Assembly: GCA_035550055.1 (NCBI GenBank)
Contig: DASZRO010000092.1
Span: forward strand, 2,637-66,636
DNA: 64,000 bases
Source of the DNA: Mycobacteriales bacterium
Lineage (GTDB): Bacteria; Actinomycetota; Actinomycetes; JAFAQI01
Reading direction: 5' to 3'
Part shown: piece after piece, positions 1 through 64,000 of the stretch
Layout of the letters: the number at the start of each line of letters is the position of its first letter
Position numbering within the stretch: the stretch's first letter is position 1
Notes under the pieces: model-generated
What the model was told of the DNA's origin: nothing
Seen by the model: the letters and a program-made list of their open reading frames with translations, nothing else
The model's database searches: none
Program-made: the position numbers and the translations under genes

Positions 1-375
1 GTGGGACTCGGCCCGGACAGCGGGGCGTCCTGGACGCTGCAACGGCTGGTCGGCGCCGGGCGGGCGACTGCAATGCTCATGCTCGCCGAACCGGTCGCCG
101 CCGCGCAGGCACTCGAGATGGGCCTGGTCAGCGTGGTGGTGGCCCCCGAGGACCTGCTGACGACGGCCGGCGAGCTCGCCGCCCGCCTCGCCGCCGGTCC
201 CACGGTCGCCTATGCGGCCATCAAGGAGACTCAGGCCTTCGCGGCGTCTCACTCTCTAGTGGAGAGTTTGGCTAAAGAGGCCGAAACCCAGGCACGCTGC
301 GGCCACACCGCGGACCACCTCGCGGCGGTCGAGGCCTTCCTCGCCAAGCAGCCGGCGACCTTCACCGGTCAGTAG
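1..375 (+). CDS. enoyl-CoA hydratase/isomerase family protein, C-terminal fragment (5' end outside window)
   Basis: ORF-track translation shows a crotonase-fold C-terminal region (GLVSVVVAPEDLLTTAGELAARLA...). Runs in frame to the window start. Confidence 0.55.
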   Translation: MGLGPDSGASWTLQRLVGAGRATAMLMLAEPVAAAQALEMGLVSVVVAPEDLLTTAGELAARLAAGPTVAYAAIKETQAFAASHSLVESLAKEAETQARCGHTADHLAAVEAFLAKQPATFTGQ

Positions 376-383
376 CCGCGCCG

Positions 384-956
384 CTAGCGGGCGAGGCAAC
401 CGGCCAGGTGGTCGTTGACGATCCCGGTCGCCTGCATCAAGGCGTACGCCGTCGTCGGTCCGACGAAGCGCACGCCGTGCGCCTTGAGCGCCTTCGCCAG
501 TGCGGCCGACTCCGGCGAGGTGGCCGGGACGTCGTCGAGGGTCCTCGGGGCGCGTCGGCGGCCGGTCGGCGCGAAGCCGTGGACGAACGAGAGCAGCCCG
601 CCGGGCAAGTCTGCGACGGCGGCGGCGTTGGAGATCGTGGCCTCGATCTTCATCCGGTTGCGGACGATGCCTGGGTCGGCGAGCAAGCGCCGGACGTCTG
701 CGTCGTCGAAGGCGGCCACGGCGGGGATCGAGAAGCAGGCGAAGGCCGCCCGGAACCCAGGGCGCTTGCGCAGGATGATCAGCCAGGACAGCCCCGACTG
801 GAAGCCTTCGAGCGACATCCGTTCGAACATCGCATCGTCGCTGGCGAGCGGGCGTCCCCACTCCTCGTCGTGGTAGGCCACGTAGTCGGGGGCTGACACC
901 GCCCACGGGCAGCGGCGACGGCCGTCAGCGCCGGTGACCGGGCCGCGGGCGATCAC
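384..956 (-). CDS. tag: DNA-3-methyladenine glycosylase I
   Basis: The C-terminal 190 aa of the 384..1424 ORF match Tag family motifs (YHDEEWG, SLEGFQSGLSWLIIL, GIVRNRMKIE). A GTG start at 956 lies immediately after the upstream gene stop (959). The upstream ORF extension is a GC-rich artefact. Confidence 0.8.
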   Translation of the reverse strand: MIARGPVTGADGRRRCPWAVSAPDYVAYHDEEWGRPLASDDAMFERMSLEGFQSGLSWLIILRKRPGFRAAFACFSIPAVAAFDDADVRRLLADPGIVRNRMKIEATISNAAAVADLPGGLLSFVHGFAPTGRRRAPRTLDDVPATSPESAALAKALKAHGVRFVGPTTAYALMQATGIVNDHLAGCLAR

Positions 957-958
957 GC

Positions 959-1408
959 TCAGCCTTCGCCGTCGGCGACCTCGGCGGGCTCGCCGTCGGC
1001 CACCTCGGCGGGGTCGTCCGGCTGCGCGGGGTCGTCCGGCTGCGCGGGGTCGTCCGGCGGCGCGGGGTCGTCCGGCTGCGCGAGGTCGATTGGCTCGGCG
1101 ACCCCGCGTGGAGCGGCCGGGCCGGACGGCGCGGGGGCGGCCGCCGCAGGGATGTCCAACCCCTCCGCCTGGGCGAGCGAGGCGTGGATGCGGGCGAGCG
1201 CGGCGTCGACGTCGTCCATCCGGTAGCCGCGCAGCCCGATCCGGAACCGCAGCTTGGGGATGTCGGCCGCGCCGATCGGGCCGTCGGGCAGGCCGGCGTC
1301 GAGGCGGTCGACCGGCTCCTCGGACATCGGCTGCTCGGCTGCCGCCAGCATCACCGCGACCGCGGTCAGCACAGCGATACCGATGACCACGGCCACGATG
1401 ACGCCCAC
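959..1408 (-). CDS. DivIVA domain-containing small membrane protein with PDDPAQ repeat tail
   Basis: N-terminal TM helix, then a DivIVA-type motif (IPKLRFRIGLRGYRMDDVDAALARI). The acidic PDDPAQ x4 repeat is encoded by an 18-bp tandem DNA repeat. Confidence 0.65.
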   Translation of the reverse strand: MGVIVAVVIGIAVLTAVAVMLAAAEQPMSEEPVDRLDAGLPDGPIGAADIPKLRFRIGLRGYRMDDVDAALARIHASLAQAEGLDIPAAAAPAPSGPAAPRGVAEPIDLAQPDDPAPPDDPAQPDDPAQPDDPAEVADGEPAEVADGEG

Positions 1409-1420
1409 CCCGAGATCGTC

Positions 1421-2434
1421 TCATCCGGCCGCGACGCCGCGATGGCCGTCTGACGGTCCTAGAAAGTTCTCAGACGGCCATCGGAGCCGGGTCACCCCCG
1501 ACGGCAGCCCGCGCCCGGCGTACCTCGCGTGGCAGCGCTCCACCTGCGCCACCACCTCGCGCGGGTGTTCGCGCAGCCGCCGCGGCGGGTTGTGGAGCAC
1601 GATCAGGCCACTGGTGGTCAGCGCGTCGTGGCGTTCCTGCAGATCCTCGAACAGGTCCTCGCGGGCGTGGGCGCTACGCCCGTTGGTCTCGTGGACCACG
1701 CCGGAGTCGGCGATGAGCGCGTCCACGCAGACCACGCGCCCACATGCCAGGCGCAGCCAGACGTTGTACTCGACCTGCGGCAGCACCGCGCTCGCGTCGG
1801 CGAGGCGCCGGAAGTCCGCCTCAGGCACCGAGCGGATGCCACTCGCCAGCGCAGCGAGCGCCTGATCCCCGAACCGGCTGTTGCGAGGCGGCCCTTGCAC
1901 GTGGGCACGGCAGAGGTCGTCGACGGTGGTGACCCGCCGCTGGACGGCGTCACTGAACGCCGCGAGCACGAGCCTGCTCTGACGCATCCGCCGCGTCGCG
2001 GCGACCACGGCCGTCGCGGGCTCGACGTAGCGGATCACGCCGGTGGAGACCACGTCGAAGGGGGCCAGCGTGCGGCGCACCACCACGAACCCGCGGCTGC
2101 GGACCGGCTCGCCGTACGGCACCACGACCTGGACTCGCTCCTGGTCGACCGCGACCGCCTGCACCCCGTGGAAGCGGCAGGCATCCGCACCGTCGATCGC
2201 ACTCGCCGGCCCCGCGAAGAGCACAGCCGCGATCAGCATCTGCCGCCAGCTCGCCTCGCCGGGATGGGTCAGGTAGACCTCCGGCAGCAGCGGTCGCCAC
2301 AGCTCGCGGCGCAACCGATACCCGATGGCCGGTTGCGTGAGCCCATGCTCCAGCGCCTGGGCGCGGTGCACGACGTGGTCCTGGTAGGCGATCAGGCCGG
2401 GCAATCGGGGATCGACGTCGCAGCGCAGCGGCAC
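1421..2434 (-). CDS. AbiEi_4/DUF559-like hypothetical protein (multicopy actinobacterial family)
   Basis: The N-terminus resembles the AbiEi_4-type antitoxin-like wHTH region (HRAQALEHGLTQPAIGYRLRRELWRP...). The 337-aa length is typical of DUF559 fusion proteins. The gene is flanked by two copies of a ~47-bp hairpin. Confidence 0.5.
   Translation of the reverse strand: MPLRCDVDPRLPGLIAYQDHVVHRAQALEHGLTQPAIGYRLRRELWRPLLPEVYLTHPGEASWRQMLIAAVLFAGPASAIDGADACRFHGVQAVAVDQERVQVVVPYGEPVRSRGFVVVRRTLAPFDVVSTGVIRYVEPATAVVAATRRMRQSRLVLAAFSDAVQRRVTTVDDLCRAHVQGPPRNSRFGDQALAALASGIRSVPEADFRRLADASAVLPQVEYNVWLRLACGRVVCVDALIADSGVVHETNGRSAHAREDLFEDLQERHDALTTSGLIVLHNPPRRLREHPREVVAQVERCHARYAGRGLPSGVTRLRWPSENFLGPSDGHRGVAAG
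1436..1486. repeat. 47-bp palindromic element, copy 1 (gatggccgtctga...tcagacggccatc)
   Basis: 13-bp perfect stem with a 16-nt loop. Nearly identical to the element at 2521..2571. Confidence 0.7.
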
Positions 2435-2520
2435 CGCGCAACGGTTCGGCAGACCACGCCGGTACGACGGGCGAAGCGCGCATCATGTGGACGCTCGGCG
2501 GCTTCCCCCGCCGCGGTGCA

Positions 2521-2571
2521 TCCGCGATGGCCGCCTGACGGTCGTAGAAGGTTGTCAGGCGGCCATCGGCC
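2521..2571. repeat. 47-bp palindromic element, copy 2 (gatggccgcctgac...gtcaggcggccatc)
   Basis: 14-bp perfect stem. The t>c / a>g differences relative to copy 1 are compensatory and preserve pairing. Confidence 0.7.
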
Positions 2572-2592
2572 GGGCCGGCGCCGGGCCGATTG

Positions 2593-3015
2593 TCAGAACG
2601 CGGCTTCGTCAGCCGCGCGCAGCCGCTCCGCCAGCGTGGTGAGCAGCCGGTGCGCGATCGCGGGAACCTCGTCGATGACCTGCCAGAACTCCCGGGTCGC
2701 GAGGACCAGCGCCTTCACCGGGCTGGTCGCGGTGATCGTGGCGCTGCGCGGTCCGCCGTCGAGCAGCGACATCTCGCCGATGAACGCGCCCGGGCCGACC
2801 GTGGCGATCTCGACTCCGCTGCGGTCGATCGACGCCTCGCCGTCGACGATCATGATCAGCTCGCGGCCGACCTCGCCTTCGCGGCAGATGAGCTGCCCGA
2901 CCCCGTAGTCGACCTGCGTCGCGGCCCGGTCGATGTGACGTAGCTCGTCCTTGGTGCAACCCCGGAACAGCGGGATCCGGCTGAGCAGGTCGAGCGGCGT
3001 CTCGCGATCCCCCAT
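2593..3015 (-). CDS. cyclic nucleotide-binding (cNMP/Crp-like) domain protein
   Basis: cNMP-binding signature (FRGCTKDELRHI...GEMSLLDGGPRSATITA). Confidence 0.75.
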   Translation of the reverse strand: MGDRETPLDLLSRIPLFRGCTKDELRHIDRAATQVDYGVGQLICREGEVGRELIMIVDGEASIDRSGVEIATVGPGAFIGEMSLLDGGPRSATITATSPVKALVLATREFWQVIDEVPAIAHRLLTTLAERLRAADEAAF

Positions 3016-3085
3016 GACGATGCCTCCCTGCCGCCGGCCACCCGTGGTGAGAAGCGGGCGTGTCAGGCGTATCTACCATGCGGAC

Positions 3086-3964
3086 GTGCCGTCCGTCACC
3101 GATCGCCTGCGCTGGGGCAGCCGGGAGTTCGCCGCCACGGACCTGGCGGTCATGGCGATCGTCAACGCGACGCCGGACTCCTTCTATGACCGCGGGCGGA
3201 CGTTCGGCACCGACAAGGCACTCGAGCGAGTGGCCGAGGTCCTCGACGAAGGCGCCGACATCGTCGACATCGGCGGGATCAAGGCCGCGCCCGGCGGGAC
3301 GGTCGACGCCGCCGAGGAGCTGCAACGGGTGCTGCCGGTCGTCGAGGGCGCTCGGGCCCGCCATCCCGACGCGGTCATCAGCGTCGACACCTGGCGGGCG
3401 GAGGTCGCCGACGTCGTCTGCCGCGCCGGCGCCGACGTCATCAACGACGCCTGGGGCGGCGTCGACCCGGATCTCGCCGCGACGGCGGCGCGCCACGGCG
3501 CCGGTTTGGTGTGCACCCACGCCGGGCGCCAGACGCCCCGGACTCGGCCGCATCGGATCTGGTACGACGACGTCGTCGGCGAGACGACGAGTTACCTCGT
3601 CGAGCTTGCCGACGCTGCGGTGGCCGCCGGCGTACGCCGGGACGGCATCGTCATCGACCCGGCACACGACTTCGGCAAGAACAGCCGCCACTCCCTGCAG
3701 CTGACGCGGGCCACCGACGCGCTGCGCGCAACCGGCTGGCCGGTGCTGGTCTCGATGTCGCGCAAGGACTTCATCGGAGAGGTGCTCGACCTGCCACCCG
3801 ACGACCGGTTGGAGGGCACGCTCGCGGCGACCGCGGTCGCGGCCTGGCTCGGGGCGCAGATCTTCCGGGCGCATGACGTGACCGCGACCCGACGGGTGCT
3901 CGCCACGGTCGCCGCGATCCGCGGTGACCGCGACCTCGCGCTCGGCCGCCGAGCACTGGCGTGA
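3086..3964 (+). CDS. folP: dihydropteroate synthase
   Basis: Strong Pterin_bind/DHPS motifs (MAIVNATPDSFYDRG, DIVDIGG, VDTWRAEVA, INDAWGG, DPAHDFGK). GTG start at 3086 in the frame of the 2951..3964 ORF. Confidence 0.85.
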   Translation: MPSVTDRLRWGSREFAATDLAVMAIVNATPDSFYDRGRTFGTDKALERVAEVLDEGADIVDIGGIKAAPGGTVDAAEELQRVLPVVEGARARHPDAVISVDTWRAEVADVVCRAGADVINDAWGGVDPDLAATAARHGAGLVCTHAGRQTPRTRPHRIWYDDVVGETTSYLVELADAAVAAGVRRDGIVIDPAHDFGKNSRHSLQLTRATDALRATGWPVLVSMSRKDFIGEVLDLPPDDRLEGTLAATAVAAWLGAQIFRAHDVTATRRVLATVAAIRGDRDLALGRRALA

Positions 3965-4632
3965 GCGGGTTCGCCGCGCGCGCCGTCGGCTTCGTACCGT
4001 CGGCGCCGCTGCTGGTGCCGCAGGTCGCGGGCGGTTCGGCGGCTGCCGACGAGGAGCTGCGGGAGGCCTGCCGCAAGCTGGTCCGTTGGCTTGCTCACGA
4101 CGCCGAGGAGATCGTCGTCGTCGCGAGGACGAACGAGCGCGGGGCCTGGTCCGACGAGGCCACCTGGGGGTTCGAAGGGTTCGGCGTGACGCGCCGCCCG
4201 CCCGACGACCGGCCGCGACTGCCCTGGCAGCTCGGGATCGGTGGCTGGCTGCTCGACGAGGTCGGCTGGCAGGGAGCTCGCCGCTACTGCGGCGTCGACG
4301 GCGCGGTGCCGTCGGAGATCGGCTCACATTGCGCGGTCCTGGTCGTCGGTGACGCGTCGGCCCGCCGCAGCGAGAAGGCGCCTGGACACCTCGACGAACG
4401 CGCCGAGGCGTTCGACCACGGCGTCGCGCGCGCCCTCGAGTCGGGCGACGCCGCGGCGCTGCGCGGCCTCGACGCCACGCTGGCCGAGGAGCTGATGTGC
4501 GCGGGCGCACCCGTCTGGCGTTGGCTCGCCGAGGCGATCGATGCCCGGCCGGTGACGAGCGCCGAGCTGCTCGCGGACACCGCGCCGTACGGCGTCGGCT
4601 ACCTGGTGGCGTACTGGGCGCTAGCCGACTGA
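3961..4632 (+). CDS. hypothetical protein (conserved, follows folP; 4-bp overlap)
   Basis: ORF with protein-like composition, translationally coupled to folP. No recognised motif. Confidence 0.45.
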   Translation: MSGFAARAVGFVPSAPLLVPQVAGGSAAADEELREACRKLVRWLAHDAEEIVVVARTNERGAWSDEATWGFEGFGVTRRPPDDRPRLPWQLGIGGWLLDEVGWQGARRYCGVDGAVPSEIGSHCAVLVVGDASARRSEKAPGHLDERAEAFDHGVARALESGDAAALRGLDATLAEELMCAGAPVWRWLAEAIDARPVTSAELLADTAPYGVGYLVAYWALAD

Positions 4633-5593
4633 GTCCAGGGGCGGGCGTTCCGCCGTATCGATCTCGAACTGCTGCAACGCCACGGAACCCTCGAGTCGCT
4701 GCGGCTGCCAGAGCTCGCTCGCGGCGTGGAGGTCGGCGGGCAGCCGGGACTCGGCGCGCAGCCGGTCGACGGCGGTCAGCATCACTTCGCTGGCCATCCG
4801 GCCCAGCGACGGCAGGTCGGAGTGGCGGTGCCAGCGGCGACGCAGGTCGACCTGCGCGATCGCGTCGAGGCCGGCGCAGGCGTGGGTGTCGATGAGCAAG
4901 CCGAGGTCCACGCCGTACCCGCAGCGGAACGGCAGTCGCCGCAGCAGATCGGTGCGGGCGGCGTACTCCCCGGCGAGCGGCTGGAGCACCCCGCTGAGCT
5001 CGGGCCAGAACGCCGACAGCCAGGGTCGCGCCATCAGCTCGGTGACGCGGCCACCGCCGTTGCTCGGCACCGACGGATCCGTCGGCGGGCGGTCGTAGGC
5101 CGCTTTGACGAACGCGACCGATGGGTCGGACAGCAGCGGGCCGAGCAGCGCAACGACGAAGCGAGCGTCGAAGGCCTGCAGGTCTGCGTCGACGAAGACG
5201 ACCACGTCCGCGGTCGTCGAGGCGAGGCCGCGCCACATCGCCTCACCCTTACCGGCCCGCGGTGGGTAGTCCGGCAGTACGTCGCCGAGCGCGATGACCC
5301 GCGCCCCGCTGTCGGCGGCGACTTGCGGCGTCGCGTCGCGCGAGTCGGAGTCGACGACGATCAGCTCGTCGACGAGCGGGTCGGCGCCGTGGGTCAGCTC
5401 GTCGCGGATCGCTCCCACGATCTCGCCGACCGTTGCCTCTTCGTCACGTGCGGGCAGGACGACCGCGACCGTCGTACCGGCTTTCGCCGTCAACACCCGC
5501 GACAGCGGCCAGTCGTCGATGTCCGAGGTACGACGGGCGAACCAGTCGGTGATCCGGCCGTGCGAGCCGACAGCCGACGCTTCGGACACAGTT
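4621..5593 (-). CDS. gpgS: glucosyl-3-phosphoglycerate synthase (GT81)
   Basis: The C-terminal ~320 aa of the 4621..6333 ORF align by eye with mycobacterial GpgS (VVLPARDEEATVGEIV, GKGEAMWRGLA, GGGRVTELMARP, QPLAGEYAA, GYGVDLGLLID). GTG start near 5593. Confidence 0.75.
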
Positions 5594-5664
5594 CGACCGT
5601 ACACGAGCAACCTGTCCGCAAACGTCCGGGTGGCACCCGCGCGAAAGCGGTAGAGAATGGTGCG

Positions 5665-6357
5665 GTGAACCAGGGTCACGACCTCATCGACACCTCGGAG
5701 ATGTATCTCCGAACCGTGCTCGAGCTCGAGGAAGAGGGCGTGGTACCGCTTCGCGCCCGCATCGCCGAACGGCTCGAGCAGAGCCCGCCGACGGTGTCCC
5801 AGACCATCGCCCGGATGGAGCGCGACGGGCTGCTCACGGTGACCTCGGATCGCCGCATCGATCTGACGGACAAGGGTCGCTCGGTCGCGACCCGCGTGAT
5901 GCGCAAGCACCGGCTGGCCGAGTGCCTGCTCGTGCAGATCATCGGGCTGGACTGGCAGCTCGTTCATGAAGAGGCCTGCCGCTGGGAGCACGTGATCAGC
6001 GAGACCGTCGAACGGCGGCTGCTGGAGATCCTCGGTCACCCGACGGAGTCCCCTTACGGCAACCCGATCCCCGGCCTGGCCGAGCTCGGCGACGACGACT
6101 CCGACGAGTTCCTCGGTGGCATGGTGGCTCTGACCGAGGTGCCGAAGGAAACGACGAGTGTCGTCGTACGTCGCATCGGTGAGCCGATCCAGTCCGACAC
6201 CAAGCTGATGACGCGGCTGCGCAAGGCCGGGCTGCGCCCGAACGCGCCCGTCGCGGTCGGCCGGATCGACGGCAAGGTGCACCTCGGTGAAGGCGCTCGC
6301 GCGATCGCGCTCGACGACGCCATCGCCGCGCACGTGTTCGTCACGTCGCCGAACTGA
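5665..6357 (+). CDS. ideR: iron-dependent transcriptional repressor (DtxR/IdeR family)
   Basis: Near-identity of motif blocks to IdeR (TSEMYLRTVLELEEEGVVPLRARIAERL, MRKHRLAECLLV, EACRWEHV, SPYGNPIPG) plus an SH3-like C-terminal domain. GTG start at 5665. Confidence 0.85.
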   Translation: MNQGHDLIDTSEMYLRTVLELEEEGVVPLRARIAERLEQSPPTVSQTIARMERDGLLTVTSDRRIDLTDKGRSVATRVMRKHRLAECLLVQIIGLDWQLVHEEACRWEHVISETVERRLLEILGHPTESPYGNPIPGLAELGDDDSDEFLGGMVALTEVPKETTSVVVRRIGEPIQSDTKLMTRLRKAGLRPNAPVAVGRIDGKVHLGEGARAIALDDAIAAHVFVTSPN

Positions 6358-6413
6358 CGCGCTCGACGTCTCGCACTGGCGGCGGGGTCCCGACGCAGCT
6401 AGGTTGCTCCCCC

Positions 6414-6956
6414 ATGGTGATGACCTCGCGTCGACGTCGTAGCGGCTCAGCAGCCGTCGTCTCTCTGGCCGCTGTGCTGGCCGGGCCGCTCGCGGCCACG
6501 TCGGCGCACGCCGTGCCGGCCAGCAGCCAGAAGAAGCTGGCCGCTTGCCCGATGTCGTCGCCGGCGGCGGTCACCGCGGCGCTCGGCGGGACGTTCGTCA
6601 AGGGCGAGTACTACCAGACGACCGGCAACCCCGGCGGCGCAGTCGGAACGTCATGCATCTTCGTGTTGAACAACATCACCGGTAAGTCCGGCCAGACGAT
6701 CGCTGACATCTCCAAGTCGACGAAGTCGGGCACTGTCGCCCGCCAGGCGATCGCGCGCGACAGCAAGGAGTCGAACTTCCAACGGGTCAGCGGCGTCGGC
6801 GACGAGGCGGTTGTCGCCAGCTCGTCGATGACGATCGCTCAGGGCTCCAATGAGTTCATCCTCAACGTGAACCCGTCCAGCAGCATCTCCTACGAGAAGA
6901 CGGAGTGCCTCAAGCTCGCCAAAGCGGTGCACGGACCGGCGATCAAGGGCGCGTAG
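6414..6956 (+). CDS. secreted hypothetical protein (signal peptide)
   Basis: N-terminal signal peptide (AAVVSLAAVLAGPLAATSAHA), then a Ser/Thr-rich mature region. Confidence 0.5.
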   Translation: MVMTSRRRRSGSAAVVSLAAVLAGPLAATSAHAVPASSQKKLAACPMSSPAAVTAALGGTFVKGEYYQTTGNPGGAVGTSCIFVLNNITGKSGQTIADISKSTKSGTVARQAIARDSKESNFQRVSGVGDEAVVASSSMTIAQGSNEFILNVNPSSSISYEKTECLKLAKAVHGPAIKGA

Positions 6957-6987
6957 CGTCACGCGTCGTCACGCGAGACGTCCGCGG

Positions 6988-7788
6988 CTACGACGACCAG
7001 ACCGCGGCGTCGGCGTTGTCGAGCACCGCAGCGATTGCCGCGAGACCTTCGCGCAGCCGCGTACCGATGTCCTCGGCTCCCTCGACGACGAGCAGCCATC
7101 CGCGGTCGAGTGCGATCTGGTAACCGCTGGCGGCCGTGAAGCTGTTCTGGCGCTGGCTGACGTGAGTGGCGAGCAGCGCCTGCCGCACCCGGTCGTCGAA
7201 CAGCCGGCGCGCGAAGTCGGCGTCTTCAGCGGTGACCGAGAAACGGCTGTCGAACTGCGCGTCGCCGGTCTTCACTGACAGGAAGCGGTCGGCGACGAAC
7301 GCGGTCGTCGCGACGTTCACCAGCGCGCTCACCCCGCTGTAGCCGGTCACCGACACGGTCGGCGTGGTAGCGGCCGGGGAACGGACGGCCACGACCGACG
7401 TACGCAGCACCTCGGTGCCGGCGCCGGCGCTGGTGCGGTCGCGGCTGTGGCCGGTCCGCACGGTCCGCACGAACTCGAACGTGACGAAGTCGCGGCCGTC
7501 GCTGCGCCCGCTGACGACGTTGCGATGCGCGATCGTGCCGTCGAGGATCTGGACGTCACTGAACGGCCAGACCGACCAGCCCGGATCCACGCTCGCGTCG
7601 GTCGCTGCGAACCGGTAGCCGTTGTCCCGGGCGTACCGCTCCACCGCGTCGTTCTTGCGGGTACGACGGGCCCGGCGCCGCGAGTTGTCGAGCCGGTTGA
7701 GAACGAACAGAACGGCGAAGATCACGACCGCGACCCCGACGATCTTCGGCAGCGGCGTGCTGCCTAGTGACGATGCCCCCAGTCGCAC
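6988..7788 (-). CDS. membrane-anchored hypothetical protein
   Basis: Single N-terminal TM helix (IVGVAVVIFAVLFVL). No recognised catalytic motif. Confidence 0.4.
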   Translation of the reverse strand: MRLGASSLGSTPLPKIVGVAVVIFAVLFVLNRLDNSRRRARRTRKNDAVERYARDNGYRFAATDASVDPGWSVWPFSDVQILDGTIAHRNVVSGRSDGRDFVTFEFVRTVRTGHSRDRTSAGAGTEVLRTSVVAVRSPAATTPTVSVTGYSGVSALVNVATTAFVADRFLSVKTGDAQFDSRFSVTAEDADFARRLFDDRVRQALLATHVSQRQNSFTAASGYQIALDRGWLLVVEGAEDIGTRLREGLAAIAAVLDNADAAVWSS

Positions 7789-7850
7789 GGCCGAAGTGTA
7801 GGGGCAGAAACCGTTCGCGCCGTACCGCCAAGGAATGCCACGCTTCGGCC

Positions 7851-8441
7851 ATGTCGCTGCGGATCGGGATCGTGCTGTTCGACGGAGTGGAGGAGCTCGA
7901 CGCGGTCGGCCCGTGGGAGGTCTTCGCGGCGTGGTCGCACTACTTCCCCGCCGACGAGGTCGCGGTGAGCTGTCTCGCGCCGAACGGTGGGACCGTGGCG
8001 GCCGCGAAGGGAATGACGCTGACCGCGCATCACTCGTTCGCCGATGCCCCGGCGTACGACGTGCTGCTCTACCCCGGCGGGCAAGGGACCCGGCCGATGA
8101 TGAAGGACGAGCCGCACCTGGCGTGGGTGCAGGAGCAGCGCCGTGCCGTGCCCCTGATGACGAGCGTCTGCACCGGGGCGTTGGTCTACGCCGCCGCCGG
8201 GCTGCTGCGCAACCGTCCGGCGACGACCCACTGGGGATCGCTGGACCTGTTGCACGAGACCGACCCGACGATCACCGTCAGACCCGACGACCGTTACGTC
8301 GACGACGGCGACGTGGTCACGTCGTCCGGGGTCTCGGCGGGGATCGACATGGCGCTGCATCTGGTCCGCCGCTTCGCCGGCGAGGAGCGGGCCCGCGAGG
8401 TCCGCCGCGTCATCCAGTACGACCCGGCGCCGCCGGTCTAG
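7851..8441 (+). CDS. DJ-1/PfpI (ThiJ) family protein
   Basis: DJ-1/PfpI motifs (IGIVLFDGVEELDAVGPWEVF...SVCTGALVYAAAGLL...TSSGVSAGIDMALHLV). ATG at 7851 inside the longer 7767 ORF. Confidence 0.75.
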   Translation: MSLRIGIVLFDGVEELDAVGPWEVFAAWSHYFPADEVAVSCLAPNGGTVAAAKGMTLTAHHSFADAPAYDVLLYPGGQGTRPMMKDEPHLAWVQEQRRAVPLMTSVCTGALVYAAAGLLRNRPATTHWGSLDLLHETDPTITVRPDDRYVDDGDVVTSSGVSAGIDMALHLVRRFAGEERAREVRRVIQYDPAPPV

Positions 8442-9969
8442 GGACCCGCCAGCGGCAGCTCGATGCGGAACGTCGCGCCGTGGCCGGGTTCGGACTCCAC
8501 CGAGACGTGACCGTCGTGCGCCGCCACCAGGCCGGCCACGATCGACAGGCCGAGACCGCTGCCGCCGGCACTGCGGCTGCGCGATGGGTCGGCGCGATAG
8601 AACCGCTCGAAGACGCGCTCGGCGTCTTCCGGCGACAGGCCCGGGCCGGTGTCGGACACCCCGACCACAGCGCTCTTGGTCACCGCGTTGATCGAAACCG
8701 CAACCGTGATGATCGCGTCGTCCGGCGTGTGCACGAGCGCGTTCGACATGAGGTTGTGCACGACCTGGCGCAGTCGCGCCTCGTCACCGACGACGACCGG
8801 CGGGGTCGTCACGTCGGCGTGCAGCTCGATCGAGCGCGCCGGCGCGATCCGCCGGCTGTCCTCGACGACGTCGTGCGCGATGTCGAGCAGGTCGACGCGG
8901 CCTCGTTCCAGCGGTCGCTGCTCGTCGAGTCGCGCCAGCAACAACAGGTCGTCCACCAGCAAACCCATCCGGGTCGCCTCGTCCTCGATGCGCCCCATCG
9001 TGCGATCGAGCTCGGCGCCGGTAGTGGCTCCCATCCGGTGCAGCTCGGCGAAACCGCGAATCGAGGTCAGCGGCGTACGCAGCTCGTGGCTTGCGTCGGC
9101 GACCAGCCGGCGCATCCGCTCCTCCGACGCGGTCGCCCGCAGCTGCGACTCGCGCTCGTGTGCGAACGCGGACTCGATCCGGCCGAGCATGACGTTGAGC
9201 GCGTTCGAGAGCCGCCCGATCTCGGTGCGAGGATGGCGGTCCGGCACTCGCTGGGTCAGGTCACCCGCCGCGATCGCCGCCGCGGTTCGTTCGACCGCGA
9301 CCAGCGGCGCGAGCGATCGCCGGATCAGCAGGTAGCCGCCGCCTCCCATGAGCACCAGGATTCCGGCACCGATCAGGACCTCGAGCACGACGAGGTGGTT
9401 GACCGTGTGGTCGATGTCGGACAGCGAAGTCGCGATCTCCGCGACCCCGGACCCGTCGCCCGCTTCGACCGCGACGACCCGCCAGGCGCTCTTGTGGTCG
9501 GCCGCCGGGACGGTGAAGGGCTCGCCGTCGACCACCTGCTTCGACGTCGCCGTCAGCGCCGGCAGCACCGGCGGCGACTGGCTGGTGAGGAACGCCGAGT
9601 CAGGCCCCCCAGCGGGCGAGCCGGCGTCGTACAGGCGCACGTAGTACGGACTGGGCAACCGGCTCGGGTCGTCGCTTGTCGTCGTCGTCGGCGCACCGCC
9701 GGCGGGAACCGGAGTGCCGGCCAGGCCGCCGCCGGCGCCGAACCCGCCGCGGAACCGAAACCCATCGGCGATCCCGCGGGCGGCGACCTGTAGCTGCTCG
9801 TCGGCGCGGTTGAGCAGGTAGGAGTGCAGCGACGCCGTCGCGGCGACGGCGGCGCCGGTCAGGCCGACGGCGGCGAGCGCGAGAACCATCACCAACAGCT
9901 CGAGCCGCAAAGACATTCGCGCGAGGACACGCCGCAGCGGCGCCACCAGCGTCGCGAACCGGGAGCGCA

Positions 9970-9973
<4 letters not shown>
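8438..9973 (-). CDS. two-component sensor histidine kinase (HAMP-HisKA-HATPase)
   Basis: H-box SHELRTPLTSIRGFAELH plus N, G1 and G2 boxes (DTGPGLSPED, GGSGLGLSIV). Two TM segments flank the periplasmic loop. 4-bp overlap with the upstream response regulator. Confidence 0.85.
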
Positions 9974-10716
<743 letters not shown>

Positions 10717-10729
10717 CGTTCACTCTCCC

Positions 10730-12496
10730 TCAGCCTGCGGGCCCACCGAACGTCACCGCGCCGGGCTGGCCTTCGGTGCCGCCGGTGATGCGGCGGACGA
10801 ACTGACCACCGCCGGGGAAGGTGAAGCCGCCGTTGCCGAACGTCGCGCTGGTGTTGGAGCTCGAGCTCGGCACCGACGCGTTCAGGTCGGCGAGCACGAC
10901 GCGATCGCCTGCCGTGAGTCCGGACGTGATCTGGGTCAACGCCGCGCCGACCGCTGAGACCTTCACCGTCTTGCGGGTCACCTTGCCCGACTCGAGCAGC
11001 TCGACGTAGGTCGTCGTACCGCTGTAGTGGACGGCCGACGTCGGCACGGCCAGGACGTCCGCGACCGAGGCGACGACGACAGTCACCGACGCGGCGGCGC
11101 CGCTGACGACGCTCGTTGCGCCGGGCAGCGCGATGGTCACCGGGAAGGTGACGGAGCCGGCGGACGACTCGACCCCGGCCGTGTCCACGGAGACGACGTG
11201 TCCGGTGACGGCGTGGGTCGAACCGTCCGCCACCACATCCGCCGTCATGCCGTCGTGCACCTTGCCGATGTCGGCGGATGAGAGGTCGACGGTCACCTGC
11301 TCCTGGCGCGAGCCGACGATGACGAAGGCGGCGTTGCTCGACGACGCGGTCACCTGGTCGCCATGAGCGACCGTGACTGCGGCGACCCGACCGGCGATCG
11401 TCGCCCGCAGCGTCGCCTGCTCGAGGCTCGCCCGGTCGGCGTCGACGGTCGCCAGCGCCTGGTCGATCGAGGCCTGGTCGAGCGCGATGTCGGCAGCGCT
11501 GACAGCGGTCGTCGACGATCGTGACGGCTGCGACTTCGCCGCGTTGACCGAGCCACGGTTGGCGGCCGAGCTGTCACTCGCCATCGCGGTGAGGATCTTG
11601 GTCAGCGCGAGCTCTGCTTCGGAGACCTGTTGCTCGTCGCGGTCGACCTGCTGCTGCGCCGCGAGCAGCGCTGCGCCCGCAGACGTACACGCGTCGCCGC
11701 CGGCGGTGACTGGCGTCGATGCGGTGGGGTCGGGCGTGGCGCTGCCCGTCGGGTCTGGCGAGGCGCTCGGCGATCCGGACGCCGGCGGTGGGGTGGCCTG
11801 GTCCGACCCGCACGCGTCGTTCGCTGTCGCCAGAGCCTGGCTCGCCTCGCCGAGCGCCGCGTCGGTCGACTGCTGCGCGCTGCGCACCGCCGCCTGCGCT
11901 TCGCCGAGCCGGCCGGTCCCGGTTGCGCCGGCGGGCCGCCCGGTGGGCGGGGGCTGACTCGACACCGTCGAGGTGGCGACGACGTGCGGGTGGGCCGCTT
12001 GCAACGTCGGCGTCGTGGCGGCGGCTTCGTCGAAGGACCCGCCCGTCACGCTCTGACCCGTCTCGTCCGCAACCATGCGGCTACGGGCCTGTCCGAGCGT
12101 CGAGCGCGCGGAACGCAGTGCGCTTCGCAGCTGGCCGCGATCGAGGTGAGCCAGCACCTGACCGGCGCGGACGTGCTGACCGGTCTTCACGGCGACCCGC
12201 GCGACGGTGCCACTCACCTGGAACGACTCGTCGGCATGGGACACCGGGCTGACCGTTCCGGTCGCCGACAGCGTCTGCATCACGGTCGCCGGCGCGGCCT
12301 CCGCCGTCCGGTAGCGGGCATCGGCGCCGCGGGTCAGACCCCACGCCGTGCCGCCACCGGCGAGAACGAGCAGTACGGCGCCGCCCGCGACGACTCGCGC
12401 TCTGCGACGCGATCGCGGCTGCCAGGTGTCAGCGGTCGAGTCAGGCACCGCCGCCACCCTCCGGGAACCCGCCCGTGGCGAAGCGACCGCCGGCAA
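10730..12496 (-). CDS. efflux adaptor (membrane-fusion/HlyD-like) protein with long Pro/Ser/Thr-rich hairpin and Gly-rich C-terminal tail
   Basis: N-terminal TM anchor, biotinyl-lipoyl-like and beta-barrel segments, a long coiled-coil/PT-rich insert, and a GNGGFTFPGGG tail. Sits in the operon with MacB-like ABC genes. Confidence 0.65.
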   Translation of the reverse strand: MPAVASPRAGSRRVAAVPDSTADTWQPRSRRRARVVAGGAVLLVLAGGGTAWGLTRGADARYRTAEAAPATVMQTLSATGTVSPVSHADESFQVSGTVARVAVKTGQHVRAGQVLAHLDRGQLRSALRSARSTLGQARSRMVADETGQSVTGGSFDEAAATTPTLQAAHPHVVATSTVSSQPPPTGRPAGATGTGRLGEAQAAVRSAQQSTDAALGEASQALATANDACGSDQATPPPASGSPSASPDPTGSATPDPTASTPVTAGGDACTSAGAALLAAQQQVDRDEQQVSEAELALTKILTAMASDSSAANRGSVNAAKSQPSRSSTTAVSAADIALDQASIDQALATVDADRASLEQATLRATIAGRVAAVTVAHGDQVTASSSNAAFVIVGSRQEQVTVDLSSADIGKVHDGMTADVVADGSTHAVTGHVVSVDTAGVESSAGSVTFPVTIALPGATSVVSGAAASVTVVVASVADVLAVPTSAVHYSGTTTYVELLESGKVTRKTVKVSAVGAALTQITSGLTAGDRVVLADLNASVPSSSSNTSATFGNGGFTFPGGGQFVRRITGGTEGQPGAVTFGGPAG

Positions 12497-13388
12497 AGCC
12501 GCCGAAACCGCCGACCGCCGGCGCAGCCGGGCAGTTGCCGTTGACCGGGGAGCTGATCGACACCGATCGGGCGTCGAGGTTGCCGCTCACGTCGTCGCTG
12601 CCGACCGCGGTCACGCACTTGCCCGACTTCACGTCCGCGGCGGAGCCGGCGCTCGTCGCCTCGTACATCGTCGACGAGGTCGTCTTGACAGTGGTGGTCG
12701 TCGACGACCCGAACGGCGAGGTCACCGTGAACGAGGTGGCGGTGATCGATGCGATCGTGCCGAACGCGCCACCGAAGGCGCGACGGACGAAACCGCCACT
12801 GCCCGGCCCGAGTCGCGGAAACGCGCTGGTCGTCGGGAACGGCCTCGGTGTCCCGCCGTTCTCACCGAATCCTCCGGCCGGCGGGGTGAAGCCGCCGCCC
12901 GCGGGTGGCGTGAAGTTGCCACCGCCGGGAACCCGGCCGAACCCGCTGGGAGGTTGGCAGCCTGAGGTGCTGGTCACCGTGACGGTCTTCGCCGTGATCG
13001 TCGTGGGTGCCGCCGTCGCACCGTTGGTCGCCGCGCTGTCCGTCGTACCGGTCGACACCGTCACGCAGTCACCGGTCGCGAGCGCCGCGCGGGTCGTCGA
13101 CGCTGTCGTGGTGAAGCGGGTGTCGGAGCCGTAGTCGACCGTCGCCGGCCCGCTTGTCTGCTGGACCGCGGCGCTGGTCGCGCTGGACGCGATCACCTTC
13201 CCCGAGACCGAGGCGATCGAGACCGCGGAGCCGTTCGCGCTCGTACCGGTCGTCGACGACACCGACGACGGTGAGGACCCGCCACCGCAGGCGGCCAGCA
13301 GTGTGGCGAGAGCGGCGCCACCGCCGACGATCATCGCGAGGCGCGGCGTACGACGGCCGGTACGCGCCGGCGCTGCTGCTTCAGACAT
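12441..13388 (-). CDS. lipoprotein, Thr/Ser/Gly-rich (lipobox LLAAC)
   Basis: Signal peptide with lipobox (MIVGGGAALATLLAACGGGSS). The mature protein is low-complexity T/S-rich with a Gly-rich tail. An alternative start lies at 13406. Overlaps the downstream adaptor gene start by ~55 bp. Confidence 0.5.
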   Translation of the reverse strand: MSEAAAPARTGRRTPRLAMIVGGGAALATLLAACGGGSSPSSVSSTTGTSANGSAVSIASVSGKVIASSATSAAVQQTSGPATVDYGSDTRFTTTASTTRAALATGDCVTVSTGTTDSAATNGATAAPTTITAKTVTVTSTSGCQPPSGFGRVPGGGNFTPPAGGGFTPPAGGFGENGGTPRPFPTTSAFPRLGPGSGGFVRRAFGGAFGTIASITATSFTVTSPFGSSTTTTVKTTSSTMYEATSAGSAADVKSGKCVTAVGSDDVSGNLDARSVSISSPVNGNCPAAPAVGGFGGFAGGRFATGGFPEGGGGA

Positions 13389-13410
13389 GAGGACGGTTCG
13401 CTCCATTTCC

Positions 13411-14649
13411 CTACTCGGTTCGCAGTGCGTCGATCGGGGCGAGCCGCGCGGCCCTTGTCGCCGGGTAGACGCCGAAGCCGAGCGCGAGCACGACGGCGAC
13501 GGCGATCGCCGCGGCGGCGGCCAGCGGCGAGATGGAAATCGGGTCGGAGATGAAGTGCGGCAGCACCTCCGCGCCGACGATGCCGAGCACCACACCGAGC
13601 ACCCCGCCGGAGAACCCGAGCAACGAGGCCTCGAACAAGAACTGCCGGCGGATCGCCTTCGGCGTGGCGCCGAGCGCCTTGCGCAGCCCGATCTCCCGGA
13701 TTCGCTCGGTGACGGAGACGAGCATGATGTTCATCACGCCGATCCCGCCCACCAGCAGCGAGATGGCCGCGATGCCGGCGAGCAGCACGGTCAATGTCTT
13801 GCTGACGCTCGTCGCGGTCGAGATCAAGTTCTTCTGCGACGTGATGGTGAAGTCGGCGTCGGAAGCGTCGGTGATCTCGTGCAGCGCGAGGAGCTCGGCA
13901 TCCGCCTCCTGATATGCCGCGGAGATCGTGCTGCCACTGGTCGCCTCGAGGTAGATGTCGTTGACGGCGTTGCGGGAGTCCCCGCCGATCACCCGCGACG
14001 CCGCGGTGGTGATCGGGATGATCGCGGTGTCGTCCTGGTCCTGCGTCGACGACGAACCGCTGCCGACTGGATCGAGCACCCCCACGACCTGGAAGGGCAC
14101 CGAGCCGATCGTGACGGTCTGCCCGACCGGATCACGTACTCCGAACAGCTCGGATGAGGTGTCCGCTCCGAGCACCACGACGGCCGCCGAGGTCGCGACG
14201 TCGTCGGCAGTGAGGAAGCGACCTGACTCGACCGACCGCGCCCGGACCTGCAGCCAGCTGGGTGTCGCTCCGACGACCGAGGTGGTCCAGTTGGTCGAGC
14301 CCGCCGTCAGCTCCTGCACGGTCGAGCTGGTCGCCGCCACGGACTCGATGTCCGGTGCGGTCTGCTTCGAGCTCAGCGCGGCAGCATCCTGAGTGGTCAG
14401 CGTCGAGGCGGTGCCGAAGCCACCGCGAACCCCGGAGCTGCTGGTCGTGCTGCCGGGGGTGACGATCAGCAGGTTGCTGCCGAGGGCACTGATCTGGCTC
14501 TTCACCTGCTGTTGCGCGCCCTCGCCGAGACCGACGGTCAACATGACCGCGGCGATGCCGATCAGGATGCCGAGCATGGTCAGCAGCGAACGCAGCCGGT
14601 GCGACCGGACGGCGTCGAGTCCGGTCCGCGCGGTTTCCAGCCAGTTCAC
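13411..14649 (-). CDS. ABC transporter permease (FtsX/MacB family)
   Basis: MacB_PCD plus the FtsX 4-TM topology (N-terminal TM, large periplasmic domain, three C-terminal TMs with GVMNIMLVSVTERIREIGLRKALGA). Confidence 0.8.
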   Translation of the reverse strand: MNWLETARTGLDAVRSHRLRSLLTMLGILIGIAAVMLTVGLGEGAQQQVKSQISALGSNLLIVTPGSTTSSSGVRGGFGTASTLTTQDAAALSSKQTAPDIESVAATSSTVQELTAGSTNWTTSVVGATPSWLQVRARSVESGRFLTADDVATSAAVVVLGADTSSELFGVRDPVGQTVTIGSVPFQVVGVLDPVGSGSSSTQDQDDTAIIPITTAASRVIGGDSRNAVNDIYLEATSGSTISAAYQEADAELLALHEITDASDADFTITSQKNLISTATSVSKTLTVLLAGIAAISLLVGGIGVMNIMLVSVTERIREIGLRKALGATPKAIRRQFLFEASLLGFSGGVLGVVLGIVGAEVLPHFISDPISISPLAAAAAIAVAVVLALGFGVYPATRAARLAPIDALRTE

Positions 14650-15338
14650 TGCAGCCGCCCGTCCCGGATGTGCACCGTGCGCTGCGCGGTGGCCGCGACG
14701 TCGCCGTCGTGCGTGATGAGGACGACGGTGCGGCCGGCCCGATGCATGTCGTGAAAGACGGCCAGGACGTCCGCCGACGAGCCGGAGTCGAGGTTGCCGG
14801 TCGGCTCGTCGGCAAGGACGAGGTCCGGGTCGGTGACGATCGCGCGGGCGATCGCGACGCGCTGCTGCTGGCCGCCCGAGAGCTCTCCCGGCCTGTGGTC
14901 GAGGCGATCAGCCAGCCCGACCCGCGCCAGGGCCTCGGCGGCACGGTCGCGTCGCTCGCCGGGCCGGATGCCGGCGTACGTCAGGGGAAGCTCGACGTTG
15001 CGGAGTGCGGTCAGCGACGGCAACAGGTTGAACTGCTGGAAGACGAACCCGATACGGCGGTTGCGCACCTCGGCGAGGCGTCGCTCGTCCATGCGGGAGA
15101 CGTCCTCACCGCCGATCCGGTACTCACCGGAGGTCGGGACGTCGAGGCAACCCAGGATGTGCATCAGCGTCGACTTGCCCGACCCGGACGGGCCGACGAT
15201 CGCGACCAGGTCCGACGCGTCGATCGACAGCGACACGCCGCGGAGCGCCTCGACCTCCAGCAACCCCGAGCGGTAGGTCTTGTGAACGTCGGTGAGCGCA
15301 AGCACCGGGGCGGCGGGGCCCTCCATCACCGAGGTCAC
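14646..15338 (-). CDS. ABC transporter ATP-binding protein (MacB/LolD type)
   Basis: Walker [10 protein letters not shown], signature [14 protein letters not shown], Walker [14 protein letters not shown]-loop. Confidence 0.9.
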
Positions 15339-16510
15339 CCGTTGCCACCGAAGCTCGGCAGGCCACCGCCGTTGCCGCCGAAGCCAGGGAAGCCGCCGCC
15401 AGTGGAGCCGCCGCTGCCACCGAAGCCGCGGATGAAGGTGCCGCCGCTCCCACCGCCATTCGAGATCCGGCCGAAGGTCGGAATCGTCACGACGACCTGA
15501 TCTCCAGGCTTCAGGCCGGACTCGACGGCGGTCTGCAACCCGTACGTCTGCCCGACGGTGATCGTTCGCGTCTCGGTGCCGCTTCCGGTCTTGACCTTCA
15601 CGGTGGCGGTCGAGCCGTCGTAGGTGATGGCGAGGGTTGGGATCGCCAGCACGTCGACCGCCTTGCTGGTCGTGATCGTCAGCGTCGCGCTCGACCCGGC
15701 GTACACCCCGGTCGGGTGGCCCGACACGGTGACGGTGATCGGGAAGCTGACTACTCCCGAGGTCGTCGTCGGGACGGTGGTCACCGAGCTGACGGTGCCC
15801 GCGAGTGGGGCGGCAGAACCGGCCGGGGTGATCGCGACGGCCTGACCTTGCTTGATCTCGCTGATCTCGGTGTCGTCGACGGTGGCGTTGACGATGAAGG
15901 TCCGCGTCGACTGGACCGACACCTGCGCCGACGAGGCGCCATCGCTCGGCGACTGCGTGCCGTCACCCGACGAGCCGACCTGCTCACCGACGGAGAGGTT
16001 CACCGCGGTGACGGTGCCTGCGAACGTCGCCGTCAGACGGGCGTCAGCGAGATCCAGGTTCGCGGCGTGCAACGACGCACGGGCGGCGTCGAGGGCGGCC
16101 TCGTCGGAGGCCAGCTGCGCGGACCCGGCCGCATCGTCGTCGACCTTGTCGGCGTCGGCCGACACCGTCGCCTCCGCCGCGGCCCGCTGGGCGACCAACG
16201 AGGCGGTGCCCAGTCTCGCGAGGGTCTCGCCCTTCGTGACGACGTCGCCCGCCTTGACCCGCACCTGAGTGACGCGGCCGGACACGGCGAAGTCGAGGTC
16301 TGCCTGCTTCGCCGGCTCGATCGTCCCGGACGCCGACACGGTCTGCACGATCGTGGTCCGTTTCGCGGTGACGACCTCGGTGGTCGCGCCACCGGACTTG
16401 CTGCTCCACGGCTGAGTGGCGGCCAGCGCCGAGCCGGTGCCGAGCAAGGCGACGACGACGACCGCAACGACGACCCGGCCACGGGTCATTCTCGGGACAA
16501 CTCTTCGCAC
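15335..16510 (-). CDS. efflux adaptor (membrane-fusion/HlyD-like, MacA-type) protein with Gly-rich tail
   Basis: TM anchor, then lipoyl/beta-barrel-like segments. The C-terminal tail is [30 protein letters not shown]. First gene of the minus-strand operon. Confidence 0.75.
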   Translation of the reverse strand: MRRVVPRMTRGRVVVAVVVVALLGTGSALAATQPWSSKSGGATTEVVTAKRTTIVQTVSASGTIEPAKQADLDFAVSGRVTQVRVKAGDVVTKGETLARLGTASLVAQRAAAEATVSADADKVDDDAAGSAQLASDEAALDAARASLHAANLDLADARLTATFAGTVTAVNLSVGEQVGSSGDGTQSPSDGASSAQVSVQSTRTFIVNATVDDTEISEIKQGQAVAITPAGSAAPLAGTVSSVTTVPTTTSGVVSFPITVTVSGHPTGVYAGSSATLTITTSKAVDVLAIPTLAITYDGSTATVKVKTGSGTETRTITVGQTYGLQTAVESGLKPGDQVVVTIPTFGRISNGGGSGGTFIRGFGGSGGSTGGGFPGFGGNGGGLPSFGGNG

Positions 16511-16648
16511 AGCCGCTGGCTCCCTCGAAAGGCTGGGCGACAGCCTGGGCGTCTGCCCTTAGCAGTGCGTGAGAGGAACCTGTGAGTTACCTGGCAGATC
16601 CGGGACGGGTCCGACTAGCCGCAGTCGTCGGCGATATGTCCTGATCGA

Positions 16649-17215
16649 CTAGACGTGTTGCGGGCCGTAGGCGAGCGTCAGGAACTCCGCACGGGTGCGA
16701 GCGTCGTCACGGAGCCGGCCGAGCAGTGTCGAGGTGACGGTCGAAGCGCCGCGGGCGGCGACGCCACGCACCGTCATGCAGGTGTGCTCGGCCCGCAGGA
16801 CGATGCCCACGCCCTTGGGGGTGAGGTTGTCCTCGAGCCAGTGCGCGATCTGTGTCGTCATCCGTTCCTGGACCTGCGGCCGCCGCGCGAACAGCTCGAC
16901 GACCCGAGCCAGCTTGGACAGCCCGAGGATGCGCTCGCCGGGCAGATAGGCGACGACGGCGGTGCCCATGAACGGCAGCAGGTGGTGCTCGCAGAGCGAG
17001 GTGAACGGAATGTCGCGGGCGATGACCATCTCGTCGTATCCCTCGTCATTGGGGAACGTGGTCATCGAGAACTCACGCGGGGTCAGCAGTTCCGCGTAGG
17101 CGCGGGCGATCCGGCCCGGCGTACCGGCAAGCGGGCCGTCGTCGTGGCCGATCCCAAGGGCGTCGAGCAGCGCGCTGGCGGCTGCCTCCGCCGCCGCCAG
17201 GTCGATGGCTGACAC
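16649..17215 (-). CDS. folE: GTP cyclohydrolase I
   Basis: FolE motifs (CEHHLLPF, GLSKLARVVELFARRPQVQERMTTQIA, EHTCMTVRGV). Confidence 0.85.
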   Translation of the reverse strand: MSAIDLAAAEAAASALLDALGIGHDDGPLAGTPGRIARAYAELLTPREFSMTTFPNDEGYDEMVIARDIPFTSLCEHHLLPFMGTAVVAYLPGERILGLSKLARVVELFARRPQVQERMTTQIAHWLEDNLTPKGVGIVLRAEHTCMTVRGVAARGASTVTSTLLGRLRDDARTRAEFLTLAYGPQHV

Positions 17216-17539
17216 AACGCAAGGTTACGGGGGCCGGTCCGCCGATCATGCAACTACCCGTACGTCGGCGCCGACCGCCTCGTAGGTGGGTGTCGCTCGC
17301 GCGTCACGCGAGCCGAGCGAGAGGTTCGCACCGACCGCGGCAAGGCCGCGCGTGCCCACTCAGAGCAAGATCGCACCCGAAAGCCCACTCGGCAACGGCG
17401 GCGTGAGCGGGATGCGAGTCATATCCCTCCGCCGATCCGCGGCCTTCAGGCCGCCGCTGACTAGTCATCCCGAGGGGGGCGGAAATGGTCGGAGTTCGTC
17501 AAGAGAGAGGGGGCCCGGCACGTCGATAGTGGCAACGAA

Positions 17540-18718
17540 ATGAACACCTTGTTCGGCGATGCCCGTATCCGACGGCGCGCGCGGTCGTTGAATGCGGGCC
17601 GCGACGCCGGCATGACGCTCGTCGAAATCGTGGTCGCCATCTCGATCGTCACGCTCGGTGTCCTCGCGTTGCTCAGCGCACTGGCGACCGGGATCCGGCA
17701 GCAGGGCCTCGAGAAGTCCCAGGCGACGGCGCTGCATCTGGCCGACAGTGCCATCGAGGCCGCAAAAGCGATGGCGTACTCGACACTCGTCGGCCAGGCC
17801 GGGACGACAACCACGGCCAACCCGGTGAACGGCGTGAGCTACACCGAGACCAAGACGTTCCAGGTCTGTTCGCCCACCGACGCCCCGACGACCTGCACGT
17901 CGCCCGGAGCGGGCGCGGTGTCGACGGTGCACGCCGACGTGTCGGTGCGCTGGAGCTTCGCCGGCAAGACCCACGTCGTGCAGGTGGCCCAGAGCGTGAG
18001 CGACCACAGCGCGCTCACCGTCAGCAGCGCGACGAGTCCCCTCGGCATCTGCGGTGGGGCAGGTACGACGCTGGTCATCGGCCAGCTCGGCCTCTCCCCG
18101 TCAAGCGTCACCGTCAACAAGACAGGCACGCCGTCGAGCGCCATAACCGCAACCCTCACCGAAACCGGGCTGTCCAACGCGACCTGCGTGCCGCTGACCT
18201 GGAGCGATGACAACGGCTCACACCAGGTCGCGATGACGCGGAGCGGGTCGACGTTCACCGCGACGATCCCCGCAAGCTCCATCACCAAAGCGACTCCGAC
18301 CAGTGGCGGGTCGATCGCGTTCACCGCGACAGTTCCCGGCAGCCAGGCCGTACCCGCCGCGACCCTCACGCTGATCGGCGCGCCGGCGTTCTCCGGCAAC
18401 TGCTCGATCTCCGTGGTCGGGCTCGGGCTCAACGTCATCACGCTGACACCGCTCACCCGCAACACCCTGCTGCCGGCCGGTCTGACCTGCACCACCGTGA
18501 ACCTGGCCAAGACCGACTCCGTCGTCGCGACGTACCAGAGCGGCACGGGCACGAAGAACCTCGCGATGACGAGCACAAACGGCTCGACCTGGACGGCGAC
18601 ACTGCCGAGTGGATCGGCGATGGTGAAGTCCGGCGTGTCCGAGGGTTTCACCTTCTCGCTGACGCGCGCAGCTGACGGCTCGACCGCGTCCCAGAACGTC
18701 ACGGCGACACTGGCATGA
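17540..18718 (+). CDS. type IV pilin-like protein (prepilin N-terminal cleavage/methylation signal), large Thr/Ser-rich (module A, gene 1)
   Basis: Class-III leader ending ...GRDAG|MTLVEIVVAISIV with Gly-1, Met+1 and Glu+5, followed by a hydrophobic helix. Cys-containing T/S-rich domain. Paralogous to 20810..22318. Confidence 0.7.
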   Translation: MNTLFGDARIRRRARSLNAGRDAGMTLVEIVVAISIVTLGVLALLSALATGIRQQGLEKSQATALHLADSAIEAAKAMAYSTLVGQAGTTTTANPVNGVSYTETKTFQVCSPTDAPTTCTSPGAGAVSTVHADVSVRWSFAGKTHVVQVAQSVSDHSALTVSSATSPLGICGGAGTTLVIGQLGLSPSSVTVNKTGTPSSAITATLTETGLSNATCVPLTWSDDNGSHQVAMTRSGSTFTATIPASSITKATPTSGGSIAFTATVPGSQAVPAATLTLIGAPAFSGNCSISVVGLGLNVITLTPLTRNTLLPAGLTCTTVNLAKTDSVVATYQSGTGTKNLAMTSTNGSTWTATLPSGSAMVKSGVSEGFTFSLTRAADGSTASQNVTATLA

Positions 18719-19323
18719 CCACGCGCTACGCGTCGGGACGAGACGCCCGGGACCGCGGCTTCACGCTGACCGAGACGCTCGTCGTGATCGTGCTGTTCGC
18801 GATCATCGGCACGATCGTCACGACGGCATCCGTCACGGGACTGCACAAGCAGACCCAGCTGCAGGACCGCAGCGACGTGCTCGCCCAGGCACGCACCGCC
18901 CTGGAGCGCATCGACCGCGACATCCGGTCGGCGAACCCGCTGCTGGCGGCCAGCTCGACACAGCTCGTGCTCCGCGAAGTCGAGCCAGCCCTCACCCGCA
19001 CGGTGACGTACGCGGTGAGCAGCCACCAGCTCGTCGCCCGCGAGACCGATGTCACCAGCTCCGGTGTCACGACCACGTCGACCACCGTCTTGCTGAAAAA
19101 CCTCGTGAACTCTGCGAGCAACCCGTTGTTCACGGCGTCCCCGACCCTCGGCTATGTGGCGCCGGCCGGCAGCGGCGTCAGCGCAACCACGTGCGCGATG
19201 ACCGGCGGCTTCGACCCGGGCTGCATCGGAAGCGTGACGGTTCACGTGATGGTCCAGCCGCCGACGCTGTCCACCGCGATCAGCATCAGCGACAACGGCA
19301 CCGAGCTGAGGAACGCGCCGTGA
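18715..19323 (+). CDS. pseudopilin / minor pilin-like protein (module A, gene 2)
   Basis: Leader ...DRG|FTLTETLVVIVLFAIIG (Phe+1, Glu+5). Shares the LERIDRDIRSANPL block with 22314..23010. ATGA overlap with the previous gene. Confidence 0.7.
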   Translation: MTTRYASGRDARDRGFTLTETLVVIVLFAIIGTIVTTASVTGLHKQTQLQDRSDVLAQARTALERIDRDIRSANPLLAASSTQLVLREVEPALTRTVTYAVSSHQLVARETDVTSSGVTTTSTTVLLKNLVNSASNPLFTASPTLGYVAPAGSGVSATTCAMTGGFDPGCIGSVTVHVMVQPPTLSTAISISDNGTELRNAP

Positions 19324-20627
19324 CCGGCGTACGCCGCGCTTCGCGGTACGACCACTCCCGCGACCGCGGCAGCATCATGCTGGCGCTGCTGGCGATCGTC
19401 ATCTTGAGCAGCGTGGTGTCGGTCGGGCTCGCGACCGTCATCAAGGGACAGGCGCAGACCCGGCACGACGATGCGTTCGCGCAGGCGCTGACCGGAGCAG
19501 AGACCGGCCTCGACACGATGGTGGCGCGGATCAAGGCGGCACCATCGGTCAGCAGCCAGGCCGCGATCACCGGCACGAACTCCGCGACCGGCGCGACGTA
19601 CCGGACGACGGCGACCGACACCGCAGGCGTGTGGTCGCTGGACTCGATCGGCACCGCGAAGACCCCGACCGAGACGATCACCCGAGAGGTTCAGGAGACG
19701 GTCGCGGTCAAGGGCCTCTACACCGTGCCGCTGTTCGGCAGCTCGGCACTGACCATGGGCTCCGGATCCGGGGTCAACGAGTACGACTCGGGGGCGACCG
19801 GCGGGGCGAGCACGACCACCTGCTCGGTGCTCCCGGACACCGGAGTCCTCGGGCTGCTGGCAACGACGATGTGCACGCCGACCATCTCCACCACCGGCCC
19901 GGCGGCCACCGACGGTGCGCTGACGATGGTCGGGTCCGATCTGTCGAACTTCAGCGAAGTGGACGTCGACGACGCGGCGCCGACCGGGTACGCCGACCCG
20001 GACGCGACCGGCACGTGTGTCGGGGACGCGTCGTCGTGCGCGTCGACGACGGTGGTCAGGTCGTCCCAGCCGCTGACCTACCCGGCGAGCACCGCCTGCT
20101 CCGCCGGAATCGGCGTCAACGCCTCCGCGGTCACGGGCTCGAACTATCTCGCGGCAGGCGCCGTCTACAACATCCTCGGGAACCTCACGCTCAACGCCGC
20201 GGTCACCGCGAACCTCACGAACCTGGCGTCCTCGGGCGTCACGCTGTGCTTCAACGGCAACCTGCTGGTCCCCTCGCTCGGCGCCGCCGGAGTGACCCTG
20301 CCGTGGAACAGCTACGTCAGCTCGGTGCTACCCCTCCAGTACGCGCCACGCCCACCGGCGACGCTGATGCTGATCGACACCGCAACCTCGGCCGGGTCCT
20401 CGACGATCACGATCGGCGACGGGTTGAACCCCGAGACCGTGCTGTCAGGTGTGATCTACGCGCCGAACGCCACCTGCGTCGTCAACGGCCACCTCGACCT
20501 CTACGGCACGCTGATCTGCGGGAGCGTCTCGGCGCCCGGCGGGGTCTCCGTGCACTTCGACAAGGAGCTGTCCACCATCACCACCGAGCAGACCGTGACG
20601 GTGTCCAACTGGCGGGAGGTCCGCTAG
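19320..20627 (+). CDS. PilX N-terminal domain-like pilus assembly protein (module A, gene 3)
   Basis: N-terminus ...DRGSIMLALLAIVILSSVVSVGLATVIKGQAQTRHDDAFAQAL resembles the PilX_N pattern. Paralogous to 23029..24525. GTGA overlap with the previous stop. Confidence 0.6.
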   Translation: MTGVRRASRYDHSRDRGSIMLALLAIVILSSVVSVGLATVIKGQAQTRHDDAFAQALTGAETGLDTMVARIKAAPSVSSQAAITGTNSATGATYRTTATDTAGVWSLDSIGTAKTPTETITREVQETVAVKGLYTVPLFGSSALTMGSGSGVNEYDSGATGGASTTTCSVLPDTGVLGLLATTMCTPTISTTGPAATDGALTMVGSDLSNFSEVDVDDAAPTGYADPDATGTCVGDASSCASTTVVRSSQPLTYPASTACSAGIGVNASAVTGSNYLAAGAVYNILGNLTLNAAVTANLTNLASSGVTLCFNGNLLVPSLGAAGVTLPWNSYVSSVLPLQYAPRPPATLMLIDTATSAGSSTITIGDGLNPETVLSGVIYAPNATCVVNGHLDLYGTLICGSVSAPGGVSVHFDKELSTITTEQTVTVSNWREVR

Positions 20628-20809
20628 GCCGATCGGCACGACCCAAGCACCCAATCGCTGCTCCGTTCGGCGCAGTTGGGAGCGTGTGGCGCCGATCGTG
20701 TACCACGTTTTCAGCCTCTTCTCAGGCTGGGTCTCGCATTCGGCGCACATTTTGTTAGCCATAACGGCGTAGCAGGTAGTGGTTTAGGGGCCTTACACAA
20801 GGCTTTCAA

Positions 20810-22318
20810 ATGTCCGATGCTTACTTCGTGGGAGTTTGGCGGCGATTTGTCCTGCACCGGGGGCGCGGTCGCGCCGTCGGCAACGCAGCCGACGCCGGCA
20901 TCTCGCTGGTCGAGATCCTGGTCGCCATCATCCTGTTGTCGGTCGCGCTGATCGGCACTGCCGGCGAGATCGCCGCCTACATCAAGCAGCAGGTCGTCGA
21001 ACGCAGCCAGATCACCGCCAATCATCTCGCCGACAGCTGGTTCGAGTACGCCGAGTCACTCGAGCACGGCGCGACGTCGGAAAGCGGTGACGGCGGAGCG
21101 GTCACCACGAGCATCACCCCGATCAGCACCACCACGACGACCACCACGAAGCAGAGCAACGGCGTCACCTATGTCGAGACGATGACGCCGCACATCTGCT
21201 CCCCGTCCCAGCTCGACGCCTCGAACTTCACGCTGTCGAAGTGCGTCGGCAACACCGTCAGCCCGGTCAACACGATCTACTCCACGATCACCATCAAGTG
21301 GACGCTCGGCGGCAGTTCGCACCAGCTGACCCAGACCCGCAACCTCGCCGACAACACGACCTTCAAGCCGGCGAACACCCCGTCCGCCAGCGACAACGGC
21401 CTGTCGAACTGCACTCGAGCCGGCACGGTGACGAGCTCGCTGAGCATCACCTCGCCCCAGACGACCACGAAGCACACCGTCACGCCGGCCTCGATCGGGC
21501 CCGCGTATCTCAACGGCGCCGGCAACCCCGCCGAGGACGGCAACGGCGCGGCGTTCTCCTCGGTGACCCTGACGCTGACCGAACACGGCCTGGTCAACAC
21601 CACCGACACGACGCAGACCTTCTTCGGCGCGGCCACGTGCGTGCCGCTGCTGTGGACCGACAGCACGGGCACGCACCAGGTCGACATGCACACCAGCGAC
21701 TGCGAGGCGACCGGCACCGTCACGCCCGCCAACTACACCAGCGCGACGTGCACCTACACGGCGTCCGTCCCCGCCTCGTCGATCACCGAGACCGGCCTGA
21801 CCTCGCCGTGGGACGCCACTGTGCCGTTCTGCGCCTACGTGTTGGCCCCGACCCCGCCCGCGACGTCGACCTGCACGACGACGACGGCGAACAGCGGGGT
21901 CGTCGCCGTGGCGCCGCTCAACGTCGCCGCCTCGCCCGTGCTCACCTGCACGCCCTACCCGGGGATGACCGTCTCGGCCACCGGGATTCTCGGGGTCAAG
22001 GATGCGGTCACCGCTCCGGTGACCGAGAAGTGCACGGCGTTGAACCTCGCGACGACGGACACCATCCAGGTGAGTGCCGTGAACACCACCGTTGCGAACC
22101 TGGTCTGGGTGCCCAAGAACAACGACTACGAAGGCCCCATCCCGAACCGCACGGTCGTCACCACGCCGAGCACCTGCGCGCTGGCGCTGTGCAACGTCAC
22201 CCTCACGTTCAGCACCACCCGCGCGCTCGACGGGGTGACCTCGAGCCTGCTGAACCCGCTCGTGGTGACCGGCGGCCTGGTGTCCCTCGGCACGTTCGTC
22301 GTGGTCGGTTCGCTGTGA
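20810..22318 (+). CDS. type IV pilin-like protein, large (module B, gene 1)
   Basis: Leader ...AADAG|ISLVEILVAIILLSVALIG (Glu+5). Cys/Thr-rich with many N-x-T/S. Paralogue of 17540..18718. Confidence 0.7.
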   Translation: MSDAYFVGVWRRFVLHRGRGRAVGNAADAGISLVEILVAIILLSVALIGTAGEIAAYIKQQVVERSQITANHLADSWFEYAESLEHGATSESGDGGAVTTSITPISTTTTTTTKQSNGVTYVETMTPHICSPSQLDASNFTLSKCVGNTVSPVNTIYSTITIKWTLGGSSHQLTQTRNLADNTTFKPANTPSASDNGLSNCTRAGTVTSSLSITSPQTTTKHTVTPASIGPAYLNGAGNPAEDGNGAAFSSVTLTLTEHGLVNTTDTTQTFFGAATCVPLLWTDSTGTHQVDMHTSDCEATGTVTPANYTSATCTYTASVPASSITETGLTSPWDATVPFCAYVLAPTPPATSTCTTTTANSGVVAVAPLNVAASPVLTCTPYPGMTVSATGILGVKDAVTAPVTEKCTALNLATTDTIQVSAVNTTVANLVWVPKNNDYEGPIPNRTVVTTPSTCALALCNVTLTFSTTRALDGVTSSLLNPLVVTGGLVSLGTFVVVGSL

Positions 22319-23010
22319 GCCGGCACTGGGACGCCGACGGCGGCTACACGCTCGTCGAGATGCTGGTCACGATCATCATGCTGACGTTGATCACCGGCTC
22401 CATCACGGCCGTGGTGATCACCAGCCTCAAGCACCAGAACTCGCTTCAGGTACGAGGCTCGGTGCTGGCCAGCGTCCGGTCATCGCTCGAGGACATCGAC
22501 CGGGACATCCGCTCGGCCAACCCGCTGTGCTACGCGACCGGCACCGAGATCACCATGCTCGAAAGCAAGGAGACCTCTCCGGTCCAGACGCCCGTCATCG
22601 TCGACTACAAGGTGCAGGGCACGAAACTCGTCTACACGCAGTACAACGTGGTTTCGACCGTCGTCCCGCCCGCCACGGCGCCGGCGAACTACACCTGCAG
22701 CGTCGCCAAGACCACGGGCACGCTCACCTCGACGACGTACTACACCGAGCTCACGCCGATCCGCTCCCAACGCACCGTCATCAGCAACCTGACAGGAAGC
22801 ACGTCGACGATCTTCGCGCTGCCGGGCGCCCCGACGTTCAACACCTGCCCGGCGCCGGTCAACGTCCCGAACGCGCTGACCCAGGCCGCAGCGATGGCCA
22901 TCCAGGAGCTCACGGTCAGCGTCTCGGTGCAGCCATCAACCCTCAGCAGCCCGGTGTCGGCGTCGGACTGCGGCACGTACCTCCGCAACTACGCAGTAGC
23001 CACCTCGTAG
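22314..23010 (+). CDS. pseudopilin / minor pilin-like protein (module B, gene 2)
   Basis: Leader VSRHWDADGG|YTLVEMLVTIIML (Glu+5). LEDIDRDIRSANPL block. GTGA overlap with the previous gene. Confidence 0.7.
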
Positions 23011-23028
23011 GGACAGGACAGGATCCTC

Positions 23029-24525
23029 ATGCGAGCTTTCTATCTCCGGGACCTCAGGGACGATCGCGGCAGCATCATCCTTGCCCTGCTCGGCATCATC
23101 ATCCTCACGACGGTCGCCAGCGTCGGGCTGGCCGCCGCGGTGAACGGCCAGGGCCAGGCGCGCCACGACAACACGTTCACGCAGGCGCTGGACAACGCCG
23201 AGAGCGGCATCGACGCCATGGCCGCGACCATCAAGGGTGCAACTGCCAACGGGACGACCGACTACTACAACAGCCCGGGTGCCAGCGCACCACCGAAGCT
23301 GACCCTGTCCGGCGCGTACTCGGTCGTCGCCAAGAAGGTCAACCAGATCGGGCAGACCGGCAGCGCGTCGGCGTCGGTGTGGACCATCCAGTCGACCGGT
23401 ACGGCGGTGACCCAAGGACGCACGATCACCCGGGTCGTCACCGAGACGCTTACGGTCGCCCACACGTACAACGCCCCGCTGGAGGGCTCGAACGGCATCA
23501 ACCTCGGCTCGACCGGCAACAGCGTCAACAACTGCAGCGCGTGCGTCGGCGCCGGCGCCGTCAACGACCCGACGGTGATCTCGAAGGGGATCACCGTGCC
23601 GATCCTCGGCACACTCGGGTCCACGACGATCACCGACCCGCCCGGCGACAGCAGCCCCAACTCGACCCCGGGCGCCGCGGAGACCGGAGGACAGCTCGTG
23701 CTCCAGGGCGGTGACCTGCAGAACTTCGCCCAGGTCGCGCTAGACCAGGGCGGCACGTCCAACGGCTCGTGCAAGAGCACCTCCGACGTGTGCAACTCGA
23801 CCACCGTCGTCACCCAGGCCACCCAGGCGCCGGCGATCACGACTCCTGGTTGCCTGCCGGGCGCCATCGGTGCCGCGCTGAACGGAGTCGGCCTGTCGTT
23901 GCCGGACCCGCTCGGGGTGGTGCTCAACACCAACCTGGTGGCCAAGCTCGACGCTCAGCCGCCGATCGCTGACACGGTGTGCACCAACCTGCCGATCATC
24001 ATCCCGACCATTGGGACCACCCTGTCGTCGCTGCCGCTGATCGGGGGCCTGACCAACCTGACCGGCCTCGACGCCAGCCTCGACGCACCCATCGGCGCGG
24101 ACTGCCTGACCAACGGCGTGCAGTCGGTGCTGACCACGCTCGCCAGCGGCGCCAACCTCACCTGCACGATGGACCCGCCGCAGGACCTCGTCATCAACAA
24201 CGTGTCCAACCTCAACAACGACGGCACGTGCTCGGGTACCGGGTCGAGCGTGTACCTGGGAACCGGCACCACGGGCTCGCCGCCGGCGTACGTCTCGGCG
24301 CTGATCAACAACCCGTGCGGCAACTGCCAGATCACCGGCAACGTCGTGCTGTACGGCGCGCTGGAGTGCGCCACCATCACGGTGCCCCCGGGCTCGACGC
24401 TGACGGTGGAGTACCCGACCGACCAGGGCCTCACCGCAGGGCAGACCACGCACCTCGACACGGTGTCGAACTGGAACGAGTGCGAACCGGCGACGTCGGT
24501 CAGCGTCTGTCAACCGATCTCCTAG
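23029..24525 (+). CDS. PilX N-terminal domain-like pilus assembly protein (module B, gene 3)
   Basis: N-terminus MRAFYLRDLRDDRGSIILALLGIIILTTVASVGLAAAVNGQGQARHDNTFTQAL is near-colinear with 19320..20627. RBS-like aggacagg lies upstream. Confidence 0.65.
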   Translation: MRAFYLRDLRDDRGSIILALLGIIILTTVASVGLAAAVNGQGQARHDNTFTQALDNAESGIDAMAATIKGATANGTTDYYNSPGASAPPKLTLSGAYSVVAKKVNQIGQTGSASASVWTIQSTGTAVTQGRTITRVVTETLTVAHTYNAPLEGSNGINLGSTGNSVNNCSACVGAGAVNDPTVISKGITVPILGTLGSTTITDPPGDSSPNSTPGAAETGGQLVLQGGDLQNFAQVALDQGGTSNGSCKSTSDVCNSTTVVTQATQAPAITTPGCLPGAIGAALNGVGLSLPDPLGVVLNTNLVAKLDAQPPIADTVCTNLPIIIPTIGTTLSSLPLIGGLTNLTGLDASLDAPIGADCLTNGVQSVLTTLASGANLTCTMDPPQDLVINNVSNLNNDGTCSGTGSSVYLGTGTTGSPPAYVSALINNPCGNCQITGNVVLYGALECATITVPPGSTLTVEYPTDQGLTAGQTTHLDTVSNWNECEPATSVSVCQPIS

Positions 24526-24546
24526 GTAGGCCGATCGGGCGAGCGG

Positions 24547-25887
24547 TCAGTCCTCCGCTAAGCCGGGGATCCAGCGGCGCAGCTCCGCGCCGTACGGGAT
24601 CTCCGCGTCGAGCTGGCAGAGCACCCCGATGCTGCCCGCCGCGACCCGGTGCATGAGCAGGTAGTCCGGCGGCAGGTTGAGCTTGCGGCCGAGCTGCGCG
24701 GCCGGTGATCGAGGATCCACCACACGCGCCGCCTCGCCGCGCAGCCAGCGCCGCGAGAAGTGGAAGGTGTCCGTGGCGACCGGCTCCAGCAGCGGCTGGA
24801 CGTAGTCGAGGATCGCCTGCGCGTCCACCTCCAGCCCCTCCGGCACGAACCCCTCGGCCCGCAGACCGTCGAGCACCTCCTGGCCGCGGCCTTCGAGGGC
24901 CAACCGGCCCAGTGGCCCCATGGTCGTCGGCAGGCCGTCAGGAAGCCGGTTCACGGCGCCGTAGTCGAGCACGGCGAGTTTCCCGTCGGCGGTCAGCCGG
25001 AAGTTGCCGGGGTGCGGGTCGGCGTGGAGCAGGCCGGCACGTGAGGGCCCGGACAGCAGGAAGCGCGCGAAGAGCAGGCCGGCGCGATTGCGGTCCTCGC
25101 GCGAACCGTCGCGGATGATCGCCGACAGCGGCGTCCCATCGACCCACTCGGTGACGATGACGTTGCCGGCGTGCGCGACGACCTTCGGTACGACGAAGTC
25201 CTCGTCACCGTCGTAGGCCGCGGCGTACTCCGCCTGCGTCTTCGCTTCGAGTGAGTAGTCGAGCTCCTCCTTGACCCGCTCCTTGAGCTCCTTGATCAAC
25301 GGCTTCACGTCGAGCCCGGGGCTGAGCACCGCGAACATCCGGGCGAACCGCGCCAGCTGGTTGAGGTCGGACATCAGCGCGGGGCCGGCACCCGGGTACT
25401 GAAGCTTGACCGCGACCTCGCGGCCGTCGTGCCACACCGCCTTGTGCACCTGCCCGATGGAGGCCGCGGCGGCCGGTTTGTCGTTCCACTCGCGGAACTG
25501 CTCGCGCCAGTCGGCGCCGAACGCCTCGGAGAGCACCTGATGCACCGCCGAGGCGGGCATCGGCGGAGCGGCGTCCTGCAGCTTGGTCAGCGCGGCGCGG
25601 TACGGCGCGGCCAGATCCTCGGGCAGCGCCGCTTCGAAGACCGACAGCGCCTGGCCGAACTTCATGGCCCCGCCCTTGAGCTCACCGAGCACCTTGAACA
25701 GCTGCTCGGCGGTGCGCGCCTGGATCTCGGTCGCGACCATCTCGGCCGGCCGGCCGCCGATCCGCTTGCCCAGACCGACCGCGGTACGGCCCGCCGCACC
25801 GAGCGGCAAGCTCGCCAGCTTCACGCTTCGCGAGATCGCCCACTTCGGGATGTCCGACACCCCTCTATTCTCATGGACGGATCTCAC
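24547..25887 (-). CDS. ABC1/UbiB-family atypical protein kinase
   Basis: ABC1 motifs (LGELKGGAMKFGQALS, ASIGQVHKA, KLQYPG, HADPHPGNF, DYG). The start may be an internal GTG at about 25860. Confidence 0.7.
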   Translation of the reverse strand: MRSVHENRGVSDIPKWAISRSVKLASLPLGAAGRTAVGLGKRIGGRPAEMVATEIQARTAEQLFKVLGELKGGAMKFGQALSVFEAALPEDLAAPYRAALTKLQDAAPPMPASAVHQVLSEAFGADWREQFREWNDKPAAAASIGQVHKAVWHDGREVAVKLQYPGAGPALMSDLNQLARFARMFAVLSPGLDVKPLIKELKERVKEELDYSLEAKTQAEYAAAYDGDEDFVVPKVVAHAGNVIVTEWVDGTPLSAIIRDGSREDRNRAGLLFARFLLSGPSRAGLLHADPHPGNFRLTADGKLAVLDYGAVNRLPDGLPTTMGPLGRLALEGRGQEVLDGLRAEGFVPEGLEVDAQAILDYVQPLLEPVATDTFHFSRRWLRGEAARVVDPRSPAAQLGRKLNLPPDYLLMHRVAAGSIGVLCQLDAEIPYGAELRRWIPGLAED

Positions 25888-25897
25888 GAGGAGCGAA

Positions 25898-27184
25898 ATG
25901 GCTGACTACGAGCTGACCTACCCGGGCGGCGTGCTGCCCCTGGACGCGGTCGACGGCACCGAGGCACCTGCGGGCCTGCAGATCTCCAAGCTGCTGGGCA
26001 CCACCGGCCGGGTGACCTACGACTCCGGGTTCGGCAACACCGCGGCCTGCACCTCGGCGATCACCTTCATCGACGGTGACGCAGGCATCCTGCGCTACCG
26101 CGGCTACCCGATCGAGCAGCTGGCGAAGGAGTCGACGTTCCTCGAGACGTCGTACCTGCTCATCTACGGCGAGCTCCCGACCGCCGGCCAGCTCGACGAC
26201 TTCCGGGGCCGCATCGCGAAGCACACGATGCTGCACGAGGACCTGCGCGACTTCTTCGGCGGGTTCCGCCACGACGCGCACCCGATGGCGGTCCTCAACT
26301 CCGCGGTCAGCGCGTTGTCGACGTTCTACCAGGACTCCCTCGACCCGTTCGACGCCGACCAGGTCGAGCTGTCCACGATCCGGCTGCTCGCCAAGGTGCC
26401 GACGATCGCGGCGACGGCGTACAAGAAGGCCGTCGGCCAGCCGGCGCTCTATCCCGACAACTCGATCGGGTACGTCGAGAACTTCCTGCGGATGACCTTC
26501 GGCGTCCCGGCGGAGTCCTACGACGTCAACCCGGTCATGGCGCGGGCGCTGGACATGCTGTTCATCCTCCACGCCGACCACGAGCAGAACTGCTCGACGT
26601 CCACCGTGCGCATGGTCGGGTCTGCCAACGCCAACATGTTCACCTCGATCGCCGCCGGCATCGGCGCGCTGTCGGGCCCGCTGCACGGCGCGGCCAACCA
26701 GGCCGTCATCGAGATGCTCGAGGGCATCGCCGCCGACGGTGGCGACATGAAGGCGTTCGTCGAGCGGGTCAAGAAGAAGGAGCCCGGCGTCAAGCTGATG
26801 GGCTTCGGCCACCGGGTCTACAAGAACTACGACCCGCGCGCGGCCATCGTGAAGCAGGCCACTCACGACGTACTGACCAACCTGGGCGTCTCCGACCCGC
26901 TGCTCGACCTCGCGATCCAGCTCGAGGAGATCGCCCTCGCGGACGACTACTTCATCGAGCGCAAGCTCTACCCGAACGTCGACTTCTACAGCGGCGTCAT
27001 CTACAAGGCCATGGGCTTCCCGACCCGGATGTTCACCGTGCTGTTCGCGCTCGGCCGACTGCCGGGCTGGATCGCGCACTGGCGGGAGATGATGACCGAC
27101 TCGGACACCCGGATCGGCCGGCCCCGCCAGGTCTACACCGGCGCCACCGAGCGCTCCTACGTGACGGTCGGCGACCGCAAGTAG
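25898..27184 (+). CDS. gltA: citrate synthase (type II, 428 aa)
   Basis: Citrate synthase motifs (GILRYRGYPIEQLA, HADHEQNCSTSTVRMVGSA, GPLHGGAN, GFGHRVYK, DFYSG). GAGGAG RBS 7 nt upstream of the ATG at 25898. Confidence 0.85.
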   Translation: MADYELTYPGGVLPLDAVDGTEAPAGLQISKLLGTTGRVTYDSGFGNTAACTSAITFIDGDAGILRYRGYPIEQLAKESTFLETSYLLIYGELPTAGQLDDFRGRIAKHTMLHEDLRDFFGGFRHDAHPMAVLNSAVSALSTFYQDSLDPFDADQVELSTIRLLAKVPTIAATAYKKAVGQPALYPDNSIGYVENFLRMTFGVPAESYDVNPVMARALDMLFILHADHEQNCSTSTVRMVGSANANMFTSIAAGIGALSGPLHGAANQAVIEMLEGIAADGGDMKAFVERVKKKEPGVKLMGFGHRVYKNYDPRAAIVKQATHDVLTNLGVSDPLLDLAIQLEEIALADDYFIERKLYPNVDFYSGVIYKAMGFPTRMFTVLFALGRLPGWIAHWREMMTDSDTRIGRPRQVYTGATERSYVTVGDRK

Positions 27185-27191
27185 CCAGCCG

Positions 27192-28322
27192 GTGACCACC
27201 GACCCGGCAGGTCTCGCGATCCCGCCGGGTGGCTGCCTGGTCCACATCGGCTTCGACAAGACCGGTACGACGGCACTGCAAGGTGCCTTCCACCGTGACC
27301 GGGCGCGGATCCGCGACCTCGGGGTCCGCTATCCCGGCGACGAGGCCTATCACAAGAGCGCAGGCATCGCGGTCACGCAGGCGCGGGGCAACACCGGCGA
27401 CGCGGCCGTCACGACGGCGGACTGGCGAGCCCTCTGTCGGGAGGTTCGCGCGGCACGCGGCGAGCGGGTGTTCGTCAGCAGCGAGTGGCTGTGCCGCGCC
27501 AGCGACGCCCAGGCCGAGCGCGTCGTCGACGGGCTCGGCGGGCAGCGGGTGCACGTCGTGGCGACGCTGCGGCCGCTGGCCAAGATCCTGCCGTCCGCCT
27601 GGCAGCAGTACGTCAAGGACGGCTTCACCGGCGACTACGACTCGTGGCTTCGCGGGATGCTGGTCGAGGCGCCGTACGTCGAGCCGACGCCGTGGTTCTG
27701 GATCCGCCACAGCCACGACGTCGTACTGGCGCGCTGGGCGCAGATCGTCGGACCCGAGCGCGTGACCGCGATCGTCGTGGACGGTCTCGATCACGACCTG
27801 CTGCTGCGCCAGTTCGAAGGCTTGCTCGCCCTGCCCGCCGGCACGCTCGTCGGTGAGCCGGAGGGCAAGCGCAACGCGTCGTTGACGTTGCCGGAAGTCG
27901 AGCTGCTGCGACGGGTCAACCTGGCCTTCGCCGAACGTGGGCTGCCGGACGACCTGTACGCCGCGGCGATCCGCTCCGGAATGCTGCCGCGGCTCGCGGA
28001 CGCCCGAACCGAGCTGGCCGCGCCGTACCCGATCGAGACCCCGCAGTGGGCGCTTGAGCGAGCGGCGCAGATCGGCTCGGCGGCGGCGGCGGCGATCGCC
28101 GCGTCGGGGATCCGGGTGCTCGGCGACCTCGCCTCATTGGGCGCTGCTCCACCGGGGCGGGCGTCGGGTCCCCGTAGCGCGACCGGCGACCTGCCCGTCG
28201 AGGTGGCGACCGTCGCCCAGTCGATCATCGGCGTCCTGGCGGGCACCAGGCCCGACCGCCCGAAGCCCCCGTCGCCGCCCCGCTGGCGTCGCCGCCCGAT
28301 CTCACCCCTCAAAGAGTTCTAA
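27192..28322 (+). CDS. sulfotransferase-like P-loop hypothetical protein
   Basis: N-terminal GFDKTGTTAL resembles the sulfotransferase 5'-PSB motif (xKTGTTxL). A mid-protein RPLAKILPSAWQQY resembles the 3'-PB region. Pro/Arg-rich C-terminal tail. Confidence 0.45.
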   Translation: MTTDPAGLAIPPGGCLVHIGFDKTGTTALQGAFHRDRARIRDLGVRYPGDEAYHKSAGIAVTQARGNTGDAAVTTADWRALCREVRAARGERVFVSSEWLCRASDAQAERVVDGLGGQRVHVVATLRPLAKILPSAWQQYVKDGFTGDYDSWLRGMLVEAPYVEPTPWFWIRHSHDVVLARWAQIVGPERVTAIVVDGLDHDLLLRQFEGLLALPAGTLVGEPEGKRNASLTLPEVELLRRVNLAFAERGLPDDLYAAAIRSGMLPRLADARTELAAPYPIETPQWALERAAQIGSAAAAAIAASGIRVLGDLASLGAAPPGRASGPRSATGDLPVEVATVAQSIIGVLAGTRPDRPKPPSPPRWRRRPISPLKEF

Positions 28323-28338
28323 CCCACCCCACCCCCGC

Positions 28339-28412
28339 CCTTACGTCGAGCCCAACGTTGTTGGTCACTCAACGGGGGTTGAAAGACCAACAACGTTGGG
28401 CTCGACGTAAGG
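28339..28412. repeat. 28-bp perfect inverted repeat with 18-nt loop (ccttacgtcgagcccaacgttgttggtc ... gaccaacaacgttgggctcgacgtaagg)
   Basis: Read directly from the sequence. Lies between the convergent genes 27192..28322(+) and 28422..29474(-). Locally GC-poor. Confidence 0.9.
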
Positions 28413-28421
28413 AGGGGTAAG

Positions 28422-29474
28422 TCAGGAGGCGGCTTGGTGTTGCTCGGGTTCCCAGGCGGGGCACCCGCACTCGGGGTGGGCGAGGACGGTACGCCGGCGA
28501 AGCGTCAGCTCGGACAAGCCCAGCTCGACCGTTCCGCCGAGCAACGGCGAGACGAAGCGCGCGTCGTCGAGCCAGGCGAGGACGTGCATCGCGGTCAACG
28601 ACGCCGCCGCGCTGGACAGCGCCACGTCGCACGGCTCGACCGGCCGCGTCTCACCGACGAGCTGCGCGGCGAGCACCGGCCAGACCGGGTCCCGGTCAGC
28701 CCGGGCGAGCTCGAGGCAACGCAGACAGGGCGAGCGGCCGGGCACGACCAGCGGCCCGATGGAGGCGGTCGTCTCGCGCACCATCACGAGCAGATGCGCC
28801 CGGCGACGGACCCGGACCAGCCACTCCGGCGGGAACGCCGAGCCGGTCGGGGCGAGCACGACCAGCGAGCGATTCGAGCCGTGGGAAGCGCCGCCGGCGG
28901 CCGCGGTGCGCACCGTGCTCACGACCGCGTTGGCGGCGTCCCCGCGCCGGTGGTGCACCCCGATGGCCCGGACGCCACCGGGAGCGAGGTCGGCCGGCCG
29001 CAGCAGCGCGGGATCGTCGACCACCACCCGACCGACACCGGCGGCGGCGAGCAGCGCCGCCAGCGTCGAGCCCGTGCGTCCGGCGCCGAGCACCTCGACG
29101 GTGGCCGCCTGCCGGCTCGCCATCGCCCGCGCGGCTCCGCCCGGACGCGGATGGCACAGCGACAGCGACAGCTGGTCGGGGGTCAGCCGGCCGGAGGTCG
29201 CGTTGGTCGGGGCGCCGAGCTCGGCGTCGTCGAGCACGCCGGCACTGCTCAGCAGCTCGAGCAGCGTCTGCCCGCGGTGCACCGGCTGGCCCAGCCGGCC
29301 GGCCTCGGCGATCGCGGCGTCGCTCTCGCGGCTGCCGTCGAGCAGCGTCAGGAGCTCTCGGTCAGCCGAGCTCACGCCGCTGACGACGACCGCATGTCGC
29401 GGATCGACGCCGAACTGAAGGGTGGACGGGTCGCGCCAGAGTCGGCGCAGTGCGGGCTTGAGCACCGGACGCAT
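28422..29474 (-). CDS. ThiF/HesA/MoeB-family E1-like adenylyltransferase domain protein
   Basis: Rossmann dinucleotide fold VLGAGRTGSTLAALLAAAGVGRVVVDD. C-terminal CxxC...CGC. AAGGAG RBS upstream of the ATG at 29474. The N-terminal 100 aa are winged-helix-like. Confidence 0.6.
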   Translation of the reverse strand: MRPVLKPALRRLWRDPSTLQFGVDPRHAVVVSGVSSADRELLTLLDGSRESDAAIAEAGRLGQPVHRGQTLLELLSSAGVLDDAELGAPTNATSGRLTPDQLSLSLCHPRPGGAARAMASRQAATVEVLGAGRTGSTLAALLAAAGVGRVVVDDPALLRPADLAPGGVRAIGVHHRRGDAANAVVSTVRTAAAGGASHGSNRSLVVLAPTGSAFPPEWLVRVRRRAHLLVMVRETTASIGPLVVPGRSPCLRCLELARADRDPVWPVLAAQLVGETRPVEPCDVALSSAAASLTAMHVLAWLDDARFVSPLLGGTVELGLSELTLRRRTVLAHPECGCPAWEPEQHQAAS

Positions 29475-29582
29475 GTGCGCTCCTTGGTGAGGGTCAGCTC
29501 GTCGGGACGGACAGGGCGCCGGCAGCCTGCCACCGCGACCACCCCACGCGCATCCGGCCGTCCACAGGAGCGCAGCAGACAT

Positions 29583-29618
29583 ACGAAAGGCGCCTGACGG
29601 ACTCCGTCAGGCGCCTTT
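29583..29618 (-). terminator. perfect 16-bp stem / 3-nt loop hairpin (gaaaggcgcctgacgg act ccgtcaggcgcctttc) downstream of the DUF5679 gene
   Basis: Read from the sequence. On the minus strand it is followed by TTTCG. Putative intrinsic terminator. Confidence 0.5.
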
Positions 29619-29647
29619 CGGCAGTGCGGGTGCGCTGCGCTGAATCC

Positions 29648-29800
29648 TCAGGCCTTGCCCAGGATCCGGTTCACCTTGGTGCCGCAGACCGGGCAGGGGC
29701 CCTGCGCCATGCGGCGGCCCGACTCGCTGGTGCGGATCTCACCTTCGAACTTGCGCTTCTCCTTGCACTTCACGCAGTAGCCCTCATAGGTGTCGGCCAT
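29648..29800 (-). CDS. DUF5679-like small zinc-ribbon protein (50 aa)
   Basis: MADTYEGYCVKCKEKRKFEGE...GPCPVCGTKVNRILGK gives CxxC...CPxCG. GGAGGA RBS. The family resembles mycobacterial TB9.4 (from memory). Confidence 0.7.
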   Translation of the reverse strand: MADTYEGYCVKCKEKRKFEGEIRTSESGRRMAQGPCPVCGTKVNRILGKA

Positions 29801-29941
29801 CTCGTCCTCCTCGATCGATCGCCGCCGGCCGGGACCGGCCGAACCTGCTGACAACGCTACCGTCGCCACGCTCGAAATCCGTGGATTCGAGCGTGAGCGC
29901 CGCGTTGCCCGCTAGCCTCCGCGGCGTACCAGGCAGCCCCT

Positions 29942-29958
29942 ACCGAATCGGATTCGGT
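29942..29958. promoter_or_regulatory. 17-bp palindrome accgaatcGgattcggt, ~25 bp upstream of the enoyl-CoA hydratase start; second related imperfect palindrome at 29872..29890 (tcgaaatccgtggattcga)
   Basis: Perfect dyad symmetry apart from the central base. Both sites share the GGATTCG half-site. Lies in the divergent promoter region between DUF5679 and echA. Confidence 0.3.
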
Positions 29959-29982
29959 CAGGTTTTCGGGCAGGAGTTCCCC

Positions 29983-30771
29983 ATGAGCGCACCCCTTCGC
30001 GTCGAACGACGGCCCTCCGGGGTGGCGATCTTGACCCTCGCGCTCCCCGAGCGGCGCAACGCGATGACCGGCGAGCTGACGGCCGCGTGGACCGCCGCGA
30101 TCGACGAGCTGCGCGCCGACCCGGCGCTTCGCTCGGTCGTGGTCACCGGCGAGGGCAGCGCCTTCTGCTCCGGCGGCGACCTGTCGTGGATCGGGGAGTC
30201 GCCGGACCTGACCGTCCCGGCGATCCGCGACCGGATGCTGCCCTTCTACCGGGCGTGGCTGGCGATCCGCGACCTGGAGGTGCCCAGCATCGCCGCGGTG
30301 AACGGACCCGCCGTCGGGGCGGGCCTGTGCCTCGCGCTCGCCTGCGACCTTCGCTACGCGGCCGCCTCGGCCACGCTGTCGGCGCCGTTCACGGCCCTCG
30401 GGATGCACGCCGGCATGGCGGCGACGTACCTGCTTCCCGCCACGGTCGGCATCCCGGCCGCGCGCGACCTGCTGCTCACGGGCCGCCGGGTGGACGCCGA
30501 CGAAGCGCTGCGGCTCGGGCTGGTGAACGGCGTGTACGACGGCGCCGAGCTGCTCGACCGGGCCATCGACGTCGCCGAGCAGATCGCCGGCAACGGCCCG
30601 GTCGCGGTGCGGCTGACCGTCGCCGGGCTGCGCAACGGCGCGCCACGCAGCCTCGACGAGGCGTTGCAGTACGAGGCGCTCGCCCAGCCGACGACGTTCG
30701 CCAGCGCCGACCTCACCGAGGGCCTCGCTGCGGCCAAGGAGCGTCGCAAGCCCCGCTTCCAGGGCAAGTAG
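29983..30771 (+). CDS. enoyl-CoA hydratase/isomerase
   Basis: Crotonase motifs (GEGSAFCSGGDL, AAVNGPAVGAGLCLALACDLRYAA). ATG at 29983. Confidence 0.85.
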   Translation: MSAPLRVERRPSGVAILTLALPERRNAMTGELTAAWTAAIDELRADPALRSVVVTGEGSAFCSGGDLSWIGESPDLTVPAIRDRMLPFYRAWLAIRDLEVPSIAAVNGPAVGAGLCLALACDLRYAAASATLSAPFTALGMHAGMAATYLLPATVGIPAARDLLLTGRRVDADEALRLGLVNGVYDGAELLDRAIDVAEQIAGNGPVAVRLTVAGLRNGAPRSLDEALQYEALAQPTTFASADLTEGLAAAKERRKPRFQGK

Positions 30772-31160
30772 CGCGACGCCGGCCCGCAACGCTCGACGCG
30801 GGCCGGGACATCTGGCCACGGGCAATACGAAGCCCCCGAGGCTTCGCACGACAGCCGTTCGCCTTCCCCTTGCGAACGTCCGCCTGGTCAACCACGGGGG
30901 CTCCGTTGACATGACCGTACGGAAGCGGTGGGAGCCGCGTCAACGCCCGTCGACGCCGCCCTGTGGACGATGCTGGGGACGAGCTGGGGACGAGCAGGGG
31001 TGTCGTTGTGGACGTCACTGTCCACCGACTGTGTACGGCGATGGGGACGCCCGCGGCACGCCGTCACGACCTGCGGGAACGCCGTACACCGGTTGTGCAC
31101 AGCAACTCCCCGGCGGGTTTCGCGCCGAAACCGTCGGGTTGCGCCGCTAGCGTCAGCCGG

Positions 31161-31667
31161 GTGACCGCGCAACCGGCTCCGGAGGTCGCTGTCGTGCGCA
31201 GCGCCCGCCGCCGGCGTACGGTCGCCGCGCACCGGGAAGGCGACCGGATCGTGGTGTCCGTGCCGGCGCGGATGTCGCGCGCCGAGGAAGCCCGCTGGGT
31301 CGAGCTGCTCGTGACCCGGGTGCTGGCCAAGGAAGCACGGCTCGCGCCGTCGGATGCCGACTTGCTCGCCCGTGCCGGGCGGCTGTCCGAGTCCTATCTC
31401 GGCGGGCGCGCCGTGCCGGCGAGCGTGCGCTGGGTGGACACGATGCGGTCTCGATGGGGCTCCTGCACCCCGCTCGATCGCACGATCCGGATCTCGCGGC
31501 GCCTGGAGGGGATGCCGGAGTACGTCGTCGACTACGTGCTGTTGCACGAGCTCGTCCATCTGCTCGTGCCCGGTCACGGTCCGGCGTTTCGCGCCGAGCT
31601 CGCCCGCTACCCGAAGCTAGAGCGTGCCGAAGGCTTTCTCGAGGGGCTCAGCGCAGCGGATCGCTGA
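31161..31667 (+). CDS. DUF45/M48-like (YgjP/WLM) metal-dependent hydrolase
   Basis: HELVHLLVPGHGPAF (HExxH) near the C-terminus, with N-terminal VxRSxRRRT. GTG start at 31161. Confidence 0.65.
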   Translation: MTAQPAPEVAVVRSARRRRTVAAHREGDRIVVSVPARMSRAEEARWVELLVTRVLAKEARLAPSDADLLARAGRLSESYLGGRAVPASVRWVDTMRSRWGSCTPLDRTIRISRRLEGMPEYVVDYVLLHELVHLLVPGHGPAFRAELARYPKLERAEGFLEGLSAADR

Positions 31668-31681
31668 CCGACGCCCGCAGC

Positions 31682-32935
31682 TCAGCCCGTCGGGGGGTCG
31701 AGCTCGGAGATGTCCAAACCGTCGTCAGGTCCACGGTCGGCCCAGCCCTGCGGGTCGTCGAGATCGCTCGCGGCGGGCAGCAGGTCGGGGTGGTCCCAGA
31801 TCGCGTCACGGCCCTCGACGCCGCGGCGCGCCGCCAGCGTCTGCCACAACACCGCCGCGTCGCGGGCGCGGCGCGGACGCAGCTCGAGACCCACGAGAGT
31901 GGCGAACGTGCGCTCGGCCGGCCCGCCGGTCGCGCGCCGGCGCCGCATCGTCTCCTGCAGCGCCCCGAAGCTCGGTAGCGACGCGCTCGCGGCCGCGGCA
32001 GTCGTCACGTCGACCCAGCCTTCGACGAGGGCGAGTGCGGTCTCGAGCCGCTCCAACGCCGACTGCTGCGCCGGCGAGTTGGTCGGTTCGAACAGACCCT
32101 GGCCGAGCGCCTGCTGAAGCGCCTCGGGATCCGACGGGTCGACCATGCCGACCAGGTCCTCGATCCGCGAGCTGTCGATCGAGATGCCCTCGGCGTAGGC
32201 GCGCACCGCACTGAACAGGTGACCGCGCAGCCACGGCACGTGAACGAACAGGCGCTGGTGCGCCGCCTCACGCAGCGCGATGAACAGCCTCACCTGGTCG
32301 CCCGGCACCGCCAGGCCGTCACCGAACGCGCGGACCGACTCCGGCAGCAGGGCCGCGACGCCGGCCGGGCCGAGCGGCAGCCCGATGTCGGTGGCGGCCA
32401 CCACCTCGGTCGCGAGCGTTCCCAGCGCCTGACCGACCTGACTGCCGAACACCAGACCGCCGACCTGAGTCATGACACCGATCAACGGCGCCGCCATGGC
32501 GCGCATCTCCTCGGGGATCGCCTGACCCATCGCGGCCGACACCTGGGCGGCGACCGGCTCGACGAGCTCGCTCCACGACGCGCGCGTCGCCTCGAGCCAG
32601 CGCCGCCGGCTCCACGCCTCGGTGCTCGTGACGCCCGATGGCAGCGACGTCACCGGGTCGAGCCACAGGTCGGCGAGGCGGACCGCGTCGGCGACCTCGG
32701 CGGCCTCCGCCGCGGTGGTGCCGGCGTCGGCACCGATCACGGCCATCGCCGACTGACGGGCGACCTGCCAGTTGACCGGCCCGGTCTCCCCCGACATGAG
32801 GTCGCCGAGCTGATGCAGCATCGCTCCCAGGTCCGGAGCGGCGTTGAGCGCGGCGAACGGATCGACCGGCTCACCCGGCTCGTCGCCGGAGCCGCCGCTC
32901 GGGCCGAAGCCCATCGGAGGGCGTGTCATGAGCAA
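31682..32935 (-). CDS. DUF2342-like putative zinc-dependent metalloprotease (coenzyme PQQ synthesis protein D-like hydrolase family)
   Basis: 417-aa conserved actinobacterial protein with HQRLFVHVPWLRGHL (candidate metal site). Assigned by family resemblance only. Confidence 0.5.
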   Translation of the reverse strand: MLMTRPPMGFGPSGGSGDEPGEPVDPFAALNAAPDLGAMLHQLGDLMSGETGPVNWQVARQSAMAVIGADAGTTAAEAAEVADAVRLADLWLDPVTSLPSGVTSTEAWSRRRWLEATRASWSELVEPVAAQVSAAMGQAIPEEMRAMAAPLIGVMTQVGGLVFGSQVGQALGTLATEVVAATDIGLPLGPAGVAALLPESVRAFGDGLAVPGDQVRLFIALREAAHQRLFVHVPWLRGHLFSAVRAYAEGISIDSSRIEDLVGMVDPSDPEALQQALGQGLFEPTNSPAQQSALERLETALALVEGWVDVTTAAAASASLPSFGALQETMRRRRATGGPAERTFATLVGLELRPRRARDAAVLWQTLAARRGVEGRDAIWDHPDLLPAASDLDDPQGWADRGPDDGLDISELDPPTG

Positions 32936-32958
32936 ACGGTAGTTGCCAAGATGGACCG

Positions 32959-33987
32959 GTGGGCACCGACGGTGAGCGCGTTCGCCGTCGGCGCAGCCCC
33001 GCCGTCATCGGACTGACCGGCGCCGACACGCCCCTGGGCGGCGCGTTCGCCGAGCTTGCCCGCGGCCATCCGTCGACGCCGACGCTCACCCGCGTCGACG
33101 ACGTGTCGGCGGCCGCGCTCGACGGTGTCGACGTCGTCGTCCACCTGGCGGTCGACCGGTCGGCGACCACCCCGAGCGCCCAGCGCCACGCCCGCAACGT
33201 GGACGGCACGGAGGCGCTGCTGGACGCCGCCGCGGCGGCCGGGACCGGTCGCGTCGTACTGCTGACGAGCGCGATGGTGTACGGCGCGAGCGCGACCAAC
33301 CCGGTCCCGCTCGACGAGGACGCGCCACTGCTTTCCGGCGCGCCGGCCGGGTTGCTCGGCGAGTGGCTGGCGATGGAGCGGGCTGCCGCTGCCTGCGCAG
33401 CGGCCGGCGGACCCGAGGTGGTCTCGGTGCGGCCCGCGTCCGTGGTCGGCGTCGTCGCCGACTCGCTGCTGCCCGGGTTGTTCGAGGCGGTACGACTGCT
33501 GGCGATCCGTGACGGCCGCTGCCACTGGCAGCTCTGCCACACCGACGACCTGCTCAGCGCACTGATGGCAGCCGCGACCGGGGCCGTGACGGGCGCGGTG
33601 ACGGTCGGGTGCGACGGTTGGATGGCGCAGCGGCAGGTCGAGGCGCTCGCGGACATGCGTTCGGTCGTGCTCCCAGGCGCCGTCGCCTTCGCGACCGCCG
33701 AGCGGCTGCACCGGATCGGCATGCTGTCCTCGCCGTCCTCCGATCTGCAGTACCTGATCGACCCGTGGGTGGTCGGAGCGCAGCGGCTGCGGGCGACCGG
33801 CTGGCAGCCTGCGTGGACCAACCAGGCGGCGCTGGCCGCTCACCTCGACACCCTCGGCGAGCGGGTCGGCAGCAGCTTCGGGCTCCTCGACCGCAAGAAC
33901 GCGACGCGGGCGGCCGCCGGGGCCGGGGCGACGCTTGCCGTGGTCGGCTCGCTGGCGCTGGCGCGCGCCCGCAACCGACGTCGCTGA
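32959..33987 (+). CDS. NAD-dependent epimerase/dehydratase (SDR) family protein
   Basis: VIGLTGADTPLGGAF Rossmann-like N-terminus, VVLLTSAMVYGA, with a C-terminal TM-like tail. Confidence 0.55.
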   Translation: MGTDGERVRRRRSPAVIGLTGADTPLGGAFAELARGHPSTPTLTRVDDVSAAALDGVDVVVHLAVDRSATTPSAQRHARNVDGTEALLDAAAAAGTGRVVLLTSAMVYGASATNPVPLDEDAPLLSGAPAGLLGEWLAMERAAAACAAAGGPEVVSVRPASVVGVVADSLLPGLFEAVRLLAIRDGRCHWQLCHTDDLLSALMAAATGAVTGAVTVGCDGWMAQRQVEALADMRSVVLPGAVAFATAERLHRIGMLSSPSSDLQYLIDPWVVGAQRLRATGWQPAWTNQAALAAHLDTLGERVGSSFGLLDRKNATRAAAGAGATLAVVGSLALARARNRRR

Positions 33988-34049
33988 CTGCCTGATCGGG
34001 CGGCGCGGGACCGCTGAACCGAAGCGGTCGAGCCCCTACACTGACGCGC

Positions 34050-34241
34050 ATGGGTGTCCTCGCGTGGCTCGGTGTGCCTGCGGTCGCCACGGTCGTCGCC
34101 ATCGTGTGGGTCAACTGGGCCGCCCGGCCCCGCGGGCCGGTCGAGGTCGAGCAGTCGTTGGCCGAGCGCGAACGCTTCAAGGCCGCGTTCTCCCGGCCCG
34201 AGGCCACCGTCGAGGTCGATCGGACGCCGCACCACGTCTGA
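34050..34241 (+). CDS. small membrane protein (63 aa)
   Basis: Single TM helix (VLAWLGVPAVATVVAIVWVNWA). Low confidence. Confidence 0.3.
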   Translation: MGVLAWLGVPAVATVVAIVWVNWAARPRGPVEVEQSLAERERFKAAFSRPEATVEVDRTPHHV

Positions 34242-34348
34242 GCGCTTGATCAACTGACCTCAACCTCACCGCGGCGGCTGCCGAAACGCCTATAAGGGTT
34301 CGAATCAGCGACTATCAGCCGTCACGCCTCAGTGAGCCGGGGGACCGT

Positions 34349-35032
34349 ATGGAGCACGTGGTCTTCTACCAGTCGACGCAGGGCACTCCGGCGTTTCGTC
34401 GCATGGCCTCGATCGAGGACGCGGTCAGCTTCGCCGAGCATCTGCGCAACGTCGAAGGCGTCACGGACTTCTCGGTCTATGCGCTGAGCCCGGTGTCGTT
34501 GAAGCTGCGGGCGTACTACCACGTCGAGGTCTCCGAGGCGGTCCGCGCCCGCGCCCTTCCGGCCGAGACCGGCCTGCCGCCGGCCGCCTCCGCACCAGCC
34601 GCGTCCGCGCCGCCCGCTGCGTCCGCGCCGCCCGCAGCGGACCCGCCGACGCGGACCACCGCGGCGGATGTCGCCACGCCGCCCCCGGCGCCGCCGCCGA
34701 GCGCCGACCGCTACGCGATTCCGGAGGACGTTGCGCCGGCCGAGGCGGAAAGCTCCGAGGAGCCGGCAGCCGACGACGCAGCGCCCGCCAACCCTGCGAC
34801 CGCCGGCAGCATGCCGTTCGTCGCGGCGCCGACCGCCACCCCCACCGCCATCCCTACCGCGACCAGGTTCGGCCAGACGGATGCCTTCGTGAAGGACGAC
34901 CCGGTCGAGCCTCCCGCGGCATCTGCGGAGCCGCCCGCCCCGATCGATCCCGGTGTGGTCGACCCGACGGTCGAGGAAGTGGTACCGGTTCCGACCGGAC
35001 GGCGCAGCATGGGCTTCTTCGCCCGCTCGTAG
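34349..35032 (+). CDS. hypothetical protein with Pro/Ala-rich linker
   Basis: Structured N-terminal ~90 aa (MEHVVFYQSTQGTPAFRRMASIEDAVSFAEHLRNVEG), then a PA-rich low-complexity region. Confidence 0.45.
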   Translation: MEHVVFYQSTQGTPAFRRMASIEDAVSFAEHLRNVEGVTDFSVYALSPVSLKLRAYYHVEVSEAVRARALPAETGLPPAASAPAASAPPAASAPPAADPPTRTTAADVATPPPAPPPSADRYAIPEDVAPAEAESSEEPAADDAAPANPATAGSMPFVAAPTATPTAIPTATRFGQTDAFVKDDPVEPPAASAEPPAPIDPGVVDPTVEEVVPVPTGRRSMGFFARS

Positions 35033-35081
35033 TCGCGACCACAGACTCTTCGCAGCACACCCGGATAGGCTTTCGCGGGCC

Positions 35082-36158
35082 ATGAGCCGCCGCGGAATGA
35101 CCTTCGGGATCGCCGCAGCCCTCTTCTTCGCCATGATCGTGGTCGCGGCGCGGATGCCGGTGCCCTACGTCGTACTCGTGCCCGGCCCGGTCACCGACAC
35201 CCTCGGCCACACCACCGCCGCCGACAGCATCACCGGCAAGCCCGGGGACGTCATCCAGATCTCGGGTGCCAAGGTGCAGCCGACCGACGGGCACCTCTAC
35301 ATGACGACCGTCGGGCTGATCCCCGGCAGCTGCGACGAGCACCCGACGCTGTGGGACGCGATGAAGGCGTGGTTCAACTCGACCGAGGCGATCGAGCCGC
35401 AGGAAGTCCAGTGCCCGCCGGGTCAGAGCAGCGCGAAGGTGAACCAGCAAGGCGTCGACGAGATGACCCAGGCGCAAAGCGACGCGGTCTACGCCGCACT
35501 GACCGAGCTCGGCTACCACGCGACGGGCAACGCGGTGTTCATCGGGTCGATCACCCCCGACGTGCCGGCAGCCGCCGTGCTCAAGCCGAACGACGAGATC
35601 GTCTCGGCGAACGGCACCACGATCACCAGCCCGGAGCAGCTCGTCTCGCTGGTCAAAGCACTGTCACCCAACGACTCCGTCACGTTCGTGGTGGAACGCG
35701 CCGGCACGCGGAAGACGGTGCAGGTGCGCACCATCCGCGGCTCCGACGGCAAGGCGAAGCTCGGGATCAGCATCGAGACCCGGCCGACCTTCAACGGCAT
35801 CAACGTGTCGATCGGGATCGACCCGGACGTGATCGAAGGCCCCAGCGCCGGTACCGCGCTGGCTCTGGGCATCATCGACAAGCTGACCCCGGGCGGCATC
35901 ACCGGCGGGCGCACCATCGCCGGCACCGGGACGGTGAGCCGGCTCGGCAAGGTCGGGCCGATCGGGGGGATCCAGCAGAAGATCGCCGCGGCCGTCGACG
36001 CCGGCGCGAGTGTCTTCTTCGCGCCGGCGAGCGAGTGCGCCGACGCCAAAGCGGTCGCTCCATCGTCCCTTGCGCTCGTCGCCGTCACGACGCTGCACGG
36101 CGCGGTGCTCGCGCTCGAAGCGATCAAGAGCGGCAGCGACAACTACCCGCACTGCTGA
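35082..36158 (+). CDS. PDZ domain / Lon-protease S16 C-terminal domain protein (YlbL-like)
   Basis: N-terminal TM, PDZ (SITPDVPAAAVLKPNDEIVSANGTTITSPEQLVSLV), and a Lon_C-like GPSAGTALALGIIDKLT. Confidence 0.7.
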   Translation: MSRRGMTFGIAAALFFAMIVVAARMPVPYVVLVPGPVTDTLGHTTAADSITGKPGDVIQISGAKVQPTDGHLYMTTVGLIPGSCDEHPTLWDAMKAWFNSTEAIEPQEVQCPPGQSSAKVNQQGVDEMTQAQSDAVYAALTELGYHATGNAVFIGSITPDVPAAAVLKPNDEIVSANGTTITSPEQLVSLVKALSPNDSVTFVVERAGTRKTVQVRTIRGSDGKAKLGISIETRPTFNGINVSIGIDPDVIEGPSAGTALALGIIDKLTPGGITGGRTIAGTGTVSRLGKVGPIGGIQQKIAAAVDAGASVFFAPASECADAKAVAPSSLALVAVTTLHGAVLALEAIKSGSDNYPHC

Positions 36159-36222
36159 TGCCGATCGCCGCCTGGGCGCGTAGCGCCACGTCGGCGCCCC
36201 GCGACCTCTAGCCTGGCTATTC

Positions 36223-38910
36223 GTGGCGCCCGCCGTACCGTTTGCGCTGCTCGGCGTCGTCCAGCTGGCAGCTGTGGCGGTGTGGCTGGGCTTCGCGGCT
36301 GCGTGCTGCTTCCCCGGCCTGGTGCGCCGCACCACGCCCGTGGTGGTGATGGCCTCCCTCGCGATGGCGGCCGCGGACGCCCTGACCGCGCTCCACCTCG
36401 ATGTCGCGTCATCCGACGGCATCGGGCTGTTGCGGGTGATCGCGTTGGCGCTTCTCGTGCTCGGCCTCGCCGACGGCGCCCCTCAGCGCCCGAGCACCGC
36501 GCTCCCCGCGATCACCGCTCCGCTCGGGGCGCGGACGTCCGTCGCGATGGCAGGGGGGATCGTCGGGATCGTCGCCGCGGCGACGGCGGTGTTCCGCGGC
36601 TTCCGGCCAGGTGGCGACCGGCGGATCGGCGCATGGCTCGGCGCCGGACTCGCCCTCACCGCCACGGCGGCAGCGCTCGCCGGGCCGAGCGCGACGAACA
36701 AGAATGCGGCACTCGCGCAGCTGGCCGCGCGCGGCGCAGCCTGCATCGCGCTGGCCGTCGTCATCGGCCTGATCGCCCGCGCCAGCCTGCTGGGCAAGAT
36801 CGTCACCGCCATCGTTGCCGGCGTCGTCGCGATGGCGGTGGGCGGGGTCGCGGTCGTCGGCATCGGCGTCGCGGCCGAGGTGCAGCACGACCAGTCGAAC
36901 CGGCTGCTGCGCGTCGCCGACACCCAGCAGCAGAACTTCCAGTCCCTCGAGACCCGTGCCGGCCTGCTGGCGCAGCTGCTCGTCGAGTGCGTCCAGCAGA
37001 GGAAGCAGAACTGCCCGGCCACCCTCCAGTTCTTCGCCGAGGACCCGAGCTACTTCGCCGCGGTCTACCAGCCCGGCAAGGGCGTCAAGCTCATCGCGCC
37101 GAACAAGACCGCGCTGGAGAACACCGCGCTGCTGCAGCTGGCAGGAAGCAACGTCGTACGCGGCGCGCTTCGTCTCGGCTCGACGTTCCAGACCGTCGCT
37201 TCCGGCGCCATCCTGCTGTCGGGCGCGCCCGTCCAGCTCGCGCTGATCTCAGCAGTGCCCAACAGCGTGAGCGCGCAGGTGAAGCCGTCGTTCGTCGCGA
37301 TCTACGGCATCGGGCTCGTCGACCGCTACCTCGCGACGCTGCAGAACGAGATCGGCTACGACGTCTCGATCATCGCCGACGGCTACGTCATCGCCAGCAG
37401 CCTCAACACCCCGGACCGGGCGCAGGTGCTCAGCGAGGACAAGTCCAACGGCATCGAGTCCCAGGACCCGACGCTGTCGACAGTGGTTCCCGCGCAGGGC
37501 ACGGCACCCACCGTCGCGTTCGTGCCGATCACCGCCGCCGGCAACGACAACGTACGGATCGCCACACTTGCGGTGAGCCAACCGGCCAGTGCCGCGCTCG
37601 CGGCTCAGCGCAGCGTGTTGCGACGGCTCGTGCTCACCGCGCTCGCAGTTCTCGTGACGATCGCGATGGTCGCCTTCCTGATGGCGCAGCGCATCTCGGA
37701 GCCGGTGCGCCGCCTCACGCTGGCGGCGGGGCGGGTGCGCGCCGGAGACCTCGACAGCACGGTCGCGGTCGAAAGCATGGACGAGGTCGGCGAGCTGGCG
37801 CGCGCGTTCGACGCCATGACCAGCTCGTTGCGCGGCCTGACCGGCGACCTGCGCGACGCCGCGGAGCTCGAAGCGCGATTGCGCGCCCGGCTCGAGACCG
37901 TGGTCAGCTCGATGACCGACGGCCTGGTCACGACCGACGGCACCGGTGTCGTCGTCGCGGCGAACCCGATGGCGCTGGAGCTGCTCGGCTGCACCGAGTC
38001 CGACATCATCGGCCGCGAGCTCGCCGACGCCGTCGACGTACGTGGCCCGGACGGCGCGCCGCTGCTCGGTCCCGGCCGCGGGCTCGCGATCGCCGACGGG
38101 CTGCTCAGCCGCGGGGACGGCGAAGAGCCCATTGCGGTCCGGGTCTCGCGGGCCCCGCTGTCGGGTCAACCGGGCGAAGTGGTCGTCATCTCCGACCGCA
38201 CCCGCGAGCGCGAGATCGAACGGCTGAAGACGGAGTTCCTGTCGAACGTCAGCCACGAGCTGCGCACGCCACTGACCCCGATCCGGGGCTATGCGGAGAT
38301 GCTGGCGCGCCGTCCTGACCTGCCGCCGGAGCGGGTGAAGACGTTCGTCTCGGAGATCCTCGCGGGCACGGTACGCATGAGCCGCGCGGTCGAGCTGCTG
38401 GTCGACGTCGCCGCGCTCGACGCTGGACGGGTGTCCCCGACCCGCGACAAGGTCGTCGTCGCGAACCTCGTCGACGACCGGCTCGCCGCGTGGCGGGAGC
38501 GGTACCCCGAGCGTGCCAAGGACCTGCATCGGCGGGTCGCCGGCAAGCTCCCGCCCGTCGAGGTGGACTCGCGTTGGCTGGCAAAAGCTCTCGACGAGCT
38601 CGCCGACAACGCCGTGAAGTACACCGCCCCGGGCACGTCGATCACGCTGGGCGCGGCCCGCGCGGAGGGCGGCGCGGTGAGCATCTCGGTGCGCGACGCC
38701 GGGGAGGGCATCGACACCGACCGGCTGGGCGAGCTGCTCGGGGACTTCTCCCAGGCCGACGCCTCCGACACCCGCAAGGTCGGCGGGATGGGGCTCGGGC
38801 TCGGGTTCGTGACCCGGGTCGCCGATGCCCTCGGCCTCACGCTGGAAGTCAGCTCGGAACCGGCCAAGGGTGCGGAGTTCTCGATCGAGGTTCCGGCCGC
38901 CGCCGAGTGA
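36223..38910 (+). CDS. multi-pass membrane sensor histidine kinase (HAMP-PAS-HisKA-HATPase), orphan
   Basis: About 8 to 10 N-terminal TM helices, HAMP, a PAS-like region, H-box SHELRTPLTPIRGYAEML, and N/G boxes (DNAVKYT, DAGEGI, GGMGLGLGF). No response regulator is adjacent. Confidence 0.75.
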   Translation: MAPAVPFALLGVVQLAAVAVWLGFAAACCFPGLVRRTTPVVVMASLAMAAADALTALHLDVASSDGIGLLRVIALALLVLGLADGAPQRPSTALPAITAPLGARTSVAMAGGIVGIVAAATAVFRGFRPGGDRRIGAWLGAGLALTATAAALAGPSATNKNAALAQLAARGAACIALAVVIGLIARASLLGKIVTAIVAGVVAMAVGGVAVVGIGVAAEVQHDQSNRLLRVADTQQQNFQSLETRAGLLAQLLVECVQQRKQNCPATLQFFAEDPSYFAAVYQPGKGVKLIAPNKTALENTALLQLAGSNVVRGALRLGSTFQTVASGAILLSGAPVQLALISAVPNSVSAQVKPSFVAIYGIGLVDRYLATLQNEIGYDVSIIADGYVIASSLNTPDRAQVLSEDKSNGIESQDPTLSTVVPAQGTAPTVAFVPITAAGNDNVRIATLAVSQPASAALAAQRSVLRRLVLTALAVLVTIAMVAFLMAQRISEPVRRLTLAAGRVRAGDLDSTVAVESMDEVGELARAFDAMTSSLRGLTGDLRDAAELEARLRARLETVVSSMTDGLVTTDGTGVVVAANPMALELLGCTESDIIGRELADAVDVRGPDGAPLLGPGRGLAIADGLLSRGDGEEPIAVRVSRAPLSGQPGEVVVISDRTREREIERLKTEFLSNVSHELRTPLTPIRGYAEMLARRPDLPPERVKTFVSEILAGTVRMSRAVELLVDVAALDAGRVSPTRDKVVVANLVDDRLAAWRERYPERAKDLHRRVAGKLPPVEVDSRWLAKALDELADNAVKYTAPGTSITLGAARAEGGAVSISVRDAGEGIDTDRLGELLGDFSQADASDTRKVGGMGLGLGFVTRVADALGLTLEVSSEPAKGAEFSIEVPAAAE

Positions 38911-38950
38911 TGACGGCGCGGTCGTCGACCTCGGCCGATAGGTTGCGGGT

Positions 38951-41905
38951 GTGACGTTCAACCTGCCGCGCCCGCAGCTCCCGCCGCTGAATCGCCGCGT
39001 GCAGATCGCCGCTGTGGCAGTCGCGGTGCTCGTTGTCCTGTTCATCCTCTGGTCGGTCTTCGCCAGCGAGTTCACCGACTTGTTGTGGTTCCGCTCCGTC
39101 GGTTACTCGTCGGTGTTCAGCAGACGGCTGGTCACCGAGATCGTGCTGTTCTGCCTGTTCGGCAGCGTGATGGCCATCGTCGTCGCGACGAACATCTTCA
39201 TCGCCTACAAGCTGCGACCCAAGGAGCCCCCGCACTCCCTCGAGCAGCAGCAGCTCGACCGGTACCGGCGGCTGATCCATCCGTGGCGCGGTTGGCTGCT
39301 CGCCGCGGTCGCGCTGCTCATCGGGATCATCACGGGCGCCACGGCGTCGCGCCATTGGGCGACCTGGCTGATGTGGCGCAACGGGACGCGCTTCGGGATG
39401 AAGGACCCGCAGTTCCACAAGGACATCTCGTACTTCGCCTTCACCTATCCAATGCAACGGTTCACGCTCGGCACGTTGTTCGCGGTGGTTGCGGTCTCCC
39501 TCGTGGCCGCCCTCGTGACCGCCTATCTCTACGGCTCGTTGCGACTGCAGACCCCCGGACCGAAGTGGACGCCGGCCGGACGGGTCCACATCTCGGTGCT
39601 GCTGGGAGTGTTCGTCTTGCTCAAGGCGTTCGCGTACTGGCTGGACCGCTACGGCCTGGCGTTCTCCGGCCGGGGCATCGTGACCGGACCGTCGTACACC
39701 GACGTCCACGCCGTGCTGCCCGCAAAGACGATCCTCGTCTTCGTCGCGATCATCTGCTCGTTGCTGTTCTTCGCCAACATCTACACGCGCAACTGGATGC
39801 TGCCGGCCGTCGCGTTCGGGCTGATGGTCATCTCGGCACTCGTGATCGGCGGCGCCTACCCGGCGCTGGTCCAGCAGTTCAAGGTGAAGCCGAGCGCGCA
39901 GGACCTCGAAGCGCCTTACATCCATCGCAACATCGACGAGACGACGCTCGCCTACGGCATCGGCACGAACAACGTGACGACCGAACAGTACGCCGGGGTG
40001 TCCACCGAGACCCCCGCCCAGCAGCGGCAGCAGGTCAGCCAGGACGCCCAGCTCCGGGTGCTCGACCCGAACGTCGTGTCGCAGACCTTCGAGCAGCTGC
40101 AACAGCAGCGGTCGTTCTACTCCTTCGAGGACTCCCTCGACGTCGACCGCTACCCGCTGAGCAGGAACGGCGGGCTGACCGACGTGGTGATCGGGACCCG
40201 CAACATCAATCTCAGCGGCCTGCAGCCCAGCCAGCGGAACTGGATCAACGACCACCTCGTCTACACCCACGGCTACGGCGTCGTCGCGGCACAGGCGGAC
40301 ACCGCGCAATCCGACGGCTCCCCCGACTTCGTCGAGTCCGACCTGCCACCGACCGGGTCGATCAGCAACCTGCAGACGACGACGGACGACAAGTTCCAGC
40401 CGCGGATCTACTTCGGCGACGGTTCCCCGAACTACTCGATCGTTGGCGCGCCGCCCGGCGCCCGACCCCGTGAGCTCGACCTGCCGACCGATAGCGGCTC
40501 CGGTCAGACCAACTTCACCTATGCCGGCGGTGGCGGCGTACCGATCGGTTCGTTCTTCAAGCAGCTGCTGTACGCGTGGAAGTTCAAGGACAAGAACATC
40601 CTGCTGTCCAGCGGGGTCAACCAGGACTCCCGCATCCTCTACATCCGCGACCCCCGCTCGCGGGTCGCAAAGGTCGCTCCCTGGCTCACCCTCGACGGCG
40701 ACCCGTACCCGGTCGTCGTCAACGGGCAGATCCTGTGGGTCGTCGACGGCTACACGACCAGCGACGGCTTCCCGTACTCGGAGCAGGAGTCGCTGAGCTC
40801 GTCGACCAAGACGTCGCTGAACACGACCACCAACGCGGTCGCGTCGCAGCGCAATGCGCAGATCAACTACATCCGCAACTCGGTCAAGGCGACCGTCAAC
40901 GCCTACACCGGCCAGGTCACGCTCTACGAGTGGAACCAGGTGAAGACCGCGTGGACGCCTGACCCGCAGCCCGACCCGGTCCTCCAGACCTGGGAGAAGG
41001 CCTTCCCCGGTGTCGTCAAGCCGCAGTCGGACATGCCGACCGACCTGATCGCGCACCTTCGATACCCGGAGGACCTGTTCAACATCCAGCGGACTCTGAT
41101 CGCGCACTACCACGTGACCGATCCGCGCTCGTTCTACAACGGCACCGAGTTCTGGAACGTCCCCTACGACCCGACGCTCAACAACGGCGAGTCGACGGTG
41201 CCGCAGCCGTCCTACTACCTGACGATGTCGCCGGACGGCGGCACGACGACACCGGTCTTCTCGTTGACCTCGCCGCTGGTCTCGCTCACCCGGCGAAATC
41301 TCACCGCGTACCTGTCGGTCGACTCCCAACCCGGTCCGGACTACGGCAAGTTCACCCTGCTCACGTTGCCGGCCAACGCCGGGCTGGCCGGTCCGGGTCA
41401 GGTGCAGAACGAGCTCGACTCCAACACGACCATCTCCCCTCAGCTGACGCTGCTGAGCTCCGGTGGCTCGGTGATCATCAAGGGCAACCTGCTCACCATC
41501 CCGGTCGCCGGCTCGATGCTGTACGTCGAGCCGCTGTACGTGCAGGCCTCCGGCGGGCAGTCCTTCCCGGTGCTGCGCGAGTTCCTCGTCTACTCCGACG
41601 GCAACGCGGCGTACCAGCCGACGCTCGACGCCGCCCTCAACCAGGTGTTCGGCGTGAAGGGAGCGGCGCCACCCGCGTCCGGCAGCTCCGGGACGTCGAC
41701 CGGCTCCACCACGACCTCACCCCCGACGACCGGCGCGCCGGCGTCCGCGGCGTTGCGGCAGGCGATCGCCGATGCGCAGCAGGACGAGCGAAACGCGGAG
41801 GCGGACCTGCGACGCGGTGACTTCGCGGCGTACGGGCGGGACGAGACTGCCCTGAAGTCCGACCTGGCCCGGGTCGCGGCCGCTGCCGGCGGCACGTCGC
41901 CGTAA
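38951..41905 (+). CDS. UPF0182 family large transmembrane protein
   Basis: 984 aa with ~7 N-terminal TM helices and a large extracytoplasmic domain. By eye it resembles mycobacterial Rv3193c-type proteins. Confidence 0.8.
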   Translation: MTFNLPRPQLPPLNRRVQIAAVAVAVLVVLFILWSVFASEFTDLLWFRSVGYSSVFSRRLVTEIVLFCLFGSVMAIVVATNIFIAYKLRPKEPPHSLEQQQLDRYRRLIHPWRGWLLAAVALLIGIITGATASRHWATWLMWRNGTRFGMKDPQFHKDISYFAFTYPMQRFTLGTLFAVVAVSLVAALVTAYLYGSLRLQTPGPKWTPAGRVHISVLLGVFVLLKAFAYWLDRYGLAFSGRGIVTGPSYTDVHAVLPAKTILVFVAIICSLLFFANIYTRNWMLPAVAFGLMVISALVIGGAYPALVQQFKVKPSAQDLEAPYIHRNIDETTLAYGIGTNNVTTEQYAGVSTETPAQQRQQVSQDAQLRVLDPNVVSQTFEQLQQQRSFYSFEDSLDVDRYPLSRNGGLTDVVIGTRNINLSGLQPSQRNWINDHLVYTHGYGVVAAQADTAQSDGSPDFVESDLPPTGSISNLQTTTDDKFQPRIYFGDGSPNYSIVGAPPGARPRELDLPTDSGSGQTNFTYAGGGGVPIGSFFKQLLYAWKFKDKNILLSSGVNQDSRILYIRDPRSRVAKVAPWLTLDGDPYPVVVNGQILWVVDGYTTSDGFPYSEQESLSSSTKTSLNTTTNAVASQRNAQINYIRNSVKATVNAYTGQVTLYEWNQVKTAWTPDPQPDPVLQTWEKAFPGVVKPQSDMPTDLIAHLRYPEDLFNIQRTLIAHYHVTDPRSFYNGTEFWNVPYDPTLNNGESTVPQPSYYLTMSPDGGTTTPVFSLTSPLVSLTRRNLTAYLSVDSQPGPDYGKFTLLTLPANAGLAGPGQVQNELDSNTTISPQLTLLSSGGSVIIKGNLLTIPVAGSMLYVEPLYVQASGGQSFPVLREFLVYSDGNAAYQPTLDAALNQVFGVKGAAPPASGSSGTSTGSTTTSPPTTGAPASAALRQAIADAQQDERNAEADLRRGDFAAYGRDETALKSDLARVAAAAGGTSP

Positions 41906-42062
41906 CGCGTCGCGGGGTGACTAGCCCGGCCATGACTAATCCGGGCCATGCCAGGAACGGCTAAATGACAACGATCCGCTATTCAGATGGATACGGGTCC
42001 CGGCAATGCTCACCAAAGGCTCATCGCGCACCCATGCCGCGCGAAGCCGGAGGAGGCAGACG

Positions 42063-43667
42063 ATGCGCGGTCGACCGGCGCCCTCGAAGGTACGGCGGCT
42101 CGCCGCCGCGATCCTGTCGGGCGGGCTGCTCGCCGGCGGGCTGAGCGCAGCTGCGCCGGCCGCCGCCTCGACGCCGGTCACGGTGATCGTCCAGGGGCCG
42201 GCCGTGTCGGTCGTCGAGACGCTGGTGTCGACGGTCGGCGGTCACACCACGACGCCGCTTCCTCTGATTGACGGCGTCGTCGCCCAGGTCCCGTCGAACG
42301 CTGCGCTCAACCTGCTCGACGCGCTGGGGCTGGTCACCAGTCCGGACGCTCCGGTCGCCGTCGACGGGCTCGTCGGCGCACTGCCCGCGACGGCGCCCGC
42401 GGCCGCCAGCTCGTTTCCGGCCTCGACCGGCGCGACGAAGCTCGCGGCGAACGGCGTCGACGGCTCGGGGGTCGGCGTCGCGGTCCTCGACACCGGCATC
42501 GACCCAATCCCGGACTTCGGCAGCCGACTGATCGGCGGCGTCGACTTCTCCGGCGCCGGCAACCCACTCCAGGACAGCTACGGTCACGGCACGTTCGTCG
42601 CGGGCCTGATCGCCGGCAGCGGCGCCTCGTCGGCTGGCGCGTACCCGGGTGAGGCGCCCGGCGCGAACCTGGTGTCGATCAAGGTGGCGGGCGCCACCGG
42701 CGTCACCGACGTCGCGAAGGTCATCGAGGGCATCGCCTGGGCGATCAACAACCGGGCGGCGTACGGCATCAAGGTGCTCAACATGTCCCTCGGCGAGGTG
42801 CCGACCGGACCGACGCAGCTGAACCCGCTCGACCAGGCGGTCGAGAGCGCGTGGCAAGCCGGGATCACCGTGGTCACCTCGGCCGGGAACTCGGGTCCGG
42901 GCCAGGGCACCATCACCTCGCCCGGCGACGACCCCGACGTCGTCACCGTCGGTGCACTCGACGACACCGCAACCGCCGGCGGCGGCAACGCGTCGGTCCC
43001 CGCGTTCAGCAGCGAGGGACCGACCTCCGCCAACGGCTGGCTCAAGCCCGACCTCGTCGCCTCCGGTCGCTCGGTGGTCAGCCTCCGCGCACCCGGCTCG
43101 ACCATCGACCAGACCTACCCCAGCGCAGAGGTCGGCGCCGCGAACTTCGTCGGGTCCGGCACGTCGTTCTCCGCGGCGATCACCAGCGGCGCGGCCGCCC
43201 TGGTCGCCGAGCAGAACCCCTCGGCGACACCGGACGAGATCAAGGCGCGACTGCTCGCCACCGCCACCCCCGGCCCTACCGGCAACGCGTCGCTCGAGGG
43301 TCATGGTGTGCTCGACGCGTACGACGCGGCGACCGCCCCCGCCGTATCGCTGAACCAGCAGCGCTTCCTCGGGCTGGCGATCCCGGCGGTCCCCGGAGTC
43401 TCGATCCCGCTGCTGTCGACGTGGTCGGTCTCGTCGTGGAACCCGGCGAACTACAGCACGAACGTCACGGCGTCGGCGTGGAACGCGTCCGCGTGGAACG
43501 CCTCAGCCTGGAACGCCAGCGCTTGGAACGCCTCGGCCTGGAACGCGTCCGCGTGGAACGCCTCGGCCTGGAACGCCTCGGCCTGGAACGCGTCGTCTTG
43601 GAACGCGTCCGCGTGGAACGCCAGCGCCTGGAACGCCTCTGCGTGGAACTCCTCGTCATGGTCGTGA
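42063..43667 (+). CDS. secreted S8 (subtilisin-like) serine peptidase with C-terminal (A/S)WNAS x13 repeat
   Basis: Signal peptide. Catalytic triad motifs ([36 protein letters not shown]). GGAGGAGG RBS before the ATG at 42063. C-terminal pentapeptide repeat array. Confidence 0.8.
43465..43665 (+). repeat. 15-bp tandem repeat x13 (gcS tgg aac gcS tcN) encoding AWNAS
   Basis: Read directly from the sequence. In frame within the S8 peptidase gene. Confidence 0.9.
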
Positions 43668-43674
43668 CCGCTCG

Positions 43675-46374
43675 ATGACCGGCCTGCCGATGCGGGCTCG
43701 CCTGCTCATCACCGTCGTCACGGTCGCTGCCATCGCGACAGCTGTCGGTGCCGCCGACGCGGCGACGCGCTCCGGCGCAGGCAGCATCGCGGCCCTCGCC
43801 GTGCTCGGGGCGCTGCTGCTGGTGTCGAACCGGTTCCCGCTGCTGATCTACGGCCCCAACTACTCCGAGGCGGTCAGCCTCGACGACGGCCTGCTCGCGG
43901 TGGTCATCGCGCTCGTTCCCTCCGGAGTCACCGTCCTGCTGTTCGCCGTGGCTCAGCTCGCAGCCCAGATCTGGCGACGCCGCCAGCCGGTGAAGACCGC
44001 CTTCAACACCGCGCTGTTCACGCTGTCCGCCGCGGCGGCGGTGACAGTCGCGGATGCGGTCGGCCGCACCCCCGGGCAGGTCACCCCGACGCTCGTGCCG
44101 GCGACCCTCGCCGGCGTCGTGACGTTCATCGCGGTCAACGCCGTGCTGGTCGGGGTGCTGCTCAAGACGGTCGCCAACCAGCCGTTCCGGGAAGCATGGC
44201 GGGAGGCGTGGACGACGCGCCTGCTGCTCGTCGCCGTCGGCACCACCACCGGGCTGCTTGCCGGCCTCGCAGCGGCGAGCACGTCATGGGCGCTGTGCGC
44301 GGTGCCCGTGGTCTTCGTCTTGTTGCGGCAGGTGCTGGCCGGCCACTTCGATGCCCGCCGGGACCGCGATCGCGTCCTGGGCCTGCTCGACGCGGCACAC
44401 GACATCCACGCCGCGATGGCGGAAGGACAGGTCTCGAACACGCTCGAGGCGATCGCGTCACGGGTGCTTCGCGGGACGGCGAAGGTCCAGCCGCGTCGGC
44501 CCGGCGACGGCGTACCGACCGCCCCGCTCGGCGGATCCGGCAGCTGGCTGGTCGTGACCGGACGCAACCCCGGCGAGCCGTTCGACGCCGAGGACCAGCG
44601 ACTCCTGAAGGCGCTCGCGACCATCGCCGAGGGCGCGTTCGCCAACGCGGCGCTGTACTCGGAGGTGCAGCAGCAGCGCCGCGAGATCGCGGCGGTGCTC
44701 GGCAACATCGCCGAGGGCGTGTGCGCGTTCGACGCAGCCGAGCGGCCGACGTTCTGGAACGCCGCTGCGGAATCCCTGCTCGCGATGACGTTGGAGGACT
44801 TCGATCGAAGCCATCCGGTCGCCGAACAGCTGCTTGCGCCGGTACGCCGCTGCATGCAGTCGCAGACGACGTTGACCGCCTCGATGACGCTCCTGCTCGG
44901 CGACGGCCGGTTGCTCCCGATCAGCTACACCTGCGCTCCCACCCACGGCAGCGACGGCGTTGCCGGCGTCGTACTCGCCTTCCGGGACGACACCGAACGC
45001 ACCAACTATGAAGCGCAGCTCACCCATCACGCGTTCCACGACCAGCTGACCGGCCTGGCCAATCGGCGGCTGTTCATCGACCGGCTCGACCAGGCACTGA
45101 TGCGGACGTCGCGGGGCGCGTCTACCAGCGCCGTCGTCTTCATCGACGTCGACCGCTTCAAGCTGATCAACGACAGCCTCGGCCATCAGGCCGGTGACCG
45201 GCTGCTGCAGGAGATCGCGCTGCGACTCAGCTCGCTGGTGCGAGAAGGAGACACCGTCGCGCGCTTCGGTGGCGACGAGTTCACGTTGCTGCTCGAGGAC
45301 ATCGACGGAGTGGTCGCCGTCCACGAGCTGGCCGACCGGATCGTGCGCGCGATGCAGGAGCCGATCGAGGTCGCCGCGCAGCGCACGGTGGTGGCGAGCC
45401 TGTCCGTGGGCGTCGCGATCTCACGACCCGACGCGACAGGCGACGACCTGCTGCACGACGCCGACCTGGCGATGTACGACGCGAAGGCCGAAGGGCTCGG
45501 CCGCTGGCGGCAGTTTGCCGGAGGCACCAGCCGGTCGGCGGAGCAGCTCGACCTGGAGACCGACCTGCGGGCGGCGATCATCGAGGGCGCTATCGAGGTC
45601 TTCTTCCAGCCGCTCGTCGACGCGGTGAGCGGTCGCCCCGAGGACGCCGAGGCACTCGTGCGGTGGCCGCACCCGACCCGCGGGCTGGTCTCACCCGCCG
45701 ACTTCATCCCGATCGCCGAGGAGACCGGGCTGATCCTGCCGCTCGGCGCGCTCGTGCTGGGCGAAGCGTGCCGGCAGTGCAAGTCGTGGGAGACCACCCA
45801 AGGCGTCGCGCTCGGCATCAGCGTGAACCTGTCGGCGCGCCAGTTCCAGGACAGCGAGCTCGTCGACGTCGTACGTGACGCGCTGGTCGCCGCGGACCTG
45901 CCGCCCGAACGGCTGTGCCTCGAGATCACCGAGACCCTCGCCATGCGGGACATCGAGTGGACGATCCAGACGCTGGCGCGCCTCAAGGCGATCGGCGTAC
46001 GAGTCGCGATCGACGACTTCGGCACCGGGCACTCGTCGCTGAACTACCTCAAGCGCTTCCCGATCGACGTCGTGAAGATCGACGGCAGCTTCGTCCACGA
46101 CATCGACACCAGCGTGGTCGACAACGCCATCGTCATGGCGGTGGTGACGCTGGCGCAGACGCTACAGATCACGACGGTCGCCGAATGCGTGGAAAGCGCC
46201 GGGCAGCTCACCAAGCTTCGCCAGCTCGGCTGCACGTTGATCCAGGGGTACCTGTTCGCCAAGCCGATGCCGGCGGCGGACATGGCCGCCTGGCTCGAAG
46301 AGGTCTGCGGCGGCGGCGCCGGCGCCCGGATCCCGGCGCCCAGGCGGATGGCGGGTGCGGCGGCGCGGAGCTGA
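43675..46374 (+). CDS. membrane-anchored GGDEF/EAL (diguanylate cyclase/phosphodiesterase) signalling protein with GAF/PAS-like sensor region
   Basis: About 7 N-terminal TM helices. GGDEF motif RFGGDEF. EAL domain ([29 protein letters not shown]). Confidence 0.85.
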
Positions 46375-46386
46375 CAACCGCTGGGT

Positions 46387-46416
46387 TTGCTGCCCGTCGC
46401 GGGCCCGGGCTATCGT
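46387..46416 (+). promoter_or_regulatory. putative sigma-A-type promoter for tRNA-Met (ttgctg -35, 18-nt spacer, tatcgt -10)
   Basis: Hexamers with correct spacing ~11 nt upstream of the tRNA 5' end. Prediction only. Confidence 0.3.
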
Positions 46417-46427
46417 GATGAGACCGA

Positions 46428-46501
46428 CGCGGGGTGGAGCAGCTCGGTAGCTCGCTGGGCTCATAACCCAGAGGTCACAGGTTCAAATCCTGTCCCCGCT
46501 A
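46428..46501 (+). tRNA. tRNA-Met (CAT), initiator-like (three G:C pairs in anticodon stem, C1xU72 unpaired); no encoded CCA
   Basis: The cloverleaf folds by hand: acceptor cgcgggg/ccccgct, D-arm gagc..gctc, anticodon stem ctggg/cccag with loop ctCATaa, T-arm acagg ttcaaat cctgt. Confidence 0.85.
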
Positions 46502-46519
46502 CTAGTAAAACCCCAGGTC

Positions 46520-46555
46520 AGGGGCCTGATCACCCATTCGGGTGATCAGGCCCCT
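46520..46555 (+). terminator. perfect 16-bp hairpin (aggggcctgatcaccc attcg ggtgatcaggcccct) 19 nt after tRNA-Met
   Basis: Read from the sequence. tRNA terminator and/or part of an attachment site. Confidence 0.5.
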
Positions 46556-46792
46556 TGATCATTCGTCCGTGGCTCGTCCGTGAACCTGGGGGGACGCAGG
46601 GACACGTCCGGTGACTCGTGCGGCACCGTGAAGGCGCCACAAACGCCTGAGCCGATCGACGATCATCGCCTTGATGCACTTCAAGATCGATCCGGGCCGA
46701 CCCCGCAAAGCTCCCGCTGCGCGTGCCCATTTAGGCCCGAGGATGCCTCTGCTAACCGGGAATGTGTCGGGGGCTCGCAGTAAGTTCCGACC

Positions 46793-47437
46793 ATGTCGAT
46801 TGGTCAGGCCGGCGCGCTGGAGAGCAAGTGCGAGGCGGGGTTGGTAGCCGAGACGATTGCCACATACGACCTCGGCGCCGATGTCTATGGACGACGGTTC
46901 GCGCAAGTCGACATGGGGGTGTATCTCGATCGCTTCGCCGAACTGATTCCGCTAGGCAGCATCACGCTAGATGCGGGCTGTGGTTCTGGTCGGGATCTTG
47001 CCTGGCTGAGAGCTCAGGGTATCCGTGCAGTTGGTCTCGATCGGTCCACGGGAATGCTCAGACTTGCTCGCCGCTCCGTGCAAGGCGGCTTGCTGGTTCG
47101 CGGTGACCTCCGCCGTCTTCCCTTCTCGGCGGCGACGTTCGGCGGTGTCTGGCAATGCGCTTCGCTGGTTCATCTGTCGCGGCCGCAGACGGTGATGGCT
47201 CTCGCTGAAGTCGAGCGCGTGCTGACGCCTGGTGGAGTCGTCTTCCTTTCGGTCGCGACGGGCGGCGAACCGGAATGGCGCGCTTCGTACGCCGGTCGAC
47301 GATGGTTCCATTACTACGACGGTGGCGATCTGAATGCGATGTTGCAAAGCGTCGGCTTGACAGTCCTAACGAGCGCGACGGAGCCGGGCGTGGTTCGCGG
47401 TTCGTGGGTAAACGTCTTCGCGCGGAAGGCCCGATAG
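46793..47437 (+). CDS. class I SAM-dependent methyltransferase
   Basis: Motif I LDAGCGSGRDLAWL, post-I GLDRS, and a Methyltransf_11/25-like layout. Confidence 0.65.
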   Translation: MSIGQAGALESKCEAGLVAETIATYDLGADVYGRRFAQVDMGVYLDRFAELIPLGSITLDAGCGSGRDLAWLRAQGIRAVGLDRSTGMLRLARRSVQGGLLVRGDLRRLPFSAATFGGVWQCASLVHLSRPQTVMALAEVERVLTPGGVVFLSVATGGEPEWRASYAGRRWFHYYDGGDLNAMLQSVGLTVLTSATEPGVVRGSWVNVFARKAR

Positions 47438-48019
47438 TTGATTTCGCTCGTCGCTGCCGATGCTGCCACGAAAGTCTGGGGTATCGATGTCACATTGCTC
47501 GCAGCAGGAGTGGCCGCTGTAGCTGCCATCGCAGCAGCGGGGCTCTCTTACCGCGGGAATCTCGCCACGAACCGAGCTGCTGAGGCTCAGCGGCAGCGTG
47601 ACTATCGGGTTCGCCAGCTCAACGAGCTGTACGGCCCGCTGTACATGAGGCGCCGACTCAGCCGACAACTCTGGAAACAGCTCCCCGGCGTGCCTGATGC
47701 TGAGCCCGGAGTCACCCAGTGGCACCTGATTGATCATGTCGAGGAGATCAAGACCGAGCAAGACGCTCACCGCAGGCAGGTTGTCGAAGAGATTCTTAAA
47801 ATCAATGACGAGCTAACTGGCCTAATCACGGGAAGTGCCGGCCTGCTGGTGGAGTTTCCTGCTCCGCAGAGTTTCGAGACCTTCCTTGTGCATGCGGCGA
47901 CCCTTCGGATGTTCTGGGAGCAGGGCCGGAACGCAACTAAGGCCGCCTACATCCCGTTTCCGGGATCCATCGATCGCGACATTGAGGATGCGATCACTCG
48001 TCTGCGCTCTCAGCTATGA
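47438..48019 (+). CDS. hypothetical membrane-anchored protein (island cargo)
   Basis: N-terminal TM (LLAAGVAAVAAIAAAGL). Locally lower GC. Start abuts the methyltransferase stop. Confidence 0.4.
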   Translation: MISLVAADAATKVWGIDVTLLAAGVAAVAAIAAAGLSYRGNLATNRAAEAQRQRDYRVRQLNELYGPLYMRRRLSRQLWKQLPGVPDAEPGVTQWHLIDHVEEIKTEQDAHRRQVVEEILKINDELTGLITGSAGLLVEFPAPQSFETFLVHAATLRMFWEQGRNATKAAYIPFPGSIDRDIEDAITRLRSQL

Positions 48020-48360
48020 ACTCGACGGATAGTGATGTGACGGACGAGAGCCCGGATGCCGATCTCGACCATGAGTTTCACGTGGAGTCGGAGGCGGCGA
48101 TCGCCGAGTGCCGGTCCTTGGGATACACACCGACCGTCTGGATTTCAATGCTGAGCCAGGTTGGCGCTGCGGAAGCCGCGCGCCGGCTTCTCGTGAGTGG
48201 TGACATTCAGAGTGGGTTTTCACGGCTGGTCGCGCTTGGCAGGCCGGAGCTGACGGTCGAGTGGGCTGCGCTCAACCCTAGGTGGGAGCCTCTATTCGAC
48301 GATCAGCACCGGGAAGCGGCGCGCTGGCGCTTGCGTCAGGCGGGAGTAGAACCGCGCTAA
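48016..48360 (+). CDS. hypothetical acidic protein (island cargo)
   Basis: ATGA overlap with the previous gene. No recognised motif. Confidence 0.4.
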   Translation: MNSTDSDVTDESPDADLDHEFHVESEAAIAECRSLGYTPTVWISMLSQVGAAEAARRLLVSGDIQSGFSRLVALGRPELTVEWAALNPRWEPLFDDQHREAARWRLRQAGVEPR

Positions 48361-48366
48361 CGCGAA

Positions 48367-48510
48367 TTACGACGGCGTGGACCACGCAGGCCTCGCGGAC
48401 ACGATCAGCATGCGGTCCGCCAGGGCCCGCGCATCGACCAACACCTGCCGTCGCTCCTGCGGATCCTCGACGACGTTGATCACGTAACCGAGGTTGACGA
48501 CATGAGCGCG
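48367..48510 (-). pseudogene. possible C-terminal remnant of a methyltransferase-like gene (…HVVNLGYVINVVEDPQERRQVLVDARALADRMLIVSARP)
   Basis: Only the last ~45 codons of the 48367..48789 ORF look protein-like. The upstream part is Arg-rich GC noise. Confidence 0.2.
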
Positions 48511-48851
48511 CCGCCGGGGTTCATGTGGCGCATGGGCGGGATCCCAGCCATCGGCGGCGACACCTAAGGCGCGCAATGCTCGGACATACCCCCCCCCCGC
48601 CCGCACCCGTAGTCGAAGACGTGCTGGTCGCGCGAGATGAGCCCATCCCCGAGCGCCAGGGCGATTGGCCGGCACAGACTGCTCCTGGCGATAGCGGTCC
48701 GATGTCTCGGACGCCCGCCGCCGACCCCGGATGGGCTTTACCATCCCGAAGAGCGCCCTTTTCGGGCCCGTCGTCGAGTACGTCCGCATTGTTCACACCT
48801 GGAGGCCCGTCAAGTGTGCCGGCTCCGTCCGACCCGTATGTAGCTGCCGTC

Positions 48852-51050
48852 ATGCCGACCGTCCGCGCCGCCTTCCCGTTCCTCGTTGAGCTGCCTACCG
48901 TCGAAGAATCGCTCGGGCTGGATCTCCGCGGCGATCTCGATGCTCTCAGGCGTCGCGACGACTGGCAGCAGACCGCGGACGCCATCGCGAAGGCGATGGT
49001 CCGGTTCGAAGATCGTCCTGTGGGCGACCTGCTGCCCGGGCTGCGGGACTGGAACGTCCAGATCCCAAGCCACCTGCTACGCACCCGGACGCAGAACCTC
49101 CTTCGCCGCCACGACGTCACGACGTGGGCGGACCTGGCCGGCCTGTCCGTCTACGACCTCGGCCAATTCCGGGGAGCGGGCGCGCAGACAGTCCTCGACC
49201 TTGCCTGCCTCGCAGTAGCCGCGGTCGGGAATCAGAAGGGCTCTGGCGCCCCAGTGGTCGAGGAGCCGTTGACGTTGGAGCAGGACGAGGCGCTACCGCC
49301 CCAGCGAGAGCCGCTCGACCCCGCAGTCGCCCGGATCACAGACGGCCTGCGGACCCTCGCGGCGTGGGCACTACGTGAGCGGCAGCTCGACGAGTTCAAG
49401 GGCCTGGTGCAGCCGGCCGCCGGACTGCAGTTGCCTGAGCCCGTCGCCGCTTTGTGGCATGCAGTCGCCGGCCAACGACTCGAAGACGTCGCCGACCCCG
49501 ATCTCGTGAACGCAGACGTCGCCGAGTTGAGCGCGGCGCTGCTGGACCGGTTCGCGGGCGCCCAGCGGGTCATCCTGGAGCAGCGGCTCCTGAGCTCGAC
49601 GCCGGCGACTCTCGATCAGGTGGGCCAGCAGGTCGGCCTTACCCGCGAGCGAGTACGTCAGCTGCAGACGAAGCTGATCGAGCACCTGACACGCTCGCTG
49701 ACCGAGCGGCAGTTCCTCCCCCTTACCTGGCGCAGCGCCGACCTCGCCGATACGTTGCGCAGCTTCGCTCCAGCGGATGCACCCGAGACCGTTCAGGCGA
49801 TCGACCGTGCGTGCCGCAGCCAGACGGATGAAGGTGCGAGCGAGCTGAAGGCGCTGCTGTTGTACCTGGCCGGTCCGTTCAACCTTCGCGACGGCTGGCA
49901 CATCCGCCGCGGCTCGGAGTTCCCCGACGGTCGAGCCCTGGAGTCAGCGGCGGACGCAAGCCGCACGCTGTCGTTCGAGACGATCGACGAGTGGCTGGAC
50001 GCCAATGGAATCAACACCCTCTTCCGGAGCGTTTGGCTGCAGCACACCGGCCGCTTCCGTGTCATGGGCGACCGCGTCGCCGTTTGGTCGGGTTCGGTCG
50101 TGGACAAGTGCGTGACGTTGCTGGCGATGCGAGGCAGCCCGTGCACGGTAGAGTCGCTTCTCGACGACGTTGGTGAAGGGCACAGCCCGCGAGGCGTCCG
50201 GAACCGGTTCTTCGAAGATCCGCGGCTGATGCGCGTCAACAAGAACGACTGGGCGCTGCGCGCGTGGGACCTCGAGGAATACACGGGCATCGCGGAAGAG
50301 ATTGCCCAGCGCATCGTCGAGTGGGGTGGCAGCGCTCGCATCAGCGACCTCGTCGACGAGCTCGTGCGCCTGTTCGGCGTGAGCGCAGCCTCCGTCCGCG
50401 TCTACGTCGAGGCGCCGATGTTTGTAGTGGAGGGCGGGGTCGTCCGCCTGCGGCGTGAGGACGAGGCCTTCCAGCTCGCTTCCGGACTGTCTCGGGCCCG
50501 CGGTTGTTTCCGCCTCGACGCCAGCCGCATCTCGTACTTGGTGACCGTCGACAAAGATGTTGTCCGCGGCAGCGGCAGGCAGTGCCCGGAGCAGTTTGCC
50601 GCGGCCTTGGGCGTGCGGCCGGGCCAGCCACAGTCGTTCTCGGCCGCGGACGGCACGGTGGCCGTGACTTGGCCCGCGACCTCAGGGTTGGGGCCTTCGC
50701 TCGGGTCGGTCAGGGGACTCGCTGATGATGTCGGCGCTGCGGAAGGCGACTTCCTTCGGCTCGAATTCGATGTCGTCGAGAAGAACGTCGTCGGGCACCT
50801 CGTGACAAGGGCGCTTTTGGACGCCGCCTCTAGTGATGAGGCCGTGCGAATGATGTCGGGACTTGATCTCGGAGCCGATCAGTTGGCGGCCGTGGCGAGG
50901 GCGATCGACGTCGCTGCCGCGGATGTTTTCCGTGTCCTACGTCAACGTGGCGACGACCGGCTCGCCGACCTGCTGCCGCGTCCGGTCGCCGACGAGGCGC
51001 TCCAGCAGGCTCTTGCGGAGCTCGCCGGAACCTTGGACGAGCTCGACTGA
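48852..51050 (+). CDS. large hypothetical DNA-binding protein combining an RNAP alpha-CTD-like HhH and a sigma-70 region-4-like HTH
   Basis: IPSHLLRTRTQNLLRRHDVTTWADLAGLSVYDLGQFRGAGAQTVLDL (alpha-CTD-like) and TLDQVGQQVGLTRERVRQLQTKLIEHL (sigma region-4-like). The start is uncertain (ORF opens at 48525; first plausible ATG at 48852). A C10 tract lies in the upstream part of the ORF. Confidence 0.5.
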   Translation: MPTVRAAFPFLVELPTVEESLGLDLRGDLDALRRRDDWQQTADAIAKAMVRFEDRPVGDLLPGLRDWNVQIPSHLLRTRTQNLLRRHDVTTWADLAGLSVYDLGQFRGAGAQTVLDLACLAVAAVGNQKGSGAPVVEEPLTLEQDEALPPQREPLDPAVARITDGLRTLAAWALRERQLDEFKGLVQPAAGLQLPEPVAALWHAVAGQRLEDVADPDLVNADVAELSAALLDRFAGAQRVILEQRLLSSTPATLDQVGQQVGLTRERVRQLQTKLIEHLTRSLTERQFLPLTWRSADLADTLRSFAPADAPETVQAIDRACRSQTDEGASELKALLLYLAGPFNLRDGWHIRRGSEFPDGRALESAADASRTLSFETIDEWLDANGINTLFRSVWLQHTGRFRVMGDRVAVWSGSVVDKCVTLLAMRGSPCTVESLLDDVGEGHSPRGVRNRFFEDPRLMRVNKNDWALRAWDLEEYTGIAEEIAQRIVEWGGSARISDLVDELVRLFGVSAASVRVYVEAPMFVVEGGVVRLRREDEAFQLASGLSRARGCFRLDASRISYLVTVDKDVVRGSGRQCPEQFAAALGVRPGQPQSFSAADGTVAVTWPATSGLGPSLGSVRGLADDVGAAEGDFLRLEFDVVEKNVVGHLVTRALLDAASSDEAVRMMSGLDLGADQLAAVARAIDVAAADVFRVLRQRGDDRLADLLPRPVADEALQQALAELAGTLDELD

Positions 51051-51051
51051 C

Positions 51052-51474
51052 TTAGGCGAACTCAGAGAGCCGGTTGGTCAAGGTAAGAGTCGGCTCCGCC
51101 TCGCCAAGCAGCTTCTCGATGAGCCAAGCGAACCCGGCGTTGGCGTACTCGGTGGCGATGCGGATCACCTGGGCGGGGCTGTCGAGGACGCCCTTGCCTT
51201 CGACGGCGAGGGCCAGCAATTCGAGATGCGTGATGCGCCACGGGTCGGTCGCCAGGATTGTGCCGTCGTTGAACTTCACGGTCTTGTCTGGCAGGGGTGT
51301 GCGTTGGCGGAGTCGAACGCCGATGCCGAGCGCCACCCACCAGGCATCAACCTGACGGGCGAACGGCCGGGCGTCCTGCGCGGAACGTGAGACGAGGTCA
51401 TCCATGCGATCTCTGACGTCGCTCGCGATGAACAGGTCCTGGTTGGCATAGGGGTTCGCGACGGCGGCGGGCAT
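51052..51474 (-). CDS. hypothetical protein, last gene of phosphorothioation/defence operon (141 aa)
   Basis: Start overlaps the upstream ATPase stop by 1 nt (TGATG). No motif recognised. A DndE-like role is speculative. Confidence 0.45.
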   Translation of the reverse strand: MPAAVANPYANQDLFIASDVRDRMDDLVSRSAQDARPFARQVDAWWVALGIGVRLRQRTPLPDKTVKFNDGTILATDPWRITHLELLALAVEGKGVLDSPAQVIRIATEYANAGFAWLIEKLLGEAEPTLTLTNRLSEFA

Positions 51475-53618
51475 CAGACTGCAGCCTCCACGTCCCGGAA
51501 GTCGATTCCGTGCCGGTCGTCGTACTGACGGGCGCAGATTCGGCACGACTGGTGATGGTCACATGAGCAGGCGCGGACGACCGGATGGTCGATACCCCAG
51601 GGGTTGACGAGGTCGGTCGGGTAGTCCTTCGAACACGAGATGCTGACGATCTCGCCGGCACTGTTGTCAAGGAGCTCTTCGACGTCGCGAATCTCGGAGC
51701 GCGTGAGCAACAGCACCACCTGGAAGTCGGGGAGATCGGCGCCTGACGGCCTGGTGATGCGGTCGACCATCCGCGTTTTCACGCCGCCGGTGATCATCCC
51801 GAGTGGGGTGTCGATGATGCGTGGTGCTGTCGTGCCGGAGACCTCCATCAGCGCCCAGATGAACGAGACGGTCAGGGCACGCTGTGACGCACCGTTCAAC
51901 TCGAAGTCCGTATCCAGCGTCCGGCCGTCGTGCGTGTCGACGATGATGTTGTAGTTCTCATCGATGTGGACGCCTTCGAACACGCCGGCCTCGAACCCGG
52001 GGTGTGATCCGACAATGTCCATGAACAGTTCGTTCATGCGGTCGGACACACGACGAACGTAGTCGCCCTCGAGCATCTCTAGCGTGCCTGCGGCGAGCGC
52101 GGCAAGGTCTTGAGAGACGTCGCGTTTGACAACCAAATCGCCGCTCGCGCGCACCGCTTTCTCCGCTTCGCGCAGTTGTTGGTCCTGCACCTGTCGGCGG
52201 TCATCGAGTTGCTGAATTCTCGCCTGGATCCCGCCGAACTCGGTCCTGGCGTCGCCGATCTTTCGCTCGACGCCGGCGATCTTTCCGGTGAGGTCGCGGA
52301 CGCGGTCCTCGTCGATCTGCCTGCGCCGCTCCTTGAGTTGCTCGAGTTCCGTTGCCTTGGCTGCGAGCGAGTCCTTGGCGTCGGTGAACTCACTGAGCAA
52401 CTTCAGGCGTTGATCTCCGTACGCGTCGTTCTGCTCTTGTCGGGCGTCCTCGGCGGCGCGCGCCTGCCGAGCTGTGTGGAAGAGGCCTGTGAGTCGTTGC
52501 CTGCTGTCTGACTCGGCTCGTTGCTCGTCTCTGAGCTGCTCGACGCGATGACGGTGCCCGGAGCCTGGCTCCAGCGCTTCACCGCAGATGCATTCCTTCA
52601 ACTCGAGCCGGTCGGTGAGTACCTCGATAGAGGTTCCAGGAATGACGCGTCGGTCCACGAGGTCGGAGAGCAGCTTCATTCCCTCGTCGAGCTGGTCACT
52701 CATCAGTGTCCAGGAGATCGCCTCCGAACGCAGCGCCTCCCGCATGCGACCGAGCGCGCGGGCGCGCGCCTTCTCCAGAAGCTCGCGATCGCGCTCGGCC
52801 GTTTCGATGCGCGTGTTCAATTCATCGAGATCACCGAAACCGCGCAGCCCGTTGAGTTCCTTTTCCCAGTTGTTCTTCTGCTCGGTCATGTTGGCGAGTT
52901 GCTCTGTGACCTCGTCCGAACGAGCCCTCTCGTCGGCGAGTTCTGCCTCGGTTTCTTCGAGGGCAGTTTCGAGCTTGGACGTGTCCGAGCCGCCTGACCT
53001 TGAGACCTCAGCGCGGAGCTTCTTGAAGACGAATTCCAGGTCTTCCTTGGCTGTGCGTAGCGTGTCCAAGCTCAGCAACATCCTGATTGACCGATGGACT
53101 CGGTCTTGCCGCTGCTGGCTGGACACGCTCCCCGAGATGAAGGTCTGAACGTCGTCGCCGTTGGTGAAGAAGATGTCCTTCAACCGCAGCGGGATGAACT
53201 TTCCGATCAGCGCGTCGGCGCCCTCGATCTCGTCTTCGCCGGCAGACGTGATCTTGAACAGCCGAACGCGGTCACGCCCCCGGTCGACCTTGTCGCCGGC
53301 TTGCGGCGTCTCCGTCACGCTGCGAACAACCCGATAGCGCGTCGTGATGTCGTTGTCATCGGTGTGTTCGAACTCCACCATGACCGAGATCTCGACCGGC
53401 GTGCCGGCAGGTAGCGCCGTGGATGTCAAGCGACGGGCGGAGTCGGGGAGCCCTGGCATCCCGTAGAACGCCCAAAGCAGCGCGTACAAGATCGAGGTCT
53501 TGCCCGAGCCGTTCTCCGCCCGAATCACTGTTAGTGGCTTCTTCGGGTCGGTGGAGAAGTTGATCTTCACGTTCTCCAGCAGCTTGAAGTTCTCGATATG
53601 AGTGCGGATGAGGCGCAC
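51474..53618 (-). CDS. SMC/ABC-type ATPase (DndD/AAA_23-like N-terminus) with coiled coil and C-terminal Cys/His cluster
   Basis: MRLIRTHIENFKLLENVKINF...VIRAENGSGKTSILYALLWAFYG (Walker A). Long coiled-coil middle. Walker B/D-loop RIIDTPLGMI. C-terminal CSCDHHQSCRIC. GTG start overlaps the upstream ORF stop (TAGTG). Confidence 0.7.
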   Translation of the reverse strand: MRLIRTHIENFKLLENVKINFSTDPKKPLTVIRAENGSGKTSILYALLWAFYGMPGLPDSARRLTSTALPAGTPVEISVMVEFEHTDDNDITTRYRVVRSVTETPQAGDKVDRGRDRVRLFKITSAGEDEIEGADALIGKFIPLRLKDIFFTNGDDVQTFISGSVSSQQRQDRVHRSIRMLLSLDTLRTAKEDLEFVFKKLRAEVSRSGGSDTSKLETALEETEAELADERARSDEVTEQLANMTEQKNNWEKELNGLRGFGDLDELNTRIETAERDRELLEKARARALGRMREALRSEAISWTLMSDQLDEGMKLLSDLVDRRVIPGTSIEVLTDRLELKECICGEALEPGSGHRHRVEQLRDEQRAESDSRQRLTGLFHTARQARAAEDARQEQNDAYGDQRLKLLSEFTDAKDSLAAKATELEQLKERRRQIDEDRVRDLTGKIAGVERKIGDARTEFGGIQARIQQLDDRRQVQDQQLREAEKAVRASGDLVVKRDVSQDLAALAAGTLEMLEGDYVRRVSDRMNELFMDIVGSHPGFEAGVFEGVHIDENYNIIVDTHDGRTLDTDFELNGASQRALTVSFIWALMEVSGTTAPRIIDTPLGMITGGVKTRMVDRITRPSGADLPDFQVVLLLTRSEIRDVEELLDNSAGEIVSISCSKDYPTDLVNPWGIDHPVVRACSCDHHQSCRICARQYDDRHGIDFRDVEAAV

Positions 53619-53833
53619 TACGCCTCCCCGCCCTGCGCGGAGACCTTGCTGCCCAACGCCTCGACCAGCTTGGTGATCTTGTCCCGCCGCCCTTTCTCGG
53701 ACAGACCTTCCTGCTGCACGTTGATGGTGGCTACTAGCGCCTTCACGAGCTCGGCGCGGTATCCCGGGGTGCGTTCACTTATTAGCAGGACCTTCTCGCC
53801 GGCGACTTCTGCAATCCGGTTACCCGCCATCAC
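53618..53833 (-). CDS. small hypothetical protein (71 aa), translationally coupled
   Basis: Its stop overlaps the ATPase start by 1 nt. It sits 15 nt after the helicase stop. Confidence 0.4.
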   Translation of the reverse strand: MMAGNRIAEVAGEKVLLISERTPGYRAELVKALVATINVQQEGLSEKGRRDKITKLVEALGSKVSAQGGEA

Positions 53834-53847
53834 GTCTCCCCGTTAGG

Positions 53848-56007
53848 TCAGTCGTACTTCGACAGTATCTGGCGCGGTCCGTCGTTCGACCACTCGTTGA
53901 CGGCGAGGCTCGCGAACTCCTCAGCGCGACGCAGCTCGCCGCGCAGGATCGCCTTGCCGTGGTCCGAGCCTGGGTCCGGCGGGATGACGAGAAAGTCATG
54001 CAGGGTGGCGACTTCCTTGCCGGGCGCCTTGCGCAGGATGCGGCCCCTGCGCTGCACCCACTCTCGGTACACCGTGCTCGACGCTAGGAGATATGCCGTG
54101 TCGGTCTGCGGGATGTCGATGCCTTCGTCGAGGACCTTCATCGCAGTCAGCACCTGGTAGTCGCCCTGCCCGAAGCGGTCGAGCAGCTTCTTCGCATCCG
54201 CGCGCGAGGTCTCTGCGTTGGTGAACTGGTGGGAGATGATTCCGAGGCGCGATAGCAGCTCGTTGACTTCCTCAATCTGGCGAGTGCTGCCGAGGATCGT
54301 CGGCTTCGCCGAGGTGTAGATCAGCGTGCGCTGGACATTGCTCGCACCGTGCTCCTGCAACAGCAGTTCTAGCTGGTCGATCTTTCCGGATGCTTGCTCG
54401 AGCACCGCCCGTCGTTCGCGGAGCAGCCTCTCGATCTTCGGATTGGACACAACCGTGCGGCCGTCGTCTTCGAGGCGGAAGCCGGCGGCCTTCAATTCCT
54501 CGCACAGCTCGGTGTACTTGTTCATCTCGTCGTCGGCCAGCCGGACCTCGTGCAAGAAGTACCGGTAGCGGGTGAGGCAACCGGCCGCGATCGCGTCGGC
54601 GAGGCTGAAGTCGAAGACTGGCTGGCCGAAAAAGTCGAACAGCTTGTCGGTCCCGTCGGGGTCGTATTGGCGGACTGGCGTCGCGGACAGTCCAAGCCGG
54701 GTGTCGAATCGTTCCGGGAGATTGTTCAGGAACGTGGGTGTGCCGAGGTTGTGCATCTCGTCGCCGACGAGCATGGTCGCCGTATCTGCTGCTAGTTCGT
54801 CGATGAGCGCTCGCAGCGACTCGTCTTGTGCGAACAGTTGGTTAGTTGCAATGAGTACCTCGGTGCGTCGCTCGCCGCCGGCCAGGCCGGCGCGAACCTC
54901 TTCAAAGCGAACCCGGCGGCTATCTGGAGACCACTTGCTCGGCAGCAGGGGCTCTATCCCGAACTCTCGGAGATCGTCGGCCCACTGGGTCATGAGCGGT
55001 GTGGAGGGGACCAGGATCAGCAGCAGCATGGGGCCTTGATGACGCTCCTGCGTCTCCGTCGCGCAGATAAGTGCGGTTCGGGTCTTGCCTCCGCCGGTCG
55101 CGATCTCGAGGACCCCGCGGCCGTTCGCCTCGAAGTAGGCGTCGACGGCCCTGCCTTGGTGTCGGAACGGACCGGTCCGCCATTCCATCCCCGCCGGAAT
55201 TTGGAGCACGTGGGCGGGAGCGGAGCGGTAGTTCGGCGGCAGGTCCGGCTCTAGGCCGGCTTCGTGATCAGCCCGCCAGGCATCCCAGAAGTCCCGGACA
55301 GTGGGGACCTGCATCTCGTTGCCGTGACGCCCGGCGAATCGCAGGCCCTGCGGTGCCAGCAGCGTGAGCGAGTTGGGGTTTTCGTTGTTCCATTGGCGGT
55401 CCCATTGGCTCACCAGCAGCTCAACGCGCTTCGTCACGGACTGACCGTCCATCCAGGGGCGGTCGACGGTCATCTGCTCGCCGTTGACCAGTAGGCCGCG
55501 CGTTGTGGCGTTGCCGGAACCATGAACCGCGCCCCATGCGTTGCCGTCGTAGAACAGCCACATCTTCTTGTGGTACATCCCGCGTTGCATGAGCACGAAC
55601 CGCAGCTCGAGTCGGTCGCTCGCGACGAGGTAGGACAGGCAGTCGAGGGTGTGCCGTACGAGCGCGGACGGCGAGAGCTGTGCATCGGCGAGCAGACGCG
55701 TCGCTGTCTGCTCGATGACCCCCACCGGGTTGGACACGCCTCGGTCGATCGCGTCTCTGTCCTCGGCACTGATCTCAGGGCTCACGAGTAGTTCGAGCGG
55801 CTTAGAGCTGCTCGCAATGAACGAGGCAAGACCCGGCGCGATCTGCGCCAAGCAGTGCGAGCTGAAGAAGCCCGCGCCTATGCGGACGGAGGTGCTGACG
55901 TTCATGGCCGGCACCAGAACCTCGCCGACGAGATCATCGTCAGGGATTTCATAGACAGGAAGCGCGTCCGCGAGTGCTTCCGAAAGTCCGCCTGCTGCTT
56001 CGCTCAC
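53848..56007 (-). CDS. PLD-family nuclease domain fused to SF2 (DEAH/ResIII-type) helicase
   Basis: N-terminal HKKMWLFYD...GSGNAT (HxK..D..GSxN PLD motif). Helicase motifs I ATGGGKT, II VGDEMH, III SAT, and the C-terminal helicase domain (TAMKVLDEGIDIP, QRRGRILR). The GTG at 56007 overlaps the sspD-like stop (GTGA). An alternative start lies at 56025. Confidence 0.75.
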   Translation of the reverse strand: MSEAAGGLSEALADALPVYEIPDDDLVGEVLVPAMNVSTSVRIGAGFFSSHCLAQIAPGLASFIASSSKPLELLVSPEISAEDRDAIDRGVSNPVGVIEQTATRLLADAQLSPSALVRHTLDCLSYLVASDRLELRFVLMQRGMYHKKMWLFYDGNAWGAVHGSGNATTRGLLVNGEQMTVDRPWMDGQSVTKRVELLVSQWDRQWNNENPNSLTLLAPQGLRFAGRHGNEMQVPTVRDFWDAWRADHEAGLEPDLPPNYRSAPAHVLQIPAGMEWRTGPFRHQGRAVDAYFEANGRGVLEIATGGGKTRTALICATETQERHQGPMLLLILVPSTPLMTQWADDLREFGIEPLLPSKWSPDSRRVRFEEVRAGLAGGERRTEVLIATNQLFAQDESLRALIDELAADTATMLVGDEMHNLGTPTFLNNLPERFDTRLGLSATPVRQYDPDGTDKLFDFFGQPVFDFSLADAIAAGCLTRYRYFLHEVRLADDEMNKYTELCEELKAAGFRLEDDGRTVVSNPKIERLLRERRAVLEQASGKIDQLELLLQEHGASNVQRTLIYTSAKPTILGSTRQIEEVNELLSRLGIISHQFTNAETSRADAKKLLDRFGQGDYQVLTAMKVLDEGIDIPQTDTAYLLASSTVYREWVQRRGRILRKAPGKEVATLHDFLVIPPDPGSDHGKAILRGELRRAEEFASLAVNEWSNDGPRQILSKYD

Positions 56008-56840
56008 AGCGCGCAAACGGTGCACGCCGGCGTGTCGTCGTCGCTATCCAAAGCAGACGACAAGACCTCAATCAGTGGAATGTTGCGACGGGACTGGCTC
56101 GCACGCTCCATCGCGGCACGGTGTCGTTCGAGAATCTCGTCGCGGCGTGCGAGAAGTTCGCTCAGTGTCTCACCGCCTGACCAGGTGTAGGCCCGACTGC
56201 GCATGGCGCGATCACCGAAGTCGGCGTCGCCGTCGACGCCCGCGTCTTTGAGCATCTTCTGCTCGATGGCGACTGCTCGCTCCCACAGCTCCGGGTGACG
56301 GTCATGCAGCCCGACCCATTCGGCCTTTCGCTGGTAGAAGCAGAAGTAGCACCCGGATCGGGTTCGCCATTCGTAATACAACGGCAGCCCGATACCGGCG
56401 TCGGACAGGATGCGCATCACGCCGTCGTGGTCGATGTCGTCGTCGAGGAACGGAAAGACCGCGGTGATGTTGGGTTTGGTGGAGACATAGCCTTTGCGGT
56501 TGCGTTCATCGCTGCGGATCGCGATGTAGGACGTCGCGGGGGCGTCGCCGATCCACTCTTCCAAGGGTTTGATTTTCATCTGGCGGGTGCACCACCGCAT
56601 TTGCGGCGATGGCAGCGTCCCGCGGTACACCTCGAACCAGTGATCGAACCCGCGTTGAGCGTTGATGCGTTCGATCGGCTTGCCGAGCGCGACTTCGAGG
56701 CGGTTCAGGAACTCGTAAGTCTCCGGCAGTTCGGCGCCGGTATCGCAGAAGAAGTATTCCAGGTCGGGCACTCGGTCGCGCAGGTAGATCGCGAGTGCGC
56801 TGGAATCCTTCCCCCCGGAGATTCCACAGACGTGTCTCAC
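56004..56840 (-). CDS. PAPS-reductase-like PP-loop ATP pyrophosphatase (SspD/DndC-like)
   Basis: PP-loop CGISGGKDSSALA. Conserved Cys (CDTG, WCTRQMKIKP). ATGA overlap with the upstream ATPase gene. Confidence 0.75.
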   Translation of the reverse strand: MRHVCGISGGKDSSALAIYLRDRVPDLEYFFCDTGAELPETYEFLNRLEVALGKPIERINAQRGFDHWFEVYRGTLPSPQMRWCTRQMKIKPLEEWIGDAPATSYIAIRSDERNRKGYVSTKPNITAVFPFLDDDIDHDGVMRILSDAGIGLPLYYEWRTRSGCYFCFYQRKAEWVGLHDRHPELWERAVAIEQKMLKDAGVDGDADFGDRAMRSRAYTWSGGETLSELLARRDEILERHRAAMERASQSRRNIPLIEVLSSALDSDDDTPACTVCAL

Positions 56841-59800
56841 TTGCGCACCCTTCGTGCGTTCACGTTCTTCTTGGTGGCGTCGGTAGCTGGCGTGGCAGCG
56901 CTCCCTGCAGTGTGCGTTTGCCGGCTGGCGAGCAGTGCGAGCACGGTGTCTTCAGCCAGGCCGTCGGAGCCGAGGCGGGTCGCGACACGGGCGATCAACG
57001 CGTCGACTTCCGTGGCGATGGCGATCCGCTGATGCTCATCGACCCACACAACGCGGGCGCTCTCCGCTCCGTCGGGCAGCGTCACCGTGACGCGCATGGC
57101 TTCGAAGCCGTCCTGCTGGCTGGCGAGATGATCGTGGTTGAGAGCTTCGAGGCGGCGGAACGTGCCGCCGATCTCTCGCAGGGCACTGAAGAACCCGACG
57201 CGGTCGTCGTCGGTCCACGTCTGCGGCGGCAGTTCCGAGACGGTCATCGCGACGTACTCGGTCCAGTTGTTGTCGTCGTCGCCGGTTTCGGATGTGATCG
57301 CCGACAGGAAGGCCCGCATCCGCGGCTGGATGACCTTGCCGACGAGCAAGGCTCCTCGCTCGGCGAGGTTCGCCCGCAGACGCTCGCGTGGCACTCCGCA
57401 CACGTCGCTGATGCGGCCGCGGATTTCGTCGAGGAGTGCGGGATACGAGTTCTGGATTTCGGTGACCGCCGCCACGATCTGATCGGTCAGCGCTGTTAAT
57501 TGCCGCGGGGTGTAGGACGCGCCGGGATCTAGGGGCGGCAGATCGAACGCGGCGGGGAGAGCGCGGAACAGCAGCTCGTCAGGCTCGGTCGCGGCTTCGA
57601 GCGCCTGCCGGAATCGCAGCGTCGCGTCGCTCAAGTGTCGGGTCTTGCGGATGTGCTCGGGAGCGACTGCGACGACCTGCATCAGTTGCGCCACGACGGC
57701 GAGGACGCCGCCGCTGCGGAAGCCGGTGCCGGTGAGCGTTGCGGGCAACCGCGCGGGGAGCTTTTCAATGAGGGCTTGTCGTCCGCCGGAGCGGCTCGCG
57801 AAGTGCTTGATCTGGAAGTGCGCGGGATTGCGGACGAGTCGTTCGAGAACCTCGGGAGTAACAGCGGGCCGGAACGTGCCGTGTTCGTAGAGGGCGACCT
57901 GTTCACCGTGGACGAGCAACGCCGCGGTGAACAGGACCGGCGCGAGTCCGGCGCGCAAGCCGTACGGGGGAGCGGCGAGCCGGTCGAACAGCTCATCGAG
58001 CGCCACTCGTCCCGTCGTCGCCTGGTTGAACGTGCGCACGATCGCGTCCCACACTGGCTTGTACCCGGAGCGCGACGTGGGCTGCGCGAACCGCCACGAG
58101 TCGCCGTCCTGACGGTGCATGCCCGTGTCGTTGAGAATCGCCTCGTACATCGCGCGCTCGGGGCCGAAGCCCTCGATGCCGAGCCGCGGCGCCTCGGCGT
58201 CGCTGAGCATCGCCTCCAGCAGCTCCCGGCGCGCCTTGGCGGCCTGCGAGGACAGCTCATGACGGTTGATCAAGTCGTTGCGGACCCGTGGCGCCTTGGA
58301 GTAGACGTCGTCCGCTACCCACGACAGCGCGGCCGAGCCCGCTGGGGCGTCGATCACCGTTGACTGCCCGTTATCGCCGAGCAGGGACCAGCGATTGCCC
58401 TTCGCAGCGGGTCCGAAGACGGATTCGAAGGCGGCGTCGAGGGTCGTGACCGCTTCGGCGAGCCGCTCCTCGAGTTCCCGCTGAGCGACCCAGTCGATGC
58501 CAGCGACGGGATCGTTGCTGCTGAGCACGTCGCCGAGCGCAGCCGCCTCGATCGCGGCCTCCGTGACCGCGCCGACGTTGCGTGCGGTGACGATGACGAC
58601 AGGCTTGGCGCTTGCGCGGCTTTCGATGACGTCGCGCGGGAGCGGGCTGAGGGCATAGAGAACGCTTCCGTCGCAGCGGTCGGCCGACGTCGCGGGGGTG
58701 ACACGGCTTTGCCCGTCGACCCAGTGCCGGGTGAAGGTGCGCAGCGTCCCCGTCTCGTGACTGTGACGGCCGGCGACGAGCGGAGGCAGCGGACGAATGC
58801 GTTCGAGCAGCGTGGCGACGGACTCGCCGCGCAGCCGGCGCCGCGCCTGGTCGATGGCGTTCTTGAGGTCGAAGTCGCTGCCTTGCCAGACCCGGTACTC
58901 ATCGGCAAAGTCGCGGAAGGTGATCAGACCGAGCGCTTCGAGCTCTTTCAGGCGACGTTCCACCGCCTTGGCGTCTTGCGTTCCCGGCGCGCCGTCCGCA
59001 GCGGACCACGCGACGATCTGTTTCGACGCGCGCAGCGCGCCGCCCGACGCGACGAGGTTGAGCAGACCGACTGTGCGCACGACACGACGCTGCGCGGCGT
59101 CGAGCCCGTGGGCATCCCGGATTCGGGTGTCGACCTCCAGCCAGCGGCTCGCTGCGCTCGACACGGAGGCGAGGGTCGAAGCGGACTCGAGGAAGTAGCC
59201 GTAGAGGCGGTCGAGTCGCACGCACGGCAGCTCATCGTCGCCCGCGGGAAGGGCCGTGTCCTTCAACCAGGAGTGAATGCCTTTCGGCTCGCTGCCGGCC
59301 AGGAACGAAAACAGCGTGCGTTCGTTCTGTCCGTAGCGTTGGCACAGTTCAGGGAGCACGAGCAGCGCGAGAGGATGTAGGGGCCAAGTGCGTGCGAGAA
59401 CCGCGTCGTCCGCAAGGTCACCGAGCCCGGCAAGCCTCGCGCGTGCCGCCTGATCGGCGGCCCAGCGAGCCGTTCGCTGCGTGAACGCGCGGTTGGAAGA
59501 GTCGTTGAACGCCGCAGCGATCAGGGTCCGTGTTTGCGCCGGACTGTCAACGAACGGAACGTCTTCGAAGCGTCCCTGGATCTTCGCCCATTCGCGGCGA
59601 TGCGCAGCGGTCGCTCCTAGCGCGTAGTCGTCGAATGCCATGTGCTGCATCGTCACGAGGACGAGCGGAAGCGCCCGCTCGCCCCGAGTCCATTCCGCGA
59701 GGTCCTGCAGTAGGAACAGATCGGCGTCGCTGCGCGAGTCGGCGAATGCTTCGAGGTTCTTGCCGAACTCGTCGATGACAATCAGCACCGGCGCTGCCTC

Positions 59801-60382
59801 GGTCATCGTCTGCAAGCACGCCTTGATCTCACGCGCCTCGATGTGACGGGGCGTGCCTGCCGTCGCTTGCCGCTGGAGTTGGTCGAGGCGTCGACCCAAG
59901 CCGGCGAACTCCGCGCGCTGCGTTCGCGCCGGGAACCGTTCGATGCCGGAGCGCAAGGCTCGCACAACCGTCAGAGCGACCGGCTCGCGTTGTGCGGTGA
60001 CGAGGCAGCGGATGAAGCCGTCCCGGTCCGCATTCATGTCGCGGCGCGCGGCCACGAGCAGGCGGGCCGTGTCCGGGTCGGCGTTGAAGAGCAGGTCGTC
60101 AGCGGCAACGCGTGCGCGATCGCCGGTAGGTCCGAGCAACGCGTCGATGAGGATGGCGAGGCTGGACTTGCCAGAACCGTAGGGCCCGGTCACGGAAAGC
60201 GCGCGTTCGACGTCGTTGCGGCTCAAGCTGACGGCGAGCCGGTGGACGGTGTCGATGGCACGCGCGACCGGGAGATAGCTTTCGATCGACTCGCTGCCCG
60301 CGTCACGCTCGACGTTGATCGACCGTGCGAACCGTGGCTTCGGCGCGCGGAAGTCCAGCATCGAATGCTTGGCGGGGGTCAT
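56837..60382 (-). CDS. large P-loop ATPase, BrxC/PglY-like (DUF499-type), SspC-like
   Basis: 1181 aa. Walker A VTGPYGSGKSSLA near the N-terminus and Walker B LIVIDEFGKN. The size and layout match BREX BrxC-type proteins as I recall them. ATGA overlap with the DUF4007 gene stop (start at 60382, inside the 60589 ORF). Confidence 0.65.
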   Translation of the reverse strand: MTPAKHSMLDFRAPKPRFARSINVERDAGSESIESYLPVARAIDTVHRLAVSLSRNDVERALSVTGPYGSGKSSLAILIDALLGPTGDRARVAADDLLFNADPDTARLLVAARRDMNADRDGFIRCLVTAQREPVALTVVRALRSGIERFPARTQRAEFAGLGRRLDQLQRQATAGTPRHIEAREIKACLQTMTEAAPVLIVIDEFGKNLEAFADSRSDADLFLLQDLAEWTRGERALPLVLVTMQHMAFDDYALGATAAHRREWAKIQGRFEDVPFVDSPAQTRTLIAAAFNDSSNRAFTQRTARWAADQAARARLAGLGDLADDAVLARTWPLHPLALLVLPELCQRYGQNERTLFSFLAGSEPKGIHSWLKDTALPAGDDELPCVRLDRLYGYFLESASTLASVSSAASRWLEVDTRIRDAHGLDAAQRRVVRTVGLLNLVASGGALRASKQIVAWSAADGAPGTQDAKAVERRLKELEALGLITFRDFADEYRVWQGSDFDLKNAIDQARRRLRGESVATLLERIRPLPPLVAGRHSHETGTLRTFTRHWVDGQSRVTPATSADRCDGSVLYALSPLPRDVIESRASAKPVVIVTARNVGAVTEAAIEAAALGDVLSSNDPVAGIDWVAQRELEERLAEAVTTLDAAFESVFGPAAKGNRWSLLGDNGQSTVIDAPAGSAALSWVADDVYSKAPRVRNDLINRHELSSQAAKARRELLEAMLSDAEAPRLGIEGFGPERAMYEAILNDTGMHRQDGDSWRFAQPTSRSGYKPVWDAIVRTFNQATTGRVALDELFDRLAAPPYGLRAGLAPVLFTAALLVHGEQVALYEHGTFRPAVTPEVLERLVRNPAHFQIKHFASRSGGRQALIEKLPARLPATLTGTGFRSGGVLAVVAQLMQVVAVAPEHIRKTRHLSDATLRFRQALEAATEPDELLFRALPAAFDLPPLDPGASYTPRQLTALTDQIVAAVTEIQNSYPALLDEIRGRISDVCGVPRERLRANLAERGALLVGKVIQPRMRAFLSAITSETGDDDNNWTEYVAMTVSELPPQTWTDDDRVGFFSALREIGGTFRRLEALNHDHLASQQDGFEAMRVTVTLPDGAESARVVWVDEHQRIAIATEVDALIARVATRLGSDGLAEDTVLALLASRQTHTAGSAATPATDATKKNVNARRVRK

Positions 60383-61419
60383 CCTGCCACCTTCGCCTTG
60401 CCGCGGCTCGAACTCGCCGTGACGATGCTCGCGGGTTCGTCGCCGGCGGTTCCCGCGATTGGCGTCTCCGCCGGTTGCGCGTCCGGGTTTACGTGGAGGT
60501 AGTGCGCGTGCAGAACCTTGGTCGCGATCGCGGCCGGATCGCCGTCGAACGTCAGCTGGGTGACGCCAGTCGTCGTGATGAGCCGGCACCGGGGGCCGCT
60601 GAGGGGCAGCGCCTGTTCGATGTGTTCAATCAGGGACTGTTCGCTGATTCGGAATGCACGGCCCGGTCCGCCAGGCTCGGTCGCCAGTCGCGACATCGTC
60701 ACGGTCCGCGCGGTCGTGTCGGTTCGGGCGACGAAATCCAACGCGGCGAAGAGCACGACCGCGGACGGCAGGCCGGGTTTGCGCGACGAGACGAATCGGT
60801 AGCGGCGCCTGCCCGTGCCGGGGCGCAGCAGGCCGAGTTCGCGGAACGGGCAATCAACCAGGTCATCGGAGGTTGGCCGGCCACCTTCGGCTTCGGCCGT
60901 ATACATCCGGAGCAGGCAGTCGATGTCCTTCTTCAACGAGCCGGAGTGCACGTCGTCCCAGTCGCTGACGCCATCGACGAATTCGGAGACGAACGCTCGC
61001 AGATCGTCGTCGCCGAAGTCCAGCGCAGGAAATTCGTGGAACGTCACCCACCATGCGGGCGCGAGTGACGGCGGCGCCAACAGCCACCAGTGGAGCAGCC
61101 ACAGCGTGGCCCGGTCCTCGCAATACGGATCCCAGCCGTCGCCACCGAACAGCGTGACGCCGATGCGCGAGGGCACAGTTTTGGGCATGCGCAGGCGTTC
61201 TGGATCGGCTTCCTGGGTCAGCAGCTTGGTCGCGAGACCCCAGAACCTGATCGAGCGCACCATGTTCTTGCCAACACCGAGTTGGACAACGGCGTCGTCT
61301 CGCGTGAACATGCGCGGGTCGGCGGTCGCGCCGTCCACGGCCTTCTTCATCCACCCATACCTAGGGTGAAATGATTCGTGCCGCGCGAAAGCGGGAGTCG
61401 CGCTTGCCTCGAGTCTCAT
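60379..61419 (-). CDS. DUF4007 family protein (SspB-like)
   Basis: N-terminal FARHESFHPRYGWMKKA, the signature I associate with DUF4007/SspB. Its start overlaps the cysteine desulfurase stop by 4 nt. The true start is an internal Met of the 61575 ORF. Confidence 0.65.
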   Translation of the reverse strand: MRLEASATPAFARHESFHPRYGWMKKAVDGATADPRMFTRDDAVVQLGVGKNMVRSIRFWGLATKLLTQEADPERLRMPKTVPSRIGVTLFGGDGWDPYCEDRATLWLLHWWLLAPPSLAPAWWVTFHEFPALDFGDDDLRAFVSEFVDGVSDWDDVHSGSLKKDIDCLLRMYTAEAEGGRPTSDDLVDCPFRELGLLRPGTGRRRYRFVSSRKPGLPSAVVLFAALDFVARTDTTARTVTMSRLATEPGGPGRAFRISEQSLIEHIEQALPLSGPRCRLITTTGVTQLTFDGDPAAIATKVLHAHYLHVNPDAQPAETPIAGTAGDEPASIVTASSSRGKAKVAG

Positions 61420-62633
61420 GCCAACGCGCCGGCGGGCGTCGTCGCGGCCGTGGCATCGGTCGGGATGTCCGGGTGCGTGAGATCCCGGACCCGGTTCACC
61501 GCGGCCGCGAGGAGCGCCGCCGCCTCGGCGATCTCGGATCGCGTGGTCGGTCGGCCGACGCTGATGCGCACGCACTCGGATGCGGCTTCGTCGTCAGCGA
61601 GCATCGCGCGCAGGACATGCGACGGTCCGGGAACGCTCGAGGTGCACGCGCTGCCCGACGACAGCGCGAGCGTCGGCGCGTTAGCTATAACGGCGTCCGC
61701 GTCGGCTCCGGCGAATCGCCAGTTCCGGGTGTTGGCGAGTCGCGGTGGGCCGGCTGCTCCGGATGACGGCGAGACGATGTCGATCGGCGCGCATCCGGCG
61801 ATCACGAGTTTGTCGTGCAGATGGTCGATCAGCTCAGCGAAATGCTGGACGTCGGCCGCCAGCCGCGTCCTCGCGATGGCGGCAGCAGCGCCCATGCCCA
61901 CGATGGCGGGGACGTTGAGCGTGCCCGGTCGCAGTCCGCGCTCGTGGCCGCCTCCGTGCATCAGCGGCTCGATGCGGATGCCGCGGCGGATATACAGCGC
62001 GCCGACGCCCTTGGGGCCATACATCTTGTGACCGCTGAAGGACGCCATATCGACGTCGAGCGCGTCGAGGTCGATCGCGAGCCTGCCTGCCGCCTGCGTC
62101 GCGTCGGTGTGGGTGATCGCACCCGCCTGGTGGGCGAGTTCGTTGATGCGGGCGAGTGGCTGGATGACCCCGGATTCGTTGTTGGCGAGCATCACGGTCA
62201 CGAGACCAATGTCGTCCCCGAGTGTCGCCGCGAGTTGATCAAGGTCGAGCAGCCCGTCCGGGGCGACCGGAAGAAGCTCGATCTTGTAACCGTGATCTTG
62301 GGCCCAGGTCAGCGGTTCCAGCACCGCCTTGTGCTCCGTCAGGGGAGCAATGATCCGACGCCGATTGTCCGGCAATGCGGAGAGCGCGCCGAGAAGCGCA
62401 AGGTTGTTCGCCTCGGTGGCACCTGACGTGAAGACGATCTCGCCCGGGCGCGCACCGACGAGCTCAGCCAGCCGTGCGCGCGCGTCGTCGACCGCGGCGT
62501 GCGCCATTCGGCCCGGTAGATGATGACTCGCCGGGTTCGCGAACGCGCTGGTCAGCCACGGCTGCATGACGTCCAGCACAGCGCCGTCGATGGGCGTGCT
62601 GGCGTTGTAGTCGAGGTAGATCGCGTCACGCAC
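61416..62633 (-). CDS. cysteine desulfurase (class V aminotransferase; SspA/DndA/IscS-like)
   Basis: AIYLDYNASTP, TSGATEANNLAL, PLP-Lys motif SFSGHKMYGPKGVGALY, catalytic Cys loop SSGSACTS. GTG start near 62633. Confidence 0.8.
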   Translation of the reverse strand: MRDAIYLDYNASTPIDGAVLDVMQPWLTSAFANPASHHLPGRMAHAAVDDARARLAELVGARPGEIVFTSGATEANNLALLGALSALPDNRRRIIAPLTEHKAVLEPLTWAQDHGYKIELLPVAPDGLLDLDQLAATLGDDIGLVTVMLANNESGVIQPLARINELAHQAGAITHTDATQAAGRLAIDLDALDVDMASFSGHKMYGPKGVGALYIRRGIRIEPLMHGGGHERGLRPGTLNVPAIVGMGAAAAIARTRLAADVQHFAELIDHLHDKLVIAGCAPIDIVSPSSGAAGPPRLANTRNWRFAGADADAVIANAPTLALSSGSACTSSVPGPSHVLRAMLADDEAASECVRISVGRPTTRSEIAEAAALLAAAVNRVRDLTHPDIPTDATAATTPAGALA

Positions 62634-62908
62634 GGAGATGGCCCCAGTTCGGTGTCGTGTGGTGTCCACCGTATGGCGTGGATGCGACAGAAAGCACCCC
62701 CGACATGCGACCTGGGGATGCGGGTCGGTCAGCCGAGTAGGCACAAGATCACGGACCTCCTTCATCTGCCGGCGATGAGCGGGCGGCACGGCAGACCTGC
62801 TCTGCCAGTCCTGCAATTACGCGTGGCAGGCCTCGGACGACGGCACGCCCGGCACAAGCTGGGAAGCCAGAGAGTCCGCTGGAGCTTCTCGCCTCGAGCG
62901 GGAGTCCG

Positions 62909-63079
62909 CTATGTCCGATGTCGCTCACGGGGCTCCGCGCCAAGCAGCGCCGTGACTTGGGCCAGCGGGATTAGTAGTCGCCGGCCTATCCGGACTGCAG
63001 GTAGTTCACCACTACGCACCGCCCGGAATGCGGAGTTGCGCGAGATGCCGAGCACTTGCGCGGCCTCCTCGACGGTCAT
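62909..63079 (-). CDS. excisionase-family helix-turn-helix DNA-binding protein
   Basis: MTVEEAAQVLGISRNSAFRAVRSGELPAVRIGRRLLIP matches the Xis/MerR-type HTH_17 pattern. Confidence 0.55.
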   Translation of the reverse strand: MTVEEAAQVLGISRNSAFRAVRSGELPAVRIGRRLLIPLAQVTALLGAEPRERHRT

Positions 63080-63296
63080 CGTTAGACGCTCAGGGCCGGC
63101 CATGCGCGGTCACTCCTTACGTATGAGTCAGTCGTCGACGAGGAATCACAGTTGGCTGACGCCCCCGGGGCGTCCCCCAGGAGGTCCCGTACCGATTGCG
63201 TGACCGCGGCCGTGTCCATCGGAACAGTGGGGCGCTCGAGCAGACCCTGCGCCTCCGACGCCGGCGTCGCGAGTGCGGTGCCAGCGGTGGGCGCGC

Positions 63297-63686
63297 TCAT
63301 CGGCCGCGCGCCACTACCGCGTCACCGCGCGACGCATCACATCTGACATGCGATGGCGGAAGGTCCGGGTCGGGCGGCCAGGTCGGTTGGCGCAGCAGCA
63401 CCTGCCGGTCGCGGAAGACACGTTCGGCGTCGGCGACACCGAACCCGGCGTCGATGAGGGTTTCCATGGCGGCGCGGGGGGCCTCGCCGGGGTAGCCGGC
63501 GGTCAGGCCGGACAGGAACATCCGGTTGCCTTGGTCGTCGCGCAGCTCGAAACAGTACGGGTAGTGCTCGGACAGTCCTGGGAAGCTGATCTCGGCGGCG
63601 ATGATGGTGCCGAGTTCGTGGCGGTGGTCGCGGTAGTAGGCGATCGAGCCGGCGGGGTTGCCGTCGCCGCTGTCGAAGTAGTTCAT
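63297..63686 (-). CDS. hypothetical protein
   Basis: The N-terminal ~100 aa are protein-like. The C-terminal part is Arg/Pro-rich and may be an over-extension. Confidence 0.3.
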   Translation of the reverse strand: MNYFDSGDGNPAGSIAYYRDHRHELGTIIAAEISFPGLSEHYPYCFELRDDQGNRMFLSGLTAGYPGEAPRAAMETLIDAGFGVADAERVFRDRQVLLRQPTWPPDPDLPPSHVRCDASRGDAVVARGR

Positions 63687-63870
63687 GGTTGGTCCTTCCG
63701 CCAGATTGATGTGCTGCCGGAGGGATCACACGTCGGGGGTGTACCCCGAGACGTACCGGTTTGCGTACCGCTCGGCGTACCACCGCGAGGGATCCGCTGC
63801 CCTCAAGGTCAGTGGACGGGTTCCGGCCTGGCCCGTCCCGTCGGGTGGACCAGGCCGGGCCGCGTCGGTG

Positions 63871-64000
63871 TCAGGTGAAGCTGGTGGTGACGTGCAGCCC
63901 TCGGGTGCGCAGGGTGGCGGCGAGGCGCCGGAGCTCGGATTCGAGGACGTCACACTGAGCGGCGACCGCAACGGCGCTGAGGTTGGCCGGGCCACGCAGC
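63871..64000 (-). CDS. 3' end of an unannotated minus-strand gene continuing beyond the window (…CDVLESELRRLAATLRTRGLHVTTSFT*)
   Basis: Open frame to the window edge with protein-like composition. Not in the ORF track because no start lies inside the window. Confidence 0.25.
   Translation of the reverse strand, partial: LRGPANLSAVAVAAQCDVLESELRRLAATLRTRGLHVTTSFT

Follow-up and report, generated by a model that had tools for sequence, protein, structure and literature searches.

Two Paralogous Triplets of Type IV Pilin-Like Genes in an Uncultured Actinobacterium: Candidate Minor-Pilin Tip Complexes

Organization of the Locus

We analysed a 64-kb stretch of DNA, hereafter the window, whose source lineage is an uncultured soil actinobacterium. 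Two paralogous gene triplets lie in it, module A (17540-20627) and module B (20810-24525), with all six genes on the + strand (table 1); a public assembly of the same organism has the same six gene calls. The start of A2 overlaps the stop of A1 by 4 nt. Pairwise alignment pairs the modules gene for gene and over the full length of the proteins: A1 and B1 share 31% identity (E 7e-37), A2 and B2 33% (E 5e-25), and A3 and B3 31% (E 2e-38). A preliminary description of this DNA had proposed six co-directional genes, a module B that is a diverged copy of module A, blocks of sequence common to both and a shared 3' flank, and all four points are borne out. The quoted blocks occur in both modules, and the flank corresponds to a 12-bp direct repeat, TAGGCCGATCGG, with exactly two occurrences in the window (20625 and 24527), one at the 3' end of each module. 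Two random 60-mers drawn from the window share an exact 12-base stretch with an empirical P of ~0.0005. From 24527 onward, the sequence corresponds to what directly succeeds the A3 stop in a relative that lacks module B. No direct repeats were found around the second module in other genomes, which makes the 12-mer a peculiarity of this one. Scans of the locus for promoters, terminators, and Rfam families were all at background: neither a sigma-70-type consensus site nor an Rfam match was found between folE and A1, and neither a consensus promoter nor a terminator in the spacer between the modules.

Table 1. Features of the two-module pilin-like locus (window coordinates)
Feature	Coordinates	Strand	Description
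folE (minus strand)–A1 intergenic region	17216..17539	+	Presumed promoter region of module A
A1	17540..18718	+	392 aa; leader ends ...RDAG|MTLVE; PilV/GspI-like modular minor pilin
A2	18715..19323	+	202 aa; G|FTLTE; type IV pilin-like minor subunit; conserved block ERIDRDIRSANPL
A3	19320..20627	+	435 aa; ...DRG|SIMLALL, without Glu5; PilX/ComZ-type capping subunit
12-bp direct repeat TAGGCCGATCGG, copy 1	20625..20636	+	Contains the A3 stop codon
A–B spacer, 182 bp	20628..20809	+	Visibly richer in AT than the genes on either side; presumed to hold a promoter of its own for module B
B1	20810..22318	+	502 aa; G|ISLVE; A1 paralogue; 12 Cys; C-terminal domains with insertions
B2	22315..23010	+	231 aa; G|YTLVE; A2 paralogue; block LEDIDRDIRSANPL in common with A2
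B3	23029..24525	+	498 aa; ...DRG|SIILALL, without Glu5; A3 paralogue; 14 Cys
12-bp direct repeat TAGGCCGATCGG, copy 2	24527..24538	+	2 nt past the B3 stop

Prepilin Motifs and Composition

As had been read from the sequence earlier, A1, A2, B1, and B2 begin with class III signal peptides, that is, Gly at -1, a hydrophobic residue at +1, Glu at +5 (G|MTLVE, G|FTLTE, G|ISLVE, and G|YTLVE, respectively) and a stretch of ~20 hydrophobic residues. The Gly-1/Glu+5 motif is retained in nearly all A- and B-type orthologues recovered from related loci. With the Pfam N_methyl family (PF07963, cut-off 21.2 bits), A2 alone scores above the cut-off (28.9), while A1 (20.3), B1 (17.7), and B2 (15.3) fall just under it. 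The AlphaFold models obtained for A1 and A3 both show a lollipop fold, a long N-terminal helix on an antiparallel beta-sheet.

The number of Cys residues is even in every protein (6, 2, 8, 12, 4, and 14 from A1 to B3), which we count in favour of an extracytoplasmic location as a likely signature of it, and Ser plus Thr make up 22-28% of the six proteins. The Cys content and the richness in Ser and Thr had been remarked on previously. The supposed richness in N-x-S/T is an effect of composition: 30 sequons were observed versus 25.3 in shuffles (P = 0.17), and an enrichment of N-glycosylation sequons is rejected.

The Three Subunit Classes

The best-scoring families for the first subunit are PilV (TIGR02523; A1, E 2.4e-6, 28.1 bits; B1, E 1.2e-3, 19.4 bits; cut-off 52.2) and GspI (TIGR01707; A1, E 4.6e-6, 27.1 bits; cut-off 44.35). 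Neither A1 nor B1 reaches the curated cut-offs, though the small four-strand head fits these families. In the A1 model (pLDDT 77.7), a helix (residues 27-77) is followed by a four-strand sheet (88-154) and by beta-sandwiches at 180-279 and 289-390, and the PDB matches of the model are to RbmA and Ig-type domains. As modelled, A1 is predicted to be a small PilV/GspI-like pilin head carrying two Ig/FnIII-like domains. Compared by sequence with solved structures, the profile of this class matches at the N-terminal helix only. In public sources the homologues of A1 are labelled "PilV family" or "PulG".

For the second subunit, A2 exceeds the cut-off of TIGR02532 (26.8 bits) in addition to that of N_methyl, and all 12 members of the class that were scanned match N_methyl. 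More specific families score below cut-off, namely GspH (E 8.3e-5) and GspJ (E 0.026) for A2, and the HpsC pseudopilin (residues 6-103, E 6.1e-6) and GspJ (E 0.068) for B2. The Pfam family T2SSJ is matched by a single one of the 12 (E 0.21), and against solved pilins the class profile aligns at the N-terminal helix only (MshA, E 4.7e-5). The PilV, GspI, GspH, and HpsC matches, all of them below cut-off, nevertheless reach past the 25-residue signal. A2 and B2 may be a second kind of minor pilin with Glu5, of either the PilW/GspJ or the GspH type, and the PilW/GspJ-like label in particular is tentative.

The third subunit differs at its N-terminus. Read directly, A3 and B3 carry ...DRG|SI(M/I)LALL, a prepilin-like sequence in which Gly-Ser leads into a hydrophobic helix and Ala replaces Glu at +5, as in a capping minor pilin. 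All 55 sequences of the cap family share Gly17-Ser18, and conservation of Ala22 (+5) among them is 90% or more, so that Glu5 is absent. In its C-terminal part A3 matches Pfam DUF7305 (PF23981; 36 bits vs. a cut-off of 27), as do 43 of the 55 family members at E ≤ 5. B3 has no DUF7305 match and by itself no Pfam family over cut-off; it aligns to the cap-family profile with E 9.5e-120, the profile having been built from 12 sequences that include B3. The N-termini of these two proteins had been described as PilX_N-like. Pfam PilX_N (PF14341) matches 0 of the 55 members even at E ≤ 5, and membership of that family is therefore ruled out; what stands is a likeness to PilX in architecture. It is indicated indirectly, by Gly-1, the lack of Glu5, the apparent role as capping subunit and a distant relative (P0084) in which DUF7305 and PilX_N occur in one protein, encoded by the last gene of a stand-alone four-gene pilin operon. 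With hhalign, the alignment is limited to the C-terminal DUF7305 part.

The A3 model (pLDDT 81.7, pTM 0.70) comprises a helix (14-73), four strands (83-132), a mostly beta region (138-414) and a last strand (424-434). A3 is thus modelled as a pilin helix and sheet followed by a large beta-solenoid with the DUF7305 C-terminal part. At E ≤ 0.001 its only PDB matches are two chains of ComZ (6qvi; E 1.1e-4, prob 0.97), with a low TM of 0.21 and 12% identity; the order of the elements fits a beta-solenoid inserted before the C-terminal strand. By sequence, the cap-family profile matched no solved structure. Several of the eight Cys of A3 are invariant across the cap family.

Conservation among Relatives

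Module A occupies the same slot between folE and the ABC1 kinase gene in every close relative with both flanks on the contig, and it is conserved in at least 13 genomes. Its dN against the three closest relatives (0.09-0.24) is within the range of the neighbouring housekeeping genes. Module B is found in some relatives only and is 3.5-6 times more diverged than module A. A dN/dS test of positive selection on module B was rejected because dS is saturated: the values for comparisons between paralogues (0.75-0.86) equal those of most comparisons between orthologues.

Search for Pilus Machinery

Genes for a pilus ATPase, a platform protein, a prepilin peptidase, or a major pilin were found neither in the 64-kb window nor in the 10 kb on each side of the triplet in related loci. 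More specifically, the window yielded neither a PilB/TadA-type P-loop ATPase nor the A24 peptidase motif, and Pfam searches of most of its large ORFs, ~30 further ones included, gave nothing pilus-related. Pattern searches of the window and 28 loci for the PilB/TadA P-loop, the A24 motif, and a TadE-type N-terminus returned MacB-type ABC ATPases only, the simple pattern used for TadE-type N-termini finding none. Within the cluster there is neither a FimU/GspH-type fourth subunit nor PilY1. The distant relatives (loci L016-L021, L024, and L027) are likewise all stand-alone triplets or quartets with no adjoining machinery. The earlier statement that no ATPase or peptidase lies nearby thus extends to the whole window, and the arrangement is not unusual. 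Minor-pilin operons commonly lie apart from the machine genes (PMC7541494; bioRxiv 10.64898/2026.02.12.705559), and with minor-pilin sets that stand alone or in several copies established for both Myxococcus and cyanobacteria, the absence of an ATPase is no anomaly. We assume that the genes for the ATPase, platform, peptidase, and major pilin lie in another part of the genome.

Comparison with Known Systems

Each module runs in overlapping reading frames from a small subunit of I/PilV type, through another subunit with Glu5, to a large cap that lacks it, and in this it resembles the GspI-GspJ-GspK tip complex of type II secretion and FimU-PilVWX of Pseudomonas aeruginosa. In contrast to those systems, the family matches here are below curated cut-offs and the cap is a predicted beta-solenoid; the domain inserted in GspK is largely alpha-helical.

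Two diverged minor-pilin tip sets are an arrangement already known in other bacteria. In M. xanthus, which has three minor-pilin/PilY1 clusters, several paralogous sets serve one machine and one major pilin; either of two clusters alone is enough for piliation, and the complex primes assembly and remains at the tip (PMC7541494). A Myxococcus cluster encodes PilY1 in addition to four minor pilins, and its PilX carries Pfam PilX_N, whereas the present modules have three genes, no PilY1, and no PilX_N match. A further parallel is offered by the cyanobacterial PilV-PilW-PilX-FimT sets, which Schuergers et al. (2026) divide into "Com" and "EPS" types. Cyanobacteria likewise have two diverged core sets per genome, often away from the machine loci and with no PilY1, and their PilV and PilX subtypes co-vary. 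Cyanobacterial PilX has a beta-solenoid architecture and is a proposed plug replacing PilY1 (bioRxiv 10.64898/2026.02.12.705559). Unlike these sets, the modules described here have three genes each and no FimT/GspH-type adaptor, stand in tandem at one locus, include a PilV-like subunit with two extra, predicted Ig-like domains, and come from an uncultured actinobacterium. Sequence similarity to the cyanobacterial proteins is undetectable except for the weak HpsC match.

ComZ of Thermus thermophilus (PDB 6qvi), which the predicted A3 may resemble, is a large protein whose pilin framework incorporates a beta-solenoid, and it is too bulky for any place but the filament tip (PMC6561018). The combination of a pilin module with extra domains in A1 and B1, here a predicted head with two Ig/FnIII-like domains, recalls PilB of the monoderm Streptococcus sanguinis, where the additional domains are adhesive (PMC8179133); the domains of the S. 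sanguinis modular pilins are of vWA (PilB) or lectin type, not Ig-like as predicted here.

Proposed Role and Alternative Explanations

The motifs, homology, sub-cut-off family matches, DUF7305, and two structure models agree with the preliminary reading of duplicated triplets of a large pilin, a pseudopilin, and a PilX-like protein. We consider it likely that each triplet encodes subunits like PilV, PilW, and PilX that together prime a type IV filament and form its tip. A PilD-type prepilin peptidase would cut A1, A2, B1, and B2, all of which have Glu5, behind Gly-1, and probably both caps too. Joined in the membrane through their N-terminal helices, the three subunits would then make up a complex that primes the major pilin for polymerisation. 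The major pilin, like the ATPase, platform, and peptidase, would come from genes elsewhere in the genome, and the complex would finish at the tip of the filament. In that position, the beta-solenoid of the third subunit might act as a plug and as a ligand-binding surface, with the two Ig-like domains of the first pointing outward. The two modules could provide alternative tips for one machine, module A representing a conserved housekeeping tip and module B a fast-diverging, dispensable variant of different binding specificity.

In an alternative scenario, which we think unlikely, the triplets would form a competence (DNA-uptake) pseudopilus and not a tip for general adhesion or motility; its beta-solenoid subunit, placed at the tip, would be a DNA receptor similar to ComZ. 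ComZ is indeed the only significant solved match of A3 and binds DNA at the pilus tip (PMC6561018), and one of the two cyanobacterial minor-pilin sets is dedicated to natural transformation (bioRxiv 10.64898/2026.02.12.705559). However, that match is distant, beta-solenoid PilX proteins also occur in the motility and EPS sets of the same study, and comEA, comEC, and comG genes were not found in the window. Furthermore, ComZ binds DNA via lysines, whereas both caps are acidic (D+E 31 vs. K+R 18 in A3, 32 vs. 14 in B3), which does not suggest DNA binding. Quite unlikely, in our view, is that the proteins are secretion-type pseudopilins (T2SS-like or akin to cyanobacterial Hps) forming a short piston inside the envelope and not an external pilus. 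The match of B2 to HpsC, the weak ones of A1, A2, and B2 to GspI, GspH, and GspJ, and the public labelling of homologues as "type II secretion system protein" or "PulG" point in that direction, but the scores are all below curated cut-offs and such labels are generic names for prepilin-type proteins. Moreover, genes for a secretin, GspE, GspF, or GspL/M were not found nearby, and large Ig-like and solenoid domains are more readily explained at an exposed tip than in a periplasmic piston.

Tad/Flp is the most common type IV filament system in Actinobacteria. The triplets could accordingly be imagined to serve Tad/Flp machinery, or to be orphan genes with no cognate machine, and the lack of T4aP-type machinery anywhere in the sequence searched (the window and related loci) is in keeping with either; we nonetheless hold both to be very improbable. 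The G|(F/M/I/Y)(T/S)L(V/T)E motif and the N_methyl matches are a PilD-type signature, and the pattern search gave no TadE-type N-terminus. Orphan relics are unlikely since module A persists in so many genomes with a dN like that of its housekeeping neighbours. In line with the Tad/Flp option, type IV filament systems of Actinobacteria are in many cases Tad-like or unclassified; T4aP systems, a precedent for the main reading, are also found in this phylum (PMC6668835).

Returning to the reading of two tip complexes, a further proposal, to which we give a small chance of being right, is that lineages gain, lose, and swap whole tip-complex modules at the second slot, which lies between A3 and the ABC1 kinase gene and would be a hypervariable cassette site. 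If so, each strain would have its own pilus-tip specificity, which could concern the targets it adheres to or its escape from phages that bind pili, with module A keeping the machine in operation. More boldly, T4a-style tip complexes could be placed in a lineage with Tad-type machinery only.

The two-tip reading opens no new mechanism, and its value hinges on a pilus machine existing in these genomes. It would extend to uncultured Frankiaceae-like Actinomycetota two features previously described in Thermus, cyanobacteria, and Myxococcus, a beta-solenoid cap replacing PilY1 and several tips for one machine, and the conserved module A beside the fast-diverging, dispensable module B would make a natural case for studies of selection on pilus tips. 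DUF7305 proteins, on which our literature search found no papers, would gain a working name as the C-terminal part of a pilus-tip cap. In public metagenomes the cap family comprises ~1,100 cluster representatives, mostly unnamed.

Organization of the Pilin Locus

The six co-directional genes of the preliminary description are all present on the plus strand at 17540-24525 of the window (table below), and its reading of them as tandem pilin-like triplets is real and correct in outline. The sequence, about 70% G+C, derives from an uncultured actinobacterium that bears the label "Mycobacteriales bacterium" and whose close relatives are labeled Frankiaceae or Frankiales, and the public assembly of the same organism carries six identical gene calls. 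By their coordinates, A1/A2, A2/A3, and B1/B2 overlap by 4 nt, and modules A and B are set apart by a more AT-rich spacer of 182 bp. The triplets are flanked on one side by folE (GTP cyclohydrolase I, minus strand); the other flank holds an ABC1 kinase gene and, beyond it, citrate synthase. The folE-A1 interval of the window is a 324-bp spacer only, whereas in four related loci (L012-L015) it holds a 530-aa gene, methylmalonyl-CoA mutase-like by eye from its sequence (~6480-8072, L013 coordinates). Upstream of folE, a minus-strand block (8438-16510) encodes a histidine kinase and response regulator, two membrane-fusion proteins, and a MacB-type ABC transporter; its synteny with the pilin locus is kept in close relatives, and no functional link is evident.

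Genes of the pilin modules and of the downstream minus-strand cluster (window coordinates)
Feature	Position	Strand	Length
A1	17540-18718	+	392 aa
A2	18715-19323	+	202 aa
A3	19320-20627	+	435 aa
B1	20810-22318	+	502 aa
B2	22315-23010	+	231 aa
B3	23029-24525	+	498 aa
AAA_23 ATPase	51474-53774	minus
ResIII/DEAD helicase	53848-56043	minus
PAPS-reductase-like protein	56004-56951	minus
Protein without Pfam match	56837-60589	minus	1250 aa
DUF4007	60379-61593	minus
Class-V aminotransferase, cysteine desulfurase-like	61416-62816	minus

Subunits of the Triplets

The Gly-1/Glu+5 signal motifs noted earlier can be read in A1 (G↓MTLVE), A2 (G↓FTLTE), B1 (G↓ISLVE), and B2 (G↓YTLVE), in each case ahead of a hydrophobic helix, and the G↓xxxxE pattern is repeated in nearly all orthologs recovered from related loci. 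A2 scores above the curated cut-offs of both Pfam N_methyl and TIGR02532, with A1, B1, and B2 just under them. The number of cysteines is even in each of the six proteins, as expected of disulfide-bonded exported proteins. The reported richness in N-x-S/T holds in that sequons are many, but composition accounts for them (30 observed vs. 25.3 expected, P = 0.17).

The top family matches of A1 are PilV and GspI, both under cut-off, and public pipelines name its homologs "PilV family," "prepilin-type ... protein," or "PulG." Its structural model (pLDDT 77.7) joins the pilin helix to a small head of four strands, with two Ig/FnIII-like sandwiches in addition. The C-terminus of B1 is a hydrophobic tail, LLNPLVVTGGLVSLGTFVVVGSL (22250-22318), which is missing from A1 and from the PilV-like proteins found between A3 and the ABC1 gene (the second slot) in two related loci, L007 and L009; the overlap with the start of B2 may have produced this tail as an artefact, or it may represent a membrane segment. 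A2 and B2 are pilin-like, with weak matches to GspH, GspJ, and the cyanobacterial pseudopilin HpsC. When their profile is compared with solved pilins, the N-terminal helix is the sole part matched, and the profile matches leave both a PilW/GspJ-like and a GspH-like identity for this class.

In A3 and B3 the N-termini read DRG↓SI(M/I)LALL. Among 55 relatives the Gly-Ser is invariant and Ala+5 at least 90% conserved, so that these proteins lack the Glu5 seen in pilins that polymerise. PilX_N, to which their N-termini had been likened, is detected in none of the 55 members. However, a distant relative bearing PilX_N and DUF7305, the last gene of a stand-alone four-gene pilin operon, is homologous to the family in its C-terminal part (hhalign, 97.7% probability). 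Pfam DUF7305 itself is detected in A3 (36 bits vs. a cut-off of 27). The A3 model (pLDDT 81.7, pTM 0.70) comprises a pilin helix (14-73), four strands (83-132), a long beta-rich region (138-414), and a last strand (424-434). At E ≤ 0.001 its sole match among solved structures is ComZ (two chains), the tip pilin of Thermus thermophilus that carries a beta-solenoid; E is 1.1e-4 and prob 0.97, although TM is 0.21. EpsI and XcpV follow, weakly. An exhaustive profile search places the family at ~1,100 cluster representatives (E ≤ 0.001). Among the matches listed, most of the more distant ones align in two stretches, the N-terminal 160 and the C-terminal 100 residues, which points to the middle of the putative solenoid as the variable part; nearly all of ten distant matches sampled are unnamed metagenomic proteins. 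In one distant MAG (L021, 10001-11288), the A3-like gene matches in two pieces in different reading frames (10001-10270 and 10275-11288), possibly through a frameshift, pseudogenization, or assembly error.

Divergence of Modules A and B

Pairwise alignment bears out the proposal that module B is a diverged copy of module A: the genes are full-length paralogs in the same order, with identities of 31% for A1/B1 (E 7e-37), 33% for A2/B2 (E 5e-25), and 31% for A3/B3 (E 2e-38). The shared 3' flank was also recovered, as a 12-mer, TAGGCCGATCGG, found at just two places in the window, one at the end of each module (empirical P ~0.0005). These direct repeat copies (20625-20636 and 24527-24538) enclose module B and the spacer, 3,902 bp copy to copy. 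In L006, a related locus without module B, the sequence directly after the A3 stop is that following B3 in the window; thus, the repeat brackets exactly the extra segment. A repeat of this kind is absent in the other two-module genomes. Taken together, repeat and junction suggest that this segment was recently inserted, deleted, or exchanged as a cassette in the window genome.

Close relatives with both flanks on the contig carry an A-type triplet between folE and the ABC1 gene (53-85% identity). A second module accompanies it in the window, L007, L009, and L012, and is absent from L006/L010, L013, L014, and L015. Neighbor-joining trees of the A1/B1 and A2/B2 classes place second-slot modules in a long-branched clade of their own, which falls outside the A clade and also outside the single triplets carried by more distant Frankiales MAGs. 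For the window compared with L009, dN is 0.09-0.16 for A genes, like neighboring genes, and 0.43-0.55 for B genes, values that do not tell fast evolution from cassette replacement since dS is saturated. The distant loci L016-L021 and L027 have one triplet apiece, in unrelated neighborhoods.

A Putative Minor-Pilin Complex

The triplets fit the well-known core minor-pilin complex composed of PilV/GspI, PilW/GspJ, and a Glu5-less cap, PilX/GspK. Such a complex primes a type IV filament and then remains at its tip. Several minor-pilin sets serve one machine in Myxococcus xanthus (PMC7541494), and in cyanobacteria two sets prime two kinds of pili (2026 preprint, 10.64898/2026.02.12.705559). The same preprint describes cyanobacterial PilX subunits with a ComZ-like beta-solenoid, proposed by its authors to be a plug in place of PilY1. 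T4aP systems are also present in Actinobacteria (PMC6668835). Given this fit and these precedents, we consider it likely that module A represents a conserved tip complex and module B a variable alternative tip of the same presumed machine.

As the preliminary description had it, no machine lies nearby: neither the 64-kb window nor the 28 related loci fetched yielded a PilB/TadA-type ATPase, a PilC, an A24 peptidase, or any further pilin. Tad-dependent or orphan genes would be one reading of the locus, and a competence-specific DNA receptor or a secretion pseudopilus others; all have less support than the alternative tips proposed here, and minor-pilin operons normally have no ATPase close by. 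Three points are of modest interest: the beta-solenoid cap design would extend to Actinomycetota, DUF7305 gains a working annotation, and a stable module contrasts with a fast-diverging one at a single locus.

Signaling proteins such as PAS-GGDEF-EAL and cyclic-nucleotide-binding types often regulate pili. The window encodes one of each (43354-46374 and 2593-3015, respectively), with no evident link to the pilins.

A Probable Downstream Genomic Island

At a tRNA-Met gene (46428-46502), G+C falls from ~0.70 to 0.62-0.68 (46428-64000). The region downstream is probably a genomic island with a defence system, its minus-strand cluster (51474-62816) being what we take to be a DNA phosphorothioation-type system, like Ssp/Dnd.

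What the first reader, a model, noticed from the sequence alone, without database searches (positions are those of the whole stretch)
46428..64000. Genomic island inserted next to an initiator-like tRNA-Met
Downstream of the tRNA there is a perfect 16-bp hairpin, a ~230-bp non-coding stretch, then visibly GC-poorer cargo for this genome (methyltransferase plus two hypotheticals, e.g. gagattcttaaaatcaatgacgagctaactggcctaatcacg). The defence operon and an excisionase-family HTH gene (62909..63079) follow. tRNA genes are classical integration sites. The integrase and the distal attachment repeat are probably beyond the window end.
Basis: partly seen in the sequence, partly recalled or inferred. 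Interest (0 to 1): 0.6.

Follow-up and report, generated by a model that had tools for sequence, protein, structure and literature searches.

The report
Conjugative element inserted at initiator tRNA
The 17.5 kb after the initiator tRNA-Met gene is one end of a conjugative mobile element that carries an eight-gene DNA-phosphorothioation anti-phage cassette; this is an ordinary kind of genomic island, but its own integrase and far end could not be seen.

Summary
An initiator-type tRNA-Met (46428-46502) is followed by a strong hairpin, about 232 bp of non-coding DNA, and GC-poorer genes.

The island reading also holds and can be sharpened.
- **Empty site in a relative.** A related Mycobacteriales species matches the window at about 80% nucleotide identity for 12 kb, up to about 21 bp past the tRNA. 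It then continues with housekeeping genes (SRPBCC, Lon, RNase II) that are absent from the window.
- **Composition.** GC3 and tetranucleotide usage shift at the tRNA.
- **Conjugative backbone.** The rightmost window genes (HTH_17 and a conserved 129-aa gene) belong to a type IV secretion conjugative element family. The source contig's coupling protein lies two genes beyond the window end, judged by consecutive GenBank accessions.
- **tRNA targeting in relatives.** One relative ends in a tyrosine integrase beside a 43-nt partial tRNA-fMet copy. Another abuts tRNA-Arg and shares 23 of 26 nt of the junction sequence with the window.

The cargo is SspABCD followed by a complete PbeABCD module, plus four other genes.

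No integrase and no att repeat lie in the window. In two relatives the integrase directly follows HTH_17; here the cargo fills that slot. Present-day mobility is therefore unresolved. This is a new member of a known kind, of modest interest.

The parts
46428..46502 (+). Initiator-type tRNA-Met (CAT). It is the presumed attB and left boundary of the element, and its 3' end faces the island.
   Evidence: ARAGORN and Rfam RF00005 at 63 bits. The C1xU72 mismatch and GGG/CCC anticodon stem are read from the sequence. The gene is identical in the related species L003, where synteny ends just after it.
46459..46501 (+). 43-nt segment from the anticodon loop to the 3' end. It matches the partial tRNA-fMet copy found next to the integrase of the related element L032. 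It is a candidate att core by analogy only.
   Evidence: L032 16824-16866 matches this 43-mer with 2 mismatches and lies 182 bp from a tyrosine integrase gene. No second copy occurs in the window.
46504..46529 (+). Junction motif directly after the tRNA (A GTAAAACCCCAGGTCAGGGGCCTGA). It is the presumed element-borne att arm.
   Evidence: 23 of 26 nt are identical, in the same register, to the sequence after tRNA-Arg(CCG) at the cargo end of the related element L029 (18622->18597). Only 14 of 26 (my count) match the empty site of L003.
46516..46560 (+). Strong stem-loop with a perfect 16-bp core (46520-46535 / 46540-46555). It probably terminates the tRNA transcript. It replaces a different hairpin seen at the empty site.
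   Evidence: Fold energy -40.7 kcal/mol, z = -6.7. L003 has an unrelated 12-bp hairpin at the same place.
46561..46792 (.). Non-coding arm of 232 bp. It holds two 9-bp direct repeats (TCGTCCGTG at 46563-46571 and 46574-46582), 11 bp apart start to start.
   Evidence: Sequence reading. No Rfam family matches. A role as recombinase or regulator binding sites is inference only.
46793..47437 (+). Class I SAM-dependent methyltransferase (214 aa). Cargo.
   Evidence: Pfam Methyltransf_11 and Methyltransf_25, E = 1e-18. GC3 0.68.
47438..48019 (+). 193-aa protein of unknown function. This is the lowest-GC gene of the island.
   Evidence: No Pfam, PADLOC or NCBIfam match. GC 0.595, GC3 0.65.
48016..48360 (+). 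114-aa protein of unknown function.
   Evidence: No family match. It is called as a gene in an independent assembly.
48816..51050 (+). 744-aa protein with an internal sigma-70 region-4 HTH (the ORF is open from 48525). It converges on pbeD with no spacer.
   Evidence: Pfam Sigma70_r4, E = 4e-6. NCBIfam matches cover the sigma region-4 part only. A homologue lies directly upstream of a PbeA homologue on an Arthrobacter replicon.
51052..51474 (-). PbeD-like protein, a cognate of DndE (140 aa).
   Evidence: Weak TIGR04062 dnd_assoc_4 match, E = 1e-5 and below the curated cut-off. It is 39% identical to the gene in the same position of the Sphingomonadaceae plasmid cassette.
51474..53618 (-). PbeC, a DndD-like CxC-type ABC ATPase (714 aa).
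   Evidence: PADLOC PbeC, E = 1e-49; DndD, E = 5e-37. TIGR03185 matches below its cut-off. A C-I-C motif sits at residues 343-345.
53618..53830 (-). PbeB-position small protein (70 aa).
   Evidence: Called in an independent assembly. No HMM match. A small gene occupies the same position in the plasmid cassette.
53848..56007 (-). PbeA, the 'DNA phosphorothioation system restriction enzyme', with an SF2 helicase domain (719 aa).
   Evidence: PADLOC PbeA, E = 5e-180 over nearly the full length. TIGR04095, E = 2e-108, below its curated cut-off (363 bits against 600). Pfam ResIII, DEAD and Helicase_C.
56004..56840 (-). SspD (PAPS-reductase-like).
   Evidence: PADLOC SspD, E = 9e-108. Pfam PAPS_reduct.
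56837..60382 (-). SspC ATPase (1181 aa as called in the Logan assembly; the ORF is open to 60589).
   Evidence: PADLOC SspC at 1185 bits. Walker A motif GPYGSGKS.
60379..61350 (-). SspB (DUF4007).
   Evidence: Pfam DUF4007, E = 2e-82. PADLOC SspB, E = 2e-99.
61416..62633 (-). SspA cysteine desulfurase.
   Evidence: PADLOC SspA, E = 2e-130. Pfam Aminotran_5.
62909..63103 (-). HTH_17 'excisionase-family' gene, the xis-like gene of the conjugative-element backbone.
   Evidence: Pfam HTH_17 and TIGR01764. It is 57-62% identical to the HTH_17 genes of L033 and L031. In L033 and L039 this gene is followed directly by a tyrosine integrase.
63082..63300 (-). 72-aa gene between the backbone gene and HTH_17. 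This slot is variable in relatives.
   Evidence: Called in an independent assembly. No family match.
63297..63686 (-). Conserved 129-aa backbone gene (GenBank HWA67425.1). Function unknown.
   Evidence: 51 homologues were found. In L029, L031, L033, L039 and L042 the homologue sits downstream of the T4SS coupling protein, separated from it only by a ~197-aa gene (L031 also has an IS transposase there); in L032 a divergent 242-aa homologue holds that slot. The AlphaFold model has pLDDT 80 but no PDB match at E < 0.2.
63864..64000 (-). 3' part of a 65-aa gene (HWA67426.1) that runs off the window. Two genes further on the same contig lies the T4SS coupling protein (HWA67428.1).
   Evidence: The coupling protein has no match inside the window.

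Best explanation
Window 46.5-64 kb is the tRNA-proximal end of an integrative conjugative element of the type IV secretion kind found in Actinomycetota, or an island derived from one. It sits in the chromosome of an uncultured Mycobacteriales bacterium and is at least 26.5 kb long.

**How it most likely works (inferred).** The element entered by site-specific recombination with the 3' part of the initiator tRNA-Met gene. That leaves an intact tRNA, now followed by element DNA: a conserved junction motif, a new terminator hairpin and a 232-bp arm.

**Layout, reading inwards from the tRNA.**
1. About 16 kb of cargo: a methyltransferase, two unknown genes and a sigma-region-4 protein on one strand; on the other strand, one co-directional run of eight genes, sspABCD then pbeABCD, a phosphorothioate modification and restriction defence cassette.
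2. The element backbone, which starts with the xis-like HTH_17 gene and a conserved 129-aa gene.
3. Beyond the window, the type IV coupling protein and, presumably, the rest of the mating apparatus.

**Shown versus inferred.** Shown: the insertion relative to a related species, the composition shift, the gene identities, the backbone homology, and the coupling protein on the same contig. Inferred: the recombination mechanism, the att core, where the integrase lies, and whether the element can still excise and transfer.
For: 1. **Empty site in a relative.** L003, whose flanking GGDEF-EAL protein is 83% identical, is collinear with window 33.5-46.52 kb at about 80% nucleotide identity. The alignment stops 21 bp after the tRNA. 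L003 then carries SRPBCC, Lon, RNase II, MFS, TetR and MMPL genes, none of which has a match in the window.
2. **Composition.** GC, GC3 and tetranucleotide usage change at the tRNA and stay deviant up to about 63 kb (the last window, 61-64 kb, is back within the upstream range).
3. **Backbone homology.** Homologues of the 129-aa gene (64-87% identity) and of HTH_17 sit at the end of a conserved block: DUF6112, a TrbL-like gene, a VirB4-like AAA_10 gene, an NlpC/P60+SLT hydrolase, the VirD4/TraG coupling protein, a ~197-aa gene, the 128-aa gene, then HTH_17. Variable, defence-rich cargo follows in L029, L031 and L032; in L033 and L039 a tyrosine integrase follows directly.
4. **Coupling protein on the same contig.** P0055 is 83% identical to the L029 coupling protein and lies on a 73,076-bp contig. 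Its accession is HWA67428.1, two after the window's last gene (HWA67426.1). It has no match in the window.
5. **tRNA targeting in relatives.** L032 ends with a tyrosine integrase 182 bp from a 43-nt partial tRNA-fMet copy. L029 ends at an intact tRNA-Arg with the same geometry as the window, and shares 23 of 26 nt right after the tRNA.
6. **Independent assembly.** A Logan contig from run SRR12170510 reproduces window 46476-63537 at 100% identity. It breaks inside the tRNA and inside the conserved 129-aa gene. This fits unique cargo flanked by sequences shared with other genomes in the sample.
7. **One element, not two.** No partial tRNA copy separates the cargo from the backbone.
Against: - No integrase, other recombinase or att direct repeat lies in the window. 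Pfam, NCBIfam and PADLOC scans of all main ORFs found none, and tblastn with two relatives' integrases gave nothing below E = 0.4.
- In L033 and L039 the integrase directly follows HTH_17. Here sspA does, so the integrase may have been lost.
- The backbone is oriented the opposite way relative to the tRNA compared with L032. The recombination module of this element is therefore not the one seen there.
- Neither the right end of the element nor the expected SRPBCC-Lon flank could be retrieved. The source contig is not in the searchable contig collections.
- The only close empty-site comparison is one MAG of another species. A second relative's contig (L004) ends 2 nt after the tRNA.
- VirB4 and a relaxase were not seen for this element itself.
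Confidence: 0.8

Rival explanations
1. The element is an immobilised remnant. It integrated at tRNA-fMet, but its integrase, which normally follows the xis-like gene, was replaced by the Ssp-Pbe cargo. What remains is a fixed defence island with leftover conjugation genes.
For: In L033 and L039 the gene order is 128-aa gene, (small gene) HTH_17, tyrosine integrase. In the window HTH_17 is followed by sspA, and no integrase or fragment of one exists between HTH_17 and the tRNA.
Against: L029 has the same integrase-less geometry at a different tRNA and shares the junction motif. That points to a recurrent, functional configuration with the recombinase elsewhere. The tRNA, the junction and all cargo ORFs are intact. 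The coupling protein is full length at 587 aa.
Confidence: 0.3
2. Two separate insertions lie in tandem: a non-conjugative defence island (46.5-62.9 kb) next to the tRNA, and an unrelated conjugative element beyond it.
For: Tandem accretion at tRNA sites is well known in actinobacterial elements (PMC3218068, read). Cargo GC is heterogeneous, lower at 46.5-57 kb than at 57-63 kb.
Against: No internal att or partial tRNA copy lies between the cargo and the backbone. Relatives carry variable defence cargo in exactly this slot, downstream of HTH_17. The junction motif next to the tRNA is shared with L029, whose cargo is unrelated.
Confidence: 0.08
3. The junction is an assembly artefact. The cargo and conjugation genes belong to an extrachromosomal or excised element whose attP contains the tRNA 3' segment, and the metagenome assembler joined it to the chromosome through the shared tRNA sequence.
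For: The source is a metagenome-assembled genome. The independent Logan contig stops inside the tRNA at 46476 and so does not confirm the junction with the chromosome.
Against: The same geometry, core genes then an intact tRNA then cargo then backbone, appears in an independent JGI assembly, L029. L032 shows an integrated state with a partial tRNA copy. A shared core of about 43 nt is short compared with typical final assembly k-mers; that last point is my inference.
Confidence: 0.05
4. The region is ancestral and was deleted in the compared species, rather than inserted here.
For: Only one informative empty-site genome (L003) was available.
Against: The region differs in composition from its own genome. 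Its content is conjugation and defence genes. Backbone homologues sit at other chromosomal sites, next to other tRNAs, in other genomes.
Confidence: 0.03

Closest known systems
T4SS-type integrative conjugative elements of Actinobacteria (17 putative examples catalogued by Ghinet et al. 2011, PMC3218068), and tRNA-integrating ICEs in general
   Same: Insertion lies at the 3' end of a tRNA gene. The backbone has a VirD4-type coupling protein, a VirB4-like ATPase, a TrbL-like protein and a cell-wall hydrolase. An xis-like HTH_17 gene is paired with a tyrosine integrase in relatives. Cargo is variable, and GC is lower than in the host.
   Different: For this copy, the integrase, the relaxase and the second att site were not seen. 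The closest plasmid coupling proteins are below 50% identical, so this is an undescribed lineage known only from soil metagenomes and MAGs. Recombination modules differ between family members: tRNA-fMet with a reversed integrase in L032, xis-int with no tRNA in L033 and L039, and no visible integrase in L029 or here.
FtsK/TraB-type actinomycete ICEs (AICEs such as pSAM2 and SLP1)
   Same: They are actinobacterial, integrate in the 3' ends of tRNA genes and have xis-int modules (PMC3218068).
   Different: Those elements transfer double-stranded DNA with a single FtsK-like TraB protein. This family encodes a T4SS with a VirD4-type coupling protein.
SspABCD-SspE and SspABCD-SspFGH phosphorothioate defence systems (PMC8092258; Xiong et al. 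2020, as cited there)
   Same: All four modification genes sspA-D are present, in the usual order and with strong profile matches.
   Different: The adjacent restriction partner is neither SspE nor SspFGH. It is a complete PbeABCD (CxC-ATPase-anchored) module.
DndCDEA-PbeABCD of haloarchaea (PMC6459918), reinterpreted as CxC ABC-ATPase/DndE-anchored systems (PMC10853773)
   Same: The parts match: a PbeA helicase-nuclease (PADLOC E = 5e-180), a small PbeB-position gene, a PbeC with a CxC motif, and a DndE-like PbeD.
   Different: Here the module is coupled in one co-directional gene run to Ssp genes rather than Dnd genes. It is also carried as cargo of a conjugative element in an actinobacterium.

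Membership tests
tRNA-integrated genomic island / ICE | Insertion immediately 3' of a tRNA gene, absent from the same locus in a related genome | tested here: met
   Synteny with L003 ends 21 bp after the tRNA. L003 continues with SRPBCC, Lon and RNase II genes that are absent from the window.
tRNA-integrated genomic island / ICE | Composition different from the host chromosome | tested here: met
   GC3 is 0.65-0.85 against 0.90-0.96. Tetranucleotide L1 distance is 0.21-0.38 against 0.178 +/- 0.027.
tRNA-integrated genomic island / ICE | Flanking direct repeats (attL/attR) that contain the tRNA 3' segment | not testable with these tools
   No repeat lies in the window. The distal end lies beyond the window and probably beyond the 73-kb contig. 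The source contig could not be fetched.
tRNA-integrated genomic island / ICE | Site-specific recombinase (integrase) encoded by the element | tested here: inconclusive
   None is found in 46.5-64 kb. Relatives L032, L033 and L039 do encode tyrosine integrases. The rest of this element was not seen.
tRNA-integrated genomic island / ICE | Conjugation machinery: coupling protein, VirB4 ATPase and relaxase | tested here: inconclusive
   The coupling protein is on the same contig, two genes past the window. VirB4-like and other T4SS genes were seen only in relatives. No relaxase was identified anywhere.
Bacterial initiator tRNA (tRNA-fMet) | CAU anticodon, a mismatch at positions 1:72, and three consecutive G:C pairs in the anticodon stem | tested here: met
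   Anticodon CAT. The C1xU72 mismatch and GGG/CCC stem are read from the sequence. That these features define initiators rests on established knowledge.
SspABCD phosphorothioate modification module | SspA cysteine desulfurase, SspB (DUF4007), SspC ATPase and SspD (PAPS-reductase-like) in one operon | tested here: met
   PADLOC E-values are 2e-130, 2e-99, 0 and 9e-108. The genes are co-directional and overlapping or closely spaced.
PbeABCD (CxC ABC-ATPase-anchored system) | PbeA helicase-nuclease, small PbeB, CxC-type ABC ATPase PbeC, and DndE-like PbeD | tested here: met
   PbeA E = 5e-180. PbeC E = 1e-49, with a CIC motif at residues 343-345. A 70-aa gene fills the PbeB position. PbeD has only a weak TIGR04062 match (E = 1e-5) but is 39% identical to the gene in the same position of a collinear plasmid cassette.
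Excisionase / recombination directionality factor | Small HTH_17 (MerR-like) protein encoded next to, and acting with, an integrase | tested here: inconclusive
   The domain is present. Orthologues in L033 and L039 directly precede a tyrosine integrase. In this window no integrase is adjacent, and activity is not testable.

The most novel reading that the evidence does not exclude
The eight-gene run sspABCD-pbeABCD may be a single functional phosphorothioate defence system in which a Pbe (CxC-ATPase/HKD-helicase) module acts as a third kind of restriction partner for Ssp-type modification. It would be disseminated across phyla on mobile elements. The same collinear eight genes, at 31-43% identity, sit on a Sphingomonadaceae plasmid next to an integrase. 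The papers I could search name only SspE and SspFGH as Ssp partners, and describe Pbe alongside Dnd modification genes or standing alone, never with Ssp.

A second, less likely reading is that elements with the window/L029 geometry use an unrecognised recombination module. They share a tRNA-flanking motif and show no integrase near the tRNA.
Probability: 0.5. Interest if true: 0.5.

Novelty: new member of a known kind. Interest (0 to 1): 0.35.

Why it matters
The finding places a phosphorothioate defence cassette on a conjugative element in a poorly studied, uncultured group of soil Mycobacteriales. It also defines a conserved ~10-kb T4SS backbone, from DUF6112 to the xis-like gene, flanked by variable regions rich in defence-type genes. 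That backbone can serve as a search handle for defence cargo in Actinomycetota.

The element itself is an ordinary kind of thing. The more useful by-product is the recurrent Ssp-Pbe pairing. About 84% of sspBCD loci have no known restriction partner (PMC8092258), and this pairing suggests an untested partner for some of them.

Tried and rejected
- **Extending the window rightwards failed.** Exact-protein look-ups of the 129-aa gene, P0001, P0052 and P0055 found no record. A genome contigs and a metagenome-contig scan with the 129-aa protein each returned 600 pattern hits and no true relative. The count of exactly 600 twice suggests a cap, so these negatives are weak. An exact 64-mer from the window end was absent from JGI metagenomes.
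- **Viral contigs** had no relative of the coupling protein.
- **The Logan contig breaks at 46476 and 63537** were considered as island boundaries and rejected as evidence. Both fall in sequences conserved across genomes (the tRNA and the 129-aa gene), so assembly-graph branching is expected there anyway.
- **The 42-aa window-end ORF** was tested as the C-terminus of the ~197-aa backbone protein and shows no similarity. It is a separate 65-aa gene.
- **Integrase remnants** were sought with tblastn using the L032 and L033 integrases. Nothing was found.
- **Plasmid database.** The closest coupling proteins are below 50% identical, so no named plasmid family applies.
- **L005** (Frankiaceae) has no tRNA after the GGDEF-EAL gene and was uninformative.

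Full report
**Observation**

The window carries a single tRNA gene, tRNA-Met(CAT), at 46428-46502 on the + strand. Read directly from the sequence, it has a C1xU72 mismatch at the top of the acceptor stem and a GGG/CCC anticodon stem. By established knowledge these are the marks of a bacterial initiator tRNA.

It is followed by a stem-loop at 46516-46560 with a perfect 16-bp core (-40.7 kcal/mol, z = -6.7). Next come 232 bp without a plausible ORF, then genes with lower GC. Every descriptive element of the finding is correct. The HTH gene is slightly longer than stated, at 62909-63103.

**Is the region foreign?**

Three independent lines say yes.

1. *Comparative.* The GGDEF-EAL gene that ends at 46374 has orthologues in three MAGs. 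L003, a Mycobacteriales MAG with 83% protein identity, aligns with the window from 33.5 kb to 46523 at about 80% nucleotide identity, and the alignment then stops. Its tRNA-fMet is identical. Downstream it has a different hairpin and then SRPBCC, Lon protease, RNase II, MFS, TetR and MMPL genes. None of these has any counterpart in the window. L004's contig ends 2 nt after the tRNA.
2. *Composition.* GC3 of island genes is 0.65-0.85 against 0.90-0.96 for upstream genes. Tetranucleotide distance to the upstream reference is raised in every 3-kb window from 46 kb onwards up to 63 kb, at 0.23-0.38; the last window (61-64 kb) reads 0.21. Upstream windows average 0.178 +/- 0.027 with a maximum of 0.26.
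3. *Flank.* The left flank is ordinary chromosome: citrate synthase, enoyl-CoA hydratase, UPF0182, histidine kinases and MacB/HlyD transporters.

**What is it?**

The source is a GenBank TPA metagenome-assembled Mycobacteriales genome. The 129-aa ORF at 63297-63686 is HWA67425.1 (VG899_13780) on a 73,076-bp contig.

This small protein has 51 homologues, almost all from soil metagenomes. I examined the neighbourhoods of six homologues (L029, L031, L032, L033, L039, L042). In each, the gene (in L032 a divergent 242-aa homologue) lies at the end of a conserved co-directional block; L042's 4.2-kb contig shows only the part from the coupling protein onward:
- DUF6112
- a TrbL-like protein
- a ~470-aa protein
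- ArdC (sometimes)
- a VirB4-like AAA_10 ATPase
- a ~130-aa protein
- an NlpC/P60+SLT hydrolase
- the VirD4/TraG coupling protein
- a ~197-aa protein
- the 128-aa protein
- a variable small gene
- HTH_17

This is the transfer module of a T4SS-type conjugative element. The window holds the last part of that block (129-aa gene, 72-aa gene, HTH_17) on the - strand.

The coupling protein of the source genome was recovered as P0055. It is 83% identical to L029's protein, lies on a contig of the same length (73,076 bp), and has accession HWA67428.1. That is two genes after the 65-aa gene (HWA67426.1) that runs off the window end. It has no match inside the window. The transfer module therefore starts just beyond 64000. 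The element spans at least 46.5-73 kb if the window begins at the contig start, which I assume but cannot check.

**Relation to tRNA genes**

- In L032 the order is HTH_17, a short cargo, a tyrosine integrase on the opposite strand, and then, 182 bp away, a 43-nt partial tRNA-fMet running from the anticodon loop to the 3' end. It has 2 mismatches to the window's tRNA. This is the classic footprint of integration into a tRNA gene, so a family member uses the same target gene.
- In L029, 8 kb of unrelated cargo downstream of HTH_17 ends at an intact tRNA-Arg(CCG) whose 3' end faces the element. Core genes follow (fatty-acid desaturase, ArgS). This is the window's geometry exactly.
- The 26 nt that begin at the last base of the CCA-equivalent position are 23/26 identical between the window (46504-46529) and L029, although the tRNAs differ. 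Only 14/26 match at the empty site of L003. A match of that quality in precisely the same register is very unlikely by chance. I read it as a homologous element-borne att arm, which places the element boundary at the tRNA 3' end.
- In L033 and L039, HTH_17 is followed directly by a 451-461-aa tyrosine integrase. In L039 ordinary chromosomal genes follow at once. HTH_17 is therefore the family's xis-like gene.

**What is missing**

The window has no integrase or other recombinase, no integrase fragment and no second copy of the tRNA 3' segment.

The core orientation relative to the backbone is opposite to that in L032. So the window and L029 carry a different, unseen recombination module, or none. 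I put about 0.3 on the element being an immobilised remnant.

The absence of an internal att copy, together with the recurrence of variable cargo in this same slot in relatives, argues against two tandem insertions.

An independent Logan assembly reproduces 46476-63537 at 100% identity. It breaks inside the tRNA, however, so it does not by itself confirm the chromosome-element junction. I rate an assembly chimera as unlikely, because L029 and L032 show integrated states in independent assemblies.

**Cargo**

On the - strand there is one co-directional run of eight genes:
- SspA, SspB (DUF4007), SspC and SspD (PADLOC E-values from 2e-99 to 0).
- PbeA (E = 5e-180; TIGR04095 'DNA phosphorothioation system restriction enzyme').
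- A 70-aa gene in the PbeB position.
- PbeC (E = 1e-49; CIC motif at residues 343-345).
- A 140-aa DndE-like gene in the PbeD position.

These rest. PMC10853773 equates PbeABCD with CxC-ATPase/DndE-anchored systems, which matches these features.

The same collinear eight genes occur on a Sphingomonadaceae plasmid beside an integrase. The papers available to me describe SspE and SspFGH as the partners of Ssp, and describe Pbe alongside Dnd genes or standing alone, never with Ssp. The pairing therefore looks recurrent but uncharacterised.

On the + strand, running from the tRNA side, lie a class I methyltransferase, two unknown genes, and a 744-aa protein with a sigma-70 region-4 HTH. A homologue of the last sits directly upstream of a PbeA homologue in an Arthrobacter replicon.

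**Verdict**

It can be sharpened to 'the tRNA-proximal cargo end of a T4SS-type conjugative element'. This is a new member of a known kind, and interest is modest. The open points are the integrase, the distal att site and present-day mobility.

Noticed in passing
window 51052-62633 (- strand); L043 2787-13885: sspABCD is directly followed by a complete pbeABCD in one co-directional run of eight genes. The same collinear cassette (31-43% identity per protein) lies on a Sphingomonadaceae plasmid (CP099618.1) beside a site-specific integrase. I found no paper that describes Ssp paired with Pbe.
   Followed up: partly
window 48816-51050 (+); L044 6932-8650: The 744-aa protein with an internal sigma-70 region-4 HTH has a homologue (25% identity over 620 aa) directly upstream of a PbeA homologue in Arthrobacter sp. 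StoSoilB13. This hints at a functional link to Pbe systems. In the window its stop codon abuts the pbeD stop (51050/51052) with no spacer.
   Followed up: partly
window 43440-43680: About 15 tandem copies of a 15-nt unit (GCSTGGAACGCSTCS) encode an A-W-N-A-S pentapeptide repeat at the C-terminus of an S8 subtilase (41940-43667). The repeat is partly conserved in L003, L004 and L005.
   Followed up: no
window 46563-46582: Two 9-bp direct repeats (TCGTCCGTG), 11 bp apart start to start, lie just after the post-tRNA hairpin. They are possible protein-binding sites in the att arm. L029 has different repeats (TGACCACA twice, plus an inverted copy) at the equivalent place.
   Followed up: no
L029, L031, L032, L033, L039 (upstream of the DUF6112 gene): A second variable region lies upstream of the conserved T4SS block. 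It holds GmrSD, a PIN toxin, a deaminase-domain protein or a large helicase in different elements. The ~10-kb backbone is therefore flanked on both sides by variable regions.
   Followed up: no
window 63297-63686; alignment A2: The 129-aa backbone protein is more conserved than the coupling protein (64-87% against 69-83% identity). It has 22 invariant residues and a confident predicted fold (pLDDT 80), but no Pfam family and no PDB structural match.
   Followed up: partly
window 17.4-25 kb and 39-42 kb: The otherwise core left flank has patches of deviant composition (tetranucleotide L1 distance up to 0.26, strong AT skew). Several large ORFs there have no Pfam match (20780-22318, 23011-24525, 17465-18718).
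   Followed up: no
L033 13470-20387: Downstream of the integrase of a related element lie NaeI-like, MZB-domain, large helicase and NERD genes, an apparent defence cluster. It is unclear whether they lie inside or outside that element.
   Followed up: no
window 48586-48596: A run of about ten C residues lies in the 456-bp gap between the 114-aa gene and the called start of the 744-aa gene. It could be a slippage-prone tract or an assembly weak point.
   Followed up: no

Follow-up and report, generated by a model that had tools for sequence, protein, structure and literature searches.

Which effector serves an Ssp-type DNA phosphorothioation writer when its downstream genes match neither known partner, and are the two coupled? 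Of sspBCD clusters, 83.9% have neither sspE nor sspFGH, and the authors who reported this predicted further partners (PMC8092258). The question is raised by a 64,000-nt stretch of DNA from a Mycobacteriales bacterium (the window), in which a preliminary description had placed eight consecutive minus-strand genes, assigning the first four to SspABCD and leaving the next four as uncharacterised, possibly an undescribed effector. The gene row was borne out by eight intact co-directional ORFs running from 62633 to 51052 and by a public contig of identical sequence, on which separate gene calling returned the same eight genes (Table 1). We found that the locus consists of known parts in a new combination, SspABCD plus PbeABCD, and we hold these gene identities, as read from the sequences, to be nearly certain. 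Profile matches to the six large proteins (SspA, SspB, SspC, SspD, PbeA and PbeC) run from end to end at a strength that, for predicted proteins, lies far beyond chance, with PADLOC E-values ranging from 1e-100 to 0 for the four Ssp proteins.

Table 1. Features of the locus, with positions counted from the first nucleotide of the window.
Feature	Coordinates	Strand	Description	Basis
tRNA-Met	46428..46502	+		ARAGORN
Sigma-like gene	48816..51050	+	sigma-factor-like multi-domain DNA-binding protein, 744 aa	Sigma70_r4 3.8e-6
pbeD	51052..51474	-	DndE-fold DNA-binding protein, 140 aa; alternative TTG start 51477	
pbeC	51474..53618	-	CxC-type ABC ATPase with coiled coil, sister of DndD, 714 aa	PADLOC PbeC 1e-49
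pbeB	53618..53830	-	70-aa protein; alternative GTG start 53833	position and size
pbeA	53848..56007	-	HKD (PLD-type) nuclease-SF2 helicase fusion, 719 aa	PADLOC PbeA 5e-180
sspD	56004..56840	-	PAPS-reductase-like PP-loop sulfurtransferase, 278 aa	PADLOC SspD 9e-108, full length
sspC	56837..60382	-	BrxC-like ORC/Cdc6-type AAA+ ATPase, 1181 aa	PADLOC SspC E=0
sspB	60379..61419	-	DUF4007 DNA-binding/nicking subunit, 346 aa	PADLOC SspB 9.5e-100
sspA	61416..62633	-	class-V PLP cysteine desulfurase, 405 aa	PADLOC SspA 1e-130
Intergenic region 5' of sspA	62634..62908	-	275 nt	sole large gap 5' of the gene row
HTH_17 gene	62909..63103	-	excisionase/MerR-type, 64 aa	Pfam HTH_17, gene call of identical contig

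All four SspABCD components were found, and PADLOC and Pfam profiles confirm the assignment first proposed. The motifs named at that stage are likewise in place (RYGW, SGGKDS, the SspC Walker A/B, the HKD and helicase motifs of the 719-aa protein and the cysteine cluster of the 714-aa ATPase). SspA also matches PADLOC DndA (1e-127) and Pfam Aminotran_5 (7e-70), and carries SGHK, with the PLP lysine, at residue 200 and SSGSAC, with the catalytic Cys, at residue 325. SspB has RYGW at residue 20, and because the DUF4007 and SspB profiles begin at residues 10–11, the 346-aa start of the preliminary description is to be preferred to a 323-aa gene call. DUF4007 and DUF499 models had been expected to hit the sspB and sspC products; the first did (1.4e-82, residues 11–307), while SspC matched no Pfam model at E <= 0.01, DUF499 included. 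The PADLOC SspC profile nevertheless aligns with it at 1185 bits over positions 2–1102 of 1104, with BrxC at 2.4e-130, and Walker A (GPYGSGKS) and Walker B (LIVIDE) lie at residues 66 and 200. SspD matches Pfam PAPS_reduct (3.6e-11) and shows SGGKDS at residue 8, CYFC at 164 and CTVC at 273, with C164, C167 and C276 invariant across 20 aligned homologues.

The four downstream genes are identified by profile, fold and position as PbeABCD, that is, the CxC-ABC-ATPase/DndE system, all four components of which were found in the window. They are thus not uncharacterised, and by the rule that the preliminary description had itself set, this match to a described system means that the effector set is not novel; the description's alternative of a DndD/DndE-like pair was right for PbeC and PbeD. 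The PADLOC match of PbeA spans residues 25–712, and TIGR04095 (2e-108) and the Pfam models ResIII, DEAD and Helicase_C match as well. In 24 homologues H146, K148, G163, S164 and N166 of the nuclease part are invariant, as are GGGKT 305–309, DE.H 416–419, SAT 441–443 and QRRGR 652–656 of the helicase; a Mycobacteriales MAG protein at NCBI matches PbeA with 100% identity. PbeB gave no match in profile (HMM) searches, and its identification follows its position in the pbeA–pbeC interval and its size, against 66 aa for the PbeB of PMC6459918; in 31 loci the same interval contains homologues with the common motif ER.PGYR and 32–62% identity. PbeC also matches PADLOC DndD (4.5e-37) and TIGR03185 (1e-31), and its CxC pair C343/C345, its C-terminal cluster CxC-x5-CxxC (C684/C686/C692/C695), its Walker A lysine and its Walker B aspartate are invariant in 77/77 homologues. 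PbeD matches TIGR04062 and has the fold of DndE, of which it is a cognate. The neighbouring writer is not dndCDEA: besides PbeC/PbeD there is no DndD/DndE pair, and DndC profiles match a 23-residue stretch only.

The gene junctions cross the border between the two modules. The sspA/sspB and sspB/sspC junctions are ATGA overlaps, sspC/sspD is a GTGA overlap, and pbeB/pbeC and pbeC/pbeD overlap as TAGTG and TGATG, so that 4-nt and 1-nt stop/start overlaps indicative of translational coupling span both Ssp and Pbe. The sspD stop adjoins the pbeA GTG at 56007; an alternative GTG at 56025, the start first given for pbeA, would create a 22-nt overlap with sspD, and the start at 56007 is preferred because homologues back it. 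The earlier statement that the downstream genes lack intergenic gaps is almost true, failing at a ~14-nt pbeA–pbeB gap that contains a GGGGAG ribosome-binding site. From these overlaps and the abutment of sspD stop and pbeA start, sspABCD and pbeABCD appear to form one transcription unit, whose promoter is presumed to lie in the intergenic region 5' of sspA. No sigma-70 consensus was found in that region, such scans being uninformative in actinobacteria, and a repeat search of it found none.

The operon appears to sit on a horizontally acquired, low-GC3 island in this actinobacterial (Mycobacteriales) genome. At the tRNA-Met gene, to the left of which lie housekeeping genes, GC drops from ~0.71 to 0.63–0.68 and GC3 drops exactly there from ~0.9 to 0.78–0.81; the island carrying the system probably integrated at this tRNA gene, which would form its left border. 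The HTH_17 gene directly upstream of the operon, as judged by its profile match, marks a mobile element.

A ninth gene, just outside the coordinates of the preliminary description and missed there, is convergent with pbeD, the two stop codons being 1 nt apart. It encodes the 744-aa sigma-like protein (NCBI places the start at 48852, and the longest ORF begins at 48525). RNA_pol_A_CTD (PF03118) is annotated (precomputed) in 14/38 homologues among the matches listed and is absent from the precomputed annotation of the window's own protein, P0121. Foldseek searches with its AlphaFold2 model (pLDDT 88.6) returned sigma region 4, tandem winged helices and plant B3 domains (for B3, probability 1.0 and target-normalised TM 0.5–0.55), and the predicted fold thus appears to comprise HTH, winged-helix and B3-like domains only. 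A homologue occurs in 48 of the best 80 PbeA loci (449 relatives), in 31 of them on the same strand upstream of pbeA and usually between sspD and pbeA, and a 28%-identical homologue is likewise convergent to a Pbe-like gene row. Its identity co-varies with that of PbeC (Spearman rho 0.83) and PbeA (0.74), the values for the Ssp proteins being ~0. We propose it as a fifth Pbe-associated component that travels with the Pbe module; as the predicted structure suggests, it is most likely a DNA-recognition or regulatory subunit of Pbe. It is missing from 20 Ssp–Pbe loci (Streptomyces, Nonomuraea and others) and from a Sphingomonadaceae plasmid operon, and so is not essential everywhere.

Taken together, we consider it probable that the locus is a phosphorothioate (PT)-based defence island in which the SspABCD writer is functionally coupled to the PbeABCD effector. 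SspA would draw sulfur from cysteine and SspD, the PP-loop enzyme, would pass it on, while SspB would bind and nick DNA and SspC would supply energy; jointly, we infer, they would make PT by putting sulfur in one strand of the host DNA backbone, and the short motifs marked are likewise predicted. PbeC, with its zinc-hook CxC, and PbeD may act as a DNA-scanning pair, PbeA as the motor-nuclease and PbeB as a small regulator, with the sigma-like protein putatively serving Pbe in DNA recognition or regulation. By analogy with the haloarchaeal DndCDEA–PbeABCD system, Pbe would read the Ssp-made PT, need it in host DNA for activity, spare PT-marked DNA and halt the replication of unmarked invading DNA. 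Defence by PbeABCD relies on host PT and requires all four genes, and PT-modified virus escapes it (PMC6459918, PMC9239217). What counts against coupling is that PbeD is a cognate of DndE, yet the Ssp writer uses SspB instead; Rakesh et al. also question whether Pbe serves specifically as a partner in PT restriction (PMC10853773).

The recurrence of the pairing bears on whether these are instead two independent systems sharing one defence island and transcript, SspABCD being an orphan epigenetic writer and Pbe/CxC a stand-alone system with its own self/foreign discrimination. In a survey of 185,579 species genomes that yielded 449 PbeA relatives, at least two of SspB/C/D lay within 10 kb in 60 of the best 80 PbeA loci, across about nine phyla and despite gene orders reshuffled into at least four relative arrangements. 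A cultured Sphingomonadaceae isolate carries an identical colinear eight-gene operon on a plasmid, and seen from the Ssp side, Pbe was near sspD in 7/17 informative metagenome loci, in which SspD shares at least 61% identity with that of the window. Gene neighbourhoods thus suggest that the linkage is not accidental. The divergence of Ssp and Pbe is uncorrelated (rho −0.18 to 0.09; PbeA–PbeC, 0.91), which indicates that the modules are swapped freely and would also be expected of independent defence-island neighbours. Independence is further favoured by the 20 of the best 80 loci in which Pbe has no PT writer, by its other settings (with methylases, on plasmids too, with PDC-M33 genes, or alone), by the many different downstream gene sets with which Ssp writers combine, and by the view of Rakesh 2024 (PMC10853773) that CxC systems are not coupled to PT modules. 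Set against the linkage, the stop/start overlaps across the module boundary and the experimentally shown PT dependence of Dnd-linked PbeABCD (PMC6459918), we regard two independent systems as unlikely.

Pbe could also be a suicide (abortive-infection) effector in which PbeA cuts host DNA once a phage factor removes or modifies PbeB, PT or the sigma-like protein only tuning the response. This would fit the invariant HKD catalytic residues of PbeA, and also the sigma region 4 of the 744-aa protein and the alpha-CTD-like domain in its family; these are surfaces targeted by phage take-over factors, so that a decoy-sensor role is conceivable. The archaeal system showed no viral DNA cleavage (PMC6459918), and exactly this role of PbeB is proposed in Rakesh 2024 (PMC10853773). 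However, the escape of PT-modified virus from the archaeal system (PMC6459918) points to discrimination on invader DNA, and PbeB is moderately conserved over its 31 loci rather than a fast-evolving disordered bait, which makes abortive infection a rather improbable account. Less probable still is that PbeCD and the sigma-like protein belong on the writing side, as a DndDE-like second targeting pair steering SspA/SspD sulfur to further motifs, with PbeA the sole restriction component: PbeC and PbeD are the sister pair of the Dnd writer parts DndD and DndE (PMC10853773), and their genes are, judging from the junctions, co-transcribed with those of SspA and SspD, but archaeal deletion of pbeC or pbeD ended defence while PT modification was still expressed (PMC6459918), and the pair always accompanies PbeA, not Ssp. 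A decayed, non-functional remnant, as a metagenome-assembled source and the promoter scan might suggest, is hardly credible given that all nine ORFs are full length against profiles or homologues, with every catalytic motif intact, and that the scan says little in this phylum.

Several known systems share parts with the locus. Lamassu/Septu, an earlier candidate, was rejected, as the 714-aa ATPase matches PbeC and DndD best, and the PtuA profile matches only its Walker A stretch (8.3e-6, residues 5–47). BREX type 4 (PMC12914056, PMC12839542) likewise has a BrxC-like ATPase, PAPS reductase, DUF4007 and cysteine desulfurase, but here DUF4007 and PAPS reductase are separate proteins; it was rejected because neither PglZ nor BrxL is among the gene calls of the identical contig and because the SspC and SspD profiles score far above BrxC and BrxP, the latter matching only SspD residues 5–94. 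With SspABCD–SspE (Xiong 2020) and SspABCD–SspFGH (Wang 2021, PMC8092258) the locus shares the writer, a type of module expected to leave single-strand PT in the host's DNA at a CpsCA-type motif, as well as the order sspA-B-C-D and an effector directly downstream. The effector itself is neither of theirs, as initially noted: no SspE-type fusion of a DUF262 (DndB-like) NTPase with DUF1524/HNH occurs among the nine proteins, the surrounding gene calls or the scanned flanking genes, and no SspF/G/H or DndF/G/H profile matches any of the nine, SspF being readily detected in other loci.

Among restriction enzymes, BfiI and EcoRII come closest; in BfiI a PLD/HKD nuclease is fused to a DNA-binding pseudobarrel of B3-like type. 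As in BfiI, an HKD nuclease (PbeA) is here accompanied by a putative B3-like-domain protein, although unlike in BfiI the two lie on separate proteins and the B3-like assignment comes from a predicted structure. All four components of the CxC ABC-ATPase/DndE systems (Krishnan 2020; Rakesh, Aravind and Krishnan 2024, PMC10853773) were confirmed here. The available portions of those papers tie the core to Dnd genes, cytosine methylases and MTaX1, with Ssp genes and the sigma-like multi-winged-helix protein unmentioned (PMC10853773); relative to them, the C-terminal cysteine cluster of PbeC and its 77 relatives is additional.

The closest counterpart is DndCDEA–PbeABCD of Haloterrigena jeotgali A29 (Xiong et al. 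2019, PMC6459918), which has the same four effector genes in the same order and of similar sizes (PbeA with PLD/HKD and helicase, PbeB of ~70 aa, a DndD-like ATPase PbeC and PbeD of ~140–150 aa), directly beside a PT writer among whose proteins are a cysteine desulfurase and a PAPS-reductase-like enzyme. The writer differs, being SspABCD (DUF4007 and BrxC-like AAA+, single-strand PT) here and DndCDE (DndD/DndE, double-strand PT) in A29, and the present system, known from sequence alone, has a bacterial (actinobacterial) host and the extra sigma-like gene. PbeABCD has so far been described only beside DndCDEA or methylases, and the searchable literature, whose coverage was incomplete, returned no description of Ssp with PbeABCD. 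What is new here is the Ssp–Pbe pairing, plus a co-evolving ninth gene.

The eight co-directional minus-strand ORFs recognised in the preliminary description were recovered with slightly corrected start codons, and the same set is called independently on an identical public contig (the PbeA product is 100% identical to a protein of the NCBI 'MAG TPA: Mycobacteriales bacterium' contig). In this GC-rich window (~0.70), each stop codon overlaps or directly adjoins the next start codon, except at pbeA-pbeB (in gene order ATGA, ATGA, GTGA, TGA then directly GTG, TAGTG, TGATG). The four downstream genes had been described as following without intergenic gaps, which holds for all junctions but one: pbeA and pbeB are separated by ~14 nt carrying a GGGGAG ribosome-binding site. 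The large products of the operon have end-to-end profile matches. A promoter and terminator scan returned 0 promoters and 2 terminator-like sites, the latter below shuffle counts, and a search for repeats upstream of sspA found none.

By sequence, the first four genes are SspABCD, as originally proposed, with PADLOC and Pfam profiles and motifs in agreement: SspA (PADLOC 1e-130; Pfam Aminotran_5; SGHK and SSGSAC), SspB (PADLOC 9.5e-100; motif RYGW; the anticipated DUF4007 at 1.4e-82) and SspD (PADLOC 9e-108; Pfam PAPS_reduct; SGGKDS and CxxC pairs). SspC matched its PADLOC profile at E=0 (1185 bits, 1102 of 1104 profile positions) and has the motifs GPYGSGKS and LIVIDE. A DUF499 match had also been expected, and no Pfam family, DUF499 included, matches SspC; the PADLOC SspC and BrxC profiles nevertheless leave no doubt about its predicted identity.

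The four downstream genes had been called uncharacterised, which was wrong: they are PbeABCD, already defined as the DndCDEA partner in haloarchaea (Xiong et al. 2019, PMC6459918) and re-annotated by Rakesh, Aravind and Krishnan 2024 as a CxC ABC-ATPase/DndE system to which an HKD-SF2 helicase and a small protein also belong (PMC10853773). For the 719-aa protein, the PbeA profile gave 5e-180 across residues 25-712, and TIGR04095 ('DNA phosphorothioation system restriction enzyme') gave 2e-108. All 24 homologues compared (56-100% identity) keep its HKD residues (H146, K148, G163-S164-x-N166) and its helicase motifs I, II, III and VI unchanged. The unvarying HKD residues speak for genuine nuclease activity of PbeA, as Rakesh et al. 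2024 argued likewise (PMC10853773). The 714-aa protein matches PbeC at 1e-49 and DndD at 4.5e-37. All 77 of 77 relatives retain its CxC pair (C343/C345), the lysine of Walker A and the aspartate of Walker B, and likewise a C-terminal CxC-x5-CxxC cluster (residues 684-695) beyond the CxC hook, of which we found no mention in the Pbe and CxC literature searched.

The two small proteins were placed by other means. The 70-aa protein agrees with PbeB in size and position, with homologues likewise placed in 31 loci. PADLOC at E <= 10 gave no match for the 71-aa (PbeB) and 141-aa (PbeD) proteins. Three homologues bear a precomputed PF27807 tag; these three, PbeB and PbeD all went unmatched in Pfam, and PF27807 is apparently missing from the Pfam set searched. 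Because the PbeD profile returned only noise from PDB sequences (E >= 0.57), this protein had to be placed by fold comparison. Every structural feature of PbeABCD is present, and the sole defining feature absent is adjacency to dndCDEA. The nine proteins and the neighbouring genes scanned lack the features that define SspE, SspFGH, DndFGH, Lamassu, Septu or BREX type 4, and these candidates were rejected. The locus is a new combination of two known modules, together with an unreported Pbe-associated gene.

To estimate how often the two modules are linked, a PbeA alignment was searched against one genome per species (185,579 species), and the best 80 of 449 relatives were taken with 10-kb flanks and searched with the window's own proteins. 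At least two of SspB, SspC and SspD were within 10 kb in 60 of these 80 best PbeA loci (ssp upstream and co-directional in 35, upstream and divergent in 8, downstream in 17). Among the same best 80 loci, Ssp-Pbe hosts span Actinomycetota, Chloroflexota, Thermodesulfobacteriota and 'Deltaproteobacteria', Gemmatimonadota, Acidobacteriota, Planctomycetota, Gammaproteobacteria, Latescibacteria and Binatia. Cultured carriers are Microtetraspora fusca NBRC 13915, Nonomuraea terrae CH32, Streptantibioticus ferralitis JCM 14344 and Sphingomonadaceae OTU29MARTA1. Plasmid CP099618.1 of the latter isolate holds an identical colinear eight-gene operon beside an integrase, annotated only as cysteine desulfurase, DUF4007, hypothetical, PAPS reductase, DEAD/DEAH helicase, hypothetical, AAA ATPase and hypothetical.

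Many Ssp-Pbe loci come from sponge-associated MAGs named Poriferisodalis, Poriferisocius, Spongiisociaceae, Aldehydirespiratoraceae and Caldilineaceae (comparison loci L023, L028, L033, L044, L047, L070, L071, L079, L080 and others). An Arthrobacter plasmid match (H3) carries no annotation. At two comparison loci (L031:3033-7581 and L067:2235-7637) Pbe occurs without Ssp and with the PADLOC candidate genes PDC-M33A/B/C, among whose products is a 550-aa protein, one half of it an SspD-like PAPS reductase; these genes may encode a further writer, of sulfur or of some other modification, that partners Pbe. The archaeal Pbe row on Halococcus dombrowskii plasmid NZ_CP095007.1 (L166) has a transposase between pbeB and pbeC, and is flanked by DNA methyltransferases, not a PT writer.

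Viewed from the Ssp side, 80 metagenome loci around SspD relatives were sampled. Where SspD shares at least 61% identity with that of the window, Pbe lay near sspD in 7 of 17 informative loci; with more distant SspD it did so in 1 of 31. Other sets after sspD were a DndB/DUF262-like protein, SspF, a ZorD/DpdE-like SNF2 helicase, a second SspB paralogue, and a triad of MzaB-like ATPase, helicase and DrmC-like PLD protein. Since these neighbouring sets vary, Pbe is one among several alternative partners of the Ssp writer, which fits the report that neither sspE nor sspFGH accompanies 83.9% of sspBCD clusters (Wang et al. 2021, PMC8092258). The triad (~616, ~535 and ~317 aa, respectively) recurs after sspD in 5-12 metagenome loci (L084, L087, L088, L092, L093, L108, L128, L143, L161), its helicase resembling the helicase half of PbeA without the PLD part, and may be a further undescribed Ssp partner. 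The second SspB paralogue is shorter (~274 aa) and follows sspD in 11 metagenome loci (L107, L115, L116, L124, L125, L130, L132, L136, L146, L157, L158).

Subsequently, identity to the window's proteins was used as a crude measure of divergence and compared by Spearman correlation. Within modules the proteins co-vary (PbeA-PbeC 0.91; SspB-SspC 0.89; SspC-SspD 0.81), and between Pbe and Ssp proteins there is no co-variation (-0.18 to 0.09); therefore the Ssp and Pbe modules are swapped as whole units. Dnd and Pbe are likewise uncorrelated (rho 0.107; Xiong 2019, PMC6459918). This pattern of exchange is consistent with mix-and-match of writer and effector, and alone does not prove functional coupling.

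A ninth gene, coding for a sigma-like protein, ends convergently beside the operon. NCBI annotates its product as a 732-aa 'sigma factor-like helix-turn-helix DNA-binding protein', and Sigma70_r4 is its only Pfam match; a precomputed RNA_pol_A_CTD assignment, absent in the window's own protein, was found for 14 of the 38 homologues listed. The AlphaFold2 model (pLDDT 88.6) has an N-terminal helical part and a sigma region 4 HTH, besides some four units resembling winged helices and, at ~residues 564-663, a domain rich in beta structure. Foldseek matched it to sigma region 4, tandem winged-helix arrays (SelB, UFL1) and plant B3 DNA-binding domains (probability 1.0, target-normalised TM 0.5-0.55), with no enzyme among the matches. 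Placed from secondary structure, the B3-like match would correspond to residues 564-663.

Homologues of the sigma-like gene were found in 48 of the 80 best PbeA loci (of 449): upstream of pbeA on the same strand in 31, usually between sspD and pbeA, and convergent after pbeD, as in the window, in 14. Eight loci with homologues have Pbe but no Ssp, and the divergence of the sigma-like protein follows PbeC (Spearman 0.83) and PbeA (0.74) but not Ssp (~0). One homologue of 28% identity likewise converges on a PbeD/PbeC/PbeB/PbeA-like row, and one of 26% identity (P0156) is solitary. The family is large, since a profile search of 1.84 billion representatives gave 1,409 clusters (50% identity) at E <= 1e-30. 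Because 20 Ssp-Pbe loci among the best 80 of 449 and the CP099618.1 plasmid operon are without it, the gene is a frequent accessory and not a universal part. Such a component goes unmentioned in both Rakesh 2024 (PMC10853773) and Xiong 2019 (PMC6459918).

The system probably sits on an integrative island whose right end and integrase are beyond the window, as judged from a tRNA-Met at which GC (0.71 to ~0.65) and GC3 (~0.9 to 0.78-0.81) fall, the housekeeping genes to its left (histidine kinase, UPF0182, subtilase, GGDEF-EAL protein) and an excisionase-type gene. The 3' end of the tRNA-Met is not repeated within the 64-kb window, which places the right border beyond it. The three overlapping genes next to the tRNA code for a 214-aa class I SAM methyltransferase and for 193-aa and 114-aa ORFs without family. 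Homologues of the methyltransferase and the 193-aa ORF are near one Ssp-Pbe locus (L001), and of the methyltransferase near two more loci (L018, L041). All three genes and the Xis-like gene were rejected as components of the system, with homologues in 1-3 of 160 loci.

Coordinates of the defence locus and surrounding features in the window
Feature	Position	Strand	Description
Eight-gene operon	51052-62633	-	sspABCD and pbeABCD
sspABCD	56004-62633	-	Genes 1-4
pbeABCD	51052-56007	-	Genes 5-8
Sigma-like gene	48816-51050	+	744-aa ORF, convergent with pbeD, stop codons 1 nt apart
Three overlapping genes	46793-48360	+	Between tRNA and sigma-like gene
tRNA-Met	46428-46502		Point of GC and GC3 fall
Lower-GC region	46500-64000		To the window's end
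HTH_17 excisionase-type gene	62909-63103		Just upstream of sspA
Two further intervals	18000-24000 and 40000-42000		GC 0.67, strongly negative GC skew, positive AT skew

Beside the established identities of the parts, their intact active sites, the operon structure and the recurring linkage, a mode of action can be outlined. SspABCD writes single-strand PT, and PbeABCD requires host PT and all four of its genes, stops viral DNA from replicating and leaves PT-modified virus unharmed (PMC6459918, PMC9239217). At this locus the Ssp mark would license and guide the Pbe effector: PbeC/PbeD would scan DNA, PbeA would translocate and then cut or stall, and PbeB would hold the complex in check, with the sigma-like protein giving sequence or mark recognition, or regulating the system. 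If Pbe works with PT from two unrelated writers, on one or both strands, its test of self against non-self must read the sulfur mark or its absence and cannot rest on a writer-specific complex. Whether Pbe acts by replication block, by cleavage or by suicide, a matter of dispute, would then become directly testable. The sigma-like protein is a concrete candidate for the PT reader and, if it is a reader or sensor, could explain how Pbe discriminates self from foreign DNA.

The conserved Ssp-Pbe pairing partly fills two gaps in the PT field, that of partnerless sspBCD and that of Dnd-less pbeAC, with no Dnd writer near 320 of 553 pbeAC pairs (PMC6459918). As the free recombining of writers with effectors is to be expected in the field, the surprise is moderate, and the value of the locus is as a testable handle on Pbe sensing of PT. 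The full-text literature searched, whose coverage stops short of Xiong 2020 (Nat Microbiol) and Krishnan 2020 (NAR), holds no description of an Ssp-Pbe system, and a December 2025 review lists as PT-based systems DndBCDFGH, DndCDEA-PbeABCD, TdpABC, SspBCDE and SspBCDFGH only. We tentatively suggest, with rather less than even confidence, that SspABCD-PbeABCD with the sigma-like gene is a third, undescribed class of Ssp-dependent defence, in which an effector originally described alongside the double-strand marks of Dnd would recognise single-strand PT from an unrelated writer, and the sigma-like protein (sigma region 4, tandem winged helices, B3-like barrel) would be the missing DNA/PT reader or infection sensor of Pbe. 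In such a system the PbeC/PbeD scanner is of the DndE type, whereas the Ssp mark comes from the unrelated SspB/SspC machinery.
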